The notes under the pieces are model-generated. The model saw only the letters and a list, made by a program, of their open reading frames with translations. It had not been told where the DNA came from and did not search any database. This document shows, piece after piece, positions 1-64,000 of a stretch of 64,000 bases of DNA; position 1 is the stretch's first letter; each line of letters starts with the position of its first letter. This DNA comes from a virus. The stretch covers positions 53,130 through 117,129 of the IMG/VR virus record IMGVR_UViG_3300032268_001483. The stretch is one strand, 5' to 3'. The translations under genes and the position numbers were made by a program.

Positions 1-22
1 TACTCATTCTATTAAAAAAATT

Positions 23-961
23 ATGAAATTCGATTTTAACGACATTAACCTAAAACCAAGAAAGAGTATAGTTGACTCCAGAAGCCAATGTGATACATCT
101 CTAAAACTTGGTAAATACACGTTTCAATTACCAATTGTTCCTGCAAATATGCAAGCCATAATTGATGAAGATATTGCTATTAAACTATCTGAAGGGGGAT
201 ATTTTTATATACTACATAGATTTGATATTGATGTAGTTGAATTCATCAAGACAATGAAATCATATAACTACCCAACATCTATATCAATTGGTGTAAATAG
301 TGATTCATACGAACTAATTAACCAATTAGTAGAATTGGATTTAATACCAGATTTTATTACCATAGATATAGCACACGGACATTCCATCAAGATGGAAAAA
401 ATGTTGCAGTTTCTAAAAGAAAAATTACCACAAACATTCTTAATTGCTGGAAATATTTCCACACCAGAAGGGGTAGAAGATTTACAAAATTGGGGAGCAG
501 ACGCACTGAAGATAGGAATTGGCCCGGGGAGCTCCTGTACAACTTATCCAGCAACCGGTTTTGGTTCAAGAAATTGTCAAGCTTGGACTATCTATGAATG
601 CGCAAAAATAGCTAAAGTTCCAATTATCGCCGATGGTGGAATAAAAGTACCTGGGGATATCACTAAATCACTTGTCTTAGGTGCAACTATGGTAATGGTA
701 GGTGGAATGTTAGCTGGTCAGTTAGATTCTCCAGGCAAAACTGTACAGATTGATGGTAAACCCCACAAAGAGTTTTGGGGAAGTGCTTCATCACATCAGT
801 CGGGTAAGAAAAATAGAATTGAAGGAAAGAAAAATTTAATACCACTAAAAGATAAGACAATTTCACAAGAGATGAATTATCTAAAGGAGTGTTTACAGTC
901 TTCTATATCTTATGCAGGTGGAAAAAACTTAACTGTTTTTGAAGAAGTAAGTTGGTTTTAA
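23..961 (+). CDS. guaC: GMP reductase (GuaC, IMPDH/GMPR TIM-barrel family)
   Basis: N-terminal FDFNDINLKP, DIAHGHS, catalytic loop KIGIGPGSSCTT, IADGGI and EFWGSAS motifs typical of GMP reductase. Confidence 0.9.
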   Translation: MKFDFNDINLKPRKSIVDSRSQCDTSLKLGKYTFQLPIVPANMQAIIDEDIAIKLSEGGYFYILHRFDIDVVEFIKTMKSYNYPTSISIGVNSDSYELINQLVELDLIPDFITIDIAHGHSIKMEKMLQFLKEKLPQTFLIAGNISTPEGVEDLQNWGADALKIGIGPGSSCTTYPATGFGSRNCQAWTIYECAKIAKVPIIADGGIKVPGDITKSLVLGATMVMVGGMLAGQLDSPGKTVQIDGKPHKEFWGSASSHQSGKKNRIEGKKNLIPLKDKTISQEMNYLKECLQSSISYAGGKNLTVFEEVSWF

Positions 962-965
962 AAAT

Positions 966-1358
966 ATGGAAAGTATGATATTACCAGAAAACACAGAAGA
1001 GAAATTTCTATTTATGAAGGAGAAAATTGAAGAAAGATTTTCCAAAGTAAATGCCTCATTTCCATTCACAAAGCCCGAGATTGATGAAGAAACATCAAAT
1101 ACATTAAAGTATATATCTAATTTCTGGCAAGTCTATTATTATACAGATAGACCTTTTATTCAAGATTCAATTAACGATCGAATTCTATCTTGCTCAACAC
1201 TCCCAATTGGTGGTTTTGAATTTCTTATAAACAAAAATAAAGATAAGTTATTTGTTTTTTATTCGTCTACAGGTAGTTATATACGTGGTGAATTTATCCA
1301 ATCACCCGAAGTAATAAATAGACATAGAGATGTGACTATTGATAAATTATTGGATTAA
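966..1358 (+). CDS. Hypothetical protein with C-terminal RDVTIDKLLD motif
   Basis: 130-aa ORF directly after guaC; C-terminal motif shared with 61426 and 62902 ORFs. Confidence 0.7.
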   Translation: MESMILPENTEEKFLFMKEKIEERFSKVNASFPFTKPEIDEETSNTLKYISNFWQVYYYTDRPFIQDSINDRILSCSTLPIGGFEFLINKNKDKLFVFYSSTGSYIRGEFIQSPEVINRHRDVTIDKLLD

Positions 1359-1846
1359 ATTTTTCTAGCTTCTAATGAATATGTAGTCTTGCACTCATAA
1401 ACTGAATTCCAAGCAAATCTTCTTATCTCGTAACCAAATCGCTCTATTTTTTGTAAAGTCAATTCTAAGTCTTCTTCGAATTGACTTTTATCTTTATTGT
1501 CAAATTCTTCAGTTAATTGTAAACCAATATGTATTGCATATGAAAACTGGACTGATACATGGCCTTTTCTATCTTCACTACCATAACTACCACTTATTAA
1601 ATCATAGACACTCAGATAATATTTGTCAGCTAGTTCAACCATCAAATCCTCAATCAAGTCCCTATTATCTTCGGAGAGATTTTCATTTATGAATTCTTCA
1701 AATCTAAGTATGACAGACTCTTTCTCTAAATGAGTCCATTCTTCACCCCAAACCCATTTCCATTTTTTTGGTGTCTTAGATTTGGTTTTATATTTTCTTC
1801 TGATTGCCCAAATCAATCTTAATTGTTTTTCACTTTTTGCTGGCAT
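1355..1846 (-). CDS. Hypothetical protein: basic MPAKSEKQ-type N-terminus, internal capsid-targeting-like motif (LRFEEFINE), paralog of 3407..3787
   Basis: Tightly packed ORF; ENLSEDNRDLIEDLMVELAD...KIERFGY aligns with ESLTEDDRLQIEDTFVFLSD...RIKRFGY of 3407 ORF. Confidence 0.7.
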   Translation of the reverse strand: MPAKSEKQLRLIWAIRRKYKTKSKTPKKWKWVWGEEWTHLEKESVILRFEEFINENLSEDNRDLIEDLMVELADKYYLSVYDLISGSYGSEDRKGHVSVQFSYAIHIGLQLTEEFDNKDKSQFEEDLELTLQKIERFGYEIRRFAWNSVYECKTTYSLEARKI

Positions 1847-2602
1847 TTACTTTAACAATTTTATTATTTGATTTATAATTGCCGATTTACTTCTTCTTGC
1901 ATCAGTTTTTGTAAATACTTCTATGATATTATCAGTTAAACTTCTATTGATTTTATCATGACTTTTCGTATAGTAATTTTTATATTTAGTCCAGCCCTCT
2001 GCCCAATGTGTACCACCTTTTACTTGGTCACCAAGTTTTTTTACTGTTTTCTTAGGTATATCAGTCCGTTTTAATTTACCACCACTACCACCAATCATAG
2101 CTTCTACTAACTCTATCAACCTCCTCTTTTTTGATTCAGAAAACTCACAATCTTCACTTTTCAAATCTTTTAATATTTGTTCCAAAGGTTTTATCCCATG
2201 ATAATCAATTCTTCTTTCATGTGACTTCTTCAATAGTTCTTGACTTTTCTCAAAGTCATTTGATGGTACAAGGACAAAAACATTTTTATAATCCTTAATT
2301 AATTTTTTTACATCACCTTGATAGATGTGTCCTCCACCGAAATCTAATATACTCGGTTTATTATATTTTTCAAAATCTTCTGATAGAACATGCTCCACAC
2401 ATTTGATTTCATTTTCGTTACCATACCCGAAATCTGGTTGTAGTCTATCTAAAGATATTACTTCTAAACCAAGTTTTTCACCTAATTCTTTTGAAATAGT
2501 TGATTTTCCAATAGTTGGCGCACCTAAAAGAATAATTCTATCTTTTTGGCAATATTTCTGATTTTTTGACTCAAATACTCTGTATGATTGTAAATATTTC
2601 AT
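1847..2602 (-). CDS. Shikimate/NMP-kinase-like P-loop protein with capsid-targeting-like N-terminus
   Basis: GAPTIGKST Walker A, SLD and DFGGG motifs resembling AroK; starts MKYLQSYRVFES. Confidence 0.65.
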   Translation of the reverse strand: MKYLQSYRVFESKNQKYCQKDRIILLGAPTIGKSTISKELGEKLGLEVISLDRLQPDFGYGNENEIKCVEHVLSEDFEKYNKPSILDFGGGHIYQGDVKKLIKDYKNVFVLVPSNDFEKSQELLKKSHERRIDYHGIKPLEQILKDLKSEDCEFSESKKRRLIELVEAMIGGSGGKLKRTDIPKKTVKKLGDQVKGGTHWAEGWTKYKNYYTKSHDKINRSLTDNIIEVFTKTDARRSKSAIINQIIKLLK

Positions 2603-2648
2603 TTTTAATAATTTTTTTTTAAACTATATAATTCGAATGTTTCACTTC

Positions 2649-3410
2649 TTAGATTTCGAAATCATCATCATCATCCTGTGTCTGCTCGTTTATAAAATTG
2701 ATTAGTTTTATAAAATCACTCTTTAATTGACTATCAAATAAAATTTCATTAAATTTATCAACGGCTATATTTACAGCTGGTAATAATTTATCATAGTCAA
2801 ATTCATTTCCCTCAAATTTATACTTCTTACTATATCCACTCACAATTCTTTTATTAAAATCACCAACATTAAAGAACATCTCAGGAATAATACTAATCTC
2901 ATTTATTTCTTCATCCATCGAATTTTCACTAACAAACAATATTAATGAGAAGCGTATATAAATATTATCCGAATTTATTTCTCTAATGAATTTATATGAA
3001 CCATCTTCAAAAGACCCAATACTCTTATTTTGACGCACAGGAATCAAAGGACTACTAATTTGTCTATATTTAGGTATGTCCATCTTAAAATCTATATCAG
3101 AAAAATTAGAGAAATTTTCAACCTTTAAATGATTTATAATTAAATCAATTAGTTCTTCTAATGTAATAGAAGAACATCTCAAAATATTATTTATGTTATT
3201 AACAATTAAAGTATATCCACTTCTTTTATCACTCACATCATAATAATCTTCACTTCCAATCATGTTCAAAGCCAGTTCAATACTTTCTTGGTTTTCGGAT
3301 AAAAATAGTTTGAACAAGTTTTCTACCTCATACTTATCAAATTTTTCATCTCCATCAAAAGATTCAAACAGCAAAAAATCTTTAAAATTTTTAATCTTTT
3401 TCATTTTCAT
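2649..3410 (-). CDS. Hypothetical protein, putative internal head protein (start may be 3404)
   Basis: 253-aa ORF; N-terminus MKKIKNFKDFLLFES. Confidence 0.7.
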   Translation of the reverse strand: MKMKKIKNFKDFLLFESFDGDEKFDKYEVENLFKLFLSENQESIELALNMIGSEDYYDVSDKRSGYTLIVNNINNILRCSSITLEELIDLIINHLKVENFSNFSDIDFKMDIPKYRQISSPLIPVRQNKSIGSFEDGSYKFIREINSDNIYIRFSLILFVSENSMDEEINEISIIPEMFFNVGDFNKRIVSGYSKKYKFEGNEFDYDKLLPAVNIAVDKFNEILFDSQLKSDFIKLINFINEQTQDDDDDFEI

Positions 3411-3787
3411 ACATTATTTTTTTTGTTTATATAAATCGAATATAACATATTTTTTTCTTCACTAAAATCAAAAGGATTCACAATTTTTTTTAAATAACCC
3501 CAAGTATTTATCTCTATATAATACCCAAATCTTTTAATTCTCTCAATTACTAATGTTAATTCCTTTTCAAATAAAGTCATATCTATATTGGTATTTGTTA
3601 TTCTAATAACAGTAATAATCCCAGTATCATATAAGGATATATTTATATGACCATTTTTATCTAATTCTGAATCTAAACTGAAATTAAAATCATCAGAAAG
3701 AAAAACAAAGGTATCCTCTATTTGCAACCTATCATCTTCTGTCAAAGATTCATTTATTCTGTAATATTCCAAATATTTCATTTTCAT
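3407..3787 (-). CDS. Hypothetical protein, putative internal head protein
   Basis: N-terminus MKYLEYYRINES; paralogous to C-terminal part of 1355 ORF. Confidence 0.7.
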   Translation of the reverse strand: MKMKYLEYYRINESLTEDDRLQIEDTFVFLSDDFNFSLDSELDKNGHINISLYDTGIITVIRITNTNIDMTLFEKELTLVIERIKRFGYYIEINTWGYLKKIVNPFDFSEEKNMLYSIYINKKNNV

Positions 3788-3789
3788 TT

Positions 3790-4947
3790 TTATTTATATT
3801 TCCAAATAAATCCATTTGAATGTTTATATTTACCCACACAACACATTTGAATACAACTACCTCTACTTCCTGTTTTTTTAGCAGCCTCTACAATTGAATC
3901 AAATTCCATTATGAAGTTACCATCTAAATCATACTGACAAACAGATTTTAAAGTCTTATTTGAATATTTTTTAGGTGGATTATCACCATAATATCTCCAT
4001 ATATATTTACCTGCAGATTTGTATTTTCCTCTACAACACTCACCTATATTACCATGATTTATACCAGTAACTTCCGAAGCCCCAAACATTGAATCAAAAT
4101 CTCTAATCCAATTACCATCTAAATCATACTGACTAACCTTTTTAGAATTTTCATCTAACTTATCCAGATTTAAATCAAACCACTCATCCTTATATCTCCA
4201 AATAAATCCACCACAAGTTTTTTGTTTTCCAATACAACAACCAGAAACATAGAGATTCAAATCTTTTTGAATCCTTTCCGCACTCTCCCACTCACCTACT
4301 AAATTACCCACTAAATCATACTGTAAGACTACCTTTTGACCAGTAGCGAGCTGTTTCATCCACTCAGATTTATCTTTCTCTATTCCCCATTCCTTTAAAC
4401 TTCTGAATACTTTTGTCTCACTACAATTTAACTTCTCTGATATCTTTGGCATTGATAAGTTTTCCACAATGTAAAGTTCATATAATAAATCTTTATCAAT
4501 AAATGTTTTTGGTCTATTATTATAGCCAGGTGTTTCTAAATATTTTTCTTTTAACTTTTCAGAAATTTTTTTCTTATGTTCATCAGAAAGTTTTACACCT
4601 CTTTTAGATTCACTCATTCTTTTCTTGGTTTCTTCGGTGTGTGAATATCCATTACCACCTTGTCCACCCTCAGTGAGATTTGTGAGATTACATCCTTCAT
4701 TTCTCAATTTTTCTATCCAATATTTTTCCCAGTATTCCCAATTATCCTCTTCAACAGTATCCAATGTAGATATTATGGGTCGCTTTTCATTTTTTAATAG
4801 TGATTTGATCCATGATATTTTATGTGACTTTCTACCTGAATAACACTCTTTTATGTGGGAATATAATCTCTGTTTCAAATATTGTTTTGTCTTACCCACA
4901 TATCTTATTTCACCAGATTCATCTGATAGTGCATAAATAATTACCAT
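3790..4947 (-). CDS. Free-standing GIY-YIG homing endonuclease with NUMOD3 and three NUMOD1-like repeats
   Basis: IYAL...YVGK...R...H...E...N GIY-YIG core; HTEETKKRMSE/LSDEHKKKISE (NUMOD3); three V.QYDLxGN...F.S...CC.G...GFIW repeats. Confidence 0.88.
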   Translation of the reverse strand: MVIIYALSDESGEIRYVGKTKQYLKQRLYSHIKECYSGRKSHKISWIKSLLKNEKRPIISTLDTVEEDNWEYWEKYWIEKLRNEGCNLTNLTEGGQGGNGYSHTEETKKRMSESKRGVKLSDEHKKKISEKLKEKYLETPGYNNRPKTFIDKDLLYELYIVENLSMPKISEKLNCSETKVFRSLKEWGIEKDKSEWMKQLATGQKVVLQYDLVGNLVGEWESAERIQKDLNLYVSGCCIGKQKTCGGFIWRYKDEWFDLNLDKLDENSKKVSQYDLDGNWIRDFDSMFGASEVTGINHGNIGECCRGKYKSAGKYIWRYYGDNPPKKYSNKTLKSVCQYDLDGNFIMEFDSIVEAAKKTGSRGSCIQMCCVGKYKHSNGFIWKYK

Positions 4948-4969
4948 AATATAATATAATATTTTTATT

Positions 4970-4980
4970 TATATATTAAA
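4970..4980 (-). promoter_or_regulatory. Late-promoter-like motif for GIY-YIG gene
   Basis: TTTAATATATA on the minus strand. Confidence 0.55.
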
Positions 4981-4989
4981 TATGGTAAC

Positions 4990-5748
4990 CTATCTTTTTA
5001 TCATTACAAAAAACGACGAAGTCGACATCGCTTTTATATCCTCTTCTACCTTCCCCATTTCTTCTTTCCCATCTGACACCAAATCAGCACTATTGTAGGT
5101 AATTCCACCGGGAAGTGTAAAATTAAATTGACCTAATAATCTACCTTGTTGCATCTTAGCCCACCCAGTACAATATCTCAGAAAATAATGATCAGCCATT
5201 AAAGTCTCCAAAGGAATATTGACATAAGCTTCTAATATTAAGTGGTGTTCTACATTTGTTAAAATATTCAATCTATGAGTTAATTGATTGAAGTGAAATT
5301 TAGTAGTATATAAATTCAATTGATTCAACATATCCGCCATTGAGTCAATCTGTGTTTTGTAAATACCCAACTCACCGATAGTTGTTATATAGGATGAAAG
5401 ATATGGTTGATTTGTAACTCCCAGATTTACAGACAAGTTAGGAACATTGATGCCCAGCTGTAAAAGATTTTGATTGCTTAATTTGTAAATCCAAGTTACC
5501 GATTGAATTTCACAAGGTAACTCTATATACTTATAGTTGACGTATTCAGCAGTCGAAAAAGCTGTTTTGTCAATGAAATAATACATTTTACCTACTGCAT
5601 ATTGGTAGTTTTGCCAAAACCATTTTGCGGCTCTTGTTTCTACGAATTGTCTGATTGAATGATCTGGTAGATTTTTTGGAAGAGCTCCCCCAACCGTAAC
5701 ATCGGTTTGAACTAAATCTATAAATTCTTCGATAGTAATTTGACTCAT
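4990..5748 (-). CDS. Neck/head-completion protein (T4 gp13-like)
   Basis: C-terminal WAKMQQGRLLGQFNFTLPGGITYN...GKEEM pattern matches gp13-family LPGG motif. Confidence 0.75.
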   Translation of the reverse strand: MSQITIEEFIDLVQTDVTVGGALPKNLPDHSIRQFVETRAAKWFWQNYQYAVGKMYYFIDKTAFSTAEYVNYKYIELPCEIQSVTWIYKLSNQNLLQLGINVPNLSVNLGVTNQPYLSSYITTIGELGIYKTQIDSMADMLNQLNLYTTKFHFNQLTHRLNILTNVEHHLILEAYVNIPLETLMADHYFLRYCTGWAKMQQGRLLGQFNFTLPGGITYNSADLVSDGKEEMGKVEEDIKAMSTSSFFVMIKR

Positions 5749-5768
5749 AAAATATTTTTAATTTATAG

Positions 5769-5817
5769 TATATATTAAAAAATTAAAGTAACATAAACTC
5801 CAATTTTAGATATATAG
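5769..5817. promoter_or_regulatory. Divergent pair of late-promoter-like motifs (neck gene / Hef-like gene)
   Basis: TTTTAATATATA (minus) and TTTTAGATATATAG (plus). Confidence 0.55.
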
Positions 5818-5821
5818 TAGT

Positions 5822-7630
5822 ATGAATACGATACTTCAAGATATAACTAACAGAACTTCCAATATAGGGTCACTTGTACTCCTGGTAAAAAATAATTCTG
5901 AATACTTAGATTTTATTAATCATAATGTTCCAGAATCTATTTTAGATAGACAGCTATCTGAAAAAATTTATTATTTAGTTAATAATATAAACACACCTCA
6001 GTTATGTAGATGTGGAAAACATCTATCTTTTATTGGCTTTAAAAATGGTTATAGAAAGAGTTGTGGTGATAGGGAATGTTATGTGAGTTCAAGAAAAGAA
6101 ACTTGTATTGAAAAGTTTGGTGTAGATAATCCAAAAAAATCTAAAGAAATTTTGGAGAAAGAAAAAGAGAACATTCGTAAAAAATGGAATGGTGAACATT
6201 TCATGCTGAATAAAGACATAAAAGATAAGTTTAAGAAAACAATGATTGATAACTGGGGAGTTGAATGGGCTCAACAAAACAAATCTATTAAAGATAAATC
6301 CCTAGAAACTTGGAATAATAATCCAGAAAAGGTGAGTGTAATAGAATCGAGAAAAAATAAATTATTGAAAAAATCCGATGAGGAGAAAAGTATCATAGAA
6401 AATAAAAAAAGAGCAAAGATAATTGATAAATTCAGTACCTATGAAAACTTCATAAATTTCAGAAAAGAAAAGATTGAAGAGGCTTCTATAGAAAAGTATG
6501 GAACTCAACACCATCTTTCTTCTCCAGAAGTAATTAAATTGAGAATTGATAAATATAAAGAAAAAATCACCCAAAAGATTTTAGAGAAATTACCCAATAC
6601 TTTAACTTATTTAGATAGGTTTCATAATAAGAATCTTACTGACCACTACATTAAATTGCATTGTCAAAATTGTGATAGTGAATTTTCTATAACAAGACAA
6701 TTATTAGTAAATCGAATTAACTCCGGAATAGAAGTGTGTTTGAATTGTAATCCAATATTAGTTGGTAAGTCTAAAGGAGAAGAAGAAGTATTTGAATTTA
6801 TATCATCAATTTATAGTGGACAAATTTTACAGAGATATAGAATTGATGGAAAAGAAATTGACATTTACTTACCGGATTTGAAAATAGGATTTGAATATAA
6901 TGGACTATTTTGGCATTCTAACTTACACAAAAGCTCACAATTTCATTTAGAAAAAACAAAATTTTTTGAGGAAGTTGGAATTAAATTAATTCATATTTGG
7001 GAAGATGATTGGTTATATAAAAGGGAAATTATAAAATCAATAATATCAAATAAGATAGGTGCTACTAAAAATAAAATCTTTGCAAGAAAATGTCAGGTAA
7101 GAGAAGTTGATAATAGTCAAGTTCGTAGTTTCTTGGAAAGTAATCACATACAGAGCTTTGTGGGCTCACGAGTTAAACTTGGACTTTTTTATAAAGATGA
7201 ATTAGTTAGCATAATGACTTTCGGTAGTCTTAGAAAATCTTTAGGTTATAACAATGTCGAAGGCAATTGGGAATTGTTGAGATTTTGTAATAAATTAGAT
7301 TGTTCTGTAGTCGGTGGTGCCTCTAAATTATTCAATTATTTCTTGAAAGTATGGAAGCCAAGTCAAGTCATAAGTTTTTGTGATTATAGTAGATCAGATG
7401 GGAATATCTATAAAACTTTAGGATTCGAGTTACAACATCTTTCAACTCCTAACTATTACTACATCGTAGATAGTGTTAGAAGACATAGATTCAATTATAG
7501 AAAGGACAAATTAGTTACTAATGGATCTGATTCTAATCTAACAGAATCACAAATTATGCAAAATTTAGGTATAAATAAAATTTATGACTGTGGTATGCAG
7601 AAATGGATTTTTATCCGAATTGAAAGTTAG
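5822..7630 (+). CDS. Hef-like endonuclease: Zn-ribbon + EKFGVDNP repeats + Vsr/DUF559-like nuclease + Mom/GNAT-like C-terminal domain
   Basis: CRCG/CxxC ribbons; EKFGVDNP, WGVEW, EKYGTQH repeats; EIDIYLP..GFEYNGLFWH..IHIWEDDW; ELLRFC..VVGGASKL..IYKTLGF. Confidence 0.8.
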   Translation: MNTILQDITNRTSNIGSLVLLVKNNSEYLDFINHNVPESILDRQLSEKIYYLVNNINTPQLCRCGKHLSFIGFKNGYRKSCGDRECYVSSRKETCIEKFGVDNPKKSKEILEKEKENIRKKWNGEHFMLNKDIKDKFKKTMIDNWGVEWAQQNKSIKDKSLETWNNNPEKVSVIESRKNKLLKKSDEEKSIIENKKRAKIIDKFSTYENFINFRKEKIEEASIEKYGTQHHLSSPEVIKLRIDKYKEKITQKILEKLPNTLTYLDRFHNKNLTDHYIKLHCQNCDSEFSITRQLLVNRINSGIEVCLNCNPILVGKSKGEEEVFEFISSIYSGQILQRYRIDGKEIDIYLPDLKIGFEYNGLFWHSNLHKSSQFHLEKTKFFEEVGIKLIHIWEDDWLYKREIIKSIISNKIGATKNKIFARKCQVREVDNSQVRSFLESNHIQSFVGSRVKLGLFYKDELVSIMTFGSLRKSLGYNNVEGNWELLRFCNKLDCSVVGGASKLFNYFLKVWKPSQVISFCDYSRSDGNIYKTLGFELQHLSTPNYYYIVDSVRRHRFNYRKDKLVTNGSDSNLTESQIMQNLGINKIYDCGMQKWIFIRIES

Positions 7631-9117
7631 CCAAACTACAAATCTTACCTTTTACAAGTCCTTTTTCACAACAAGTTCTAACTAGTTGAATTGAGGCTAC
7701 AACTAAAAGTGTATATTTCAAAATAGTTAAAACTGGGCCGATTTGTGTTTCTAAAATTGCTACCAAACTTGCACCTATAATTGGAGCAACTACTTTAGCA
7801 AATCCGCTAAAAATAGACTTTAATTTTTGATTTTTATTTATCGATACTTCACCAGCCTGTTCAATCGATTCCTGTGCTTGTTGAGTAGGATCACCCTCAT
7901 CTTCTGCCTCTCCCGAAATAATTTCATCTACTTTAGGCAAAACTTTACCAAATGCTTTATATTTATATGCTTTATCTAATCCCCTTCTAGCAACTCCTGA
8001 TATTAGATATAGAGCGCCATTTGTTCCATACTTCAAAGCCTTCAAAACAAGATAGTCTATAGGTCTAATAATTAATTTAAAACATTCTAAAACCCAACCC
8101 ATTACACCCATTCTACCTTTAACTGCCTTTTCTTCACCACCCTTTTCACCAGATGATTTTGAAACTATATCACCTTTCTCTTTGTAGAATTCATTTTCTT
8201 CTTTATCTTTAAAATAGAATTTATCACCTTCTATCTTTGTTATTTCTTTTTCTATTTCTTCTCCAGTTTTAGATTTATATTTTACTTTATCACCAACATT
8301 ATATTCTTGAGCTTCTTGTACCTCATTTATTATCATATCAACATCACTCAGATTACCACCTTCAACTAAAAAACCTTTGAGTGAATAGTAAACTCTTTCG
8401 AAATTAAATTTACTATAAAGATTGAATGAGTCCTTAACTAAATCTTCAATTTTATCTAAATCATCAACTGCATCATATTCTGATGCCTCCTCTTCTAATT
8501 TCTTTTTTACTTCATCAGAGGTGTTACCTATCTCACCTTTTGAAAATCTACTTTTGATACCGTTCAAGTCTGATACAACTTCACCTGTTTCAGTTGAGAA
8601 AGTTTCATCTAAAATAATTTCAGATAAGGCTTCTACTGATGGATTTTTTTGATTTTCTATTATCCATCCACCTACACTTTTAACTAATGTGATCCCGGCA
8701 GTTTTTGTGATTTCCCAAAGAGCTATAAATACTTGACTTATTTTTTTAAAGATATTTGATATGGTATCTTTTATATTTTTTAAAAATTCAGTAAAACTAT
8801 TATAAGCTTTTCCAACAATATTAATACCGCCTTCCCAAGCATTTTTTGTTGCGTTCCATATTTTACCAAAAATATTTTCTTCTTCTAAAATTGAACTATC
8901 ACTATTTAAAAAACTTCCATAAATTTCTTTAATGATAATTTTATCTAATTTTTTAAAATTTATATTTTTTTTTGAATTGTGTCACGTCAATTCTTTCTGA
9001 TATAAGACAACTTTCAAAAATTGATTTATTCGATTCTCTACCTATATTATAAAAATAGTATAGATTATCAACCTTTCTACTTTGACTAAAACTTGAATAA
9101 TTTTTTATATATCTCAC
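7611..9117 (-). pseudogene. Frameshifted (or slippage-expressed) ~501-aa putative virion protein; GTG start overlaps the paaA stop; A9 run at 8965-8973 breaks the frame
   Basis: Hand translation: 9117 [13 protein letters not shown]...TQFKKK YKF* (stop 8953-8955); the frame of the 7611..8567 ORF is open without ATG up to about 8981; removing one A fuses them. Contains an SH3/KOW-like YNVGDKVKY segment and hydrophobic helices. Confidence 0.7.
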
Positions 9118-10049
9118 GCCTTTTTCATTCTTTTTTTCTCTGCAAATACACTCGCAGCTTCTCTAACCCATTCACCTTCATCATATGCCCTCTTTCTTGT
9201 CTTTAGTCTTTGTTTATTACAAGGTCCGTTTCCCCCAACGACTTTCCAAAATTCATCCCAATCAATATCTCCGAAGTCATAGTGTCCCCTTTCTTCATTC
9301 CACTTCAACTTTTCATCTGGAAGTTCAACTCCTAAATAATCAGCTTGTTTAACGGTTGCATCTACAAAATCCTGTCTTAACTCATCGTTGGATTTTCTTT
9401 TTATTTTCCAATCCATAGATTTTTGAGAATGCACCGATTGGGAATCATTAGGACCAAACATCATTAAGGCAGGCCACCACCATCTATCAACAGCATCCTG
9501 TAACATCCCCCTTTGTTCTTCATTACCTTGACTCAATTTTACAAGAATTTCATAACCTTGCCTTTGATGAAAACTTTCTTCTTTACAAATTCTAACCATT
9601 GCCCTTGCATAGGGCCCATAGGAAGTTCTACATAACATGACTTGATTCATAATGGCAGCGCCGTCAACTAACCAACCAATTGCACCAATATCTGCCCATG
9701 TTAGGGTAGGATAATTAAAAATACTTGAATACTTTGCTGAGCCATTTAGGAGTTGTTTATAAAGTTCATCTCTACTTATGTCTAATGTTTCTGCTGCACT
9801 ATAAAGATATAGTCCGTGACCAGCTTCATCTTGAACTTTGGCTAATAGACCGACTTTTCTTCTGAGAGTTGGTGCTCTAAGTATCCAGTTTGCTTCTGGT
9901 TGCATCCCAATGATTTCAGAATGTGCGTGTTGGGATATTTGACGAATTAGATTCCTTCTATATTCGTCTGGCATCCAATCTTTTGGTTCTATTTTTATGT
10001 CAGCATCAATCTTTTTTTGAAAAATTAATTCGGTAGATTTTGTTTCCAT
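9114..10049 (-). CDS. paaA: 1,2-phenylacetyl-CoA epoxidase subunit A (diiron)
   Basis: [53 protein letters not shown] are hallmark PaaA motifs. Confidence 0.93.
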
Positions 10050-10051
10050 TT

Positions 10052-10777
10052 TTAAATCTTCTTTAATTGAACTACAACTTGATTATCACCACCAGTGAGT
10101 TCACATCTAAATCCACCTTGTGTCACTCTTGTTGCCCACTGAATTAGATCAGCATCTCTGGTAGCATCTAATTGATTATTAAAAGATCTCCTAATTTTTT
10201 GATTAAGTGCATAATCGTTTCCATACAATCCACCACCTTTTACAGGTGTTCTTATTTCTAACCAATTAGAACGTTTTAGATTTACTTTTTTGTAATTATA
10301 TTTTGTTTTCAAAATTATTTCTAATTCTTTCAGAAAATTTTCTATTTGTTCTTTTACATCAAATTCAGAACTTTCTACAAGTCCACCAACTATGTAAAAT
10401 TTTATTTCTAAATCTTCCCAACTTGGTTTAACTCGGAAGTTTGGAGACTCACCGCTTCGATGATAAAATTGTTCGATTTCTGATAAAATTTTGGAAAGTA
10501 CTTTAATATCGGTCAAACATCTACCACCACCACTATGAGGCTGGATACCATCAGCTACACCTTTTAAATTAATTGTAATTTCTTTACATTTTTTTGTATC
10601 TTTTTTTACATTAGCAACATCAGTAAAAAATCTATTATCAGAAGAAACAAATCCTTCTACAAGTCTAAATTGTTTATTGTCAACGTAGTCGATAAATAGA
10701 TCTTCTATATCTTCGTTATCTAATTTGAAACTTTCAAATAGACTTTCAAAGTTGTTAAATTTTTTTAATTTTTTCAT
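10052..10777 (-). CDS. Hypothetical protein, putative internal head protein
   Basis: N-terminus [16 protein letters not shown] followed by EDIEDLF. Confidence 0.7.
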
Positions 10778-10956
10778 GACTTATATTTTCCTCCTCTTTT
10801 TTTCCTTTTACAATATTGCCTTTGAGAAAAGCCTAAATTAGGGTTACTACAATTTATTGATTTTTTGTATTTTACAGACCATCTTTTTTTACCACCCGCT
10901 CTTGGCTTATTGTAACTTTCGAATAAAAATTCTTCAAAATTTAATATTTTTTCCAT
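10774..10956 (-). CDS. Small basic Cys-containing protein (WSxKYKxSIxC..GFSQxxxC type) with capsid-targeting-like leader
   Basis: MEKILNFEEFLFES then RWSVKYKKSINCSNPNLGFSQRQYC, a motif recalled from T4-like aquatic phages. Confidence 0.7.
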   Translation of the reverse strand: MEKILNFEEFLFESYNKPRAGGKKRWSVKYKKSINCSNPNLGFSQRQYCKRKKRGGKYKS

Positions 10957-10958
10957 AA

Positions 10959-11492
10959 TTAACTCTTAAATAAATCATTTACATTAAATCCTTCTAATGA
11001 TGCTCCCAATAGATTCGCTGGTGGATCTAAATTGACATAACCTTCCAAATAGTCTATGAAGAATTTTCTAAGCTCTGTAGCATTCAATCTAGCCTTTTTA
11101 TAGTCATTAATATCAAAACGAAAATCGTATGAATATCTTAAAACTAAAACATTGCCTTCTTTCTGAATGTAGAAAACCAAAGGTATTTTCTTCTGGCTTC
11201 CCCAATTTGATTCTAATATTATTTCGAAAATAACCCTACTACCAACTACCTTCTGTGCCGGGAGTGTGAAAGGTTTGACATCAATTATACTAAAAAATTC
11301 TCCATCCGGACTAATTTCGAAGATAAATCTAAATGGCCAAAGTCTAGGTTTGGATGTAGGCATATCTGTCCCTAATTCAGTTGCATGTTTCAGTAATTGT
11401 TCTTTTCTCTTGGGGTGGTGGTGACCAAGTCTATCAGCAGCACTTTTATAAGTAGATTTGAATAATTCATTTAATGTTTTTAAGTATTTCAT
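10959..11492 (-). CDS. Hypothetical protein, putative internal head protein
   Basis: N-terminus MKYLKTLNELF; late-like promoter upstream. Confidence 0.7.
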   Translation of the reverse strand: MKYLKTLNELFKSTYKSAADRLGHHHPKRKEQLLKHATELGTDMPTSKPRLWPFRFIFEISPDGEFFSIIDVKPFTLPAQKVVGSRVIFEIILESNWGSQKKIPLVFYIQKEGNVLVLRYSYDFRFDINDYKKARLNATELRKFFIDYLEGYVNLDPPANLLGASLEGFNVNDLFKS

Positions 11493-11571
11493 GTTAAATT
11501 TAATAATTTTGTATTATAATTCTATATATTAATTTATCTTTGTAAAATATTATATATAAAAACAAAATACA

Positions 11572-12048
11572 ATGAAACATATTAAACTATTTGAAAACTT
11601 CAATTTGGAAGACATACTTTATCAAATAAATCTTATTTGTGATAGAGATAATTACCATAATCCACAAATAAGAACTTCGAATAAATCTTACAATGAGGAG
11701 TTTATTACCTATCTCTGGGAAATAGCTGAAATTAAGAGAATTGACGCTCTTGGTGGTACAGAATCTAAATCAGGCTTTAGAAGATATGATATTTCTAACA
11801 AAGTGAATTTTGAAGATATTATACATATGGCTCCGACTGGCATAGCAACTGGTATAAAAATAGTAAAATATCCAATGGCTAAAATGTTAGATTATGAGAC
11901 CTGGTCCGGTGGTTATATTGAAGGTTTTATCAGAATGGATAGTGATGATAGGAGATTTGGTGAGTATTTTATTTGGACTTATATTAAGATGGATAGACTT
12001 AAAGATATAATTGAAAAATTTAGTGATAAGTTGAATTTAGATTTTTGA
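11572..12048 (+). CDS. Hypothetical protein, putative internal head protein
   Basis: N-terminus MKHIKLFENF. Confidence 0.7.
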   Translation: MKHIKLFENFNLEDILYQINLICDRDNYHNPQIRTSNKSYNEEFITYLWEIAEIKRIDALGGTESKSGFRRYDISNKVNFEDIIHMAPTGIATGIKIVKYPMAKMLDYETWSGGYIEGFIRMDSDDRRFGEYFIWTYIKMDRLKDIIEKFSDKLNLDF

Positions 12049-13851
12049 AAAAAACCACTTTTTATTGCCTGAATCAAATATTTTAAAATATCCCTTGGAT
12101 TCCATAATTTTTTCCTCTGTTAAATTTGGATCTGCACCCTCTTTAACCAACTTATCTTTTCTAAAGTTAAATCTACCTACTCGTTTACCACCAATTACAT
12201 AATAGTAATTTGAAACTGTTTCACCAACAAATTCGAAGTCCAATATTTTATAAATCTTTCCATCAGAATAATCATTTTTCGAATAGGAAATAATTTCATT
12301 GACATCATCTCTTTTGATAAATCTTTTGAATAACTTGGTGGCTGAACCAACTACATTATAACCAATTTTATTACAAAATCTTAATAGTTCCCAGTGACCG
12401 AATTTACTTTTTTGACCAAGTGATTTTCTCAATTCACCAAACGTCATGAGACTAACTAATTCATTTCTATAAAAGAGGCCTAATTTTATTTTTGAACCAA
12501 CAAATCCCTGTATATGATTATTTTCTAAAAAATCTCTGACTAATTTATTATCCTCGATTATTCTGACATCACATTCTCTAGCACCAATTTTAATGTTGGT
12601 ATTACCAAGTTTATGTCCTATCATAGACTTTAATATTTCTCTTTTCAAAATCCAATCATCTTCCCAAATTTGAAAAATTCTAATGTTTTTATCTTCAAAG
12701 TGTTTTAACTTGTCGGAGTGATAACTTTTATCTTTAAACTTTGTGGAGTGCCAATAAACACCATTGAACTCAAATCCAATTTTTAATACGGGTAAATAAA
12801 TATCTATTTCTTTTTTATCTATTTTATGATTTTTTATAATTTCACCTTTATAAATCTCTGAAATAAAATCATATAATGAATTTTCAAAAAATGAAGATTT
12901 TGTTTTTAGTGGATTGCAATGTATACAAATCTCATTTTCAAATCTTTTTCTAACGGAAAGTGTCGATTTGTGCATAGTAAAATCTTTTCCACACTTTTTA
13001 CAATTTAAGTGAAAAGTATCTTTGATATCAATCATCTCTAAATAGAAATTGTTTGAATTAAAAAAATTATTATATTCATTGATTATCTTTCTTTTAATTC
13101 TGTTCTTTATTATATCTGATTTACTAATATGATCTACACCCCATTTTTCTAAACAAGTTTCTTTAAATTTATTTTTAATTTCTGGGCTTTTCATTGGATT
13201 ATCAACACCAAAATTCTTCAGAATTGTTTCTTTCTTTTTTTTCTTTATTTCATCTGAATGAGCTGGATGACTGACTCCAAAATTTTCCAGTAAAGTATTT
13301 TTAATTTGTTTTTTTATTGCCTCATTTTGGAATGGATTCTCAACACCCCAATTTTTGAGTGTCGTTTTTGATTTTTTTTCTTTAACGCTCTTCAACTTGG
13401 ATGGATTATCAACACCCCACTTCTCCAAGAAATTCTTTTTAAATGTCTCAGTTCTTTTTTTATATCCTGCCTTTGTCTGATTCTCAATTAGTCGATTTTT
13501 TATCCCCTCATTTTTCATCGGATTATCAACACCCCATTTCTCCATGAAGTTTTTTTTGAAACTTTCTAGTTTTTTATTATTCAATTCAATATCGTTATTC
13601 GAGCAAGTTTTAGAACAATAAGTCCTATAACCTCTTTTTATTGATAAGAATTGAGTTTGATTTTTACAAGATTTACACTTACCAACATCTAATCCATCGT
13701 TCAAGTATAGATAAATTTTCTCTGATAATGTCGATCCATCCCGATCATTGAAAAAAATGTATAGATTAGGTAAATTTGAAATTACCCAAGATTCCTTTAC
13801 AATATATTTTGATAAATAAATTTCTAACTCAGATTTTTGAATTTCAGTCAT
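12037..13851 (-). CDS. Hef-like endonuclease paralog: EKWGVDNP repeats + Vsr/DUF559-like nuclease + Mom/GNAT-like domain
   Basis: About six (E/K)xW/FGVxNP/HP repeats; EIDIYLP..GFEFNGVYWH..FQIWEDDW; WELLRFCN..VVGSATKL..IYKILDF. Confidence 0.8.
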   Translation of the reverse strand: MTEIQKSELEIYLSKYIVKESWVISNLPNLYIFFNDRDGSTLSEKIYLYLNDGLDVGKCKSCKNQTQFLSIKRGYRTYCSKTCSNNDIELNNKKLESFKKNFMEKWGVDNPMKNEGIKNRLIENQTKAGYKKRTETFKKNFLEKWGVDNPSKLKSVKEKKSKTTLKNWGVENPFQNEAIKKQIKNTLLENFGVSHPAHSDEIKKKKKETILKNFGVDNPMKSPEIKNKFKETCLEKWGVDHISKSDIIKNRIKRKIINEYNNFFNSNNFYLEMIDIKDTFHLNCKKCGKDFTMHKSTLSVRKRFENEICIHCNPLKTKSSFFENSLYDFISEIYKGEIIKNHKIDKKEIDIYLPVLKIGFEFNGVYWHSTKFKDKSYHSDKLKHFEDKNIRIFQIWEDDWILKREILKSMIGHKLGNTNIKIGARECDVRIIEDNKLVRDFLENNHIQGFVGSKIKLGLFYRNELVSLMTFGELRKSLGQKSKFGHWELLRFCNKIGYNVVGSATKLFKRFIKRDDVNEIISYSKNDYSDGKIYKILDFEFVGETVSNYYYVIGGKRVGRFNFRKDKLVKEGADPNLTEEKIMESKGYFKIFDSGNKKWFFSKI

Positions 13852-13866
13852 AAAATACCTTTTATT

Positions 13867-13880
13867 GTATATATTAAAAA
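13867..13880 (-). promoter_or_regulatory. Late-promoter-like motif for Hef-like gene
   Basis: TTTTTAATATATAC on the minus strand. Confidence 0.55.
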
Positions 13881-13972
13881 TATCATCGTAGGCTACAAAA
13901 AAACAAAATAAATTATCAACTAAACATTTACTATTTTAATAAATATAACTATACAAAAAAAAGAAAAAAATT

Positions 13973-14938
13973 ATGACAGTACAAGAACCAATATTAATAC
14001 CAAATCCAAACAGATATGTTATATTTCCCATTAAACATCACGATATTTGGGAATCATATAAGACATCCGAACACCTCTTCTGGACAGCAGAAGAAATAGA
14101 TTTGGCCCAAGATTTAACAGATTGGAAGGATAAACTTAACGATGATGAAAGACACTACGTTAAAATGGTTCTGGCGTTTTTCGCGGCGAGTGACGGAATT
14201 GTGAATCAAAATCTGGCACAAAACTTTGTAAATGAGGTACAATATCCAGAAGCAATGTTCTATTATGGATTTCAAATCATGATGGAAAACATCCACTCTG
14301 AAACTTATTCTCTTCTAATTGATACTTATATCAAAGATGAGGAGGAAAGAAATAAACTGTTCAATGCCATCGAGCACTTCCCATCTATTCAGAAGAAAGC
14401 AAAGTGGGCACTTAAATGGATTGATTCTCCGAATTTTACTGAAAGATTAGTTGCTTTTGCTGCTGTTGAAGGTATATTTTTCTCTGGTGCTTTTTGTTCA
14501 ATTTATTGGTTAAAAAAACGTGGTTTGATGCCGGGTTTAGCATTCTCAAATGAATTAATTTCAAGAGATGAGGGAATGCATTGTAAATTTGCGACTTTAC
14601 TATATACAAAACACATTGTAAATAAACTTTCAGAAGAAAGAATTAAAGAGATTATTTGTGATGCAGTTGAAATTGAAAAAGAATTCATTACTGAATCTTT
14701 ACCTGTATCATTGATTGGTATGAATTCTAATTTAATGAAACAATATATTGAATTTGTTGCTGATTATTGGTTAGTAGAACTTGGATGTTCAAAACAATAT
14801 AATTCTGCAAACCCATTCGACTTTATGGATATGATTTCTCTACAAGGTAAGAGTAATTTCTTTGAGAAACGTGTTGGTGAATATAAGAAAGCAACAGACA
14901 GAAAGTTTGATTGGGATAATATGGATACAGACTTTTAA
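13973..14938 (+). CDS. nrdB: Ribonucleotide reductase class Ia beta subunit
   Basis: [51 protein letters not shown] motifs; uninterrupted. Confidence 0.96.
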
Positions 14939-14953
14939 AATTAAATATAAATT

Positions 14954-15130
14954 ATGAAAAAATTAGTATTAGTTCTACTTGGGTTAATTATTTTAGGAAC
15001 ATCTTGTTCAAGTCCTTATAAAAGGAGAAAAAGATGTAGAGGAAATGGAAGTTGGTATGGTAATAGAAACTTAGGTGAATCTACAAAATCTGAAAATACT
15101 TATCTATTTGTTAACAATTTAAATAAATAA
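14954..15130 (+). CDS. Small lipoprotein (58 aa), absent from ORF track
   Basis: Hand translation MKKLVLVLLGLIILGTSC-SSPYKRRKRCRGNGSW...; signal peptide II with Cys18. Confidence 0.7.
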   Translation: MKKLVLVLLGLIILGTSCSSPYKRRKRCRGNGSWYGNRNLGESTKSENTYLFVNNLNK

Positions 15131-15134
15131 AAAA

Positions 15135-15296
15135 ATGCTTTATATACTTTCTTGGGTAATGATTTTAATTTGCGTATCAATCACAGCTTTAGCTGTTGGG
15201 GTTTTTTTAGTAAACAGAAATCCCCATACTAAATTCGCAACTTGGTGGAAAGAAAACATTATTGATAGAGAATCAGAAGATAAATTTTTTGATTGA
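15135..15296 (+). CDS. Small single-pass membrane protein (53 aa), absent from ORF track
   Basis: Hand translation MLYILSWVMILICVSITALAVGVFLVNRNPHTKFATWWKE... Confidence 0.6.
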   Translation: MLYILSWVMILICVSITALAVGVFLVNRNPHTKFATWWKENIIDRESEDKFFD

Positions 15297-15610
15297 TGTC
15301 TGATTTTTACTTAAAAATAGATGTATAGAAAAAAGGGAAGTTAGATGGATAATATATAATCTTCCATAGTTTTTAGAAACCGAGGGTAGTTTAAAAAAAT
15401 ACAAAGTATAATATGAACTGAAAACCTTTCCCAGACTTAGAATTTTAATGAGGAATGAATTTACTACCCTATTCATTCCTTAAATTCAATCAAATTATTG
15501 TTTAACTACTTTTGTAATCTTTGATGTTCTTCAAAGATTATAACACCAAGTTTTAAATTTTTTTAAAATGGTGAGCTTGAAAAGGCTAAGATAAAAATTT
15601 AAAAAAAATT

Positions 15611-16483
15611 ATGTTAAAATTTAGATTAAAGAAATTAGAAACAAAATTGATGTTTAATGAGAAAAATCTCACATTTTTCGAACGACTATTTAAAAACCAA
15701 ATCAGAGTACTTATTAAATGGTATCTCTACCCAGAATTCAGAAAAGGTAATTTATTTATAAAATCCATCAAAGAAAATAGACTCTTAATAGGTATCTTAG
15801 CATTCTTTGTTATTTGGAATATCACACTTTTTAACTTCGGTAAATTGTCCAATCTAAAACAAGTTAAAAATTTAGAATCAGAACTTAGTAAAACTACTTC
15901 AACACTCCAATCAACTTACCGATTACTAAATCACAAAATTACTACAATTGATAACCTAAGAAAACAAACTCAAACTCGTCAATATTTGGAATATATCATC
16001 AAAAGAGATTGTTATCTTAGATGCCCAGACGCACTCAGTAAATTACCAGACGTTGTCTTTTTCACAATGATCGAAGAAATTGAAAGTTACGAAATCCCAT
16101 ATACTATATTTTTTAGAGTAGTAGATTTAGAATCAGGATTTGAATTTATTACTAATACTAGTTCAGGAGCATATGGTTATTGTCAAGTAATGCCTTCTAC
16201 ATTCAACCACGTATCTAAAATCTTAGATTTAAAAGAACATTCCCCAGTGAATAATGTAAAAGTAGGAGCTTATGTACTAAAAGACGGATTCAAAAGACAC
16301 AAAGCTAGAGGATTAGATGATAAAGATGCTTGGTTTCACTCTTTAGTTAATTATTGTGGAGGAAGTCATGAAATTGCAAAAAAAGAAATGATGTATTATA
16401 AAGAAGGACTATTAGATACTAAATCCATACTTATAAAAAATCCAGATTCAACTGAAACAAAAGTAAAGGTGAAAGGGGCTTAA
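15611..16483 (+). CDS. Lytic transglycosylase (SLT domain) with N-terminal membrane anchor and coiled coil
   Basis: Catalytic LESG, GAYGYCQVMPST and YCGG motifs; hydrophobic LLIGILAFFVIWNITLF segment. Confidence 0.8.
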   Translation: MLKFRLKKLETKLMFNEKNLTFFERLFKNQIRVLIKWYLYPEFRKGNLFIKSIKENRLLIGILAFFVIWNITLFNFGKLSNLKQVKNLESELSKTTSTLQSTYRLLNHKITTIDNLRKQTQTRQYLEYIIKRDCYLRCPDALSKLPDVVFFTMIEEIESYEIPYTIFFRVVDLESGFEFITNTSSGAYGYCQVMPSTFNHVSKILDLKEHSPVNNVKVGAYVLKDGFKRHKARGLDDKDAWFHSLVNYCGGSHEIAKKEMMYYKEGLLDTKSILIKNPDSTETKVKVKGA

Positions 16484-16487
16484 AATA

Positions 16488-16522
16488 AAAAAAAAGAGGA
16501 TTTTTAAATCCTCTTTTTTTTT
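16488..16522. terminator. Bidirectional intrinsic terminator between convergent genes
   Basis: A-run-GAGGATT/AATCCTC-T-run hairpin. Confidence 0.7.
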
Positions 16523-18336
16523 ATTCTAAAATAACGATTTAAGTCAGTCATAAATTTACTACACCTAAGTGATTTTGCATAATTCAATTTACTATCTCCA
16601 TCAGTCGCAACTTCAAAAAAGTTTCTCTTTTCTGTAGCTAATTTTTCTAATTCTTCAAATCCTATTTCTTCTAACAATAGATTATAATATTCTAATACAT
16701 CGAAAACTTTTTCATTTACACCTAATTCTAAACCTAAAATCAATGCAGTTGCAGAGTCGCAATATTCTAAATTAGAATATGGATTATCACCTACTATGTC
16801 CCACAATACGATTACGAAATCCTTCAATATCCACCCGCCTTTCCAATCTTTTACTAACAGTCTTTCCAATATCCCATAATGATTCTCCCAATTTGAATTT
16901 CTTTTTTCTGATAAATGATTATACCAAAAAGTATTTTTTATATTTGAATTACTAAATCTTAAATAACAACTATCGTTTTCATGTACCCAACAAGGTTCTT
17001 CATTACAATTACCATTTTTGTAAACATAATCAACTACATCAACCGATTCATCTGCTAAAATATATCCACCATAGTAATCAGAATAATAAGCATCATTAAT
17101 ATGTATTGAATCTTGGTGCCAATGGTCAAAAACAATACTATCGTGATCTTGAGGCCACCAACCTACATACATTCGACTACCCTTACTTATATAAATTGCA
17201 TCACTTTCATAAAGGTAACTATCTACATGATCTGACCAAACTGATTCATCTTCTGGAATTGTTTCTCCATGCCATTCGGAATAAACACCACCTGTGATCT
17301 CAGTATGACCTCCGGATGTATCATTCAAGAGGTAATCACCTTCACAGTCTTGATCCTCATCATTATACAATTTTGAATCTTCAGTACCAAATCTTCTAAA
17401 TGTATCTACATACGGAAAGAATCTATATCTCTCATCTTTTAACTGAACAGTCATATTTATCTTGAAATTCTCTTCATTGAATGTGACTCCTGTAAAACCA
17501 CCAAAACTATTACTTGATTTATAAGCATAACCTTCTTTTATAGCCCATTCTCTTAAATATTCTACATCAGCATCTGAAATAGCATATTGTCTATCCATAA
17601 ACCATTCGAATTTTGGATTTCCTTTCCAAGATTTAATTGAATCGATTTTCCAAAGTAGGGCTCTTGCTCTCAATTTCGGTTGATTATTCTCATCTTCGTC
17701 TAAAAGACAAACCATTTTACAAACTTCTGGGTTTTTTGTATAGATATCAAAATAATTTTTACATCTTTCATATCTCATACAAGAAGAACCAAGACTTGAA
17801 TCTTTATTCAGATAGTTTTTTCCATCATACCAAAAAGCAATTTCATCACCTTCAACAACCTTTATTACCATTGAAGTCTCACCTTTTTGAACAGCTTTAA
17901 ACTTATCTGTAAACTTCTCAATATCACCAGGAGTCCATTTACCAGGTGAAAGAATATTAACAATTTTACCTACTTTGACTGGATTTCTAGCCTTATTCCA
18001 AGATGGCAATTTAATCAGATAACTATCTGAATAGGCTTTGATGAAATCATTCTCTACCCTTTTTAGTGTATCTTTTACAAAAGAATCATCACCATCTTCT
18101 TCTATACCCTTTAACATGGATTTCATAGTTTTAAAGGTAACATATCCTTCTCTCGAATCAACATCTAAAAATGTCACATCTTCTTTAGGATTTGTTCCCT
18201 CTTTTGATAGGATATCTTTTGCGATAGGATGTTTTACTTTAGCTAATTCTTCTCTCAATTTAGGAGAAAAATAAACAATAGACTCATTAATTGATTCTAT
18301 TTGCTTTTCAACTAAAAATTCATAATAATTTTTCAA
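16504..18336 (-). CDS. Large hypothetical protein (SCMRY/RALLW/MDRQY domain plus aromatic/acidic repeats) with capsid-targeting-like leader
   Basis: 610-aa ORF; starts MKNYYEFLVEKQIESINES. Confidence 0.7.
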   Translation of the reverse strand: MKNYYEFLVEKQIESINESIVYFSPKLREELAKVKHPIAKDILSKEGTNPKEDVTFLDVDSREGYVTFKTMKSMLKGIEEDGDDSFVKDTLKRVENDFIKAYSDSYLIKLPSWNKARNPVKVGKIVNILSPGKWTPGDIEKFTDKFKAVQKGETSMVIKVVEGDEIAFWYDGKNYLNKDSSLGSSCMRYERCKNYFDIYTKNPEVCKMVCLLDEDENNQPKLRARALLWKIDSIKSWKGNPKFEWFMDRQYAISDADVEYLREWAIKEGYAYKSSNSFGGFTGVTFNEENFKINMTVQLKDERYRFFPYVDTFRRFGTEDSKLYNDEDQDCEGDYLLNDTSGGHTEITGGVYSEWHGETIPEDESVWSDHVDSYLYESDAIYISKGSRMYVGWWPQDHDSIVFDHWHQDSIHINDAYYSDYYGGYILADESVDVVDYVYKNGNCNEEPCWVHENDSCYLRFSNSNIKNTFWYNHLSEKRNSNWENHYGILERLLVKDWKGGWILKDFVIVLWDIVGDNPYSNLEYCDSATALILGLELGVNEKVFDVLEYYNLLLEEIGFEELEKLATEKRNFFEVATDGDSKLNYAKSLRCSKFMTDLNRYFRIKKKRI

Positions 18337-18344
18337 AATAAAAT

Positions 18345-18764
18345 TTAATTTTTTATTCTATATACCATTTGAAACTCTTTCTTTGAGAATCCGACCTTTT
18401 CATAAAATGGTATATTATCTAAACTACAATCCAATATAATTTTATAACAATTTTTTTCCTTAGATATTTCTATAGCCTTATTTAATAATTGCTTGGATAT
18501 ACCTTTGCCCCTACAATCTACATCGGTTACAACATCTTCGATGTGCATAACACATGAAAAACTTCTCTGTATTTTTTGCTCTACCAAATAACTAACACAT
18601 CCTACAACCTTTCCATCTAATTCATAGACTAAAACTTCAAAGCTTTCGCCTTGAGATTCTACGAACTTTTTAAATTGGTTTTCTGTAACTTCACCAACTT
18701 GAGTCAATTGCGATAAAAGATTTAAATAATCTTTATAATCTTCTTGTTTCAATAATCTAATCAT
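18345..18764 (-). CDS. Glucosamine-6-phosphate N-acetyltransferase (GNA1-type GNAT)
   Basis: LLSQLT, LVEQKI, HIEDVV, RGKGISKQL, CYKIILDC, FYEKVGF match the GNA1 family. Confidence 0.82.
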   Translation of the reverse strand: MIRLLKQEDYKDYLNLLSQLTQVGEVTENQFKKFVESQGESFEVLVYELDGKVVGCVSYLVEQKIQRSFSCVMHIEDVVTDVDCRGKGISKQLLNKAIEISKEKNCYKIILDCSLDNIPFYEKVGFSKKEFQMVYRIKN

Positions 18765-18784
18765 ACAACTATATATAAAAAAAA

Positions 18785-18809
18785 GAGGATGTATTTTAAA
18801 TACATCCTC
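18785..18809 (-). terminator. Intrinsic terminator after aaRS-like gene
   Basis: GAGGATGTATT/AATACATCCTC stem followed by a T-run on the minus strand. Confidence 0.7.
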
Positions 18810-18828
18810 CGGTACACAAGATTTGAAA

Positions 18829-19689
18829 TTAAGCTAATTCAGACTCCAACTTTTCCTGTTTCATAAGTTCGTATGCCCTTGCAAGACGAGTCATACCAAT
18901 TCCACCACCGAACCTGTCAAAGAACTTATATGATAAAAACTCATCTAGTTCCTTTTCGACTCTGTCTTTCCCAAAGAGTTCGAAAAGCTTTGAGGAATAA
19001 GCACCGTTCTCTATTTTGTAGAACATTTCCCTCATTACATTCACATCGGAACTTCTCTGAGCCGACCCAATCGTTTCTTGTCCATATAGTATTACATCTA
19101 CTTTATTAAACAAACCCGTTTCTTCGTTCATTTTCATGTTAAAGAATGGATTTGTGCGCAACGGAAAATTCTGAAGAGACACAACTGGACTTTTTTCTTT
19201 CCACATTCTTGATTCATGTTCATCCTCAAGAATTGATACCCCACCATATTCTTCACAAACGTCGTCATAATTAACTTCTACAGGTGAATCAAATCCAAGG
19301 TGTTGAAGAAGTTCAGATTCCAATTCTACCATATCCTTCATTGTACCCTTTGATTCGAATTCAAACATAGTGAATACTTTTTTATGTCTACCAGGAATCG
19401 GATTTTTTTCATCTCTATATGATGTAGTTATACAGAAACAACCCGGAATTTCGGGATTTGATAATAATACTTCTTCGAGTATCATTTGGCCTGTTTGTTG
19501 AAGTGGCCAAATATCACCATCAAAATTAAATTTTGCGATAGAGTGAGGGTTTTCACAGGCTGCTAGTATGGTAAGATTTGCCTGAGTGGGTACTTCAATG
19601 AACCCTCTTTTTTGGAAGAATTCTCTGAGTAGATTTATCAACGAATTATAAGTTTCGATTGATTTAAGGTTTGTTCTTTCTTTTGACAT
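18829..19689 (-). CDS. Class II (Asp/Asn/Lys-type) aminoacyl-tRNA synthetase catalytic-domain paralog lacking the anticodon-binding domain
   Basis: Motif 1 LREFFQKRGFIEV, motif 2 SYRDE..GRH...FTMFEFE, ETIGSAQR, motif 3 GGGIGMTRL; 286 aa only. Confidence 0.8.
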   Translation of the reverse strand: MSKERTNLKSIETYNSLINLLREFFQKRGFIEVPTQANLTILAACENPHSIAKFNFDGDIWPLQQTGQMILEEVLLSNPEIPGCFCITTSYRDEKNPIPGRHKKVFTMFEFESKGTMKDMVELESELLQHLGFDSPVEVNYDDVCEEYGGVSILEDEHESRMWKEKSPVVSLQNFPLRTNPFFNMKMNEETGLFNKVDVILYGQETIGSAQRSSDVNVMREMFYKIENGAYSSKLFELFGKDRVEKELDEFLSYKFFDRFGGGIGMTRLARAYELMKQEKLESELA

Positions 19690-19873
19690 AATAATTTTTT
19701 TTTTATTAATTCAATAAAACTACTGAATTTTCAAATTTTTACAAATAAATCTTTCTATATATAAATCAAAATAACGAATAGTTCAAAAAATAGTAAAAAA
19801 ATTTTTTAAATAACTAAATCTTGATTAAATCTCCCAGTAAAATATAATATATACACTAAAATAAATTATCAAT

Positions 19874-21721
19874 ATGTGTGGAATAGTAGGTTTTTTAGGT
19901 TCACAGAATTCTTTTGAAATATTAATAAAAGGTCTACAAAGACTCGAATACCGTGGATATGATAGTTCTGGTATTGCTATTTTGGACAATCAAAATAATA
20001 TAGTTGTTAAGAAGAAAAAAGGGAAGGTAAAGGATTTAATTGATATTTGTGAATCCGAAAACTTAAAATCAACTATCGGAATCGGACACACAAGATGGGC
20101 AACTCACGGAGAACCTAATGATGTTAATGCACATCCACATCTTTCTCAAAATTCAGATTTAGCATTAATACATAACGGAATAATTGAGAACTATTCATCA
20201 ATAAAAGAAACACTGAAAAGGGAGGGCCACCAATTCCAAAGTGATACAGATACAGAAGTATTAATACATCTTATAGAAGAAATTAGAAATAAAGAAAATT
20301 TAGAATTGGAAGAAGCTCTTAGAATAACTTTACAAAGAGTCGTCGGTGCCTATGCGATTGTAATTTTAGATAAAAATAACCCAGATAAACTTTTTGCAGC
20401 TAGAAAAGGAAGTCCTCTAGTTTTAGGTATTGGTGAAGGTAATAATTTTTATATTGCTTCTGACGCTTCACCAATCATTGAATATACAAAAGATGTAGTT
20501 TATTTAGAAGAAGAACATATTCTTACAATAAGTAGAAATGGAGAAATTGTGATTAAGGATATCCAAAATCAGTTACAAACACCTTTCATACAAAAATTGG
20601 ATCTTGAAATAGAGAATATAGAGAAGGGTGGATATGCACATTTCATGATAAAGGAAATATTTCAACAAAATGTAACTATTGCTGATGCAATGAGAGGTAG
20701 AATAAATAGTAAATTGGAATTTGCTCAATTAGGCGGTTTGTTAAAGTGTGAAGATAAAATATTGAAATCGAATAGAATAATAATAGTTGGATGTGGAACA
20801 TCTTGGATTTCTGGATTGATTGGTGAATACCTACTTGAAGATTTAGCAAGAATTCAAACAGAAGTAGAATACGCTTCAGAATTTAGATATAGAAACCCTA
20901 TTGTTGGTGAAGGAGATGTAGTAATTGCTATTTCTCAGTCTGGTGAGACCGCAGATACTCTAGCAGCTATCGAAATAGCTAAATCGAAAGGTGCGTTTGT
21001 ATTTGGTATATGTAATGTGGTGGGATCATCTATAGCACGAAATTCGGATTCTGGTTCATATATACATGCCGGACCTGAGATAGGTGTAGCCTCAACAAAA
21101 GCATTTACTGGACAAATAGCTATATTAACACTTATGGCTCTTCAATTAGGTATGAAAAAAGGAACTTTGACAAAGGAATACTACCTAAAATTGGTTGAAG
21201 GATTAGAAAAAATTCCAGATAAAGTTTCTCAAATTCTAAAAAATTCAGAAAAATTATTAGAAATCGCAGAAGCTTGGAAAGATTCAACAAATTGCCTTTA
21301 TTTAGGTAGGGGATATACATTCCCTGTGGCATTAGAGGGAGCATTGAAACTTAAAGAAATTTCATATATACACGCTGAGGGATATCCAGCAGCAGAAATG
21401 AAGCACGGACCTATAGCTCTAATAGATGAAAATATGCCGGTTGTGGTGATAGCAACAAATCAAACTAATAGAGAAAAAATAATCAGTAATATACAAGAAG
21501 TCAAAGCTAGAAAAGGAAAAATCTTCTCTATAATTAGAGAGGGAGACGAAGAAATTAAAAAACTTTCGGATTTTAGTTTTGAGTTACCAGAAACTGAAGA
21601 CCCTCTAATGCCAATATTATCAGTCATTCCCCTACAGTTACTTTCCTACTACATTGCTGTACTGAGAGGTTGTGATGTAGATCAACCTAGAAATTTAGCG
21701 AAGTCGGTAACAGTTGAATAG
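19874..21721 (+). CDS. glmS: Glutamine-fructose-6-phosphate aminotransferase
   Basis: MCGIVG Ntn start, LEYRGYDS, GHTRWATHG, HNGIIEN, SQSGETADT, two SIS domains, PRNLAKSVTVE end. Confidence 0.97.
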   Translation: MCGIVGFLGSQNSFEILIKGLQRLEYRGYDSSGIAILDNQNNIVVKKKKGKVKDLIDICESENLKSTIGIGHTRWATHGEPNDVNAHPHLSQNSDLALIHNGIIENYSSIKETLKREGHQFQSDTDTEVLIHLIEEIRNKENLELEEALRITLQRVVGAYAIVILDKNNPDKLFAARKGSPLVLGIGEGNNFYIASDASPIIEYTKDVVYLEEEHILTISRNGEIVIKDIQNQLQTPFIQKLDLEIENIEKGGYAHFMIKEIFQQNVTIADAMRGRINSKLEFAQLGGLLKCEDKILKSNRIIIVGCGTSWISGLIGEYLLEDLARIQTEVEYASEFRYRNPIVGEGDVVIAISQSGETADTLAAIEIAKSKGAFVFGICNVVGSSIARNSDSGSYIHAGPEIGVASTKAFTGQIAILTLMALQLGMKKGTLTKEYYLKLVEGLEKIPDKVSQILKNSEKLLEIAEAWKDSTNCLYLGRGYTFPVALEGALKLKEISYIHAEGYPAAEMKHGPIALIDENMPVVVIATNQTNREKIISNIQEVKARKGKIFSIIREGDEEIKKLSDFSFELPETEDPLMPILSVIPLQLLSYYIAVLRGCDVDQPRNLAKSVTVE

Positions 21722-21722
21722 A

Positions 21723-22499
21723 TTAATCTTCATCAAAATTTGTTTCAAAACTGAGCATAAGATTTGAATTATCCTCTTTAACTAAGATAAAAGTCTCAAA
21801 AACGATGAACTGAATGTAGTCATTACTTTCGTTAATATTTGATAAATATTTTTTATTAAATATTAATTGTTCATTTTTATGTTCGATTCCATCTATCTCC
21901 AATTCCCATTTAGAAGGCTCATTCATAGTGACCTTCCCATTCATTACATTTATATAAAGAGTTTTATCTTCACTATTAATTGAAGATAGTTTCTTAACAT
22001 CTGAGAAATCGGATCTACTAATTTTGAAGCTCCACTTAGATAGTTTTGGATTCATTCTTGATTCAAGGATAGAATTAGTAATATCCCTTATTTTAAACTG
22101 TTCTCCACCAATACAGGATATTTTTAATTTTTCATTTGAAAATTGAGCAGAACGAACTTGCATCAAATCTTCTTTTTCCGGCATCTGTTTATAAACAATA
22201 TCCAATTTGATTTGTTTGTCTGGGTTAAAAAATTTGAGGTTCTTAACGAATTTGCCTGCAGAAGTAATAATGAAATCAAATGTTGAATCACTTTTGAAGT
22301 TTTCAAAGTAATCGTTAGTTTTCAGTGTATAACTTTTGAGTGCTAATACTGAAACATCGTTACTTAACATAGAATAAATTAGAGTCTTTTCAGACTCTAA
22401 TTTTATTTTAACGGTGTCATCTATATGACTTAAATCTTGTAATTTACTAACTAAATCTAAGAAGTTGCTACCTTTTATTTTTAAACTTAATTTGCTCAT
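21723..22499 (-). CDS. Possible DNA polymerase sliding clamp (gp45/PCNA-like)
   Basis: 258 aa, two-domain alpha/beta pattern, located next to a UvsY-like gene; no decisive motif. Confidence 0.45.
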   Translation of the reverse strand: MSKLSLKIKGSNFLDLVSKLQDLSHIDDTVKIKLESEKTLIYSMLSNDVSVLALKSYTLKTNDYFENFKSDSTFDFIITSAGKFVKNLKFFNPDKQIKLDIVYKQMPEKEDLMQVRSAQFSNEKLKISCIGGEQFKIRDITNSILESRMNPKLSKWSFKISRSDFSDVKKLSSINSEDKTLYINVMNGKVTMNEPSKWELEIDGIEHKNEQLIFNKKYLSNINESNDYIQFIVFETFILVKEDNSNLMLSFETNFDED

Positions 22500-22807
22500 A
22501 ATAAACTTGAAATTAATTGTGCTACTTTATAACCTGTGAATGCTCCAAGTGAAGCTGAAACTGGTAGAACTACAAACCTACCTAATCTTGTTTTATATTT
22601 ATCTCGATTTACTACATAAGAAATCAATAAGTAATAGAGAAAGAAGTTTATAAACACTGCTAAATCAAATTCTTTAGCCATAAAAACTACTATTGAGTTG
22701 CCAACAAAACCCCAACAGAAATTTATTAGGGACTCAACGGTAAGTTCAGAAATTGATGTTTTTGCACCAAATATATCAATTTCTCTTTTAAATAAATTAT
22801 TACTCAT
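22496..22807 (-). CDS. Small multi-pass membrane protein
   Basis: 103 aa with about three hydrophobic segments. Confidence 0.6.
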   Translation of the reverse strand: MSNNLFKREIDIFGAKTSISELTVESLINFCWGFVGNSIVVFMAKEFDLAVFINFFLYYLLISYVVNRDKYKTRLGRFVVLPVSASLGAFTGYKVAQLISSLL

Positions 22808-23295
22808 CTTCCTAAATAATTCATTAATTCAATAATATTTTTAATTGTATATCCTAAACTCTCTAAGTTTTTAGAAGTGCTTCTCAAAAATTCAATATAG
22901 TTTTCTATTAGTTGAATGTTTCTTTCATTCTCTGAGATATGCGCATCAATCAAAGTATTCTTTTCACCTAAAGAAGTTTTGAGTCCGATACCAAGTGCAT
23001 AAAACATAAACTTATCTTGTTTTACTTTTTTTAGTTTGACTTCTTCTTTACTTCTCTTATTTAAGAAGAAAGAAATTTGTTCATTAATCCTTTGTCTAAA
23101 AGTAAGTGAAGTTGCTTGAGAATCTATAACTTTAGAGTAACTTTCTAAAGTGAAGTTACTTTTAATGACATCAAAAAGAGGCTCAACATTTTTAGTCCAT
23201 TCTTCTCTTTTATCATTGAAGAATTCTTCTAATTTATCATTAGTCTCTTTGATTTTATTTATTCTGTCGAGTTCTTCTTGTGGGTAGAGGTTCAT
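22804..23295 (-). CDS. uvsY: UvsY-like recombination mediator
   Basis: Helical 163 aa; C-terminal IEFLRSTSKNLESLGYTIKNIIE resembles the UvsY C-terminus. Confidence 0.55.
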   Translation of the reverse strand: MNLYPQEELDRINKIKETNDKLEEFFNDKREEWTKNVEPLFDVIKSNFTLESYSKVIDSQATSLTFRQRINEQISFFLNKRSKEEVKLKKVKQDKFMFYALGIGLKTSLGEKNTLIDAHISENERNIQLIENYIEFLRSTSKNLESLGYTIKNIIELMNYLGR

Positions 23296-23320
23296 AAAAA
23301 TTTAAATTAGGCATTAGAAA

Positions 23321-23350
23321 ACAAATAAACTGATTTCTCAGTTTATTTGT
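23321..23350 (-). terminator. Hairpin/terminator after Cys-rich lipoprotein
   Basis: ACAAATAAACTGA-tttc-TCAGTTTATTTGT perfect 13-bp stem. Confidence 0.65.
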
Positions 23351-23367
23351 AAATTTTTGTAAAAGGT

Positions 23368-23538
23368 TTACTTTTTAGTGCAACAACTTTTTTCTGTTTT
23401 TGTACAAGTTTTTGTAGTTGTTTTCTCACAAGCTTTTTCACATTTAGTTTCACAATTTTTTTCCTTGTGAGCACAATGTTTGTTTGATGTACAAGATGTC
23501 ATAAAGACTACAAGTGCGAATAGAATTAATTTTTTCAT
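23368..23538 (-). CDS. Cys/Lys-rich small lipoprotein (56 aa), absent from ORF track
   Basis: Hand translation MKKLILFALVVFMTSC-TSNKHCAHKEKNCETKCEKACEKTTTKTCTKTEKSCCTKK. Confidence 0.75.
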   Translation of the reverse strand: MKKLILFALVVFMTSCTSNKHCAHKEKNCETKCEKACEKTTTKTCTKTEKSCCTKK

Positions 23539-23547
23539 AGTTTTTTT

Positions 23548-24450
23548 TTAAATTTTATTTTCAAATATAAATAGGTCAAAGATTGCATTTCCTTTAACAC
23601 CTTTTATTCTTTTCAAAACATCACCAGAAGTTGAGTCCAAAACTTTAAAAATACCAATATTAACACCTTTTTCGTCTAAAAGTTTTACTGTATTGCCTGG
23701 TTGACCTAAAGCTCCCAATATTGCAACATACTTCGTTCCATAAATACTTTTCACGAATGAAACTCTAAGATTGGCAAAATCTTTTAGATTATTGATATAG
23801 GGGTTATCCATTACTTTATTTAAATCTAATTGTGTTTCTGTATTTCTTGCTTTGACAGTTGCGAATTTTCTTTCTTCTGTTCCAAGCATTACATCTTCTT
23901 TATTTTGTATTGTTTGAGCTTTAAGAAGTGCTTGTTGATTTTTTCTAATTTCAATAAAGTCTGCCTTAGCAATTATACCACCTCTCATACCTCTATCATT
24001 CATATTATATCCCATTGGTGGTAGTCTATAAAAAGAACCGGTAAAAGTAATAGAAAGAATTCTATCAAAGCGAAACATCCTCCAAATTTTTTCGATACTC
24101 CTACTGTTAGAAACTGAGTAACCATTCAAGTGGTATCCCCTAATGAGAAAATTTCCTTTAGAAGATTTACCTAAAACCATAGGATAGATTACTCTTTCGT
24201 GACCGGCAAAGGCAGTATCTTTTTCCCCTTTGTAACTTATCAAGAAAATCATTCCATATTTAATTGCTTTAAGAATATTATCTTGAGTTGGTTTTACTGG
24301 TTCATTGATTTTGATGTCTGCTATTTCTTTAACATTTTTTAGTTGAAATCTAGGTATATAGAGATTATCTTCTCTAAGTTCATAATTTTCTCTAATTATA
24401 AACTCAACAGGTTTTGTATTATAGTACTGTCTGTGATCGTGTAAATTCAT
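23548..24450 (-). CDS. WYL-domain protein with additional C-terminal domain
   Basis: ERVIYPMVLG...LIRGYHL...WRMFRFDRILSI WYL-fold signature. Confidence 0.65.
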   Translation of the reverse strand: MNLHDHRQYYNTKPVEFIIRENYELREDNLYIPRFQLKNVKEIADIKINEPVKPTQDNILKAIKYGMIFLISYKGEKDTAFAGHERVIYPMVLGKSSKGNFLIRGYHLNGYSVSNSRSIEKIWRMFRFDRILSITFTGSFYRLPPMGYNMNDRGMRGGIIAKADFIEIRKNQQALLKAQTIQNKEDVMLGTEERKFATVKARNTETQLDLNKVMDNPYINNLKDFANLRVSFVKSIYGTKYVAILGALGQPGNTVKLLDEKGVNIGIFKVLDSTSGDVLKRIKGVKGNAIFDLFIFENKI

Positions 24451-24473
24451 GATAATCTATATATAATAAAATT

Positions 24474-24503
24474 GAAGTCAGAAATAAAAAAATTTCTGAC
24501 TTC
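24474..24503 (-). terminator. Hairpin/terminator after small lipoprotein
   Basis: GAAGTCAGAAAT-aaaaaa-ATTTCTGACTTC perfect 12-bp stem. Confidence 0.7.
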
Positions 24504-24559
24504 TTTAGGCCGACAGTAAAGTCTCTCCACCAATTTGTTTTTATATAAAACAAATAAAA

Positions 24560-24733
24560 TTATTTGTGTGCCTTTGCTGTGTCAACTTTAGCTGAGTCAA
24601 CTGAAGGAGTTGTTACAGTTGTAGTAGAAACCGATGTTGAATCACCTTCAGTTTTAGTTTCTTCAGTTGTTGAAGCCGTGTTACAAGAAGCTAAGAAAGT
24701 AACTACAGCAAAGATAAAAAGTACTTTTTTCAT
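24560..24733 (-). CDS. Ser/Thr-rich small lipoprotein (57 aa), absent from ORF track
   Basis: Hand translation MKKVLFIFAVVTFLASC-NTASTTEETKTEGDSTSVSTTTVTTPSVDSAKVDTAKAHK; own promoter-like motif and terminator. Confidence 0.8.
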   Translation of the reverse strand: MKKVLFIFAVVTFLASCNTASTTEETKTEGDSTSVSTTTVTTPSVDSAKVDTAKAHK

Positions 24734-24864
24734 AATAATTATAATTTTTGTTTTTTTTTGTTCTAACTATATATATTAATTCTTATATTAAGTTTATTTT
24801 TTTTTAATTTTTTTTTTTTGGAATCGAATTTATTTTTATAAATAATATAAAATAAATTTGTTGT

Positions 24865-25131
24865 ATGAAGAAAATAGAAAATCGTCAAGAACTTTCACAG
24901 TTATATTATCTAGTTCAGTCCAAACTCGAGGGTTATTTAACAATCCATAAAATAAGTGTAACTGAATTACACAATTACGTAAGTCACAATATTGAGGATT
25001 TTATCAAAGAATGTGATTTGGATAATGTCTTGGGTGTCTCGAGCATAATTTATGACGTGATAGAACATTTGAAGAACAACGAAGGGGACTCTATCGAAAA
25101 ATTTGAGTCGTTCAGGTTAAAATTCATGTAA
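24865..25131 (+). CDS. Hypothetical protein
   Basis: 88-aa ORF; KFESF motif near the C-terminus. Confidence 0.6.
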   Translation: MKKIENRQELSQLYYLVQSKLEGYLTIHKISVTELHNYVSHNIEDFIKECDLDNVLGVSSIIYDVIEHLKNNEGDSIEKFESFRLKFM

Positions 25132-25165
25132 GATCATGATACTACATAACTTACTGAGTTTTCAA

Positions 25166-25180
25166 TTTTAATATATATAG
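25166..25180 (+). promoter_or_regulatory. Late-promoter-like motif heading the tail-fibre locus
   Basis: TTTTAATATATATAG. Confidence 0.6.
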
Positions 25181-25199
25181 ATAAAATTTAATAAATTTA

Positions 25200-26150
25200 A
25201 TGGCAACTTATGGTACTCCTGGTTCACCTACTTATGCAGTAGCAATAAACAACTTAGTTGGCATGTTGGATGTTTTGCCTGACAACTCCTCTAACTTAAT
25301 TGACGCTCAAGACGTCCGAGATGTTGTCTCTGGCTTGTTCGAAAATATTGAGAATTTCGGGGCGAGTCTTTCTTCTTTTTCTTCTGCTAGTGTAGTCTAT
25401 AATAATCCTAACCCAACATCTGTAGAGTTGGGAGGTGTTCCTTTTAATTCCACCTTTTCTTCTGTTTCAGTACAACAGGTTTTGGATGCTCTTTTTTATC
25501 CTTACTTACCACCTACTCTGTCTTTGTCCGTATCACCGGGAGTTATAGAATATGGCGATACATCATCAACTGCAACTTTAAATTGGAATGTAACTGGTGG
25601 TATTAACAACGTTATATCTACAATCCTATATAGATCTCTTAATCCTAATCAAATCTTAACTTCACCTGCTGCGTTTACCTCAAGTTCTGGTGTATTAGCT
25701 CCTAATACTCTAAACTCTACTATAATTTCGACTTTTACTCTTAGTGTAACTGAACCTACTGTTTATAACCTGACAGCTAGTGTAAATGTTAGTCATAGGA
25801 GGTATTGGGGCACTCTTCCTTCATCCAGTCCTTTGATAGGTGTTTCTTCTTCTGGTTTTAGTTTTTCAGATATTTCTTTCTTAAATTCAGAATTAGAAGA
25901 GGATTATTCTCAAACACGCGATATATATGGTAATAATGAATACGTTGTTTTTGTTTGGCCAACATCACAAGTTAATCTCTTGAGTTTTCCTCCAAAAGTT
26001 TATATAAACGGTCTTCATAATAACGATTGGATTAAAACTAGGGATTCAGTGATTTTCTCAAATAATTTCGGTTATACTTCAAGTTACGATGTTTGGAGAT
26101 TTAACCATATTCAGGGTGGATACACATCATCTTATACTATTATAAGTTAA
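25200..26150 (+). CDS. Putative virion/tail-fibre-associated structural protein
   Basis: S/T/G-rich beta character; PTSVELGGVP..TF..QQVLDALFYPY and RRYWG modules; first gene of the structural locus. Confidence 0.6.
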   Translation: MATYGTPGSPTYAVAINNLVGMLDVLPDNSSNLIDAQDVRDVVSGLFENIENFGASLSSFSSASVVYNNPNPTSVELGGVPFNSTFSSVSVQQVLDALFYPYLPPTLSLSVSPGVIEYGDTSSTATLNWNVTGGINNVISTILYRSLNPNQILTSPAAFTSSSGVLAPNTLNSTIISTFTLSVTEPTVYNLTASVNVSHRRYWGTLPSSSPLIGVSSSGFSFSDISFLNSELEEDYSQTRDIYGNNEYVVFVWPTSQVNLLSFPPKVYINGLHNNDWIKTRDSVIFSNNFGYTSSYDVWRFNHIQGGYTSSYTIIS

Positions 26151-26167
26151 AAAAAATTTAGAATCAA

Positions 26168-29008
26168 ATGTCATACGCAACAAATAGTTTAGGTAATTAT
26201 AGTGGTACAATAGTTTCATCTCCAATTAGACCCTTTGGACCGAACGAATATATTGCTACAGCTTACTCAAATGAAATCAAAGGTGGTCATCACACCTATG
26301 AGTTTCTATCCGAAAGAGATGGTATAATTGAGTCTCGTAGAGACTGGGGTATGCTTGTAACAATTTACAACGATCCAACATCTTCAAACAATAAAACTTA
26401 CAAATTAGAGTATAATTATTATAATACCAATATTACAGATAATTTCAATTGGATTGAATATAATCCTACCGGAAATTTTAATTTAGGAAACACTGAATGG
26501 GTGGATTCAGTACAAGAAATCTCGACGAACCCATCTACTTTTACAGATGGTTATAGATATCTCGTGGATAACTCAGCTTCTGGTCTTTTTTCTGGGCAAG
26601 ATGGTAAAATTGCTCAATACTCTACACTACTTTCTGCTTTCACCTTTTTTGAACCACTATATGGAACCACATTACGTGTTGATAACCTCCCAAATCTCGT
26701 TTATAAATACTCTGGCACCTTCTCATCCGGATTCTGGGGAGTCGAGATACAGAACGGTGTGAGGTATTTGAATGCCACTTCACCTGATGGTATTACTTAT
26801 TCGTCAATTTCTATACAATCACCTCTAAGAGATTATTCTGATTCTATTTATTATGTCAATTTTGCTGTTACATCATCCGGTACAGTTTCACTTTCAATTG
26901 ATGGATTATCATTTTCCTATATCTATAAGGTTGAAAACAATAATTTGAATGGAGTCACATCCAATGATATTGTACCAGGTATTCAATATCAATTGATTTG
27001 GAACGGCATTTCTTTTCAAACTACACTACCCTCTTCATCAACTACTACTATAGGACCAGCAGAAGATGGTGACTACACAGACGGTCTTTTTACGGATTTC
27101 ACTACACTCACACCTATTGGTACACCGATTGATAGATTTAACGAGTTTTTTTTGAATTTAGTACCACTTTCTAGTCCAGCACTCTCATCTTGGGATGCTC
27201 AGGGCAGTTTTGTTGATGGTGGTTTGTCTTTTGATGATTCTACTTCTGGATCATTTTCATCAGCTACCTATTCGCCTTATGGACCTGTATTGGCTGGATC
27301 CACTTTTTCTCAATCAGATAATTATTATAGACTAGGGATTATGTCAAAAACATCTCAACCTATAACGGGTACACAATACTATAGTGATATTACTGGAACA
27401 CTCAATATAAATGTTTTAGAAAGTACCCAATTGCCCTATCCATCTTATACTACTCATTCCTTCGGTTTTGCTGACTCAGGTACAATCTCACTTTTATTAA
27501 ACGGTGTTACCATTTCTAGTTTCGGATTGACTGGAGGATCAGTTGATACTACTCTTTCAGGAGCTACATCTGGTTTGAATATTAGCGCGCCAACATCTTC
27601 GAGATTCCCATCAGGTAATTATTTTCAAAATTACCAGAATAGAACTGGGACTTACTTATTGAAGAGTGATTGTTCCCAAATAGTCTCTGGATATAATTAT
27701 TTTTTTATACAACATGAAACAAATCTAAATAATTACATATTGAGCCAATTTGAATTCGTATCAGATGACTCTATACTAGATGTAACGGTTTCTGCCCCTG
27801 CGATAACTACTGCTGTGACTCCTTTTCAAAAATATATATCAGGGATATCTTATTTTACAAGTCCTGCTAATTTTGTTTACACTGGTACAATACAGAATCT
27901 TTTTTCAAATACTTTTAATCAAGACAGTGATGCAGTAACCTACTTAGATTTATCAAATGAATTGTCTTCATCCACTAATAGTGTAACATCGACAATTACT
28001 AATGGATACACAAGTAGTATAACAATACCAACTAACTATATACAAAAATTAATACCATCGGGTATAATCGACCCAACTTCTACTATGTTGATTAACATGA
28101 CATACTCTATCAATTCACAAATTAGGAGAATTAATGATAGTATAGGTTTCGGAGTGCAAGTTAAGCGTACAGTTCAGGGTACATTTAGTGGTGGTACAAG
28201 TTCCAGTGGTCCATATCAAACTACTAATTGGTTTTTTGATACAGTCAATCCAACTTCTACAACACATTCAGAAAATTTTGATGATGAGGACTTCAGATTG
28301 ATTAATGGTAGTACAAAATATAACACGTACAATTTTACGAGTGATATATTTGTCGGAACCTGGTCTTCAATTGCTAGCCTTATTTCTGATTCAAATCACA
28401 ACAATGGTTTGCAAGTAATTAATGGATTGTTAATATATCCAAATTTCGATTTTTCTTTTCCTGGACCAGGTAATTCTTTTACTAACCCTAATTATGGATT
28501 GGGTAGTCCAAGAAATTATTCTAATTGCTTCTCGATTAGTTCGGGATTCGGTACCTATTCACTATCACCAGCGACTAACAATCGAACATATACCCGTTGG
28601 TTTTTTTTAGGATCATCCAATTTTAGTAAGGCTAAACTTATAATCACCCATGATAATGTGAGTTTTGTTAATACCACACAGCCCCTATCTGGACCTGGTT
28701 CCTCAAATCCAAACACAGATGTTTGGGTCGAATTGAAACTTCCTTATGATTCGGGGGTTGTGCCGGGCGGAACTGTTTCTTCTGGATCAGTTACTGGTTG
28801 GATTGATGCTACATTACCTTTCATCGGTAGTTATGAAGATGGTGATGGTTGTCTATCAGGTATTGTTCCAACATCTAGTGGAGGGGAATGGTTAGTCGAC
28901 TTTGGTATAAAGGGTACAGAGTTTTCTGGTGGATATGTACTATTAAGAATCACAGCCGGTCAAGATTGGATAGGAAATATAAATTCGATATCGATTTTAC
29001 CTGATTAA
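26168..29008 (+). CDS. Putative tail fibre/structural protein with RRxxGM module and DUF2793-like domain
   Basis: KGGHH...SERD..RRDWGMLV; GYRYLV..ASGLFSGQDGKIAQ..FFEP..G (DUF2793-like). Confidence 0.6.
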   Translation: MSYATNSLGNYSGTIVSSPIRPFGPNEYIATAYSNEIKGGHHTYEFLSERDGIIESRRDWGMLVTIYNDPTSSNNKTYKLEYNYYNTNITDNFNWIEYNPTGNFNLGNTEWVDSVQEISTNPSTFTDGYRYLVDNSASGLFSGQDGKIAQYSTLLSAFTFFEPLYGTTLRVDNLPNLVYKYSGTFSSGFWGVEIQNGVRYLNATSPDGITYSSISIQSPLRDYSDSIYYVNFAVTSSGTVSLSIDGLSFSYIYKVENNNLNGVTSNDIVPGIQYQLIWNGISFQTTLPSSSTTTIGPAEDGDYTDGLFTDFTTLTPIGTPIDRFNEFFLNLVPLSSPALSSWDAQGSFVDGGLSFDDSTSGSFSSATYSPYGPVLAGSTFSQSDNYYRLGIMSKTSQPITGTQYYSDITGTLNINVLESTQLPYPSYTTHSFGFADSGTISLLLNGVTISSFGLTGGSVDTTLSGATSGLNISAPTSSRFPSGNYFQNYQNRTGTYLLKSDCSQIVSGYNYFFIQHETNLNNYILSQFEFVSDDSILDVTVSAPAITTAVTPFQKYISGISYFTSPANFVYTGTIQNLFSNTFNQDSDAVTYLDLSNELSSSTNSVTSTITNGYTSSITIPTNYIQKLIPSGIIDPTSTMLINMTYSINSQIRRINDSIGFGVQVKRTVQGTFSGGTSSSGPYQTTNWFFDTVNPTSTTHSENFDDEDFRLINGSTKYNTYNFTSDIFVGTWSSIASLISDSNHNNGLQVINGLLIYPNFDFSFPGPGNSFTNPNYGLGSPRNYSNCFSISSGFGTYSLSPATNNRTYTRWFFLGSSNFSKAKLIITHDNVSFVNTTQPLSGPGSSNPNTDVWVELKLPYDSGVVPGGTVSSGSVTGWIDATLPFIGSYEDGDGCLSGIVPTSSGGEWLVDFGIKGTEFSGGYVLLRITAGQDWIGNINSISILPD

Positions 29009-29080
29009 ATTCTCAATTAAATGGCGATTTGTAGAAAGTAATTTTTTATATATAAGAAAATATAAAATTATTTATCTAAG

Positions 29081-31228
29081 ATGTCCTTGACTTTTTCGAC
29101 TCAATCACAAATAGCTTTTAAAAATCTATCGGGTAAATCTCAAACTACACCGAATAAAGGATTATTGAATGAATTTTATGGATTTTCATTTAATCTACCT
29201 TCGAATCATATTTGGAGTAGTGATTTATCTGATGATCCTTCTTTATCCCAAATACAAGGATTAACTATCGAAGTTATTGCCGATTTAGAATTGATACCTG
29301 GTAGTAATGGACATTCATACTTATCAAAATGGCCCTCGTTAGTACCCTCCGGAATTGATGTCACTACTGGAACTTCCTATTCTTATGGATTGGGTTTACT
29401 CACGGGTATTACAGCTGGTGATTCTCTTAAGAATGTGATTTCCCCTTACTTCGGTTTTTCTTATTCATCAATCCCATATGTCACTTACCCGAACTTGAGA
29501 GTTGAATTTTTAGATAACCGAGATTGGATTTACCAATATAATTCTGGAATTTTTTACCAGGATTTAGTTGTTGGTTTGACACCCTCTAAAATAAAAGTAT
29601 ATCCGTACCTTGGTAACACTCTTAACTTATCAACAAGTTATGAAAATATAAGAGTTTCCGCAACAGGTACTAATGATTATTATTCTTTAGTTTCGAATCC
29701 AAATATATCAACTTATTCAACTAATTACTTATTTTTAGTCGATTTTGCTAACTCTAACACATCTGGAACAGTTTCTCTTAACATATCTGGTATAGGAACT
29801 TATAGTATAAAGAAGTTTACTAATTTAGGACTTCAGGATCCAACTGTTGGTGAAGTATTAGGGGCTACTTCTGGATTGATATATTATCTTACATTTGATG
29901 GTAATAACTTTCAACTATTTTCTGCAAATCCAGGACAATCTGGAGTTTCATATACAAAACCTAATCCTTCCCTATACTCAGTTGGTACAATTGATAAGGG
30001 TACTTCTTTTTATGATGTTAGTTTTCAGAACTTATTCACAGATTTGATATACGGTAACGAACTTGCTAATATAAATACTTTCAATATAGTTGGAACATCA
30101 GGTTATATTGATTCTTTGGAGGTAGGAGATATTTTACCAACTTCAACTTATACTTTCAGTTGGGTTACTGAAAACAGCCTTCTTTTAGAAAATAATACAA
30201 CCTCAATAGAAAGAGTAGGTGATAGTATACTAGGATTTAGTCTTACCAACTCAGGTCCTTTCGAATGGATACTTTCGAGTACTATAAGCTACGGTTATAC
30301 ACAATCAGAATATTTTATTCTATCGGTTAAAAGAACCAACGGAACTATTATTAGTAAACCTCTACAGTTAGAATGGAGGTACCCTATCTATTTTGGTTCA
30401 ACTAATTCTTCAAGTATCTCAGGAATTGATTTTCCTGGTATTTTTAATAAAGTTTTAGCAACGAATTCAAATTTCGTGACTAATATTCCAAATTCTGGAT
30501 ATAAATACATTGCTATACCAGATGGTTTCTCCTCAATCTATTCTCTAACAGTTGAAGGTGTACCTTTGGCTATGGCAGGGACTGCAAACGGATTTACTTA
30601 TCAGGAGACTAAAATCGGAAATTATAACGGCACGATAAGTTCTATTTATCATGATAAGATATTTGTTACTAGTTCATTTGGTATAGGTAAGACTTACAGC
30701 CTATATAGAACTCTCAACATTATTAATTCCGATGTTGATGTAATTTCAAATGAGATTGCTGATAGCAACTTCGGATTGATTGTTGGTAGAGACGGCTTTT
30801 CTGGACCTATTGGACCTACAGGTCCTATCGGTCCAACTGGACCATCCGGTGGACCAGTAGGTCCAACTGGATCAACTGGGGCTCAGGGGGCAACAGGAGC
30901 AACTGGAAATGTGACTGATGTTGGTATAAAATTCATTACCGATTCTTTTTATAGTTTAATTCTATCTGATGTAAACAAAGTCATATCTGTGAGTCAATCT
31001 TCTATAGGCACAATTTCTATACCAACTTACGCTGATGTTAATATAGCCACTGGCTCTCAGATTATGTTTATTAATTGGACTGGGGCAACTCTTTCAGTCG
31101 GACCAACTTCTGGGGTAACACTATTGAGCGCTGATGGTGCGACTAAAATTAGAACACAATACTCTGCTGCAACGTTACTGAATATGGGTACCGATGTATG
31201 GATATTAACTGGTGATATAACAATTTAA
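29081..31228 (+). CDS. Putative tail fibre protein with short collagen-like segment
   Basis: 715 aa S/T/G-rich; (G-X-Y)n near 30794-30909; C-terminal fibre-tip-like domain ending WILTGDI. Confidence 0.65.
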   Translation: MSLTFSTQSQIAFKNLSGKSQTTPNKGLLNEFYGFSFNLPSNHIWSSDLSDDPSLSQIQGLTIEVIADLELIPGSNGHSYLSKWPSLVPSGIDVTTGTSYSYGLGLLTGITAGDSLKNVISPYFGFSYSSIPYVTYPNLRVEFLDNRDWIYQYNSGIFYQDLVVGLTPSKIKVYPYLGNTLNLSTSYENIRVSATGTNDYYSLVSNPNISTYSTNYLFLVDFANSNTSGTVSLNISGIGTYSIKKFTNLGLQDPTVGEVLGATSGLIYYLTFDGNNFQLFSANPGQSGVSYTKPNPSLYSVGTIDKGTSFYDVSFQNLFTDLIYGNELANINTFNIVGTSGYIDSLEVGDILPTSTYTFSWVTENSLLLENNTTSIERVGDSILGFSLTNSGPFEWILSSTISYGYTQSEYFILSVKRTNGTIISKPLQLEWRYPIYFGSTNSSSISGIDFPGIFNKVLATNSNFVTNIPNSGYKYIAIPDGFSSIYSLTVEGVPLAMAGTANGFTYQETKIGNYNGTISSIYHDKIFVTSSFGIGKTYSLYRTLNIINSDVDVISNEIADSNFGLIVGRDGFSGPIGPTGPIGPTGPSGGPVGPTGSTGAQGATGATGNVTDVGIKFITDSFYSLILSDVNKVISVSQSSIGTISIPTYADVNIATGSQIMFINWTGATLSVGPTSGVTLLSADGATKIRTQYSAATLLNMGTDVWILTGDITI
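30794..30909 (+). repeat. Collagen-like G-X-Y coding repeat
   Basis: GFSGPIGPTGPIGPTGPSGGPVGPTGSTGAQGATGATGN. Confidence 0.85.
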
Positions 31229-31240
31229 TCTATAGTAATA

Positions 31241-32131
31241 ATGATAACCACATTAAATAATAGTATATCTAATTCTATTTTAGATTTTGACGCTAGAGAA
31301 TTCATTGATACTTGTGGAATTACAAGTTCCAATATTATAAGGAATATCAATGATTGTTTTAAAGAACTTAAACGGTCGGGAATTTGGGATAGTATATATT
31401 ATGGATTTGCGATGATATATTCTGGAACATCACAAAGTATGTTAGTGGATATAAAATCAAGGCAATCACTAAATTCTTACATACCGATATCTGGACCAAC
31501 TACGAGTGCGACTTATTCAACTACTGGTATACAATATAATGGTGGGGAATTTCTTGCGATTGATAATATTCCTTTTGGTAACATTATAAATTCTGACTCT
31601 GCACCAGGTCATATTTCGATATACAACCGAACTGATTATAACTCACTTGGACTAACACTTAGCTCTAAACATGGATATAGAGAAATCTTCGGTGGTTATG
31701 AACAATCATTCTCGTTTACAAATACAGGTGTTTCAGGTTCACTCTGGAATGCTGCTGGTCCGATGGGCTTCTCAGTAAGTAATACATCTGGATTCTTTCT
31801 ATTTAGTAATGTGGATGACAACGATGGTATACCTGCTTCCATTTCAAATCCGTATAAATTTTATATGAGTAGAAACGGACAAATATTAGGTTCTCAATCT
31901 AGCGTAAAAAATTATCATACATTTGGTTCCAATATCGTAATTGGTGCCTTTACTGAAAATCTATTAATTTCTTTAGAATCAAGCTTTGATGAAATTTGTT
32001 GGTATTCGATAGGTTCTGGTTTCGGATCTGAATCTCAATACGGAAGACAAATTGATATAGAAAAACAAGAAATATATTTTCAAATCATACAAAAATTACA
32101 AAAGTCTCTCAGTAGAGAAAAGGATACATAA
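31241..32131 (+). CDS. Putative structural protein, divergent ConA/LamG-like beta-sandwich
   Basis: HISIYNRT, YMSRNGQILG, IVIGA pattern; lies within the tail-fibre locus. Confidence 0.45.
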   Translation: MITTLNNSISNSILDFDAREFIDTCGITSSNIIRNINDCFKELKRSGIWDSIYYGFAMIYSGTSQSMLVDIKSRQSLNSYIPISGPTTSATYSTTGIQYNGGEFLAIDNIPFGNIINSDSAPGHISIYNRTDYNSLGLTLSSKHGYREIFGGYEQSFSFTNTGVSGSLWNAAGPMGFSVSNTSGFFLFSNVDDNDGIPASISNPYKFYMSRNGQILGSQSSVKNYHTFGSNIVIGAFTENLLISLESSFDEICWYSIGSGFGSESQYGRQIDIEKQEIYFQIIQKLQKSLSREKDT

Positions 32132-32153
32132 TTAAAATTTTATATATAATGTT

Positions 32154-32855
32154 ATGGGAATTAAATTAACAGGTTTAGTAACTACATATAGTCCAGATGA
32201 CAATTATCCAGTAATCGATCCACTCTTAGGCATCGATGGCTTGAGATGTGTATCCTCAATATCTGATATGTATAATATACCTTTGGAAAGGAGAAGGGGT
32301 GGTATGGTAGTTGGTATACAAAATCTAATTACTAATGATACAAATTATTATAAACTCAAACCAGGTGTTACTTGGAGTGTTGGAACTTTATCTGTTACTG
32401 ATTGGGATCCTTTTCTTATATCTGGAACTGGTTCGTCAAATTCAAATATAAGATATAACATTGCTTCTGAAACTGTTATAGTTTCACCGAACGAACAATA
32501 CCTTCTATATGGAAATCTGAACATCGGAACAGGAGGTGTTTTCGAGACATACGGACAGGCTGTAATTATTAACGGTTCTATTCTTCTATCGGGAGATGGT
32601 ACCTATTCTATTGGTGGGGCTGGGAGCATTCAGTATGTCAGCTTATCAACAACTTTAAAATACAGCGGTACTTTTTCGGCTTCACCTGGTTCAACTGTAA
32701 GTATAAATCATGGACTTTCATCAGAAGATATTGTTTTATCTGTTAGAGATGGTAGTAACTTTGTTTATCCAAACATTGAAATAATTGATTCTAACAATAT
32801 TTTGTTGACTTTATCCGGCACAGTAAGTAATGGAAAGATAAATATTTTAATATAA
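32154..32855 (+). CDS. Putative structural protein with RRxGM module
   Basis: YPVID...GLRCV...IPLERRRGGMVV resembles the N-terminus of 26168; C-terminal INHGL..VLSVRDG module. Confidence 0.6.
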   Translation: MGIKLTGLVTTYSPDDNYPVIDPLLGIDGLRCVSSISDMYNIPLERRRGGMVVGIQNLITNDTNYYKLKPGVTWSVGTLSVTDWDPFLISGTGSSNSNIRYNIASETVIVSPNEQYLLYGNLNIGTGGVFETYGQAVIINGSILLSGDGTYSIGGAGSIQYVSLSTTLKYSGTFSASPGSTVSINHGLSSEDIVLSVRDGSNFVYPNIEIIDSNNILLTLSGTVSNGKINILI

Positions 32856-32856
32856 A

Positions 32857-35800
32857 ATGGCTATTAATAAACTACTATTTATACCTCAGTGGCACACAAC
32901 AGGAACAGTATCAATTCCTGATGCAAATTTCAAAGCTCTATATCCCAAATCTGGTGATAGCCATTGGTATTTCGTAGACTCGGATGGTAGTGAGAAAAGA
33001 ATTGAGACTGGTTTAGATATCAGAAATGGTATCACAACTACAACTTTAGCAACCTCGAGTGTTTTTAGAGCTAGGATCGACCTATCAATTGGTTCTGGAT
33101 TAACCTTTTCTGGTAACTTTGCTGGATCCTCTGTAAGTGTATTCGGAGTAACTACTGATATGTTACAATCAATTGGATCAGCAACATCTGGATATGTATT
33201 AACCTCGAATGGAGCATCATTTAATTGGGTAACGCCTTCGTCATTGGTTGCTGGTATAAGCGGAACTACTAATAAAATTAGTAAATTCACCACACCAACT
33301 ACACTTGGAAACTCTTTAATTACAGATGATGGTGTAAAGGTTGTTATAGGAGTTACACCTTCTTTTGCAGTTGGATTAGTCAATGTGGATGGTGATTTAT
33401 ATGTCAGTGGAGACTTATTCTTAACCGATAATAATAATGTTTATATAAGACATTCTAATGGAATTTTAGTGCAGTCTGACGAAAACATAACATTTAGAGA
33501 TGAATTAGCTTACAATTATTTAGATATGAAAACGGATAACATCTCTTCTTATACGTTTTCAATTTTAAATCAGACTTTACTTTTAGGTGATAATGGTTCT
33601 TACAGTTATCTAGTTGCAAACGATATAAATAATGTTTCCTTTGGTTCCACCTTGTCTACAATGACTTATTCTATTCTATCTAATACACCTGGTGTGTTAA
33701 GAATAAAAGACACTAGTGAAGGTATAAATAAAGTTTTTGTATCCGATTCTCAGGGTTATGGTAGATGGCAAAATCTTAGTGCTGGGTCTGGTTTAACAGT
33801 TAGTGGTCTTACTTATTCTATAAGATTGGGTGGTACTGGGTTAACTTTTAGTTCAGGTAATTTGTTATTTGACTATTCAATACTTGGATCTACACTCACT
33901 CAATCTTCTGGCACAATAAACTTGAGCAACAGTGGAGTACTTGCTGGTATTTACGGTACATCAAATCAACTTGTTAGTTTAACTATCGATTCTTATGGTA
34001 GAATTACTCAAGTTAATACATTTACATTTTCTGGACCAACTACTTCGGGTATCAGTAGTGCGGATAATGGATTGTCATCCATCGCAAATGTAGTCATTCT
34101 AGGTGGTACATTATCTCAGAATACTGTCATAAATTCGGGAGGTTATGATTTAACCATCGGTGCAGATATTTTAACAATAACTGGTTCTGTTTTTGATGTA
34201 GAAGCGGATGGTTTGATTAGTTTAGATGCTGGTACTGGGTCGGTTCAAATACTAGCAGATGATACAATTACAGTATCAGCTTCTTCCTCTATCGATTTGA
34301 TTTCAACTGGAAGTTTGAATATTACTAAAAGTAATTTAATATCAAACAATCTTTTAAGTTTGTCATATGGGGTCGAGGAATTTATGGTTTTACTTTCAAC
34401 TGACACCACATCATCATCCTATGGAGCAGTTGCTGCCGGGACATTTGCAACAATATTCGTAGTCAATGATGGTGTAAATGAGAGTAGAATAGACATTACA
34501 TCCAATGCAAGTGTATTATCTAATGATGGGTCGACTGATAGTACAATTTTGATACAAGATCAGATTGCTAATAAAGGAATGGTTTATGTAGATGACTACA
34601 GTTCGAATTTTACACCTTACTCACTAATTCACAAACAATACCTTGAAAATTATGTATCTAATAATCTAATTCCTACATCTTATTCTAAGGAGTTGATTTC
34701 TGGTGGTGCAATCTGGAACTCAGGTTTGACTTTTGATGTTTCTCAATTAACATACACATTTAATGGAAATATACAGACTACAAATGGTGCAACACAAGTA
34801 ACCTTTAATGTTGGTGATCCTACTTATAGTAGAATTGACGCTCTTGTAGTGAATGATGATTTGCCCTATGGATTGGTATCTATACTTCAAGGAGTTGCCT
34901 CACCTTCTCCAATAACACCTGAAATACCAAGTAACGAACTTTTAGTACAATATGTCATTTTACCTAGTGGGGCTACATCATTATCATTTAATCAAGACTT
35001 CATTTATAATGAAAATACTGAATGGGTTGGGTCTGTTTATGATTTATCGGGCGCACTTGGTACCTTTAGTTTTACTTCTTCAAACCCAACTGCCTTTTCT
35101 GGAACATATTCTTTGAGTGGTACTGGTATAAATAGAAAAAGATCAACAAGATTCACAAGAGTTTCACCTATACTTTCAAGTGATTATAGCTCTATTTCTT
35201 TTACTGTATATTATCCTGCTGCATTACCCACTTCGAGATTCTTAACTTTGAGATTTTTGTTAGGTGGAGTTTATATTGGTAACTTAGTAAATGTAAATCC
35301 GACATTTGCTAGTGGAACCGTAACCGGTAGTTGGCAACAGGTAGTTATACCACTATATCTTTTTGGATTAACAGGTAATATTGATGGTTTGGAATTTCAG
35401 TTAGCTGGTAGTAGGGACTCGGATGTTAGAGACTTCTCAATAGATTATGTTCAACTACAAAGTGGTATCACACCAACATATTTATCATCATCCTCTGGAA
35501 CACTGATTAACTCCAACTCAGCTGGTGACGGATTAACTTTTTCTAGTGCTAGTTTTGGTGTGAATGTAAACCCTGATTCACTAGAAATTACTGCCGATTA
35601 TTTAAGGTTAAAGAACTCTATAACTGGAAACAGAAATTTCACAGGTGGAGTTACAATAAGTAATAATTTTTCAGTAACGGGTAGCACTACATTAGTTGGA
35701 TTAACAGCATCAAAAGGTTATATTTCTGGTACTGGTTCTGACATATTGACTTTAACAAGTACAGGTACGGGTAGTACTATATTTAGAGTTCAAGGTAACA

Positions 35801-36234
35801 GCGGTGAATTATTTAGTATTGTTGATGGATTAACAGGCTCTCTATTCTCCGTAAATGATATATCTGGTTTACCTATATTAGAAGTTTTCTCCGATGAAAC
35901 AATTTTGATGGGAGATTATGCTGCTCCTTCATTGAATACGACATCTAAAATTACTTCTGTTACTGGTTCGAACACTATTTACTCTATTGATAAAACTCTA
36001 TACACAGGTGCATTTTTCGAATATACAGTTACAAAGGGAACAAATGCTAGAGCAGGTAGGATTATGTCTGTATGGAATGGACTAACGGCTTCTTATACTG
36101 AAAATCAGACATCCGATATAGGTAGTACTTCAGATATTGTATTTGTTATAAGTGCAACTGGTAGTAGTGCTGTTTTATCCGCCTCAGCTTCATCGAATAA
36201 CTGGATTATAAAAACAATCATAAGAAGTATTTAA
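32857..36234 (+). CDS. Large putative tail fibre protein
   Basis: 1125 aa; GxGLTFS repeats, GIYG..TIDSYGRIT motif, S/T/G-rich. Confidence 0.65.
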   Translation: MAINKLLFIPQWHTTGTVSIPDANFKALYPKSGDSHWYFVDSDGSEKRIETGLDIRNGITTTTLATSSVFRARIDLSIGSGLTFSGNFAGSSVSVFGVTTDMLQSIGSATSGYVLTSNGASFNWVTPSSLVAGISGTTNKISKFTTPTTLGNSLITDDGVKVVIGVTPSFAVGLVNVDGDLYVSGDLFLTDNNNVYIRHSNGILVQSDENITFRDELAYNYLDMKTDNISSYTFSILNQTLLLGDNGSYSYLVANDINNVSFGSTLSTMTYSILSNTPGVLRIKDTSEGINKVFVSDSQGYGRWQNLSAGSGLTVSGLTYSIRLGGTGLTFSSGNLLFDYSILGSTLTQSSGTINLSNSGVLAGIYGTSNQLVSLTIDSYGRITQVNTFTFSGPTTSGISSADNGLSSIANVVILGGTLSQNTVINSGGYDLTIGADILTITGSVFDVEADGLISLDAGTGSVQILADDTITVSASSSIDLISTGSLNITKSNLISNNLLSLSYGVEEFMVLLSTDTTSSSYGAVAAGTFATIFVVNDGVNESRIDITSNASVLSNDGSTDSTILIQDQIANKGMVYVDDYSSNFTPYSLIHKQYLENYVSNNLIPTSYSKELISGGAIWNSGLTFDVSQLTYTFNGNIQTTNGATQVTFNVGDPTYSRIDALVVNDDLPYGLVSILQGVASPSPITPEIPSNELLVQYVILPSGATSLSFNQDFIYNENTEWVGSVYDLSGALGTFSFTSSNPTAFSGTYSLSGTGINRKRSTRFTRVSPILSSDYSSISFTVYYPAALPTSRFLTLRFLLGGVYIGNLVNVNPTFASGTVTGSWQQVVIPLYLFGLTGNIDGLEFQLAGSRDSDVRDFSIDYVQLQSGITPTYLSSSSGTLINSNSAGDGLTFSSASFGVNVNPDSLEITADYLRLKNSITGNRNFTGGVTISNNFSVTGSTTLVGLTASKGYISGTGSDILTLTSTGTGSTIFRVQGNSGELFSIVDGLTGSLFSVNDISGLPILEVFSDETILMGDYAAPSLNTTSKITSVTGSNTIYSIDKTLYTGAFFEYTVTKGTNARAGRIMSVWNGLTASYTENQTSDIGSTSDIVFVISATGSSAVLSASASSNNWIIKTIIRSI

Positions 36235-36235
36235 T

Positions 36236-36940
36236 ATGCCTTTTCATTTTTCTCCAAAAATTGTAAATAATGGATTGTCCTTGTGTTTCGATACCGCTAA
36301 TACAAGAAGTTATTCAGGCACAGGTTCTAACTGGATAGATTTGGTTTCTCTTGATTATAGAGGAGTTCTCACAAATAGTCCGATTTTTAATAGTTTAAAT
36401 AGTGGTCATTTAATTTTTGACGGATTGAACGACTACGTTATTACAAATTATACTACGCCATTTGGTACAAGTAATTTAACTATCGGTTTGTGGATTTCCT
36501 ATACCGATTCTCAACAAAGTGGAATTCTATCAAAAAGAACAAGTATAAACTTCGAACAATTAAGTATATTTATAGGTGGTAATGTTAATGTGAGTACTGC
36601 TGGTACTAAAATAGTAATTAATGATTTCAATGGTGGTGTGAGTAGAAATGCAATTACTACCAATAGTTATAATGACGGCTTATGGCATTATTTAGTTTTG
36701 GTTAGAGACACCAATGAAAACAGACTTTATATAGATAATCAATTAGTCTCAACTATAATCTCAACTAAACCCGATTTATCAAGTGCCACCACTTTATTTT
36801 TTGGTGTTGTGGGTAATGGAAATTCAGTTGCAGGATTTTATTTTAAAGGTAAACTTTCACTAATAAAACTCTACAATAGAGCACTATCGGTTAATGAAAT
36901 ACAACAAAATTATGACACACAAAAAACAAGATTTTCATAA
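36236..36940 (+). CDS. ConA-like lectin/LamG domain protein
   Basis: FDGLNDYV, WHYLVLV, LYIDNQ, IKLYNRALSVNEI LamG_3 signature. Confidence 0.85.
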   Translation: MPFHFSPKIVNNGLSLCFDTANTRSYSGTGSNWIDLVSLDYRGVLTNSPIFNSLNSGHLIFDGLNDYVITNYTTPFGTSNLTIGLWISYTDSQQSGILSKRTSINFEQLSIFIGGNVNVSTAGTKIVINDFNGGVSRNAITTNSYNDGLWHYLVLVRDTNENRLYIDNQLVSTIISTKPDLSSATTLFFGVVGNGNSVAGFYFKGKLSLIKLYNRALSVNEIQQNYDTQKTRFS

Positions 36941-36958
36941 ATATTAATTCTAAAACGG

Positions 36959-37657
36959 ATGAGTACATTACAAAATGGTAGAATAGTAACTAATGGGTTA
37001 GTTTTTTATATGGATGCATCAAATAATAGGTGTTATTCTGGAACTGGTTCATCTTTTGAAGATATAAGTAAATTTGAAAATAATGGTAGCTTGATAAATG
37101 GTGTATCTTATACTTCAGAATATTTGGGTGGATTTTCATTTGATGGAATTAATGATATGATAGATGTACCATATAACGAATCAATTAACCCAGCCACCGC
37201 AGTTTCTATTAGCGCTGTTTTTAATGTCTCAGGGTTTTCTTCCTTTTACGGTCCAATTATCTTTAAACAAAATGGTAGCTTAACAAACTATGAACAATAC
37301 CAACTTGGTGTATATGGACTTGGACAACTCAGATTTTACGTCACTAGCCCTGGACTTACACAAACTTTCACCTCTGTAAATAATGTATTCAATAATGTTA
37401 TACATGCTGTTGGTACTTGCGATAGTACTACTGACAGAATGGACCTATATGTAAATGGTGAATTAGTTGACTCCAAAACATTTTCATTCACATTTTTTAC
37501 ATCAAGTAATGCTGTAAATATTGGAGCGGTAACAATTTCATCGTTCAGTGGTTATACATCAGGGAAAATATATCAGGCACTTATTTATGATAGAGCTCTT
37601 ACAGTGGAAGAAGTCAAACAGAATTACCAATTTACAAAAACTAGATTTGGTTTATAA
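36959..37657 (+). CDS. ConA-like lectin/LamG domain protein (paralog of 36236)
   Basis: FDGINDMI, HAVGT, LYVNGE, IYDRALTVEEV. Confidence 0.85.
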   Translation: MSTLQNGRIVTNGLVFYMDASNNRCYSGTGSSFEDISKFENNGSLINGVSYTSEYLGGFSFDGINDMIDVPYNESINPATAVSISAVFNVSGFSSFYGPIIFKQNGSLTNYEQYQLGVYGLGQLRFYVTSPGLTQTFTSVNNVFNNVIHAVGTCDSTTDRMDLYVNGELVDSKTFSFTFFTSSNAVNIGAVTISSFSGYTSGKIYQALIYDRALTVEEVKQNYQFTKTRFGL

Positions 37658-37674
37658 AAAAAAAATAATTTAAA

Positions 37675-37932
37675 ATGAGTTACGAAAATAGAATTTTTTA
37701 TATTTTAGATGTCTCTGAGTTGGATTTAGTTGACTTCTCACAAGTTTTAGAATCTTCTAAAGAAACAGTTAGGAAATCTGTAGATGAAACTAAAACATTT
37801 ATAAAATTTGATAGTGATGCGCCGAAATTTCTTGACAATTTGAAATCCGCAGATGGACCGTATACATATGGTGAAATTATCGATATTTTGTCTGGAACAG
37901 CTTGGACTCCAGAATTGAACACTGAGAACTAA
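37675..37932 (+). CDS. Small conserved phage protein following LamG genes
   Basis: VDFSQVLESS..TVRKSVD..KTFIK..GPYTY.EI..IL...WT pattern recalled from aquatic phages. Confidence 0.65.
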   Translation: MSYENRIFYILDVSELDLVDFSQVLESSKETVRKSVDETKTFIKFDSDAPKFLDNLKSADGPYTYGEIIDILSGTAWTPELNTEN

Positions 37933-37938
37933 AGTAAT

Positions 37939-38208
37939 CTATTCCGTATCTTTTCTTATTACTCTATCTAGATTTGATTTGGTGAATCCGTGTAGTGGTA
38001 TACCACCCTTTCCCAGATAGTGTTGATATAGACTTTGATAGTCATCATATGTATACATATGTCCATCGAATCCCATTAAAACTTCAGTATCTGATGAAGA
38101 TAAAGTAACTCTTAATTCTTGTTCAGGGTATCCTGGACCCATTACGTGTTGACCGACTAATTCCCATCCTGATATTGATTCATATTGATGAAACCGTTTA
38201 ATCCTCAT
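37939..38208 (-). CDS. Hypothetical protein, putative internal head protein (start revised from 38232)
   Basis: Second Met gives MRIKRFHQYES and overlaps the upstream stop. Confidence 0.6.
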   Translation of the reverse strand: MRIKRFHQYESISGWELVGQHVMGPGYPEQELRVTLSSSDTEVLMGFDGHMYTYDDYQSLYQHYLGKGGIPLHGFTKSNLDRVIRKDTE

Positions 38209-38662
38209 TTTTATCAATTGTAATTTTTTCAAAGTATTCGTCTTGTATCGTCAAGACATAATGATTCTTTTTAACATTATAGTTCAAATTATAAAGAAAC
38301 TTTTCGTATAAATTAGCGGTTTCACCCTTTTCTAAATGTAGTATACAACAGTCCTCTTCGAAATTGTTCTCAATTTTTATAATACTCTCACTTAGTTTTC
38401 CGTTCCTATCTGTTAAATCACAGATTATCTTGAAATTTCTCGCCATCAAATCACTAATCAACTCAACACACATATTTTTGGACAAATATAAATAATCTTT
38501 GATTTTGTAATCTATAACATGCTCTAATTTATCTAAAAAAGCGTTTTCTTCTTTAGTCAATTTCCTACCAATTAGGATTTTATCTAGTATTTGGTTAACT
38601 CTGATATCTTGAATAGAATCCCTAAGTACTAGATACTTTTTTAAGTTTTCTTTTGGTTCCAT
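38198..38662 (-). CDS. Hypothetical protein (start revised from 38686)
   Basis: TTTAATATATAC motif lies at 38670-38681, so the Met at 38662 is the more plausible start. Confidence 0.6.
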   Translation of the reverse strand: MEPKENLKKYLVLRDSIQDIRVNQILDKILIGRKLTKEENAFLDKLEHVIDYKIKDYLYLSKNMCVELISDLMARNFKIICDLTDRNGKLSESIIKIENNFEEDCCILHLEKGETANLYEKFLYNLNYNVKKNHYVLTIQDEYFEKITIDKNED

Positions 38663-38669
38663 TATAGTA

Positions 38670-38705
38670 GTATATATTAAAGACATAATTCAATTTTATA
38701 TATAC
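38670..38705. promoter_or_regulatory. Divergent late-promoter-like motifs (38662 gene / tape measure)
   Basis: TTTAATATATAC (minus) and TTTTATATATAC (plus). Confidence 0.55.
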
Positions 38706-38771
38706 ATTATATTTTTATTCAATAATTTGATGTTGTTGATTAAATAAAAATTTTTTTAGCCTTGAAACTAA

Positions 38772-41700
38772 ATGGATAAGAAACTTTTAGACGCCCTGAA
38801 TAATTTATCGTTTGCCTTAGAAGAATTAGTTACTTCTATGAGCGAATCGAAGAAAGATAAGAATAAGTCTGCTACTTCTACAGCTTTGACATCTGGTAAA
38901 ATTGAGAAGAAGTTAGAATTAATTAACAAGGGTATAAAAGATTTAAAATCCGACAATAAGAAAATTCTAAAGAATCAAGAGGAATTACTAAAAATAGCTA
39001 AGTCTCAAAAAAAGGAGTCAGTTGTTGGTGATGCTGGAGACCCGAAACAAAAAAGTAAAATTAAAGATGGTGTAGCAACAATTATATTGATAGCTGTTGG
39101 TGTTTTAGCAATAGGATTAGCCTTCAAAATAATTGGGAAAATAAACATTGTCACCGTATTAGCACTTGCTTTTGTCCTACCAATTTTGGCATATTCGTTT
39201 GAAAAAATTGCCAAATCAAAGGATTTGAATCCCAAACGTATGGAAGAAGTTACAAAAGTCATCATATGGATGGCAGTTGCTGTGACTGGAGCTTCTTTTA
39301 TTTTGAGCTTAATGGTACCATTATCGCTTCCGAAACTTATTTCAGCTGTATTAATTTCAGGAGCTTTTGTTGGATTCTCTTATGCTCTCCCGAACTTGAT
39401 TAAAGGATTCAAAGGGATAACTGCTACAAGTATCAAAAATATGGTACTTTTCGGTCCATTAGTTTTACTGACTTTGTCACTTGCTATTTCTTTATCCTCT
39501 TGGGTATTGCAGATGGTTAAACCAGTTGGATTTTTTAAATTATTTACCGCCATAATGATATCCGCCGCTTTCGTCGGATTAGCTTACTCTTTACCAAAGA
39601 TTCTGAAGGCATTTAAGGGTGTTGAACCGATGAGTGTTGCTAATATGGTACTTTTCGGTCCGTTAATATTCGTAGCATTATCAGCAGCAATCGCTGGGTC
39701 CTCATGGATTTTACAGATGGTTAAACCGGTTGGATTTTTCAAACTTGTAACGGTGATACTAATTTCAGCGGCTTTTGCGGCTTTAGGATATGGACTTAAC
39801 AAAATATTAACATCTTTTAAAGGAATTAGACCCGATGAGGCAGCAATTGCAGCGGCACTTATGCCAATTTTGTTTGTTGCATTAGCTCTTGCGATTACAG
39901 CATCCTCACTCATTTTTCAAAACATAAAAGTAGTAGGATTCTTCAAATTATTGACGGCTTTGATTATTGGAGTAATTTTTATACCATTAGCTTATGCCTT
40001 ACCCTTTATTGCAAGGGCGATAAATGAAATTGATATAACAAAGGCTTGGATGATTCCAGTTGCATTGGTTTTGTTGGCGACAGCAATAATGGCATCTTCT
40101 TACTTATTCGACTTGACAGTACCAATACCTTTTATGAAACTATTGAATATATTATTTCAATCTATATTATTAGCCGCCATTGGTTTTGTATTCTCATTTG
40201 TAATTTCCATAATTGCTAAAATTTCAATTGGAGATATGTTGAAGGGTAGTGTGGTACTAATTGGACTCGCTGCTGTGGTGATGGTGAGCTCACTGATATT
40301 CAATTTAGGAACATATGAAAATTATCCTGGTTTATTTTGGGTATTAGGTGTCGCTGCCTCACTCGCTGCGTTCGCTTTTGGAGCATTAGCTATTGGTGGA
40401 TTGGTTTTTGGTCCTCAAGCACTAGTTGTCGCAGCTGGATTAGCCGCTATTTTGGTGATAGCTGGTACAATTGTTGCCGCTTCTTATATACTAAATGAGG
40501 GTTCGTATGACGCATATCCTGGTTTGTTTTGGATTGCAGGAGTTGGAGCTTCACTCACTGTTTTTTCAGCACTTGCTGTAGCACTCGGAGTGACTGGATT
40601 ATTGGCTATGATAGGACTCCCATTTATGATTTCAATTGCTAACACAATTGTTGAAATTTCAAATATACTTGGATCGGGGAAATATGATTTACCGGGATTT
40701 ACAAATTGGGCATTAAACGTAGCTCTTTTATATGGAGTATTTACGCCTATACTATTGATTTTAGCCCCGATTGCGGTTGCAAACGCGGTTGCTAGTGCCT
40801 TCGGGGCTAATCCTTGGAAAATGGCTGGTGATATGATGATTTCTATTGCTCAAACAATGGTAGATGTTTCGAATGTTTTGGCTAAAGGTAATTATAAGGG
40901 AGGTCCTACAGTGGAATGGGCTGGTGGAGTGGCTATTGCTTTAGGGGCTTTTGCTCCAATTTATGGAATGTTAGTCAGTAATAAAATTATGGAATTTTTA
41001 GGTGGTGGTGGAATAGGTCCAGATGACTTTAATCAGGCTATACGAACAGTTGTTGGTGGAATACAGTTTGCTGCTGATGCTTTTGCTGGTTTTTCACAAA
41101 AGGCATATCCTAAGAAAGAATGGGCTGAAGGGGTTGGTTTGGCAATTGGTGCATTTGCTCCAGTATATGCTATTTTAGCTGCAAGTAAAGATGGTATTTT
41201 TACTAAGGGAGGTCCTACACCTGAAGAATACACTCGTGCTATTATGGTAGTTTGTCAAGGTATTCTTGATGCTGCCAATTTCTTTGGTGAGAATATAGCT
41301 TCCTTTGATTTAGAAAAAGTTCCTAAAAAAGAATGGGGTGAGCGTGTTGGTGGTGCTATTAAGGCTTTCTCACCTGCTCTGGATTTCATTACTAAGAATG
41401 CTTCTTGGTGGGCCGGTGCTGATCCTGAAATAATAGGAAAAGCAATCCGAGCCACCGCATACGCTATTAGAGACTCTTCTTCTATATTAATAGATGGTAA
41501 TTACACAGATGGTGTAAAAAAAGAATGGGTAGACAATACGAGTACTGCTGTAAGAGCTTATGTGGATCTAGCCATGTGGATGAATAAACAGAACGGTATG
41601 ACTAGTGCAATGAATTTCTTCCACAGTGTAAGTCGAAACATATCAAATGTTTCCAATACTCTTGCTAATGGTACTTATACTGATAGTTTTACTGCAGAAT

Positions 41701-42425
41701 GGGTAAAGATGTTAGATGATGGAGTTACATCTTATGTGCATTTAGCTATGTGGATTAATAAACAAAAAGGATTAAAGGCAGCTATGAGGTTCTTCTATAA
41801 CCAAGTTACTTGGTATATACTTAAAACCTCTGAAAGATTTAGCGAAATTGGTAAAAACATGAAAACTGTTGATAAAAATTGGATGACAAACGTTAGCGAT
41901 AACGTTAAAGAATACGTCATGTTAGCTCAATGGATAACAGAAAATAATGTTGACAGCGGAACAATTATGGATACTGTGGATAGTATGTATAAAATGTCAT
42001 TCGGATATTCAGCACTAGCCACTTCGATCAAGAAATTGAATTCAACATTAGAAGAACTGGATGTTGAAAAATTGAATGCTCTTAGAAATTTAAATGCCTC
42101 TGTTGTATTAATGTCACTTATGGATCCTGACCAGTTTGCATCAATGATGGATGAGTTAGAAGATAAAGGTGGGGTATTGATAGATGCGTTGGAAGGTCTG
42201 GAGAGTAAAGAAGGTGAGGCTGAAAAGAGTGGTAAAAAAGCAGCACCGTCGCCTAAGTTGAAGACTAGTACTGGCGCGGTTGAATCTCAGAAAACAATTT
42301 CAGATTTATTTGGTGTTATGCAATCTGTTGAATCTAAATTAGCAGAAATAGCTAAGCACTCAGACAAATTATCAAAATATGTTGATGAAATTAGAGGAGA
42401 TGATAATTGGATGAGAAAAAAATAA
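38772..42425 (+). CDS. Tape-measure-like protein with tiered internal repeats
   Basis: 1217 aa, Ala/Gly/Leu-rich hydrophobic helices, 68-aa repeats, charged termini. Confidence 0.65.
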   Translation: MDKKLLDALNNLSFALEELVTSMSESKKDKNKSATSTALTSGKIEKKLELINKGIKDLKSDNKKILKNQEELLKIAKSQKKESVVGDAGDPKQKSKIKDGVATIILIAVGVLAIGLAFKIIGKINIVTVLALAFVLPILAYSFEKIAKSKDLNPKRMEEVTKVIIWMAVAVTGASFILSLMVPLSLPKLISAVLISGAFVGFSYALPNLIKGFKGITATSIKNMVLFGPLVLLTLSLAISLSSWVLQMVKPVGFFKLFTAIMISAAFVGLAYSLPKILKAFKGVEPMSVANMVLFGPLIFVALSAAIAGSSWILQMVKPVGFFKLVTVILISAAFAALGYGLNKILTSFKGIRPDEAAIAAALMPILFVALALAITASSLIFQNIKVVGFFKLLTALIIGVIFIPLAYALPFIARAINEIDITKAWMIPVALVLLATAIMASSYLFDLTVPIPFMKLLNILFQSILLAAIGFVFSFVISIIAKISIGDMLKGSVVLIGLAAVVMVSSLIFNLGTYENYPGLFWVLGVAASLAAFAFGALAIGGLVFGPQALVVAAGLAAILVIAGTIVAASYILNEGSYDAYPGLFWIAGVGASLTVFSALAVALGVTGLLAMIGLPFMISIANTIVEISNILGSGKYDLPGFTNWALNVALLYGVFTPILLILAPIAVANAVASAFGANPWKMAGDMMISIAQTMVDVSNVLAKGNYKGGPTVEWAGGVAIALGAFAPIYGMLVSNKIMEFLGGGGIGPDDFNQAIRTVVGGIQFAADAFAGFSQKAYPKKEWAEGVGLAIGAFAPVYAILAASKDGIFTKGGPTPEEYTRAIMVVCQGILDAANFFGENIASFDLEKVPKKEWGERVGGAIKAFSPALDFITKNASWWAGADPEIIGKAIRATAYAIRDSSSILIDGNYTDGVKKEWVDNTSTAVRAYVDLAMWMNKQNGMTSAMNFFHSVSRNISNVSNTLANGTYTDSFTAEWVKMLDDGVTSYVHLAMWINKQKGLKAAMRFFYNQVTWYILKTSERFSEIGKNMKTVDKNWMTNVSDNVKEYVMLAQWITENNVDSGTIMDTVDSMYKMSFGYSALATSIKKLNSTLEELDVEKLNALRNLNASVVLMSLMDPDQFASMMDELEDKGGVLIDALEGLESKEGEAEKSGKKAAPSPKLKTSTGAVESQKTISDLFGVMQSVESKLAEIAKHSDKLSKYVDEIRGDDNWMRKK

Positions 42426-42475
42426 AAAAATTTTACACATACTTCAACTAATTAAATAATTGATATATAATTGGT

Positions 42476-42904
42476 ATGAAGAGAATCTCATATTTAAAGA
42501 GGATTAAACTTTTTTTGGAATTTAGATCGACATTAAAAAAACTAAAGTTCGAATTAGAAGATAATTTCAATGCTAGGGTTGATAGATCGTCCAGAATCTA
42601 TACAGTTATTAATATCCCACCTTCTCTAATAGAAGAACCCTACAACATCAGAAAAGAAGACATCGACTCACTCGCTAAAAATTTCATACAAGACTATACA
42701 AAAAAACTTTCTGTTTTCTTGAACTCAAAGAACTTATTTGAGATGTATGACTTTTATGAAATTAGAAAAGTTGATAAGTATAGTTACCTATTAGTTTTTG
42801 GTTTTTCTCTATTTAACTCAACTAATTTCTTATTAAGATTTTATACACTCTTGTCTCTTTTGACAATATCACTCACATCAGTGATTATTTATCTTTTAAC
42901 TTAA
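42476..42904 (+). CDS. Hypothetical protein with C-terminal transmembrane helix
   Basis: 142 aa; hydrophobic C-terminus. Confidence 0.65.
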   Translation: MKRISYLKRIKLFLEFRSTLKKLKFELEDNFNARVDRSSRIYTVINIPPSLIEEPYNIRKEDIDSLAKNFIQDYTKKLSVFLNSKNLFEMYDFYEIRKVDKYSYLLVFGFSLFNSTNFLLRFYTLLSLLTISLTSVIIYLLT

Positions 42905-42953
42905 ACTTTTACAAACTATTTTATAAAATAGACTAAAATAAACTATACAATAT

Positions 42954-43379
42954 ATGAGTAAATTCTATGAACTTTCTGAAGACACAATTGATACATTCAA
43001 ATCAGTCTTTTTAAAAAAATCATTCCCTTTTAATCTGGGATTCCAATTCGTTGGTTCAGAGTCACAAAAAAATCTTATAAAAATTTCTAAAATCTCAGAT
43101 CAATTCTCATTCGTTCTTGGCAAAGAGTTACTCGTATCAATCAATGAGTCACTGATACTTGTTTATGATGAAGAATCTATCCAGATTCTAATTGAACAGG
43201 AGATAGATAAAATTTCTGTAAATATTGACAGCGGAAAAATCAAATTAGTCAAGCCAGATCTAACAACATTCTCGAGCTTGATAAATAAATACGGCATCGA
43301 AAAGATTGCTAAAGCTAATAAAGTCGAGGAACTCTATTCACAACAAAGAAAGGAAGTTGAAGAGGACTTTATAATATAA
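42954..43379 (+). CDS. Degenerate phage-metallopeptidase-like protein
   Basis: ILIEQEID...KIKLVKPDLTTF..LINKYG resembles the PhageMetallopep HELxH...HDxxEF..RYG pattern without the His ligands. Confidence 0.4.
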   Translation: MSKFYELSEDTIDTFKSVFLKKSFPFNLGFQFVGSESQKNLIKISKISDQFSFVLGKELLVSINESLILVYDEESIQILIEQEIDKISVNIDSGKIKLVKPDLTTFSSLINKYGIEKIAKANKVEELYSQQRKEVEEDFII

Positions 43380-43394
43380 AAAAAACCAATAATT

Positions 43395-44045
43395 ATGAAT
43401 TACAAAACTCAAGTTGAAACAAATGTAGTGAAACCAAGAACTTCATTCAAGGAAAATAATCAAGAATATTTAATTCTTAATTCTATTGATGAGGCAACTC
43501 TTGATACACAAATTCACGAAATTGAAAGCTTTATCAAATCACACGACGGTAGATTTCAATCTGATGAATACAAAGATAGCCTCTACGCTCAGTCAAAAAA
43601 ATTGTGGGAGGATTATGCAAATTTCCTAAGAAACGTAAACTTCTCATTTTATCTAAACAAGAATCAGTTTGACTATTTGACTGATTTATTGATCGAAGGT
43701 TTAGAGTATGATGTTGATACAATTTTCTTCGCTATTGAATTGACTAACATGCTTGGAGAATGGAATAACATTCAAATCTCAGAAGGTGACATTGAATTAA
43801 AATCGTTTCAAGCTGATGCAATTGAAATAACTTATATTTATCACCTTATTTCCAAACACAAAGTTTTCGGTTTAACCGAATCATCTTATAGATTTGCCGA
43901 AGTATTGAGAAGACTCAAAGAAGTCCATAGAGTAATTTCTTACTATGATACCGCTGCTAAAACTATGGCTAAGGAAATACAAGATTGGGTAGCAGGTTTT
44001 GAACCACAACCTCTACATTCAACTACACTTTCACCTTCAATCTAA
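43395..44045 (+). CDS. Hypothetical protein
   Basis: 216-aa ORF, helical, acidic. Confidence 0.7.
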   Translation: MNYKTQVETNVVKPRTSFKENNQEYLILNSIDEATLDTQIHEIESFIKSHDGRFQSDEYKDSLYAQSKKLWEDYANFLRNVNFSFYLNKNQFDYLTDLLIEGLEYDVDTIFFAIELTNMLGEWNNIQISEGDIELKSFQADAIEITYIYHLISKHKVFGLTESSYRFAEVLRRLKEVHRVISYYDTAAKTMAKEIQDWVAGFEPQPLHSTTLSPSI

Positions 44046-44049
44046 AAAC

Positions 44050-44078
44050 AAAAAAACTCACTTTAAGTGAGTTTTTTT
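44050..44078. terminator. Bidirectional intrinsic terminator
   Basis: AAAAAAACTCACT-tta-AGTGAGTTTTTTT between convergent genes. Confidence 0.75.
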
Positions 44079-44080
44079 AT

Positions 44081-47000
44081 TTATAATCCAGATAGATTGC
44101 CAATATTTGGAAGATTTGGTGATGTAGAACCAATTGTTGGTGTCAATATTGTCGGTCTCGGAACAAATGGACTTGACACTTGCACTATTGGAGAAAATGG
44201 TACGATTGGATCTCCTTCATAACCTGTGAATAAATCGTTTAAACCTCTGATTTCATAGTTTTTCTTAACTGTATATATTTGCCCATAACCATTATCACTT
44301 GTTACTTCTATTACTATGAATGGATCTATATTTGTATCAACTGTGAAATTATAAGAATGAGTAGCTGTTCTGTATTCGGATAAGTATTGCACTGGTTCAA
44401 GATCGAATACTTTCCATTCAGTCATATCTGTCCACGATGCAAATGACATATTCTGATTAATATCTAAAAGTGGATTCAGAGTATTAGAATTTGTACCAGA
44501 CACCATAAATGAGGACATAGTTCCTATATATTGATAGATAAGTCTATCGTAGTTTACTAATTCCCCTAATGTGTAATCAACTTCTGAACTCCATCCTAAG
44601 ATATTGTCATACTTTCTTGGATTTCTAATTCTATTATTTGAGATTACAGATATATAGAGTTTTTCGAAGTATGTCACTTTATCACCTATTTGATATGTTG
44701 TAAATGGATTCCATTCCATATATGTTTTATATGTCCTTATATTGATTGTGAAATAATCCGGAACTTCCGTTGATTTATTATTACTAAAATCTATATGACA
44801 AGTATATACTGTACTGCCACTGTTTACTGGCATCAAATATGCTTCAGTTAGATTAAAATCAATTGGAGTCATTGACTGTCTGATGTTAAGAATCTTTGTA
44901 TCATAATTTCTATGAACAATATCAGTGTTTCCAACAAAATCTGCCCTTCCCGTTATATCTAAAATTTGATGTGTAATAGGTATTACTTTTCTTTCTAGCC
45001 AATATTTCAAACCTTCTAGTTTAATAATAACCTCACCTAATGAATATAGTAATACGTTATTTCCCTCCTTATCCGTAATTTTATAAGTTAGATTGAATAA
45101 ATTTGTATTCTCAAAATTTGCATTTGGAAAAGTACCCCTAATGAAATCATTTTCTTTCCAACCCTCTACTGTATTATCAAATATATCAGGAACCTCTACT
45201 TTGAATAGCTTACCTAAGTCCGGAGAGCTCAGATTTATATTTCTATAATACTCATATAATTCCAAATCGTTGTAACCAAAGAAATTTATTGCATTAATTA
45301 TGGCTTTATAAGAACCAACATATGGAAAGATATCGTGTCTTACCATCATTAGTTCCTTTCTCTTTTTATTAAGATAAGTCCAATCAATACCCTGTTCATT
45401 TATATCATATGGTTTGAATATATAGACATCTTCCGGGTCGATATTTTGACCGACATTATTTAACTCAATTTTATATCTAATGTCTTCTATTTCTGTTTGT
45501 CCAGATATTACAAACCTACCTATTGTTTTATCCATCACCTTAAATCTAACACTTAAATAAGTTGTCTGACTAATTTTTGGATAATCGTTTATCTTCGTAC
45601 TTTCTTCATATAAAAAGTCACCAAAATCAACGGTTAGTGTTCTAGTTCTAATTTCTCTTATTCTAAATTGCTTACCATTATTTACTGAGATGTATTTATT
45701 TTTAGAATTAGTTATGTCTGTGATAAATACCTTTATTATTTGACCTACTTTCAAACCTCTTGGATTTCCTTGGTTATCATTTGTAAATGTAGATGTAGAG
45801 TTAATATCAAATGATATGGTTCCATAAAATTTTCCACCACTTTCTACGAATTTAAAAGTTAAAATATCTGAATTAGAAGAATTTGAGTTGATTGTAAAAT
45901 TTATTTCTTCACGTTTAACAAAAAGTAGTGCTGAAGACATGAATCCCTCATCCTGAGAATTATACCCAAGAAACGCTTGAAGTGGTTGTGGTACAACTGA
46001 AAGATCATTTTCATCATCAACATGTGATAGGGTAGTCACAACCTCGCTGAAAATTGTTTGTTGAAACTCAGGTAAAGATACCTTACCAATATCTTTATTT
46101 GGTGTTTTATTCAACGAAATTGTTGTTAGAGGTTTCGGTCCAGTATAAGCATAAGATCCAGTTATAGGTAATTGATCACCGCTAAAATCAAATAAAAACA
46201 TTTCTGGATATTGGTCCGTTTCCCACTTCCATACATATTTTACATAGGGTTCATTGTTATAATTTTCTCTTGGTTTTCTTAGATATTGTCTAGTTTTTAG
46301 CCATATATCCGTATAAGGTACATAGTCCGGACTAAGAGTACCGAATTGATTCTGATCTAAAATAGAATATGTCTGTGTATTTAAAACTACCGAGGTGCCC
46401 AATTCCACAGAAATTTCTATAAGTGTATTTGTATTTGGTTGAATACCAAACATAGTATTCCTTTCTGGATCAAATATCAACTTGGTGATAATGCTATTCA
46501 CAGTTTTACTTGATTTAACTATACCTGTGGTAGAATCTATCACAACAAACTTTGGTGAATTAAGAGAAGGTAAGTACACATCTCCATCCCATCCATTTAT
46601 AGAGAGTTTACCATATTCCGGAATCACTGATGTAAAATCCAAAATATTAGTATCCGAAATTTTAGAATAAGATGTGAATTGAGAAAGTATTAAATTGCCG
46701 CCTATATGATTAAAAATAAGATTGTTAAAACTTGAAGTCCCAACCCCTAAAATACTTGATATATTACCGTTATTAATATTGTTTAATCCAGTTGCGCCAA
46801 AATAATATACAGATGAATTTATAGGTTCGTAAAAAATTTCACTGTATAATCCACTAACACTATAGGAAGCTACCACTGCTCTTGAATTCGAATCGATTCT
46901 AATCAAGTAATCATCTGCTTGTGTTATATACACATCGTTTTCTGATTTATTGTAAACCATATTTAGAGTGTTACCAGTCGTATTTACCGATACAGTAGGA

Positions 47001-49822
47001 ATACTTGTAAAATTATTATATGACCAAATTCCAACCGAACTTGTACTATTATATGTCACATAAATATCACCGTTTAGTTCTGAAAACTCAATACTATTGG
47101 CTGTTCCAGTTAGTAACATTTGGTGCACAACTCTGTTTATTATTGGATCTACAACATTAATTTTTGATGATGACAGACAATATAAATAATTATTATAGGT
47201 ATTATATTTCATCATTATTTGTGTACCTGTGACTGATCCTGTTAGTGATATTGTTTGTACTAAATTTGCATTCTCTGCGTCATAGACACTGAGGTTATTA
47301 CCCAGAACATATATCCCACTAGATATCTGTAGATAAACTATATCTATTAAATCTGTATTATTTGGTACGTTATAATTCGTTGTGGTGTAAATATTCGGTG
47401 AGAAACTATACAAACTAAATGATTGTGTGAATTGTTGTAAATTGAAGTTACCACCACCTGAATATGTTGCTACGACTGGTGGTAAACAACCCGTTGCCCC
47501 AAATCCTGAATTAAAAGCAACTGATACATATGGTGACACATCACAGAATGGATCTGTGGTACCCCAAAATGGACCCTGATAACTCAAAACTAAATCTGTT
47601 GGTCCTAAGTATAAAATATTATATTCTTGATTATCATATGGATAAATTGTATTATTAATTGTCACAATTTGTCCGGTAGCAAATGGTTGAGATTCGAAAG
47701 AAAAGGTTGTTGTATCGGGTAATATTATAGAATTTGATGTCATTAATGCACCAAATCTCCCCTTTATTTTATTTTTTATTTTATAATATTCTGAACCTGG
47801 TAGATTAGCCTTACCCACTCTAATATCATATTCTAATCTCTGTGTTTGCTTCTTTATCCTAAATATAAGGCTGGCATTAATATTTTCTACATAAATACCA
47901 TAATCGTCTAATTCACCTGAATAGTTATCAACCCATTCTGATAAGGCCGTAATAATATCCGGTATTCCTGATGTGACTACAACACTTTGTCCGTAACTTC
48001 TACCGTTAATATTTATCTCTAAATAATTACTCATATCGTAAAAGATAACATCTGAATGTTCAATATAAAAATCAGCAGTAGAACCTACCCTTACGTCGAA
48101 TTGCAAAGGAACATTTGGATATTCAGTTTTTAATTTGATTGAATTATCATAAATTGGATTAGAACCACCTACATACTGTAAACTAGCAAATATACCCAAT
48201 GTTGCCAATTCGGCATAGTGGGCTACTAACCAATTTTTAAGAGTTCTGTCGATTGTTCTATCCATATCAACATTAATTCCGACATAAATAAAGTCAATTT
48301 GCTCATTATATTCTTGACCACCAATTCTTATTTTTATACCGAACTCATCCAAATCCGTAAATACTATATTATAAAGGAAGTTTTCGCAAATATCTTGATT
48401 TACCTCTGGTGATAAAATTTCCTCTACACCAACATTTTGTTCATAAATCTGACTCCTACTCGTATAATCAATTAAAGAGTTAGATTGTGTAAACAGAAAA
48501 TATTTAACTTGAGCATACTCTTCCGGGTATAACAAATCAGCATGTAGTGAGAAATTCTCATAATATAAATCGACATTGAAAACACTAAAATCATTTTTAT
48601 ATCTTTCTGCTGCCGAAGCTAATGTAGTAACACTACTAGCTGTATAATTAAATGTATAATAAAATTTATTAGTTGTTAACCTTACCTCAGTAGAAAAAAA
48701 AGTTTCTGTCACCACTGCCGTAGTTAATGGTAAATAGGTTGCTTTAATCCAATAAGAATTATCATTCGGGTCTATAGATGAAGTTGCTGACCAGGTATAT
48801 GCCTGAATACATTCGTAGACTAAGTTGTTAAATATTGTAAGTGACTGTAGTGGATAATATTGTAAATTGGAATTACCTATAAATTGAGATATCGAGTCGA
48901 CTACTAAGAAATTAGTATTTTGTGTTGAAAGTGGTAAGACAAATTGGATACCAGGCTTAAGAGAGTTTGGAGCTTCTCCACCTGTAAATTTGATTATACT
49001 ACCTGATAAATCCAACCCACCGACATAAACTATTGGTACATCTGTCTTTAGAGTTAACTCAATTAATAAGTTTTGACTTTGAGTTAAATTCAGAGTAGAA
49101 ATTTCATACTTATAATATACTTTATCGAATAACTGAACATTATCAACTGTATAAACACCATCATTTTTTTCTGTATTTATTACAGTAATCTTTTTACCAA
49201 TAAAGTATTTCGAATAAAAATCTGGCTCGCTCCAAGACGATAAATTATCTCTTAATTGACTATCTATATAATTATATACACCAATAGAATTCAATCCACT
49301 AATTGTTGTATTTACATAAGAAGAAGTTAATGAACTTGGTAACCCAAATTGACTATCGAAATCTTCATTACTTAAATTACTGATTATCAATATTGCATTC
49401 TTTCTAGTTGAAACAACAGTATAGGAACGATTTGGATTACTGAATTCAAAAATCGGACTATCAAATAAAATTTCGGTACCTATTGGGAATTTTTTTTCGA
49501 AATCAAACCCATAAATCCACTTTGAATAAAAGTTTGGATCTGTATTTGATGGTTGAATAGAACTGACTGATTCATTGGTATAAGTATTACCTGAATATCT
49601 GAACCTATACTCATTGAAGAGTTGAAATTTTTCAAGTTGAAGTACACCTGGTGCTTCAAACTCAAATGAAGGTATCTTTTCAAAAGTGTAAATCCCGATT
49701 GTTTTGAAGGTATCATCACTATTTTCATGAAATATTAAACTACCTTCCCATCTTTCCTGGTCTGGTCTCCATCTGAAATTTAGATTATCTCCTTCTTTAT
49801 TAAAGAATAACAAAGATTGCAT
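44081..49822 (-). CDS. Large baseplate-wedge-like structural protein with a beta-propeller-like region
   Basis: 1913 aa; KRKEL..DIFPYVGSYKAIINAINFFGY (gp7/gpI-like); repeated xYNxxNxxxYV segments suggest a propeller. Confidence 0.6.
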   Translation of the reverse strand: MQSLLFFNKEGDNLNFRWRPDQERWEGSLIFHENSDDTFKTIGIYTFEKIPSFEFEAPGVLQLEKFQLFNEYRFRYSGNTYTNESVSSIQPSNTDPNFYSKWIYGFDFEKKFPIGTEILFDSPIFEFSNPNRSYTVVSTRKNAILIISNLSNEDFDSQFGLPSSLTSSYVNTTISGLNSIGVYNYIDSQLRDNLSSWSEPDFYSKYFIGKKITVINTEKNDGVYTVDNVQLFDKVYYKYEISTLNLTQSQNLLIELTLKTDVPIVYVGGLDLSGSIIKFTGGEAPNSLKPGIQFVLPLSTQNTNFLVVDSISQFIGNSNLQYYPLQSLTIFNNLVYECIQAYTWSATSSIDPNDNSYWIKATYLPLTTAVVTETFFSTEVRLTTNKFYYTFNYTASSVTTLASAAERYKNDFSVFNVDLYYENFSLHADLLYPEEYAQVKYFLFTQSNSLIDYTSRSQIYEQNVGVEEILSPEVNQDICENFLYNIVFTDLDEFGIKIRIGGQEYNEQIDFIYVGINVDMDRTIDRTLKNWLVAHYAELATLGIFASLQYVGGSNPIYDNSIKLKTEYPNVPLQFDVRVGSTADFYIEHSDVIFYDMSNYLEININGRSYGQSVVVTSGIPDIITALSEWVDNYSGELDDYGIYVENINASLIFRIKKQTQRLEYDIRVGKANLPGSEYYKIKNKIKGRFGALMTSNSIILPDTTTFSFESQPFATGQIVTINNTIYPYDNQEYNILYLGPTDLVLSYQGPFWGTTDPFCDVSPYVSVAFNSGFGATGCLPPVVATYSGGGNFNLQQFTQSFSLYSFSPNIYTTTNYNVPNNTDLIDIVYLQISSGIYVLGNNLSVYDAENANLVQTISLTGSVTGTQIMMKYNTYNNYLYCLSSSKINVVDPIINRVVHQMLLTGTANSIEFSELNGDIYVTYNSTSSVGIWSYNNFTSIPTVSVNTTGNTLNMVYNKSENDVYITQADDYLIRIDSNSRAVVASYSVSGLYSEIFYEPINSSVYYFGATGLNNINNGNISSILGVGTSSFNNLIFNHIGGNLILSQFTSYSKISDTNILDFTSVIPEYGKLSINGWDGDVYLPSLNSPKFVVIDSTTGIVKSSKTVNSIITKLIFDPERNTMFGIQPNTNTLIEISVELGTSVVLNTQTYSILDQNQFGTLSPDYVPYTDIWLKTRQYLRKPRENYNNEPYVKYVWKWETDQYPEMFLFDFSGDQLPITGSYAYTGPKPLTTISLNKTPNKDIGKVSLPEFQQTIFSEVVTTLSHVDDENDLSVVPQPLQAFLGYNSQDEGFMSSALLFVKREEINFTINSNSSNSDILTFKFVESGGKFYGTISFDINSTSTFTNDNQGNPRGLKVGQIIKVFITDITNSKNKYISVNNGKQFRIREIRTRTLTVDFGDFLYEESTKINDYPKISQTTYLSVRFKVMDKTIGRFVISGQTEIEDIRYKIELNNVGQNIDPEDVYIFKPYDINEQGIDWTYLNKKRKELMMVRHDIFPYVGSYKAIINAINFFGYNDLELYEYYRNINLSSPDLGKLFKVEVPDIFDNTVEGWKENDFIRGTFPNANFENTNLFNLTYKITDKEGNNVLLYSLGEVIIKLEGLKYWLERKVIPITHQILDITGRADFVGNTDIVHRNYDTKILNIRQSMTPIDFNLTEAYLMPVNSGSTVYTCHIDFSNNKSTEVPDYFTINIRTYKTYMEWNPFTTYQIGDKVTYFEKLYISVISNNRIRNPRKYDNILGWSSEVDYTLGELVNYDRLIYQYIGTMSSFMVSGTNSNTLNPLLDINQNMSFASWTDMTEWKVFDLEPVQYLSEYRTATHSYNFTVDTNIDPFIVIEVTSDNGYGQIYTVKKNYEIRGLNDLFTGYEGDPIVPFSPIVQVSSPFVPRPTILTPTIGSTSPNLPNIGNLSGL

Positions 49823-49844
49823 TTATAAAATTGACAATTTTTAA

Positions 49845-49896
49845 TTATATATTAAATTCAGGAGTGGCACTACGATTTTTATTTTTTAATATATAG
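49845..49896. promoter_or_regulatory. Divergent late-promoter-like motifs (baseplate / tagged-protein cluster)
   Basis: TTTAATATATAA (minus) and TTTTTTAATATATAG (plus). Confidence 0.6.
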
Positions 49897-49917
49897 AATT
49901 AAATCTAAATTTTTAAT

Positions 49918-50499
49918 ATGAAATATCTTCAGCAATTTAATAACTTCACACCAATCAGTGAAAATCTAAAATATCATTTAGACAATAACCTTTCAATTTT
50001 AGAAAATGTTTTTAGACCCTATTCCGATTCTTTCTATAATTTATTAACAGAAGCAAGAAACCTATTCGATAACGGATTTGATAACTTCCCAGATTTAGAT
50101 AAAAACCTTTTTGAGAATACAGATTTTGGTAAATTTGCTCAATTCGAAGGTAAAATTGTTCCATTAGATTTACCAATTGAAAATATAGATTCTATATTGG
50201 AAGCAGAACATGCCGGAAAGAAAGTCAAACTAAACAAACCAATGAGAAGTAGTGGACCTAAAAAATATAAAGTCTATGTTAAAAATCCAAAAACAGATAA
50301 GGTTAAAGTTGTACATTTTGGTGATATTAAAGGAGGATTAACATCTAAGATGAATGATAAGGAAGCTAGAAAATCTTTTGTAGCACGTCATAAATGTGAT
50401 ATGAAAAAAGATAGAACTAAGGCTGGATATTGGTCTTGTAATTTACCTAGATACGCAAAGTATTTAGGATTAGCTGGTGGTGGTAATTTCTACTGGTAA
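49918..50499 (+). CDS. Putative internal head protein with basic DUF5754-like C-terminal domain
   Basis: MKYLQQFNNFTPISE; KKYKVYVKNPK..VHFGD..RKSFVARHKC..AGYWSC. Confidence 0.7.
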   Translation: MKYLQQFNNFTPISENLKYHLDNNLSILENVFRPYSDSFYNLLTEARNLFDNGFDNFPDLDKNLFENTDFGKFAQFEGKIVPLDLPIENIDSILEAEHAGKKVKLNKPMRSSGPKKYKVYVKNPKTDKVKVVHFGDIKGGLTSKMNDKEARKSFVARHKCDMKKDRTKAGYWSCNLPRYAKYLGLAGGGNFYW

Positions 50500-50515
50500 A
50501 ATTAAAATGTTAATA

Positions 50516-50929
50516 ATGAATTACCTTAAAACGTTTGAAAATTTCCAAGACGATATAATTAAAAGTACTGCTAACCAATTAGTAGAAACACTACATTGTG
50601 ATAGATTTGGTGCTTGTGTCCATTTTGCTGAAGAATTTGTCCTAAAAATCCATCAAATAAATCCAGAATTACTAAATCAATTTTTTGTAACAGAGAGGTT
50701 TGTTAATTGGTCTCACGGTGATGGAATTCCGCAACAACATACTTGGATTGAACTTCTAAATGGTGAAAAAATAGATCCTACCTATATCCAATTCACTAAG
50801 TATGGTACTGCGAGTTATTCAAGAAAGATTAAAAATAAATTCACTGGACTAGAATATTATAATGATACAATTGGTGGTACTTGGTTTTCAGATAGAAGAA
50901 AAAAATTTCCAGAAATGATTTACAAATGA
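50516..50929 (+). CDS. Papain/transglutaminase-like protein with capsid-targeting-like leader (start revised from 50477)
   Basis: MNYLKTFENF; putative triad GAC...HTW...IDPT. Confidence 0.6.
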   Translation: MNYLKTFENFQDDIIKSTANQLVETLHCDRFGACVHFAEEFVLKIHQINPELLNQFFVTERFVNWSHGDGIPQQHTWIELLNGEKIDPTYIQFTKYGTASYSRKIKNKFTGLEYYNDTIGGTWFSDRRKKFPEMIYK

Positions 50930-51510
50930 GATATATAAAACCTTTTAAAATATTCGAGTCTAGTACAAGTGAAAGATTATATCACGGTAATAGAAAAGGA
51001 GATTTTCCTCCAGAAAAGAGAAGATTTGCCGGTGCAATTTTTCTTACAAGTAATTTAGAATTTGCTAAAAACTTTGCAGGTTTTGACGAAAGAGAAGAAT
51101 TTCCAAACGGGTCGGTATGGGAAATACTTCTAAAGCCTAACTTAAGACTTTGTGATCCTATGAGTCAAGACACAATAAATAAATTAGATTTAATTTCTAC
51201 TTTACAAAAAATGATAGCTAGTAATTATGTAGATCCTACTAATGGAACAAAATTTTCAACTGTTCAAGTGGGATTAAGTGGATATAATCCAGAAACTAAT
51301 GAAAACTTCGAATTAAAGACACCAGATGAATCCGTATATCATTATTTGTGGAGAATTAAAAATGGTGCTTGGAGGATTATTGAATGTCAACCTATAATTG
51401 AACAAATAAAGTCAAATGGATATGATGGTTTCTATGTAATAGAGAGGGGTTCTAAAAATGTTGCAATTTTTAACGAGAATTCTATACAAAAATTTGAAAA
51501 AATTCTATGA
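50926..51510 (+). CDS. ADP-ribosyltransferase-like protein with capsid-targeting-like leader
   Basis: MRYIKPFKIFES; LYHGN, AIFLTSN..FAKNFA, GYDGFYVIE..NVAIF (ART/PolyVal-like pattern). Confidence 0.65.
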   Translation: MRYIKPFKIFESSTSERLYHGNRKGDFPPEKRRFAGAIFLTSNLEFAKNFAGFDEREEFPNGSVWEILLKPNLRLCDPMSQDTINKLDLISTLQKMIASNYVDPTNGTKFSTVQVGLSGYNPETNENFELKTPDESVYHYLWRIKNGAWRIIECQPIIEQIKSNGYDGFYVIERGSKNVAIFNENSIQKFEKIL

Positions 51511-51773
51511 TATTTCCATTCAAAGAGACTAAATTAGAGGATAATATTTTTATCAGAGAATTCAATCAACAAACCGACTCTTCAGAGATGGTTTGGCATA
51601 GAGATAACGAAGATAGAATAATAGAGTCTTTAGAAGAAACAGATTGGATGTTTCAATTAGATAATAAATTGCCACAAAAAATTAGTGGTGAAATATTTAT
51701 ACCAAAAGAAGTATATCATAGGTTAATTAAAGGGACTGGTGATTTGAAAATAAAATTAATTAAATTAGTATGA
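51507..51773 (+). CDS. Small cupin-like conserved phage protein
   Basis: WHRD...IFIPKEVYHRLIKG two-His cupin pattern. Confidence 0.6.
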   Translation: MIFPFKETKLEDNIFIREFNQQTDSSEMVWHRDNEDRIIESLEETDWMFQLDNKLPQKISGEIFIPKEVYHRLIKGTGDLKIKLIKLV

Positions 51774-52180
51774 AGTACATAAAATTATTTGAAAATTTTT
51801 TTAGTAAAATTGATTTCGGAAATCAATTATGGGTAGAGGCTGATTGGTACAGTTGGGATGATTTAATATGGAATGAACAATCAGAAGAACTGGAACAACA
51901 TGAAATTACTCAAATTTTGGATAAGTTCAAATCAGATAAAGACTTCAGAATTAAAGAATACAGAGTCGTAAAAAGAATACATAGAGATGACTTTAATTCT
52001 TGCCTTAGTATTGATAATGGGAATCATCCAACAGCAACAGTATTGATTTTTAAGTTTAGAGATGATATGTGGTTGATAGAAATATTTGATTTTAAAACTC
52101 AAGACGATGCAAAATTTGCTTGTGATGGCACCGATGGATTATTATTATGGCTTGAAGAATGGGTGAAAAAATTAAGATAA
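51770..52180 (+). CDS. Hypothetical protein, putative internal head protein
   Basis: MKYIKLFENF. Confidence 0.7.
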   Translation: MKYIKLFENFFSKIDFGNQLWVEADWYSWDDLIWNEQSEELEQHEITQILDKFKSDKDFRIKEYRVVKRIHRDDFNSCLSIDNGNHPTATVLIFKFRDDMWLIEIFDFKTQDDAKFACDGTDGLLLWLEEWVKKLR

Positions 52181-52221
52181 TTAATTTAATATATAGATAA
52201 TAAATTTTAATCATTTACTAT

Positions 52222-52446
52222 ATGGATTTAATGACATTTGAAAGCTTCCACTTTAATTTTGATTCTTATCAAGAATACATTATCGTGGAAAAAAACATAC
52301 CAACTAACTCCGAATTATGGAGTGCTTGTAAATCTTGGGCTAAATCAAAATACGATGTTTGGCCTTCTGCTTATGCTTGTGGAGCTGCAGCAAAAAGATA
52401 TAAAAGTAAAGGCGGTAAATGGAAAAAGAAAAAAAAATCTAAATAA
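52222..52446 (+). CDS. Small basic protein (DUF5872-like) with tag-like leader
   Basis: MDLMTFESF; PTN.ELW..K..AKSKYDVWPSAYA..YKSKGGKW. Confidence 0.7.
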   Translation: MDLMTFESFHFNFDSYQEYIIVEKNIPTNSELWSACKSWAKSKYDVWPSAYACGAAAKRYKSKGGKWKKKKKSK

Positions 52447-52448
52447 CT

Positions 52449-52754
52449 ATGGAACGTTTACTCAACTTCGAGGAATTTCTTTTAGAAGAAAAAAAGGCTT
52501 ATGCTGATACCAAAGGTGGTTTAGATAAATGGTTTAAAGAAAAATGGGTTGATATATCCAAAACTAATGCTGACGGGTCACATCCACCCTGTGGTAGAGA
52601 TGATGCGAGTAAAGGTAGTTACCCAAAATGTAGAAAAGTTAGAGTGGCTGCAAAAATGACTAAAAAAGAAAAGAAAGCTTCTGTTCAAAGAAAAAGAAAG
52701 GCTGAAGATAAGGGTTCGAAAGGTAGTGGTAGAAAGCCAAATTATGCAAAATAA
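52449..52754 (+). CDS. Small basic Cys-containing protein with tag-like leader
   Basis: MERLLNFEEFLLEE; GGLDKWFKEKWVDI..PCGR..YPKCR. Confidence 0.7.
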   Translation: MERLLNFEEFLLEEKKAYADTKGGLDKWFKEKWVDISKTNADGSHPPCGRDDASKGSYPKCRKVRVAAKMTKKEKKASVQRKRKAEDKGSKGSGRKPNYAK

Positions 52755-52755
52755 A

Positions 52756-52787
52756 ATAAAAAGCCTATTATTCAGATAGGCTTTTAT
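52756..52787. terminator. Bidirectional terminator-like hairpin
   Basis: AAAAGCCTAT-tattcag-ATAGGCTTTT at a convergent junction. Confidence 0.65.
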
Positions 52788-53898
52788 AATTTTGATTATA
52801 AATTTGGGTAATTTGTTCAAATTCCGATATAACTCCGAATTTTATTTTTTCTGAATTATATTTTTGATTAGTAATATAATCTTTTATTATATCTGTATAT
52901 TCTAATTGAAGAGAAGGTATTACACCACTTTCTAATTCTTCAGTTGATATCTCATCTATGATAGACTTTTCTTCACCCCGCTTCTCAACAATATCATCTA
53001 AATACTCAACAGAGGCAAAATTACCACTCTCCAACATCATTTCCAATTTTCGCCTTAACTTTCTATTATTGATTAATAGTGAATTTGAGATATAAAGATC
53101 TATATAATCTTTTGTTGATACTGAATCAAGAGAAAGGATATCTTCTTCAGTTCTAACCCAAACTTTCTTAAATCTTGGAGAAATTTTGTTTTCTATGAAT
53201 TCATGACTACCAGTTATTGTATCTAAGATATAAATACCCTTTTGATTGCCTAAGTCATTTCTATCCATCTCAAATGGATTACCAACATAAGTAAAATTTT
53301 TCGTATTCTGTACAATATGCAAATGACCAGAATAAACATTTCTATATCCACTAAATTCCTCAATATCAATTTTATCACTATTTTTATGGGCTACTGATGA
53401 TAGATGCATTTTTGCACCATTCAAATCAGAATGACAAAATAAGTAATCAGTACCAGAATATTTTTTAAGAATTTCTATCTGAGATTTTTTCTTTTCAACC
53501 CAAGGTAACATTAAAATAGATTTCCCATTAAATTCTATTTTTTGCGGCTCTTCATAAACAGAAATATTTGGAATATACTTATATAACTTTACAGTATTTA
53601 CATCATTGGTGGCTTTATTATAGAGGTCGTGATTACCAATGATGATGTGAACAGGACATATTTTAGCCATTTTTTCTAATACATTTTGAGCAAAGTTTAG
53701 AATGTTGATTTGTACTACTGAACGATTATCAAAAAGATCACCCAAATGAACTATTATATCATTTTCAGTTAATTCTTTTTTAATCAATGGTAGGAAAAAA
53801 TCTTGAAAATATTCTTGGTGTATTTTAAACCATTTTTCACTTGAGTTGGGAAAACCTAAGCCAAGGTGCGTATCACTTATTAATAATATTTTAGACAT
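52768..53898 (-). CDS. Recombination nuclease, SbcD/Mre11/T4 gp47-like metallophosphoesterase
   Basis: DTHLG, GDLFD, GNHD, SGHLH motifs. Confidence 0.88.
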   Translation of the reverse strand: MSKILLISDTHLGLGFPNSSEKWFKIHQEYFQDFFLPLIKKELTENDIIVHLGDLFDNRSVVQINILNFAQNVLEKMAKICPVHIIIGNHDLYNKATNDVNTVKLYKYIPNISVYEEPQKIEFNGKSILMLPWVEKKKSQIEILKKYSGTDYLFCHSDLNGAKMHLSSVAHKNSDKIDIEEFSGYRNVYSGHLHIVQNTKNFTYVGNPFEMDRNDLGNQKGIYILDTITGSHEFIENKISPRFKKVWVRTEEDILSLDSVSTKDYIDLYISNSLLINNRKLRRKLEMMLESGNFASVEYLDDIVEKRGEEKSIIDEISTEELESGVIPSLQLEYTDIIKDYITNQKYNSEKIKFGVISEFEQITQIYNQNYKSLSE

Positions 53899-53941
53899 TC
53901 ATGTAATTTATTTTAAAATTATATGAATTTTTATAAGTAAG

Positions 53942-54316
53942 TTACCCTAATACCTTCTTAAATTTTTCAGGAGCACTCCCCAAATCTAAAATTCTTGCTT
54001 TTACTTGCACACCATCTCTTAGAGCCTTAACAACTCTGTGTTGTCCATCTAATATTGATGTATATTCACCTCTTTTTGATAGAAGTATTATTGGATGTTT
54101 CAAATCTGATGCATCAACTCTTTCTGGGTCTCTTTCGACATCAATTAAAAGATGTTCTATGTCTTCTGGATTCAACTCTATAATGTTGTCTAAATAATTT
54201 AAGATATCAGTTAAAGTAACTCTAACTGGTTTATTTTTGATTTCTACTTCCCAATAAGTTTCCTCTCCGGTTCCCTCAGGTTGTTCGAAGTTTTCGAATA
54301 GTTTTATGTACTTCAT
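53942..54316 (-). CDS. ParB/sulfiredoxin-like N-terminal domain protein with capsid-targeting-like leader
   Basis: MKYIKLFENFE; HPIIL...ILDGQHRVVKA. Confidence 0.75.
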   Translation of the reverse strand: MKYIKLFENFEQPEGTGEETYWEVEIKNKPVRVTLTDILNYLDNIIELNPEDIEHLLIDVERDPERVDASDLKHPIILLSKRGEYTSILDGQHRVVKALRDGVQVKARILDLGSAPEKFKKVLG

Positions 54317-54655
54317 TTATTTGAAATCAAATTTATCTTGATAATACTTTCTTAAGAATACTTCTAATTTAGCACATTTCTTTTCAATGTCTAATCTTAT
54401 TTTATTATAACCATTTTCACTTAGGGGATCGTCGAAAATGTTTTTTAAAGCCTTGACCTCTAAATCACAAATCATATTTTTATTCTTATCCTTTACTTTA
54501 GCCTTATTCATCTCTAACCACTCATCAATTAATTTATCTTCACACTCCAATTCACCTTGTAGATAAAGTGGTATTATAAACGAAGCATACTTCTTGATTA
54601 TACTTGGATCCGGAAAGAAATTTTTCTTTTCATTTATCTGACTAAACTTTAACAT
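54317..54655 (-). CDS. Hypothetical protein
   Basis: MLKFSQINE leader; late-like promoter upstream. Confidence 0.65.
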   Translation of the reverse strand: MLKFSQINEKKNFFPDPSIIKKYASFIIPLYLQGELECEDKLIDEWLEMNKAKVKDKNKNMICDLEVKALKNIFDDPLSENGYNKIRLDIEKKCAKLEVFLRKYYQDKFDFK

Positions 54656-54763
54656 ATCACTCTTTATGTTTTTTATTATATATTAAATCTTACCATTATT
54701 TTTTTACATCTACATACCTTCTTTTTTTATATATAATTTATATATAAAAAAATCCAAATAAAA

Positions 54764-55978
54764 ATGTACAATGAAAAATTAATATCCACAATCAAAAGAT
54801 CTTCAAAACAAGATCGCTTTGTGGGACACGACTATTATTTGATGGACGAACTCCTTACAGATGAACAAAGGATGGCTCGCGATGCCGTTCGAGACTGGGT
54901 TAAACAAGAAGTATCACCAATCATCGAAGATTGCTATGAAAGAGCTATTTATCCTAAAAATCTAATTGTGGGATTAGCAGAATTAGGAGCATTCGGTCCT
55001 AGTCTTCCCCAAAAGTATGGATGTGCTGGTACTGATGAAACAACTTATGGATTAATGATGCAAGAATTAGAAAGAGGGGATTCCGGAATTCGTTCTGCAG
55101 CTTCTGTACAAGGTTCCCTTGTTATGTATCCAATCTATAAATATGGCACCGAAGAACAAAGGGAAAAATATTTGCCAAAACTCGCTAAAGGAGAATTTAT
55201 TGGATGTTTTGGACTCACAGAACCTAACCATGGTTCAGATCCAAGTTCTATGCTTACTAACATAAAATCTGATGGTGATGATTATATTTTAAATGGTTCA
55301 AAAATGTGGATTACTAATTCACCTATCGCAGATGTTGCAGTTGTATGGGCTAAAGATGAAAATGGGGATATACGAGGGATAATAGTTGATATGGATCTGG
55401 AGGGTGTATCAGCCCCCGAAATTACCGGAAAACTTTCTTTGAGAGCTTCTATTACTGGGGAATTAGTCTTTGAAAACGTTAGAGTTTCAAAAAAACAGAT
55501 ACTTAATGTAACTGGATTGAAGGGTCCACTTTCCTGTTTAACAAAGGCTCGTTATGGGATTGCTTGGGGAGCAATTGGTGCTGCAATGGATTGCTATGAC
55601 TCTGCACTGAGATATTCATTAGAACGTGAACAATTTGGAAAACCACTAGCTGGATTTCAATTAACTCAGAAAAAACTAGCAGAAATGATTACTGAAATTA
55701 CTAAGGCTCAACTACTAACCTGGAGATTAGGCAAATTGATGGATGATGGAAAAGTCACACCTGCCCAAGTTTCTATGGCAAAACGTAATAATGTTCATAT
55801 GGCACTTACAATTGCCAGAGAATCTAGACAAATTCTTGGTGGCATGGGTATTACAAATGAATATCCTATCATGAGACATATGATGAATTTAGAAACAGTC
55901 TTGACATATGAGGGTACACACGATATACATTTATTGATAACTGGAATGGATGTTACCGGAATTAATGCTTTTAAATGA
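54764..55978 (+). CDS. Acyl-CoA dehydrogenase, glutaryl-CoA dehydrogenase-like
   Basis: ELERGDSGIRS..SVQGSL, GCFGLTEPNHGSDP, LNGSKMWITN, QFGKPL, ILGGMGI..EY, TYEGT. Confidence 0.92.
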   Translation: MYNEKLISTIKRSSKQDRFVGHDYYLMDELLTDEQRMARDAVRDWVKQEVSPIIEDCYERAIYPKNLIVGLAELGAFGPSLPQKYGCAGTDETTYGLMMQELERGDSGIRSAASVQGSLVMYPIYKYGTEEQREKYLPKLAKGEFIGCFGLTEPNHGSDPSSMLTNIKSDGDDYILNGSKMWITNSPIADVAVVWAKDENGDIRGIIVDMDLEGVSAPEITGKLSLRASITGELVFENVRVSKKQILNVTGLKGPLSCLTKARYGIAWGAIGAAMDCYDSALRYSLEREQFGKPLAGFQLTQKKLAEMITEITKAQLLTWRLGKLMDDGKVTPAQVSMAKRNNVHMALTIARESRQILGGMGITNEYPIMRHMMNLETVLTYEGTHDIHLLITGMDVTGINAFK

Positions 55979-56002
55979 TTTTGAATAAAATCGATTTTAT
56001 AA

Positions 56003-56110
56003 CTTAATATATACATTATAAAATATTTTTTCTAGATAATAGAGACAAAAAAATATTTTATATATAAATTATAATTGATTTAAACAATTAATTAAAAAAT
56101 AATATAAATA
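56003..56110 (+). promoter_or_regulatory. Tandem late-promoter-like motifs ahead of the tail tube gene
   Basis: TTAATATATAC, TTTTATATATAAAT and an exact T4-type TATAAATA at 56103-56110. Confidence 0.55.
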
Positions 56111-56112
56111 AG

Positions 56113-56745
56113 ATGCCTTTACCACATTTTACCCAACTTCAAATGACTGGATCACCGGGTGGACCTGGAACCACTCCACAAGAACCTGTTTATACAAACC
56201 TGTTTGAGATTTCATTCATTCTACCTGTAATTTTACAAGCTCAGCAAAGAGACCCAATTATGATGCTTCAACAAGCAAAAAAGGTAACTGTTGACTTGAT
56301 GAAAGATATTGGAATGGCAACACAACGTTTCAAATACTCAACAAGAGCATTTATGACTACACCAGAATCAACACACGTTGATTTTACAGTCGATTTCAAT
56401 GTAAATGTGGACCAAAGGGGTAGTGTGACTGTTTGGAATACTTTGAGAGCTTGGTACGACTTAGTTTGGAATTCACAAAATGGTTCACTATTCTATAAAT
56501 CGGATATCATTGGGACAATTATCGTGAATCAACACGATAAAAAGGGTGTTGTACTAAGAAGAGTAAGATTTATTAACTGCCAAATTAAAAGTATTACCGG
56601 AACTGACCTTGATTGGGGAACAGCTGGGATTCAAGACACTGTTACAGCAGCCTTTGTTGCTGATTACTGGACAGATGAATATATTGATGGTGGTTTAGCT
56701 ATATCACCTCCATTCGTAGATGGATATGCACCTGGTGGTGGATAA
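56113..56745 (+). CDS. Tail tube protein (T4 gp19-like)
   Basis: EPVYTNLFEISF, W..LVWN..G, DLDW..F..DYW pattern; multiple late-like promoters upstream and a strong terminator. Confidence 0.75.
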   Translation: MPLPHFTQLQMTGSPGGPGTTPQEPVYTNLFEISFILPVILQAQQRDPIMMLQQAKKVTVDLMKDIGMATQRFKYSTRAFMTTPESTHVDFTVDFNVNVDQRGSVTVWNTLRAWYDLVWNSQNGSLFYKSDIIGTIIVNQHDKKGVVLRRVRFINCQIKSITGTDLDWGTAGIQDTVTAAFVADYWTDEYIDGGLAISPPFVDGYAPGGG

Positions 56746-56752
56746 AAAATTT

Positions 56753-56785
56753 AAAAGTCTGAGAAAAAACTCAGACTTTTTTTTT
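56753..56785 (+). terminator. Intrinsic terminator after tail tube gene
   Basis: AAAAGTCTGAG-aaaaaa-CTCAGACTTTT plus T-run. Confidence 0.8.
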
Positions 56786-56804
56786 CTTTTCAAGAATTTT
56801 ACCC

Positions 56805-56812
56805 TATCTTTG
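56805..56812 (+). promoter_or_regulatory. Possible Bacteroidota -7 promoter element (TAnnTTTG)
   Basis: TATCTTTG 22 nt before the 56835 start; no perfect TTTG -33 element. Confidence 0.45.
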
Positions 56813-56834
56813 TATCAACAAAAATAAGAACTAT

Positions 56835-57254
56835 ATGAACAAAGGACAATTGCAAAATTCCCAAGCTTTAAATTTTATTCTTGCCGGAAACGCCACTGTT
56901 ACATTTCTTAATCCCAAAACTGATAAAAGATTCACCTATAAAATTACTAAACCAAAAGAAAGCGATGCCTTCTTTGTTTCTGTACTAACAAATTCCGATA
57001 CCTATACATTTATGGGTTCAATTCACTCACTTAACTTCAAGTCTTCCAAAAAATCTTCTATATCTGAGTCAGCTCAATCCTTTCAAGTTTTCAATTGGGT
57101 TTTCAATAAACTAAAGGCTAATGACTTACCCGATTTCATAGAAATTTATCACGAAGGTAGATGTGGTAGATGTGGTAGAAACCTTACGGTACCAGAATCA
57201 ATCATCTCTGGATTTGGTCCTGAGTGTGTTAAAAAAATAAAACCCAGTCTTTAA
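56835..57254 (+). CDS. DUF6011-like zinc-finger protein
   Basis: HEGRCGRCGRNLTVPESI..GFGPEC. Confidence 0.75.
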   Translation: MNKGQLQNSQALNFILAGNATVTFLNPKTDKRFTYKITKPKESDAFFVSVLTNSDTYTFMGSIHSLNFKSSKKSSISESAQSFQVFNWVFNKLKANDLPDFIEIYHEGRCGRCGRNLTVPESIISGFGPECVKKIKPSL

Positions 57255-57266
57255 CAACTGGGTTTT
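57239..57266. terminator. Bidirectional terminator-like hairpin
   Basis: AAAACCCAGT-ctttaaca-ACTGGGTTTT at a convergent junction. Confidence 0.7.
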
Positions 57267-57271
57267 TATTT

Positions 57272-58507
57272 TTAAGAGAATAAATCATCCGCACTTACAT
57301 CATCAGAGAATCCATGTTCATCTGCATCAGCATCCATAATTTGCTCGAAATCTTTTTCAACTTGCTCAATTTCATCCAAAGATTTAAATCTAAAGTAATC
57401 ATTCACGATAGGTGCCATCCTTTCTAAAACTTCTCTTGTGAAGACTTCTTCTGTAAAGAGCTGCTTAGTAGTCACAGACTTACCTAAGTGTCTTACAAAC
57501 CAACGGTTACCACCTGGTTTGAATTGCAATTCACCAGTTGACTTATCTACTTCTTCTTTACCTTGTGCAATACCAATCTGGTCAAAAAATTCAGGTCGAC
57601 AGAAAGCGTCTAATCCTGTGAATCTGTTCATTCCTGATATGAATGAAATTTCAAATTTTATTTGTTTTGGTTTAGCTAATCTGTTCTTAGCTGTCTTGAA
57701 GGTAACAACTATACCAGATGCGCCTAAATCCATCTCATCTTCCTCGCCAACTTTTAGTTTAGCTTTACTCATCATGCCGATTACTGAAGAAGAGTACACT
57801 AATGCCTTACCACCTTTGAGAATCTGCTGGGGATACATATTGCCCTGCTCCAAATAAACATGATTGCAAACTACCATTGGTATATCTAAAAATCCCAAAT
57901 CTGTGTTAATAGATCTGAATAAAGCTGCTAAAGATTTTGCACGTGTCATGTCAACCTTAATATTCCCAGATATAAGATCTTCTTTTTCTTTATTCGAACT
58001 CATTTGTCCGACAGAATCAAGAACAATCAAAAATGGATCAATGTTGCCATTTTTAATTTTTTCGTCTTTCAAACTATCCAATAGTTGAGTTAATAAAATG
58101 TTGATGTCCTCGACTTTATTACCTCTGATAAGTTTGAATTTTTCAGGATCATTATCAATTCCATATTTCGGTAGATCTTCCATATTTATACTATATTCAG
58201 TATCTATATAAATGACACCCATCCCACTTCTTTGTGCATTTTTTGCCACTGATAGAGCTATAAATGTCTTCCCCGTTCCGGAATCACCCGCCACTGTAAA
58301 AATTTTTCCATATTCTATTCCCCCGTTTAGCATTCTTGCGCTTAGAGCTGCATTCAATAAATAAACACCTGTGTCTATAAATTTTCTTTCTTTTATTTCT
58401 GATTCAATTACTATAGGAACATTTTTAGAAATATTATTTAACAAATCACCTACTTTTGAAAAGGAAAAACCTTTTTTCTCTGAACTTTTTTCTACTTTTT
58501 TTGCCAT
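57272..58507 (-). CDS. uvsX: RecA/UvsX recombinase
   Basis: AGDSGTGKT Walker A, IDTE, LDSVG, GGKALVYSSS; acidic tail; uninterrupted. Confidence 0.88.
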   Translation of the reverse strand: MAKKVEKSSEKKGFSFSKVGDLLNNISKNVPIVIESEIKERKFIDTGVYLLNAALSARMLNGGIEYGKIFTVAGDSGTGKTFIALSVAKNAQRSGMGVIYIDTEYSINMEDLPKYGIDNDPEKFKLIRGNKVEDINILLTQLLDSLKDEKIKNGNIDPFLIVLDSVGQMSSNKEKEDLISGNIKVDMTRAKSLAALFRSINTDLGFLDIPMVVCNHVYLEQGNMYPQQILKGGKALVYSSSVIGMMSKAKLKVGEEDEMDLGASGIVVTFKTAKNRLAKPKQIKFEISFISGMNRFTGLDAFCRPEFFDQIGIAQGKEEVDKSTGELQFKPGGNRWFVRHLGKSVTTKQLFTEEVFTREVLERMAPIVNDYFRFKSLDEIEQVEKDFEQIMDADADEHGFSDDVSADDLFS

Positions 58508-58528
58508 GTTTTAGTTGTTATTTTTTTT

Positions 58529-58628
58529 TATATATTAAATTACTATTACCCCCTTTTGATTTTTTCTTTGGAATTTTAAAATTTTTTACATAAAAATATT
58601 AAGGGGGGTAATTATTTTTAATATATAG
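58529..58628. promoter_or_regulatory. Divergent late-promoter-like motifs within an imperfect inverted repeat (uvsX / endonuclease)
   Basis: TATATATTAAA..ATTACCCCCTT ... AAGGGGGGTAAT..TTTAATATATA. Confidence 0.6.
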
Positions 58629-58632
58629 TATT

Positions 58633-60237
58633 ATGAATAGACATGAATTTTTAGAGAAGGCAAGGCAGATACACGGATTTAAATATATTTATCCAACTTT
58701 GCCACCAAAATTTGTTTCAAACGACAAAATTGATATCTTATACAAAGATGTGCTTTATAGTCAAACTGTTTCAAAACATCTTATGGGAAGATGTCCGGAA
58801 AAAAATACACCCAAAAAAACCAATCAGGAATTTATATTGGAGGCTCGCAAAATATGGGGGGATAAATATGACTACTCACTAGTTGAGTATGAAGGTGCTC
58901 TAAAAAAAGTAAAAATAATTTATGATGGAATAATATATAATCAAATTGCTATTTCTCATTTGTCCGGTCAATCTGTCGAATTCCAAATGAATCAAGAATC
59001 TTTTATAAAAAAAGCAAAAGATAAGTGGGGTAGTAAATATAATTATTCGCTTGTAAATTATACTAATTGTTACGAAAAAGTTAAGATTATACTGAGTAGC
59101 ACAGGTGATATTTTCGAACAAACTCCATTTAACCATTTATTATATTCACCTGAAAACAAATCCGAGAAGAAAGACACGAATAAATTTATAGATGATAGTA
59201 ATAAAATACATAACCAAAAATATGACTATAGTAAGGTTGTTTATACGAAATCCTCAGAAAAAGTAACAATAATTTGTCCGGAACATGGGGAGTTTCAACA
59301 AGTCGCTAACTCACACATATTAGGAATGGGTTGTAAAAAATGTGGTGACAAATACAAAGATAGAGAATATGCAAAAAAGTACTGTACTAAAGAATTTATT
59401 GAGGCGGCAACTAATCGATGGGGAAAAAAATATGATTATTCATTGGTAGAATATGTAAATGGTAGAACTAAAATAAAAGTAATATATGATGGTATTATTT
59501 ATGAACAAATGCCTGAAATACACTTGAAACACCCACCAGAGGGATTTCTAAATCAAGAAATATTTATAATACGAGCAAAAAATAAATGGGGAGACAAGTA
59601 TGATTATTCACTCGTTGAATTCAAATCTACAAAACATAAAGTAAAAATAATTTTCGATGGAAAAATTTATGAACAATATCCACACAACCATTTTATTTAT
59701 GCTCCGGAATTAAGAAATCAATTAACATTGGAAGAATTCATTTCGAACTCTAAAGAAGTACATGGTAATAAATATTCTTATAATAAATCGATATATACTA
59801 ATTCCATAACAAAATTAATCATAACTTGTCCGTTACATGGTGATTTTTTACAATCACCACTAATACACTTGAATGGTAGTGGTTGTAAAAAATGTAAAGA
59901 AAGTCTTGGTGAAAGAAAAATTTCAAAATTTTTAGAAGAGAATAACATACAATATGAAAGTGAGAAGATTTTCGAAAATTGTAGAAATATATCCTTTTTA
60001 AGATTTGACTTCTACATTCCATCCAAAAGAACCTGTATAGAATTCGACGGTATTCAACATTTCCAACCAGTAGAGCATTTCGGTGGGATAAAAGCTTATG
60101 AGCAACTCAAACAGAACGATAAGATTAAAAATGAATATTGTGAAGAAAATTACATTAATCTAATTAGAATCAGATACGATCAAATTGATAAGATAGAAGA
60201 GATATTAAAAAATAATATATTAAAAAATCCTCTCTAA
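58633..60237 (+). CDS. Free-standing endonuclease: seven DUF723-like repeats + Vsr/DUF559-like nuclease
   Basis: Seven F(I/L)xxAxxx(W/H)GxKYxYSxVxY repeats; SLGE..LRFDFYIP..IEFDGIQHF..LIRIRY. Confidence 0.8.
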   Translation: MNRHEFLEKARQIHGFKYIYPTLPPKFVSNDKIDILYKDVLYSQTVSKHLMGRCPEKNTPKKTNQEFILEARKIWGDKYDYSLVEYEGALKKVKIIYDGIIYNQIAISHLSGQSVEFQMNQESFIKKAKDKWGSKYNYSLVNYTNCYEKVKIILSSTGDIFEQTPFNHLLYSPENKSEKKDTNKFIDDSNKIHNQKYDYSKVVYTKSSEKVTIICPEHGEFQQVANSHILGMGCKKCGDKYKDREYAKKYCTKEFIEAATNRWGKKYDYSLVEYVNGRTKIKVIYDGIIYEQMPEIHLKHPPEGFLNQEIFIIRAKNKWGDKYDYSLVEFKSTKHKVKIIFDGKIYEQYPHNHFIYAPELRNQLTLEEFISNSKEVHGNKYSYNKSIYTNSITKLIITCPLHGDFLQSPLIHLNGSGCKKCKESLGERKISKFLEENNIQYESEKIFENCRNISFLRFDFYIPSKRTCIEFDGIQHFQPVEHFGGIKAYEQLKQNDKIKNEYCEENYINLIRIRYDQIDKIEEILKNNILKNPL

Positions 60238-60248
60238 ACGAGAGGATT
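60226..60248. terminator. Terminator-like hairpin between convergent genes
   Basis: AATCCTCTC-taaac-GAGAGGATT. Confidence 0.65.
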
Positions 60249-60254
60249 ATCTAT

Positions 60255-61358
60255 TTATAAACTTTCCCAAATTTTTTTAAAAAATTCTTTTAGACCAGAA
60301 TTTTCAAATTTATTTTCACAGATAAATGTTAGATTCCTTTGACCTTCTAAATGATTCACCCATTCTGTCACCTTACCATTTTTATCTTTTATGCTCTTTT
60401 TGATGTCTACAATTGAGGCAATCATCCAATCAGAAACACTTTTTACTAAGTTTACTTTTGTTTTGTAATCTTCATTGACGATATCTAATGTTAAAACTTG
60501 ATATCTCCCTTCATTTATATTCAATATGTGTGAAGTTTCACTTGAAATTTCATGAATATTAATACTTGTCTTAATTTGATAATTTCGAAAAACTGATTTT
60601 GTTACTCTTTCAGTTTTATCTATTAAACTTTCATCTAAAATATCAAATAGGAAAGCTTCTTCATAACTTTCTACTACTCTTGAAAGATGTTTGATATTAT
60701 TTTCATTTAAATTAAAATTTATTCCACAATTACCAAGATTTATTAGGGATGATTTTTTTCTATCGGTATATTTTAGATATTCTAAGCTTTCTTCTAATGT
60801 GGTGGAACCATCTATTTCGAGATAAATATCTAAAATATTTTTTGTTTCTTGGTCACTGGTATCATAATGCACTACTCCATTTCCTAATTCTATCTTACCA
60901 TTTCTAATCAATTCGATTAGAGGTTCTTCTGTGTTGAAATAAAGCATTTCATCAGGACTTATAGTTATTTCAGTTTTACTTTCACCTACTCTTGGTGAGT
61001 TAGCATGAAGAGCACCACCGAGATTATTTGTTCTGGAGATTCCATCTCCACCGTTTACTTTGTATTTATTCATAGGTATATCTTTTCCGATTGCTTCTGG
61101 GTTTTCTATAAAATATTCAATCGCTTTTTGTTTCAATTCATCATAAATATCATCCATATTCATTGAATCGATATTTTTTGGTGGTTCTTCGCCTGCTGCC
61201 CTGTATAATAATTTCAAATCGTTTCCTTGAATAATTTGGTCTACATAAGATTTGGCATTTTGTTGAACCACAGGGTTATGTTTTGGTAAAAAATCAATAG
61301 ATGAACTATCTCTATCATCATCAGTCACCATTGATTCAAATTCTTTAAATTTTTTCAT
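60255..61358 (-). CDS. Hypothetical protein, putative internal head protein
   Basis: MKKFKEFES leader; late-like promoter immediately upstream. Confidence 0.7.
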   Translation of the reverse strand: MKKFKEFESMVTDDDRDSSSIDFLPKHNPVVQQNAKSYVDQIIQGNDLKLLYRAAGEEPPKNIDSMNMDDIYDELKQKAIEYFIENPEAIGKDIPMNKYKVNGGDGISRTNNLGGALHANSPRVGESKTEITISPDEMLYFNTEEPLIELIRNGKIELGNGVVHYDTSDQETKNILDIYLEIDGSTTLEESLEYLKYTDRKKSSLINLGNCGINFNLNENNIKHLSRVVESYEEAFLFDILDESLIDKTERVTKSVFRNYQIKTSINIHEISSETSHILNINEGRYQVLTLDIVNEDYKTKVNLVKSVSDWMIASIVDIKKSIKDKNGKVTEWVNHLEGQRNLTFICENKFENSGLKEFFKKIWESL

Positions 61359-61377
61359 AAATCTATATATTAAAATT

Positions 61378-61408
61378 TTTGTTTATAAAAATAATATTTT
61401 TATCTTTG
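61378..61408 (+). promoter_or_regulatory. Canonical Bacteroidota housekeeping-sigma promoter (-33 TTTG, 19-nt spacer, -7 TATCTTTG)
   Basis: TTTG at 61378-61381 and TATCTTTG at 61401-61408 ahead of the 61426 gene cluster. Confidence 0.7.
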
Positions 61409-61425
61409 TTTCATAAATATAGATT

Positions 61426-61767
61426 ATGAGTAAATATGAATTAGGCGATAGGGTTCAATGTGTTAAAGATTTTGAGAAACTCAAAGTCGCTAACACCTAT
61501 TCAATTAACCGATGTGTTGATTTAACAATGAATGCTGGAACAAATTTATCGGGATTTGGATATTGTATAGAGCATTATGAAATCACCTCGATACCTATGC
61601 AAGTTTTTATGCCTGTTGATAGTTCTAGTCCATACGCTTCTTACTTAGATAAAATTGAATGGTATTATTTCACAGAAGAAATGATGGATGAATATTTTAT
61701 TTCAGAAGAAGAAAGCTATAAAGCTTGGCTCAGAAATGATAAAATTAAACAGATAATAAATGATTGA
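61426..61767 (+). CDS. Hypothetical protein with C-terminal RNDKIKQIIND motif
   Basis: 113 aa; SH3-like YELGDRVQC start. Confidence 0.7.
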   Translation: MSKYELGDRVQCVKDFEKLKVANTYSINRCVDLTMNAGTNLSGFGYCIEHYEITSIPMQVFMPVDSSSPYASYLDKIEWYYFTEEMMDEYFISEEESYKAWLRNDKIKQIIND

Positions 61768-62374
61768 TATTTTTGATAAACCAAAATTAGATTTAAATAA
61801 TCTTGTCTGCCATAGTGGTGGTGCGCAGGGAAGTGACTCCTGTTTTGAAAAAATTGGAGAAGAATTTGGTGTAAAAACAAAAGCCTACTCCTATAAAACT
61901 GGGTATCATACTTCACCAAATAAAGTCGAAATATCAGAAGAAGACTATTTTGAGGGTGTTCAAATGATTAAACGGGCTAATTTAACACTAAATCGATGGG
62001 GTATCCATAAGTATATGAATTTATTAGCAAGAAATTGGGCTCAAGTAAAATACTCTAATCAAATTTTTGCTATTGGAACAATCATTGAACCAGGAAAAAA
62101 ATGTTCTAAAGGTTATCAAAATAAGTCAAAGTATCAAATTGTTGCAGGTGGGACAGGATATTGTTGTCAAATGGCAATTGACTCTATGAAAGAAGTCTAT
62201 GTATTTGAACAAAATAGGGAAAAATGGTTTAGGTGGTCTTTCAATGCCCTAAGGTTTGTGGAAGTACAAAGTCCTAAAATTTCTGTCCAAGATTTTGCTG
62301 GAGTTGGTACAAGAGAAATCAATGGAAGTGGAATAAATGCAATTAAAAATCTTTATTCTAAAACATTTTTATAA
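61760..62374 (+). CDS. SLOG-superfamily (YpsA/MoCo-carrier-like) nucleotide-binding protein
   Basis: HSGGAQGSD, GGTG, FAGVGTRE motifs. Confidence 0.6.
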   Translation: MIDIFDKPKLDLNNLVCHSGGAQGSDSCFEKIGEEFGVKTKAYSYKTGYHTSPNKVEISEEDYFEGVQMIKRANLTLNRWGIHKYMNLLARNWAQVKYSNQIFAIGTIIEPGKKCSKGYQNKSKYQIVAGGTGYCCQMAIDSMKEVYVFEQNREKWFRWSFNALRFVEVQSPKISVQDFAGVGTREINGSGINAIKNLYSKTFL

Positions 62375-62426
62375 TTTATTATATAATTGAAAATTTAATT
62401 TTTTAAAAAACAAAAAAAGAATACAC

Positions 62427-62897
62427 ATGAAGAAGGTCGTGATGACAAGAGATGGGTTTAACAAAATGGTTGAAGAGTACCAAAGGATGAGAGGTGACGA
62501 AATGAGGGAACTCTTACAAAATCTAACTGATGCAAGAGAAAAAGGTGATATTAGTGAGAATGCCGAATATGAAGTAGCTAAAGCTGCGCTTGATGATTTA
62601 CACACTAAGATTAAAAGGGTAGGTGAAATGTTAAACAACGTTCAAATTGTTGAGAGTGTTGTTGATGACGGTACTGTACAACTCTTAACTTGGGTAAAGA
62701 TTAAAAATACAAAGACTAATAAAGAAGTTGAATATAAGATTGTACCAGAGAATGAAAGTTCTTTGAAGGAAAATAAAATTTCATCTGAAAGTCCGATAGG
62801 TAAAGCACTACTTAGTAAAAAGATTTCCGATAAAGTTAAGGTGAGGGTGCCGGCAGGTGATTTGGAGTTTGAAGTATTAGATATTAGATGTTTCTAA
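62427..62897 (+). CDS. greA: Transcription elongation factor GreA
   Basis: MTRDG, AREKGDISENAEY, ISSESPIGKALL, VPAG. Confidence 0.93.
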   Translation: MKKVVMTRDGFNKMVEEYQRMRGDEMRELLQNLTDAREKGDISENAEYEVAKAALDDLHTKIKRVGEMLNNVQIVESVVDDGTVQLLTWVKIKNTKTNKEVEYKIVPENESSLKENKISSESPIGKALLSKKISDKVKVRVPAGDLEFEVLDIRCF

Positions 62898-62901
62898 AAA
62901 T

Positions 62902-63414
62902 TTGAATAAAAGATTAAAATCTCATAGAATGGGGTATACAAGATATTGGAAAATAGAGGCGGATTTAGACCCTGAAAAGTTTATAACTTATTCGCAGACT
63001 TGTAAAATAGTTTGCCAAGAGTGGGAAAAGATTCAGATTGAATATTATCTTTCTGAAGGGAATTCTTTAGAGTTATCTCAACATAAATCTAAGATATGTG
63101 ATTGGGATGGTAGAGGAGAACCACAATTTTCTGATACAGGAATCTCGTTTAATGGATCTCGTTCAGATGATGATAGATTACCTGACTTGAGCCATGAGAC
63201 TTTTTGCATTAGTTTAATTGGCAGAGAATTCAACTTTTGTAAGACTGCAAGAAAGCCTTATGATAGTTATGTTTTTATTTGTCTTTTTTTAGCCAAACAC
63301 ATTTTTGGTGAACAAATTGAGGCTAGATGGGATGGTTCGAATAATGAAGAATTAGTTGAACCTTTCATCAAATCTTTTTTGAGGGATAGAAATATAGATT
63401 TTCTAATTTCTTAG
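62902..63414 (+). CDS. Conserved hypothetical protein (GYTRYW...HETF...FCKTARKPYD family) with C-terminal RDRNIDFLIS motif
   Basis: Motifs seen in translation; the true start may be the internal Met (MGYTRYW). Confidence 0.7.
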   Translation: MNKRLKSHRMGYTRYWKIEADLDPEKFITYSQTCKIVCQEWEKIQIEYYLSEGNSLELSQHKSKICDWDGRGEPQFSDTGISFNGSRSDDDRLPDLSHETFCISLIGREFNFCKTARKPYDSYVFICLFLAKHIFGEQIEARWDGSNNEELVEPFIKSFLRDRNIDFLIS

Positions 63415-63431
63415 TATGTAAATAACCTATC

Positions 63432-63998
63432 TTAACTTATTTTAGTATATCCATAATATATTGTTACAGTTGAAACACTGTTATTGGTTATACCAAATGT
63501 AAAGGTGTTTGAATTCGTCACAGCCAGCGATGTAGTAATAATACTTCCCGCAGTTCCAACTATATGACTTGGTATTGATGTCAAAACTAAAGCATTTCCA
63601 TCAGTATAATACCACCCATACTGTACACCTATTGCAGGTACATTTGTGTTTGATAATGTTACTGTGGCGTTCCAATTAACAATACCATTTGGGATATTCC
63701 CATTTACCCACATAATATATGATTCACCCGCAGTAACTGTAAAGCTAACAGTATTTGAGCCCGTAGATAAAGTCCAACTTCCTATAGTAGGAGATAACCC
63801 GCTAGAACCAGTTGATCCTTGTGGTCCAGTTGGTCCTTGTGGTCCAGTAGCACCGATTGGACCATCATTACCAGTAGCACCTGTTGGACCGATTGGGCCA
63901 TCATTACCCGTTGGACCGATTGGGCCATCATTACCCGTTGGACCGATTGGGCCATCATTACCCGTTGGACCGATTGGGCCATCATTACCCGTTGGACC
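63432..63998 (-). CDS. Collagen-like fibre protein, 5'-truncated by the window end
   Basis: Hand translation: frame open from the window edge, (GNDGPIGPT)n-[17 protein letters not shown] then a beta-rich C-terminal domain that includes the 63432..63713 ORF. Confidence 0.85.
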
Positions 63999-64000
63999 GA
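63883..64000. repeat. Perfect 27-bp tandem repeat, 4 full units plus a partial unit
   Basis: Unit GTTGGACCGATTGGGCCATCATTACCC at 63883, 63910, 63937, 63964 and partial at 63991. Confidence 0.95.

Follow-up and report, generated by a model that had tools for sequence, protein, structure and literature searches.

A short N-terminal peptide shared by unrelated proteins of a Mahaphage-like huge phage: a candidate capsid-targeting tag

A recurrent protein start in the window

The window analyzed here is a stretch of 64,000 nucleotides (positions 53,130 to 117,129) of a 117-kb viral contig, IMG/VR record IMGVR_UViG_3300032268_001483. CheckV puts the completeness of the contig at ~50%, and it represents roughly half of a Mahaphage-like huge freshwater phage. 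About one fifth of its open reading frames (ORFs), 25–35 of 146, begin with a common peptide of 10–13 residues, whose consensus on this contig is M-K-[HY]-[LI]-K-x-[FY]-E-x-F. We scored the strength of this tag by a leave-one-out PSSM and found ~11 ORFs with a strong tag and 9 with a weaker one within the window (Table 1). A preliminary description of this DNA had listed such ORFs and noted that they cluster; all 19–20 are present with the N-termini that it gave, and the clusters, at 1.8–3.8, 9–12, and 49.9–54.7 kb, are confirmed.

Table 1. Tagged open reading frames of the window, in order of position
Position	Strand	Length (aa)	N-terminus	PSSM score	Remarks
1847–2602	-	251	MKYLQSYRVFES	15.2	P-loop kinase-like domain follows (Pfam SKI, AAA_18/33)
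2649–3404	-	251	MKKIKNFKDFLLFES	11.1	
3407–3781	-		MKYLEYYRINES	3.6	weak variant
8953–9117	-	54		16.4	small ORF, GTG start
10052–10777	-	241		21.1	L-F-E at residues 13–15
10774–10956	-	60	MEKILNFEEFLFES		small ORF; fits T4-like pattern F..F[ILV].E
10959–11492	-		MKYLKTLNELFK		weak variant
11572–12048	+	158	MKHIKLFENFNL	27.2	ORFan; no Pfam family, no homolog
16504–18336	-	610	MKNYYEFLVE		weaker/shorter variant class
37939–38208	-		MRIKRFHQYES		marginal; internal Met of a TTG-started ORF
42476–42904	+		MKRISYLKRIKLFLEF	10.6	tag shifted by 6 residues; missing from the preliminary description
49918–50499	+	193	MKYLQQFNNFTPISEN	strong match	conserved LKYH domain follows
50516–50929	+	137	MNYLKTFENFQD	15.4	true start is an internal Met of ORF 50477–50929
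50926–51510	+	194	MRYIKPFKIFES	14.8	contains I-F-E-S
51770–52180	+	136	MKYIKLFENFFS	24.8	ORFan
52222–52446	+	74	MDLMTFESF		marginal tag; N-terminal half of DUF5872
52449–52754	+	101	MERLLNFEEFLLEE		weaker variant; C-terminal half of DUF5872
53942–54316	-	124	MKYIKLFENFEQ	30.9	homologs in L019, L042, and L092 tagged too
54317–54655	-		MLKFSQINE		marginal variant
60255–61358	-	367	MKKFKEFES		short variant; no Pfam or PHROG family

To define the tag as a regular expression, we used M[KR].[LI][KQ].[FY]..F, which matches 18 ORF starts on the 117-kb contig where composition-matched N-termini predict 0.002; ORF 42476–42904 is the sole match that lacks the anchoring Met. No match was found away from ORF starts in the six frames of the contig, and none in 20 codon-shuffled genomes. 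The conserved Leu/Ile positions are encoded by ATA, ATT, TTA, TTG, CTT, and CTA and the Phe by TTT and TTC, and the codon changes at conserved residues include first-base ones (ATA/TTA/CTT for Ile/Leu, TCT/AGT for Ser). Since synonymous and alternative codons vary where the residues are kept, the conservation lies at the level of the peptide. Judged from these sequences, it is the peptide on which selection acts, and AT-rich codon bias, which the preliminary description had named as a possible source of the motif, is excluded by the synonymous variation.

Most tagged proteins are ORFans, and their lengths run from 54 to 637 aa. In BLASTP without the first 20 aa they share no similarity, save one trio of paralogs, and Pfam and PHROG searches with the large tagged proteins were uninformative. 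Most tagged proteins match no family; the domains that were recognized include GNAT, zeta/P-loop kinases, ankyrin, SET, and lysozyme, a collection that looks like an effector set, along with metabolic-looking ones: NT5C, cytidylyltransferase, a Pol-beta thumb domain, and a D-Ala-D-Ala ligase-like domain. The tag is absent from the tail-fiber genes, UvsX, RNR, and GlmS of the contig. As many as 14 of the 21 strongly tagged proteins have no homolog even in the closest relative, and such rapid turnover would fit an arms-race role by analogy with T4 IPI and IPIII.

The preliminary description had also placed the tagged genes mostly behind late-like promoters, but such promoters are not specific to them. 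A TATATATA-type box lies upstream of 9 of the 26 tagged ORFs and of 29 of the 120 without a tag (p = 0.32, Fisher test); boxes of this type also precede the UvsX and homing-endonuclease genes, and the AATATATA/TATATATA box is found upstream of tail-fiber genes and of the portal and capsid genes of a relative. The association of box and tag in the related genome LR756502.1 is weak (odds ratio 2.7, p = 0.002).

Distribution and modularity of the tag

The nearest relatives of the contig are LR756502.1 (642 kb) and LR756501.1 (735 kb), with UvsX identities of 66% and 45%; both are Mahaphage genomes (PMC7162821), and the paper that describes them does not mention the tag. Tagged ORFs number 72 of 965 in the whole genome of LR756502.1 and ~34 of 544 in the 400 kb of LR756501.1 that were examined, where shorter forms occur, e.g., MDKYNNFINEA and MVKRYKQFINEG. 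In these relatives, the portal gene is immediately preceded by tagged ORFs that share its orientation. The six tag strings that we tested were not found in the open-access literature searched.

A strict back-translated tag pattern matched more than 117 stretches in IMG/VR, nearly all at ORF starts, and just 76 in prokaryote genomes (596 Gb), mostly on MAG contigs; from this distribution the tag is, as far as sequence can tell, a viral feature. Gene sharing with this phage or its relatives was detected for 94 of 117 viral loci. The clade-wide consensus is MK[HY][IL]K[LT]FExF[IVL]NE, and the tag is also present in two further records of huge phages, G001 and G004, the latter complete at 348 kb. 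A tblastn search with one 86-aa tagged protein returned no match, the tag being too short for BLAST, and a nucleotide search with 20 kb against cultured phages found none.

Two protein families of the window illustrate how the tag relates to the domain that follows. Among 120 homologs of ORF 49918, 79 pass the tag PSSM, and of the 75 closest, which can be anchored on the LKYH motif, nearly all start with a tag variant followed by P-I-S-E-N. Distant homologs in the cultured phages immuto and pT24 are untagged and start at the domain itself; the tag is absent from the cultured phages with homologs of this ORF, namely Flavobacterium phage immuto, Tenacibaculum phage pT24, and Methylophilales phage Melnitz. 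By this comparison, the tag of ORF 49918 is a detachable N-terminal extension, and the tag would be modular. The second family is that of ORF 16504–18336, a large environmental one that includes the paralog trio (genome 4329–6242, genome 46308–47729, and window 16504–18336), whose members carry different tag variants. An AF2 model of ORF 16504 (pLDDT 90.5) places an N-terminal helix at residues 4–18. Paralogs and orthologs within one protein family bear either the long tag or a shorter, T4-like form, which argues that the two forms are interchangeable.

Resemblance to the T4 capsid-targeting sequence

The T4-like form is close to the capsid-targeting sequence (CTS) of phage T4, MKTYQEFIAE: the start of ORF 16504, MKNYYEFLVE, is identical to it at 6 of 10 residues, and its homolog P0005 starts MKTYNEFLVE. 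A pattern derived from the T4 CTS, [YF]..F[ILV].E, occurs at 5, 21, and 18 ORF starts of this contig and the two relatives, against expectations of 0.3, 1.1, and 0.8, an enrichment of ~20-fold. Applied to T4 as a control, the Met-anchored back-translated pattern recovers ipII, ipIII, and gp61.1. The last of these has a CTS-like start, yet its record says only hypothetical protein, so the pattern alone is no proof of packaging. The dominant MKHLKLFENF form aligns to the T4 CTS only with a 3-residue indel; the likeness is thus found for a subset of the tags and is plausible, by sequence, for the rest.

The end of the tag carries a second signature. Among 142 environmental tagged ORFs, position 11 is [IVL] in 49%, position 12 is N in 41%, and position 13 is E in 55%, although these positions were not used in selecting the ORFs, and conservation ends after residue 13. 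F7, E8, F10, and the [IVL]-N-E end are kept as amino acids across distant contigs. In this phage, the terminal [IVL]-N-E is frequently missing from the dominant tag, and a few tags are wholly without (L/I/V)-x-E, e.g., MKYLKTFESHSN. An [LIV]-x-E ending at residues 11–24 is nonetheless in excess, on this contig in 12 of 21 tagged vs 33 of 125 untagged ORFs (odds ratio 3.7, p = 0.009) and in LR756502.1 in 38 of 76 vs 225 of 889 (odds ratio 3.0, p = 1e-5).

We searched for the head genes that a T4-type system would involve. Both relatives possess a portal that matches Portal_T4 (E 1e-58 and 8e-71), a gp23-like capsid protein, and a head maturation protease (phrog_207, E 5e-28; the Peptidase_S77 match, 22.7 bits, lies below the 27-bit cut-off). 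The protease ORF contains 11–13 tandem 14-aa repeats, NLDKNIxYSEYIAE, with the core YSEYIAE; in LR756502.1 it spans 225272–227371, and its protease domain takes up the first ~200 aa, ahead of the repeats. A profile HMM of this repeat, run against four proteomes, gave no score over reversed-sequence controls and no N-terminal preference, so the likeness of tag and repeat is at the level of a short pattern only; a scan of the head region with the ungapped tag PSSM revealed no repeats resembling the tag. No protease, scaffold, portal, or capsid gene was found on this ~50%-complete contig. In G001 and G004, Portal_T4, S77, phrog_207, and the protease and capsid queries from the relatives returned nothing or weak matches only.

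A capsid-targeting reading and its alternatives

We favor, at a probability of roughly 0.55, the reading that the common start of these proteins is a capsid-targeting propeptide like that of T4, deployed far more widely. The preliminary description had proposed that the phage tags a large and varied set of proteins for packaging and injection. That proposal gains from the T4-type head genes of the relatives, the ~20-fold enrichment of the T4-derived pattern, the near-copies of the T4 CTS, the (L/I/V)-x-E excess, and the YSEYIAE repeats, but it is weakened by the unspecific promoter link, the non-basic cargo, the metabolic look of some of this cargo, the tags without a terminal (L/I/V)-x-E, the negative HMM search with the scaffold repeat, the absence of a head gene from the contig, and the presence of the tag in G001 and G004 without a detected T4-type portal or protease. 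The tagged proteins have a median pI of 5.7 on the contig and 5.1 in LR756502.1, more acidic than that of untagged proteins, and the small, highly basic character of the T4 internal proteins IPI–III is not seen in them. High basicity, however, is a trait of IPI–III and not of CTS function: GFP and staphylococcal nuclease can be packaged via the T4 CTS (PMC3012670).

Under the capsid-targeting reading, from which we infer packaging, cleavage, and injection of the tagged proteins, the tag would fold into a short amphipathic helix by which each protein docks to the prohead's scaffolding core during head assembly. In the nearest relatives, this core would include the protease-scaffold protein with its 11–13 T4-tag-like repeats of Y-S-E-Y-I-A-E. 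A head protease of the T4/phiKZ class would then cut after the Glu of (L/I/V)-x-E at or just past the tag, as in the scaffold repeats, and the trimmed proteins would be retained in the head and pass into the host along with the DNA, to act in the first minutes as effectors, e.g., in counter-defense or host take-over. The likeness of tag and repeat also suggests how the T4 tag itself may work, by imitation of a scaffold repeat.

More tentatively, and at slightly less than even odds, we propose that a Mahaphage-like clade of huge phages of Bacteroidota loads hypervariable effectors, at least 70 per complete genome and including GNAT-toxin-like, kinase, ankyrin, and SET proteins, into the capsid by a scaffold-mimicking tag and injects this arsenal with its DNA, the tag being a portable encapsidation label outside the T-even group. 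If this is true, injected proteins would be a major and expandable trait of huge phages, making up 7–25% of the genes and extending beyond T-even phages. Hundreds of orphan genes of environmental huge phages would gain a testable role in counter-defense or take-over, a simple sequence rule would spot such effectors in metagenomes, and those who wish to load phage heads with foreign proteins would have a second, natural address tag at their disposal.

The strongest competitor, which we consider unlikely though worth weighing, is that the tag serves as a helix for docking or sorting whose partner is not the capsid: a phage-encoded chaperone system, a protease reading a timed degron, a modifying enzyme that recognizes a leader, or the membrane. 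Many different partners could bind the short amphipathic pattern K-x-[LI]-K-x-F-E-x-F, the cargo is acidic and includes ordinary cytoplasmic enzymes, and G001 and G004 carry the tag without detected T4-type head genes. For a chaperone in particular, candidates are at hand, with a DnaJ-like protein on the contig (genome 51617–52657) and Hsp70 and ClpB-like proteins in G004. Across the 117 loci, however, no enzyme or "receptor" family co-occurs with the tag, the commonest neighbors being T4-like replication and tail genes, and a partner of this kind fails to predict the likeness to the T4 CTS, the (L/I/V)-x-E enrichment, or the abrupt end of conservation at the Glu.

A shared start without any peptide function, either a recombining gene-start cassette or an optimum for translation initiation in Bacteroidota hosts that lack Shine-Dalgarno sequences, appears improbable. 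Many tagged genes do sit in hyperplastic arrays, MK starts are frequent in such AT-rich genomes, and in G001 the first 30 nt are near-identical among 20 genes. In T-even phages, too, the internal proteins that bear the CTS are highly diverse and have only the CTS in common, and next to the conserved CTS region lies a hypervariable locus that recombines. What speaks against either version is that in this genome the conserved residues use different codons, first-base changes included, that upstream regions are unlike and many tagged genes are operon-internal, and that F7, E8, F10, and [IVL]-N-E persist as amino acids across distant contigs. An initiation optimum has no reason to stop at Glu, and neither version predicts that tail-fiber genes, UvsX, RNR, and GlmS go untagged. 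Very improbable, finally, is that the tagged ORFs are diverged paralogs of a single family with the N-terminus best conserved: the trio and an expanded tagged family in G001 are such cases, but we rejected this explanation because all-against-all BLASTP without the first 20 residues joins no further tagged pair and the 261 environmental ORFs form 197 clusters, and unrelated Pfam folds and the wide range of lengths behind the tag also contradict it.

Taken as a capsid-targeting propeptide, the tag is closest to the T4 CTS, which is carried by IPII and IPIII, also by IPI and Alt, and is removed by the gp21 prohead protease. Both are tags of ~10 residues on unrelated, non-essential, fast-evolving proteins, with an MK start, a core that in many variants reads aromatic-x-x-F-[ILV]-x-E, and an end at Glu, and the relatives share with T4 the type of portal, protease, and capsid protein. 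In contrast to the handful of CTS proteins in T4, dozens are found here (25–35 per half-genome, 72 in the 642-kb relative); the dominant form (MKHIKLFExF...) exceeds the T4 tag by 3 residues, and the candidate cargo is acidic to neutral, in place of the high basicity seen in T4, and includes enzymes. The giant phages phiKZ, 201phi2-1, and SPN3US carry long N-terminal propeptides on head and ejection proteins, which a gp21-like protease cleaves at (A/S/G)-x-E and which are believed to direct proteins to the prohead, and the SPN3US head contains ~50 protein species (PMC5694885). Points in common would be the huge size of the phages, the many proteins inside the head, and a protease that cuts after Glu, but their propeptides mostly measure 80–160 residues and have no single shared sequence, whereas here one short consensus is reused. 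In encapsulins, a short shared peptide directs diverse cargo into an HK97-fold shell; unlike the N-terminal tag described here, these peptides usually sit at the C-terminus, attach to the shell protein itself, and stay uncleaved, with neither scaffold nor protease involved.

A shared N-terminal peptide on unrelated proteins

Among 146 non-overlapping ORF calls in the contig, 18 starts matched the regular expression M[KR].[LI][KQ].[FY]..F, which found nothing at other six-frame positions of the contig or in 20 codon-shuffled genomes; when N-termini were generated at random from the composition of each protein, the chance expectation was 0.002 matches. A leave-one-out position-specific scoring matrix (PSSM) recovered about 25 strong members, with about 10 further gapped or shortened variants. 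The window holds 11 strong and about 9 weaker tagged ORFs, those at 37939, 52222 and 54317 being marginal, and one strong member is missing from the list in the preliminary description. All-against-all BLASTP with the first 20 residues cut off linked only one paralogue trio, and Pfam identified almost nothing in the contig's tagged proteins beyond the two halves of DUF5872 and a single domain resembling P-loop kinases. The earlier claim of a peptide shared by many otherwise unrelated proteins is thus confirmed.

Two adjacent small ORFs, each with its own tag-like start, match DUF5872, one its N-terminal and the other its C-terminal half, and apparently represent a split or duplicated domain. 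Outside the window, a 517-aa protein begins with the tag-like MKKELKHLKKFESE and carries a near-perfect copy 18 residues before its C-terminus (SLKYLRTFENFRQNKKRGF, up to the stop). No other strong internal copy occurs in the contig, and this one may be a remnant of a fused downstream gene.

Locations of the ORFs and genes discussed
Feature	Location	Strand	Length	Remark
Strong tagged ORF absent from the earlier list	window 42476			PSSM
ORF 16504	window 16504-18336	-	610 aa	
ORF 49918	window 49918-50499			
DUF5872, N-terminal half	window 52222-52446	+		
DUF5872, C-terminal half	window 52449-52754	+		
Protein with two tag copies	contig 30957-32510 (contig piece L002 12957-14510)	-	517 aa	
Head maturation protease ORF	LR756502.1 225272-227371 (L221, L224)		699 aa	tandem repeats
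Head maturation protease ORF	LR756501.1 73913-76336 (L226)		807 aa	tandem repeats
T4 gene 61.1	NC_000866 18966-19130	-	54 aa	hypothetical protein in the record
GIY-YIG-type ORF	window 3790-4947	-		…YVGKT or …YIGKS near start
GIY-YIG-type ORF	contig 7478-8776	+		…YVGKT or …YIGKS near start
DnaJ-like protein	contig 51617-52657	+		MDYYDILGV…HPDK
Nonapeptide-repeat ORF	window 63782-63985	-		MMAQSVQRV, 27-nt repeat

Modularity and spread of the tag

ORF 49918 has thousands of homologues, and 79 of the 120 closest passed the tag PSSM; a tag variant followed by P-I-S-E-N starts nearly all of the 75 that could be anchored on a conserved LKYH motif. More distant homologues in the cultured Flavobacterium phage immuto and Tenacibaculum phage pT24 start at the domain, and the tag is absent from both whole genomes, while in Methylophilales phage Melnitz the domain ends a 651-aa protein starting MKKFSEIIEA. 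Judged from these sequences, the tag is modular. In the family of ORF 16504 (more than 471 environmental proteins), members start M..Y.EF[IL][LV]E, two contig paralogues start MRFIKLYEQF and MNKIFNFQSFLES, and orthologues in relatives bear still other variants at the same position, which indicates that the variants are probably functionally interchangeable. This family has no Pfam domain; the AF2 model of ORF 16504 (pLDDT 90.5) shows an N-terminal helix at residues 4-18, and its sole structural neighbours are weak GNAT-fold matches, among them the tRNA-acetylating toxins KacT, AtaT and TacT; a beta-rich repeat region follows.

The IMG/VR contig, of which the window takes up bases 53130-117129, is single and linear (117,129 bp, 30.5% G+C, about 50% complete by CheckV) and encodes a UvsX-like recombinase, an Mre11/gp47-like nuclease, ribonucleotide reductase, GlmS, tail-fibre proteins and Bacteroidota-style lipoprotein signals. 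Its closest deposited phage records are genomes of 642, 634, 636 and 735 kb, with 66% UvsX identity to LR756502.1 (642 kb); Bacteroidetes are the predicted hosts of the largest Mahaphage genomes (PMC7162821). A strict back-translated tag pattern matched more than 117 IMG/VR stretches, nearly always at ORF starts. Across 596 Gb of prokaryote genomes it matched just 76 times, mostly in MAG contigs, many labelled Bacteroidota. Of the 117 loci listed, 94 have one or more non-tag genes in common with this phage or with the two big relatives, and the tag appears to be viral and clade-bound. Clustering by sequence split the 261 tagged ORFs in the listed loci into 197 groups, of which 156 had a single member. 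Across 142 non-redundant environmental tagged ORFs among the matches listed, positions 11-13, which had no role in their selection, were [IVL] in 49%, N in 41% and E in 55%, and conservation stopped after residue 13, which gives MK[HY][IL]K[LT]FExF[IVL]NE as the complete module. The complete LR756502.1 carries tags on 72 of 965 ORFs, mostly MK[HY]LKx[YF]KIFES. The long form is absent from LR756501.1 (735 kb), where about 34 of the 544 ORFs in the first 400 kb begin with a shorter variant, for example MDKYNNFINEA, MVKRYKQFINEG or MIKKFKLFE. Two other huge-phage records also bear the tag: G001 and G004 (complete, 348 kb).

Likeness to the T4 capsid-targeting sequence

[quoted passage not shown] ORF 16504 starts MKNYYEFLVE and its environmental homologue P0005 MKTYNEFLVE. 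Within the first 18 residues of ORFs, [YF]..F[ILV].E, a pattern derived from the T4 sequence, occurs about 20 times more often than expected (observed versus expected, 5 and 0.3 in this contig, 21 and 1.1 in LR756502.1, 18 and 0.8 in LR756501.1). T4 gp21 cuts after an I-x-E motif. An [LIV]-x-E with Glu at residues 11-24 occurs in 12 of 21 tagged versus 33 of 125 untagged ORFs of the contig (p = 0.009) and in 38 of 76 versus 225 of 889 in LR756502.1 (p = 1e-5); six further contig tags have L-F-E at residues 6-8. When a pattern built from the CTS was run on the T4 genome itself, it picked out ipII, ipIII and one uncharacterised gene product, gp61.1, which starts MKTFKEFIKE.

The preliminary description, which inferred that a T4-like tag marks a large, varied set of proteins for packaging and injection, called for a search for a gp21-like protease and scaffold. 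Neither these nor portal or capsid genes were found on the contig, which counts against that reading. In the relatives, T4-type head genes are present and follow the T4 order: a portal (Portal_T4, E 1e-58 and 8e-71), a gp23-like capsid protein and a head maturation protease (phrog_207, E 5e-28; Peptidase_S77 match sub-threshold). Tagged ORFs adjoin the portal gene, upstream and on the same strand. Behind its protease domain, the C-terminal half of the protease ORF holds 11-13 perfect-register tandem 14-residue repeats, NLDKNIxYSEYIAE, and looks like a fused, self-cleavable scaffold; the repeat core YSEYIAE parallels the T4 CTS core YQEFIAE and ends in I-x-E. Statistically, the resemblance of the repeat to the tag was not sustained: a scaffold-repeat HMM failed to detect tags above reversed controls.

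Capsid targeting is the best available explanation, at a probability of roughly 0.55, and gains strength from the head genes of the relatives, from the variants that resemble the T4 sequence and from the signature of a cleavage site. T-even phages are already known to place a CTS on a variety of internal proteins; the novelty here would lie in scale, sequence variant, clade and possibly scaffold mimicry.

Cargo, promoters and competing explanations

In a Pfam census of 150 tagged proteins (21 from the contig, 129 cluster representatives), most, by our estimate, matched no family. The domains found (GNAT acetyltransferases, P-loop and zeta-toxin-like kinases, ankyrin repeats, SET, NT5C, lysozyme, Zn protease, cytidylyltransferase and others) nearly all occurred in one protein each, the 25 commonest families having 1-2 members apiece, and for 14 of the 21 strongly tagged contig proteins, neither the two relatives nor G004 nor the 117 loci listed contained a homologue at E < 1e-4. 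Part of this cargo looks metabolic, and the tagged proteins are not basic (median pI 5.7 in the contig, 5.1 in LR756502.1, where they are significantly more acidic than untagged ones). Both features weigh against capsid targeting, as do the HMM result and the tag's presence in G001 and G004, where no T4-type portal or protease was detected, although G004 is a myovirus-like phage whose genes are diverged. A docking tag for another partner is conceivable on these grounds, yet the relatives' head genes and the [LIV]-x-E signature favour capsid targeting, and we consider docking rather unlikely.

The suggestion that tagged genes lie behind late-like promoters does not provide a specific link and also counts against capsid targeting: a TATATATA-type box precedes 9 of 26 tagged and 29 of 120 untagged contig ORFs alike (p = 0.32), including the UvsX and homing endonuclease genes. 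In LR756502.1 the box stands ahead of the portal and capsid genes too, with a modest enrichment on tagged genes. Sequences upstream of tagged genes differ from one another, and conserved tag residues use varied codons (I/L by ATA, ATT, TTA, TTG, CTT and CTA, Phe by TTT and TTC, Ser by TCN and AGT); selection acts on the peptide, not on the DNA. The remaining explanations, either a cassette or an effect on translation, and concealed paralogy, are improbable even when taken together.

The box stands upstream of each of two GIY-YIG-type homing-endonuclease-like ORFs, which show weak mutual kinship. A short ORF of tandem nonapeptides lies at the contig end. The phage also encodes a DnaJ-like protein just upstream of the window, and G004 encodes Hsp70, ClpB-like and EF-G-like proteins.
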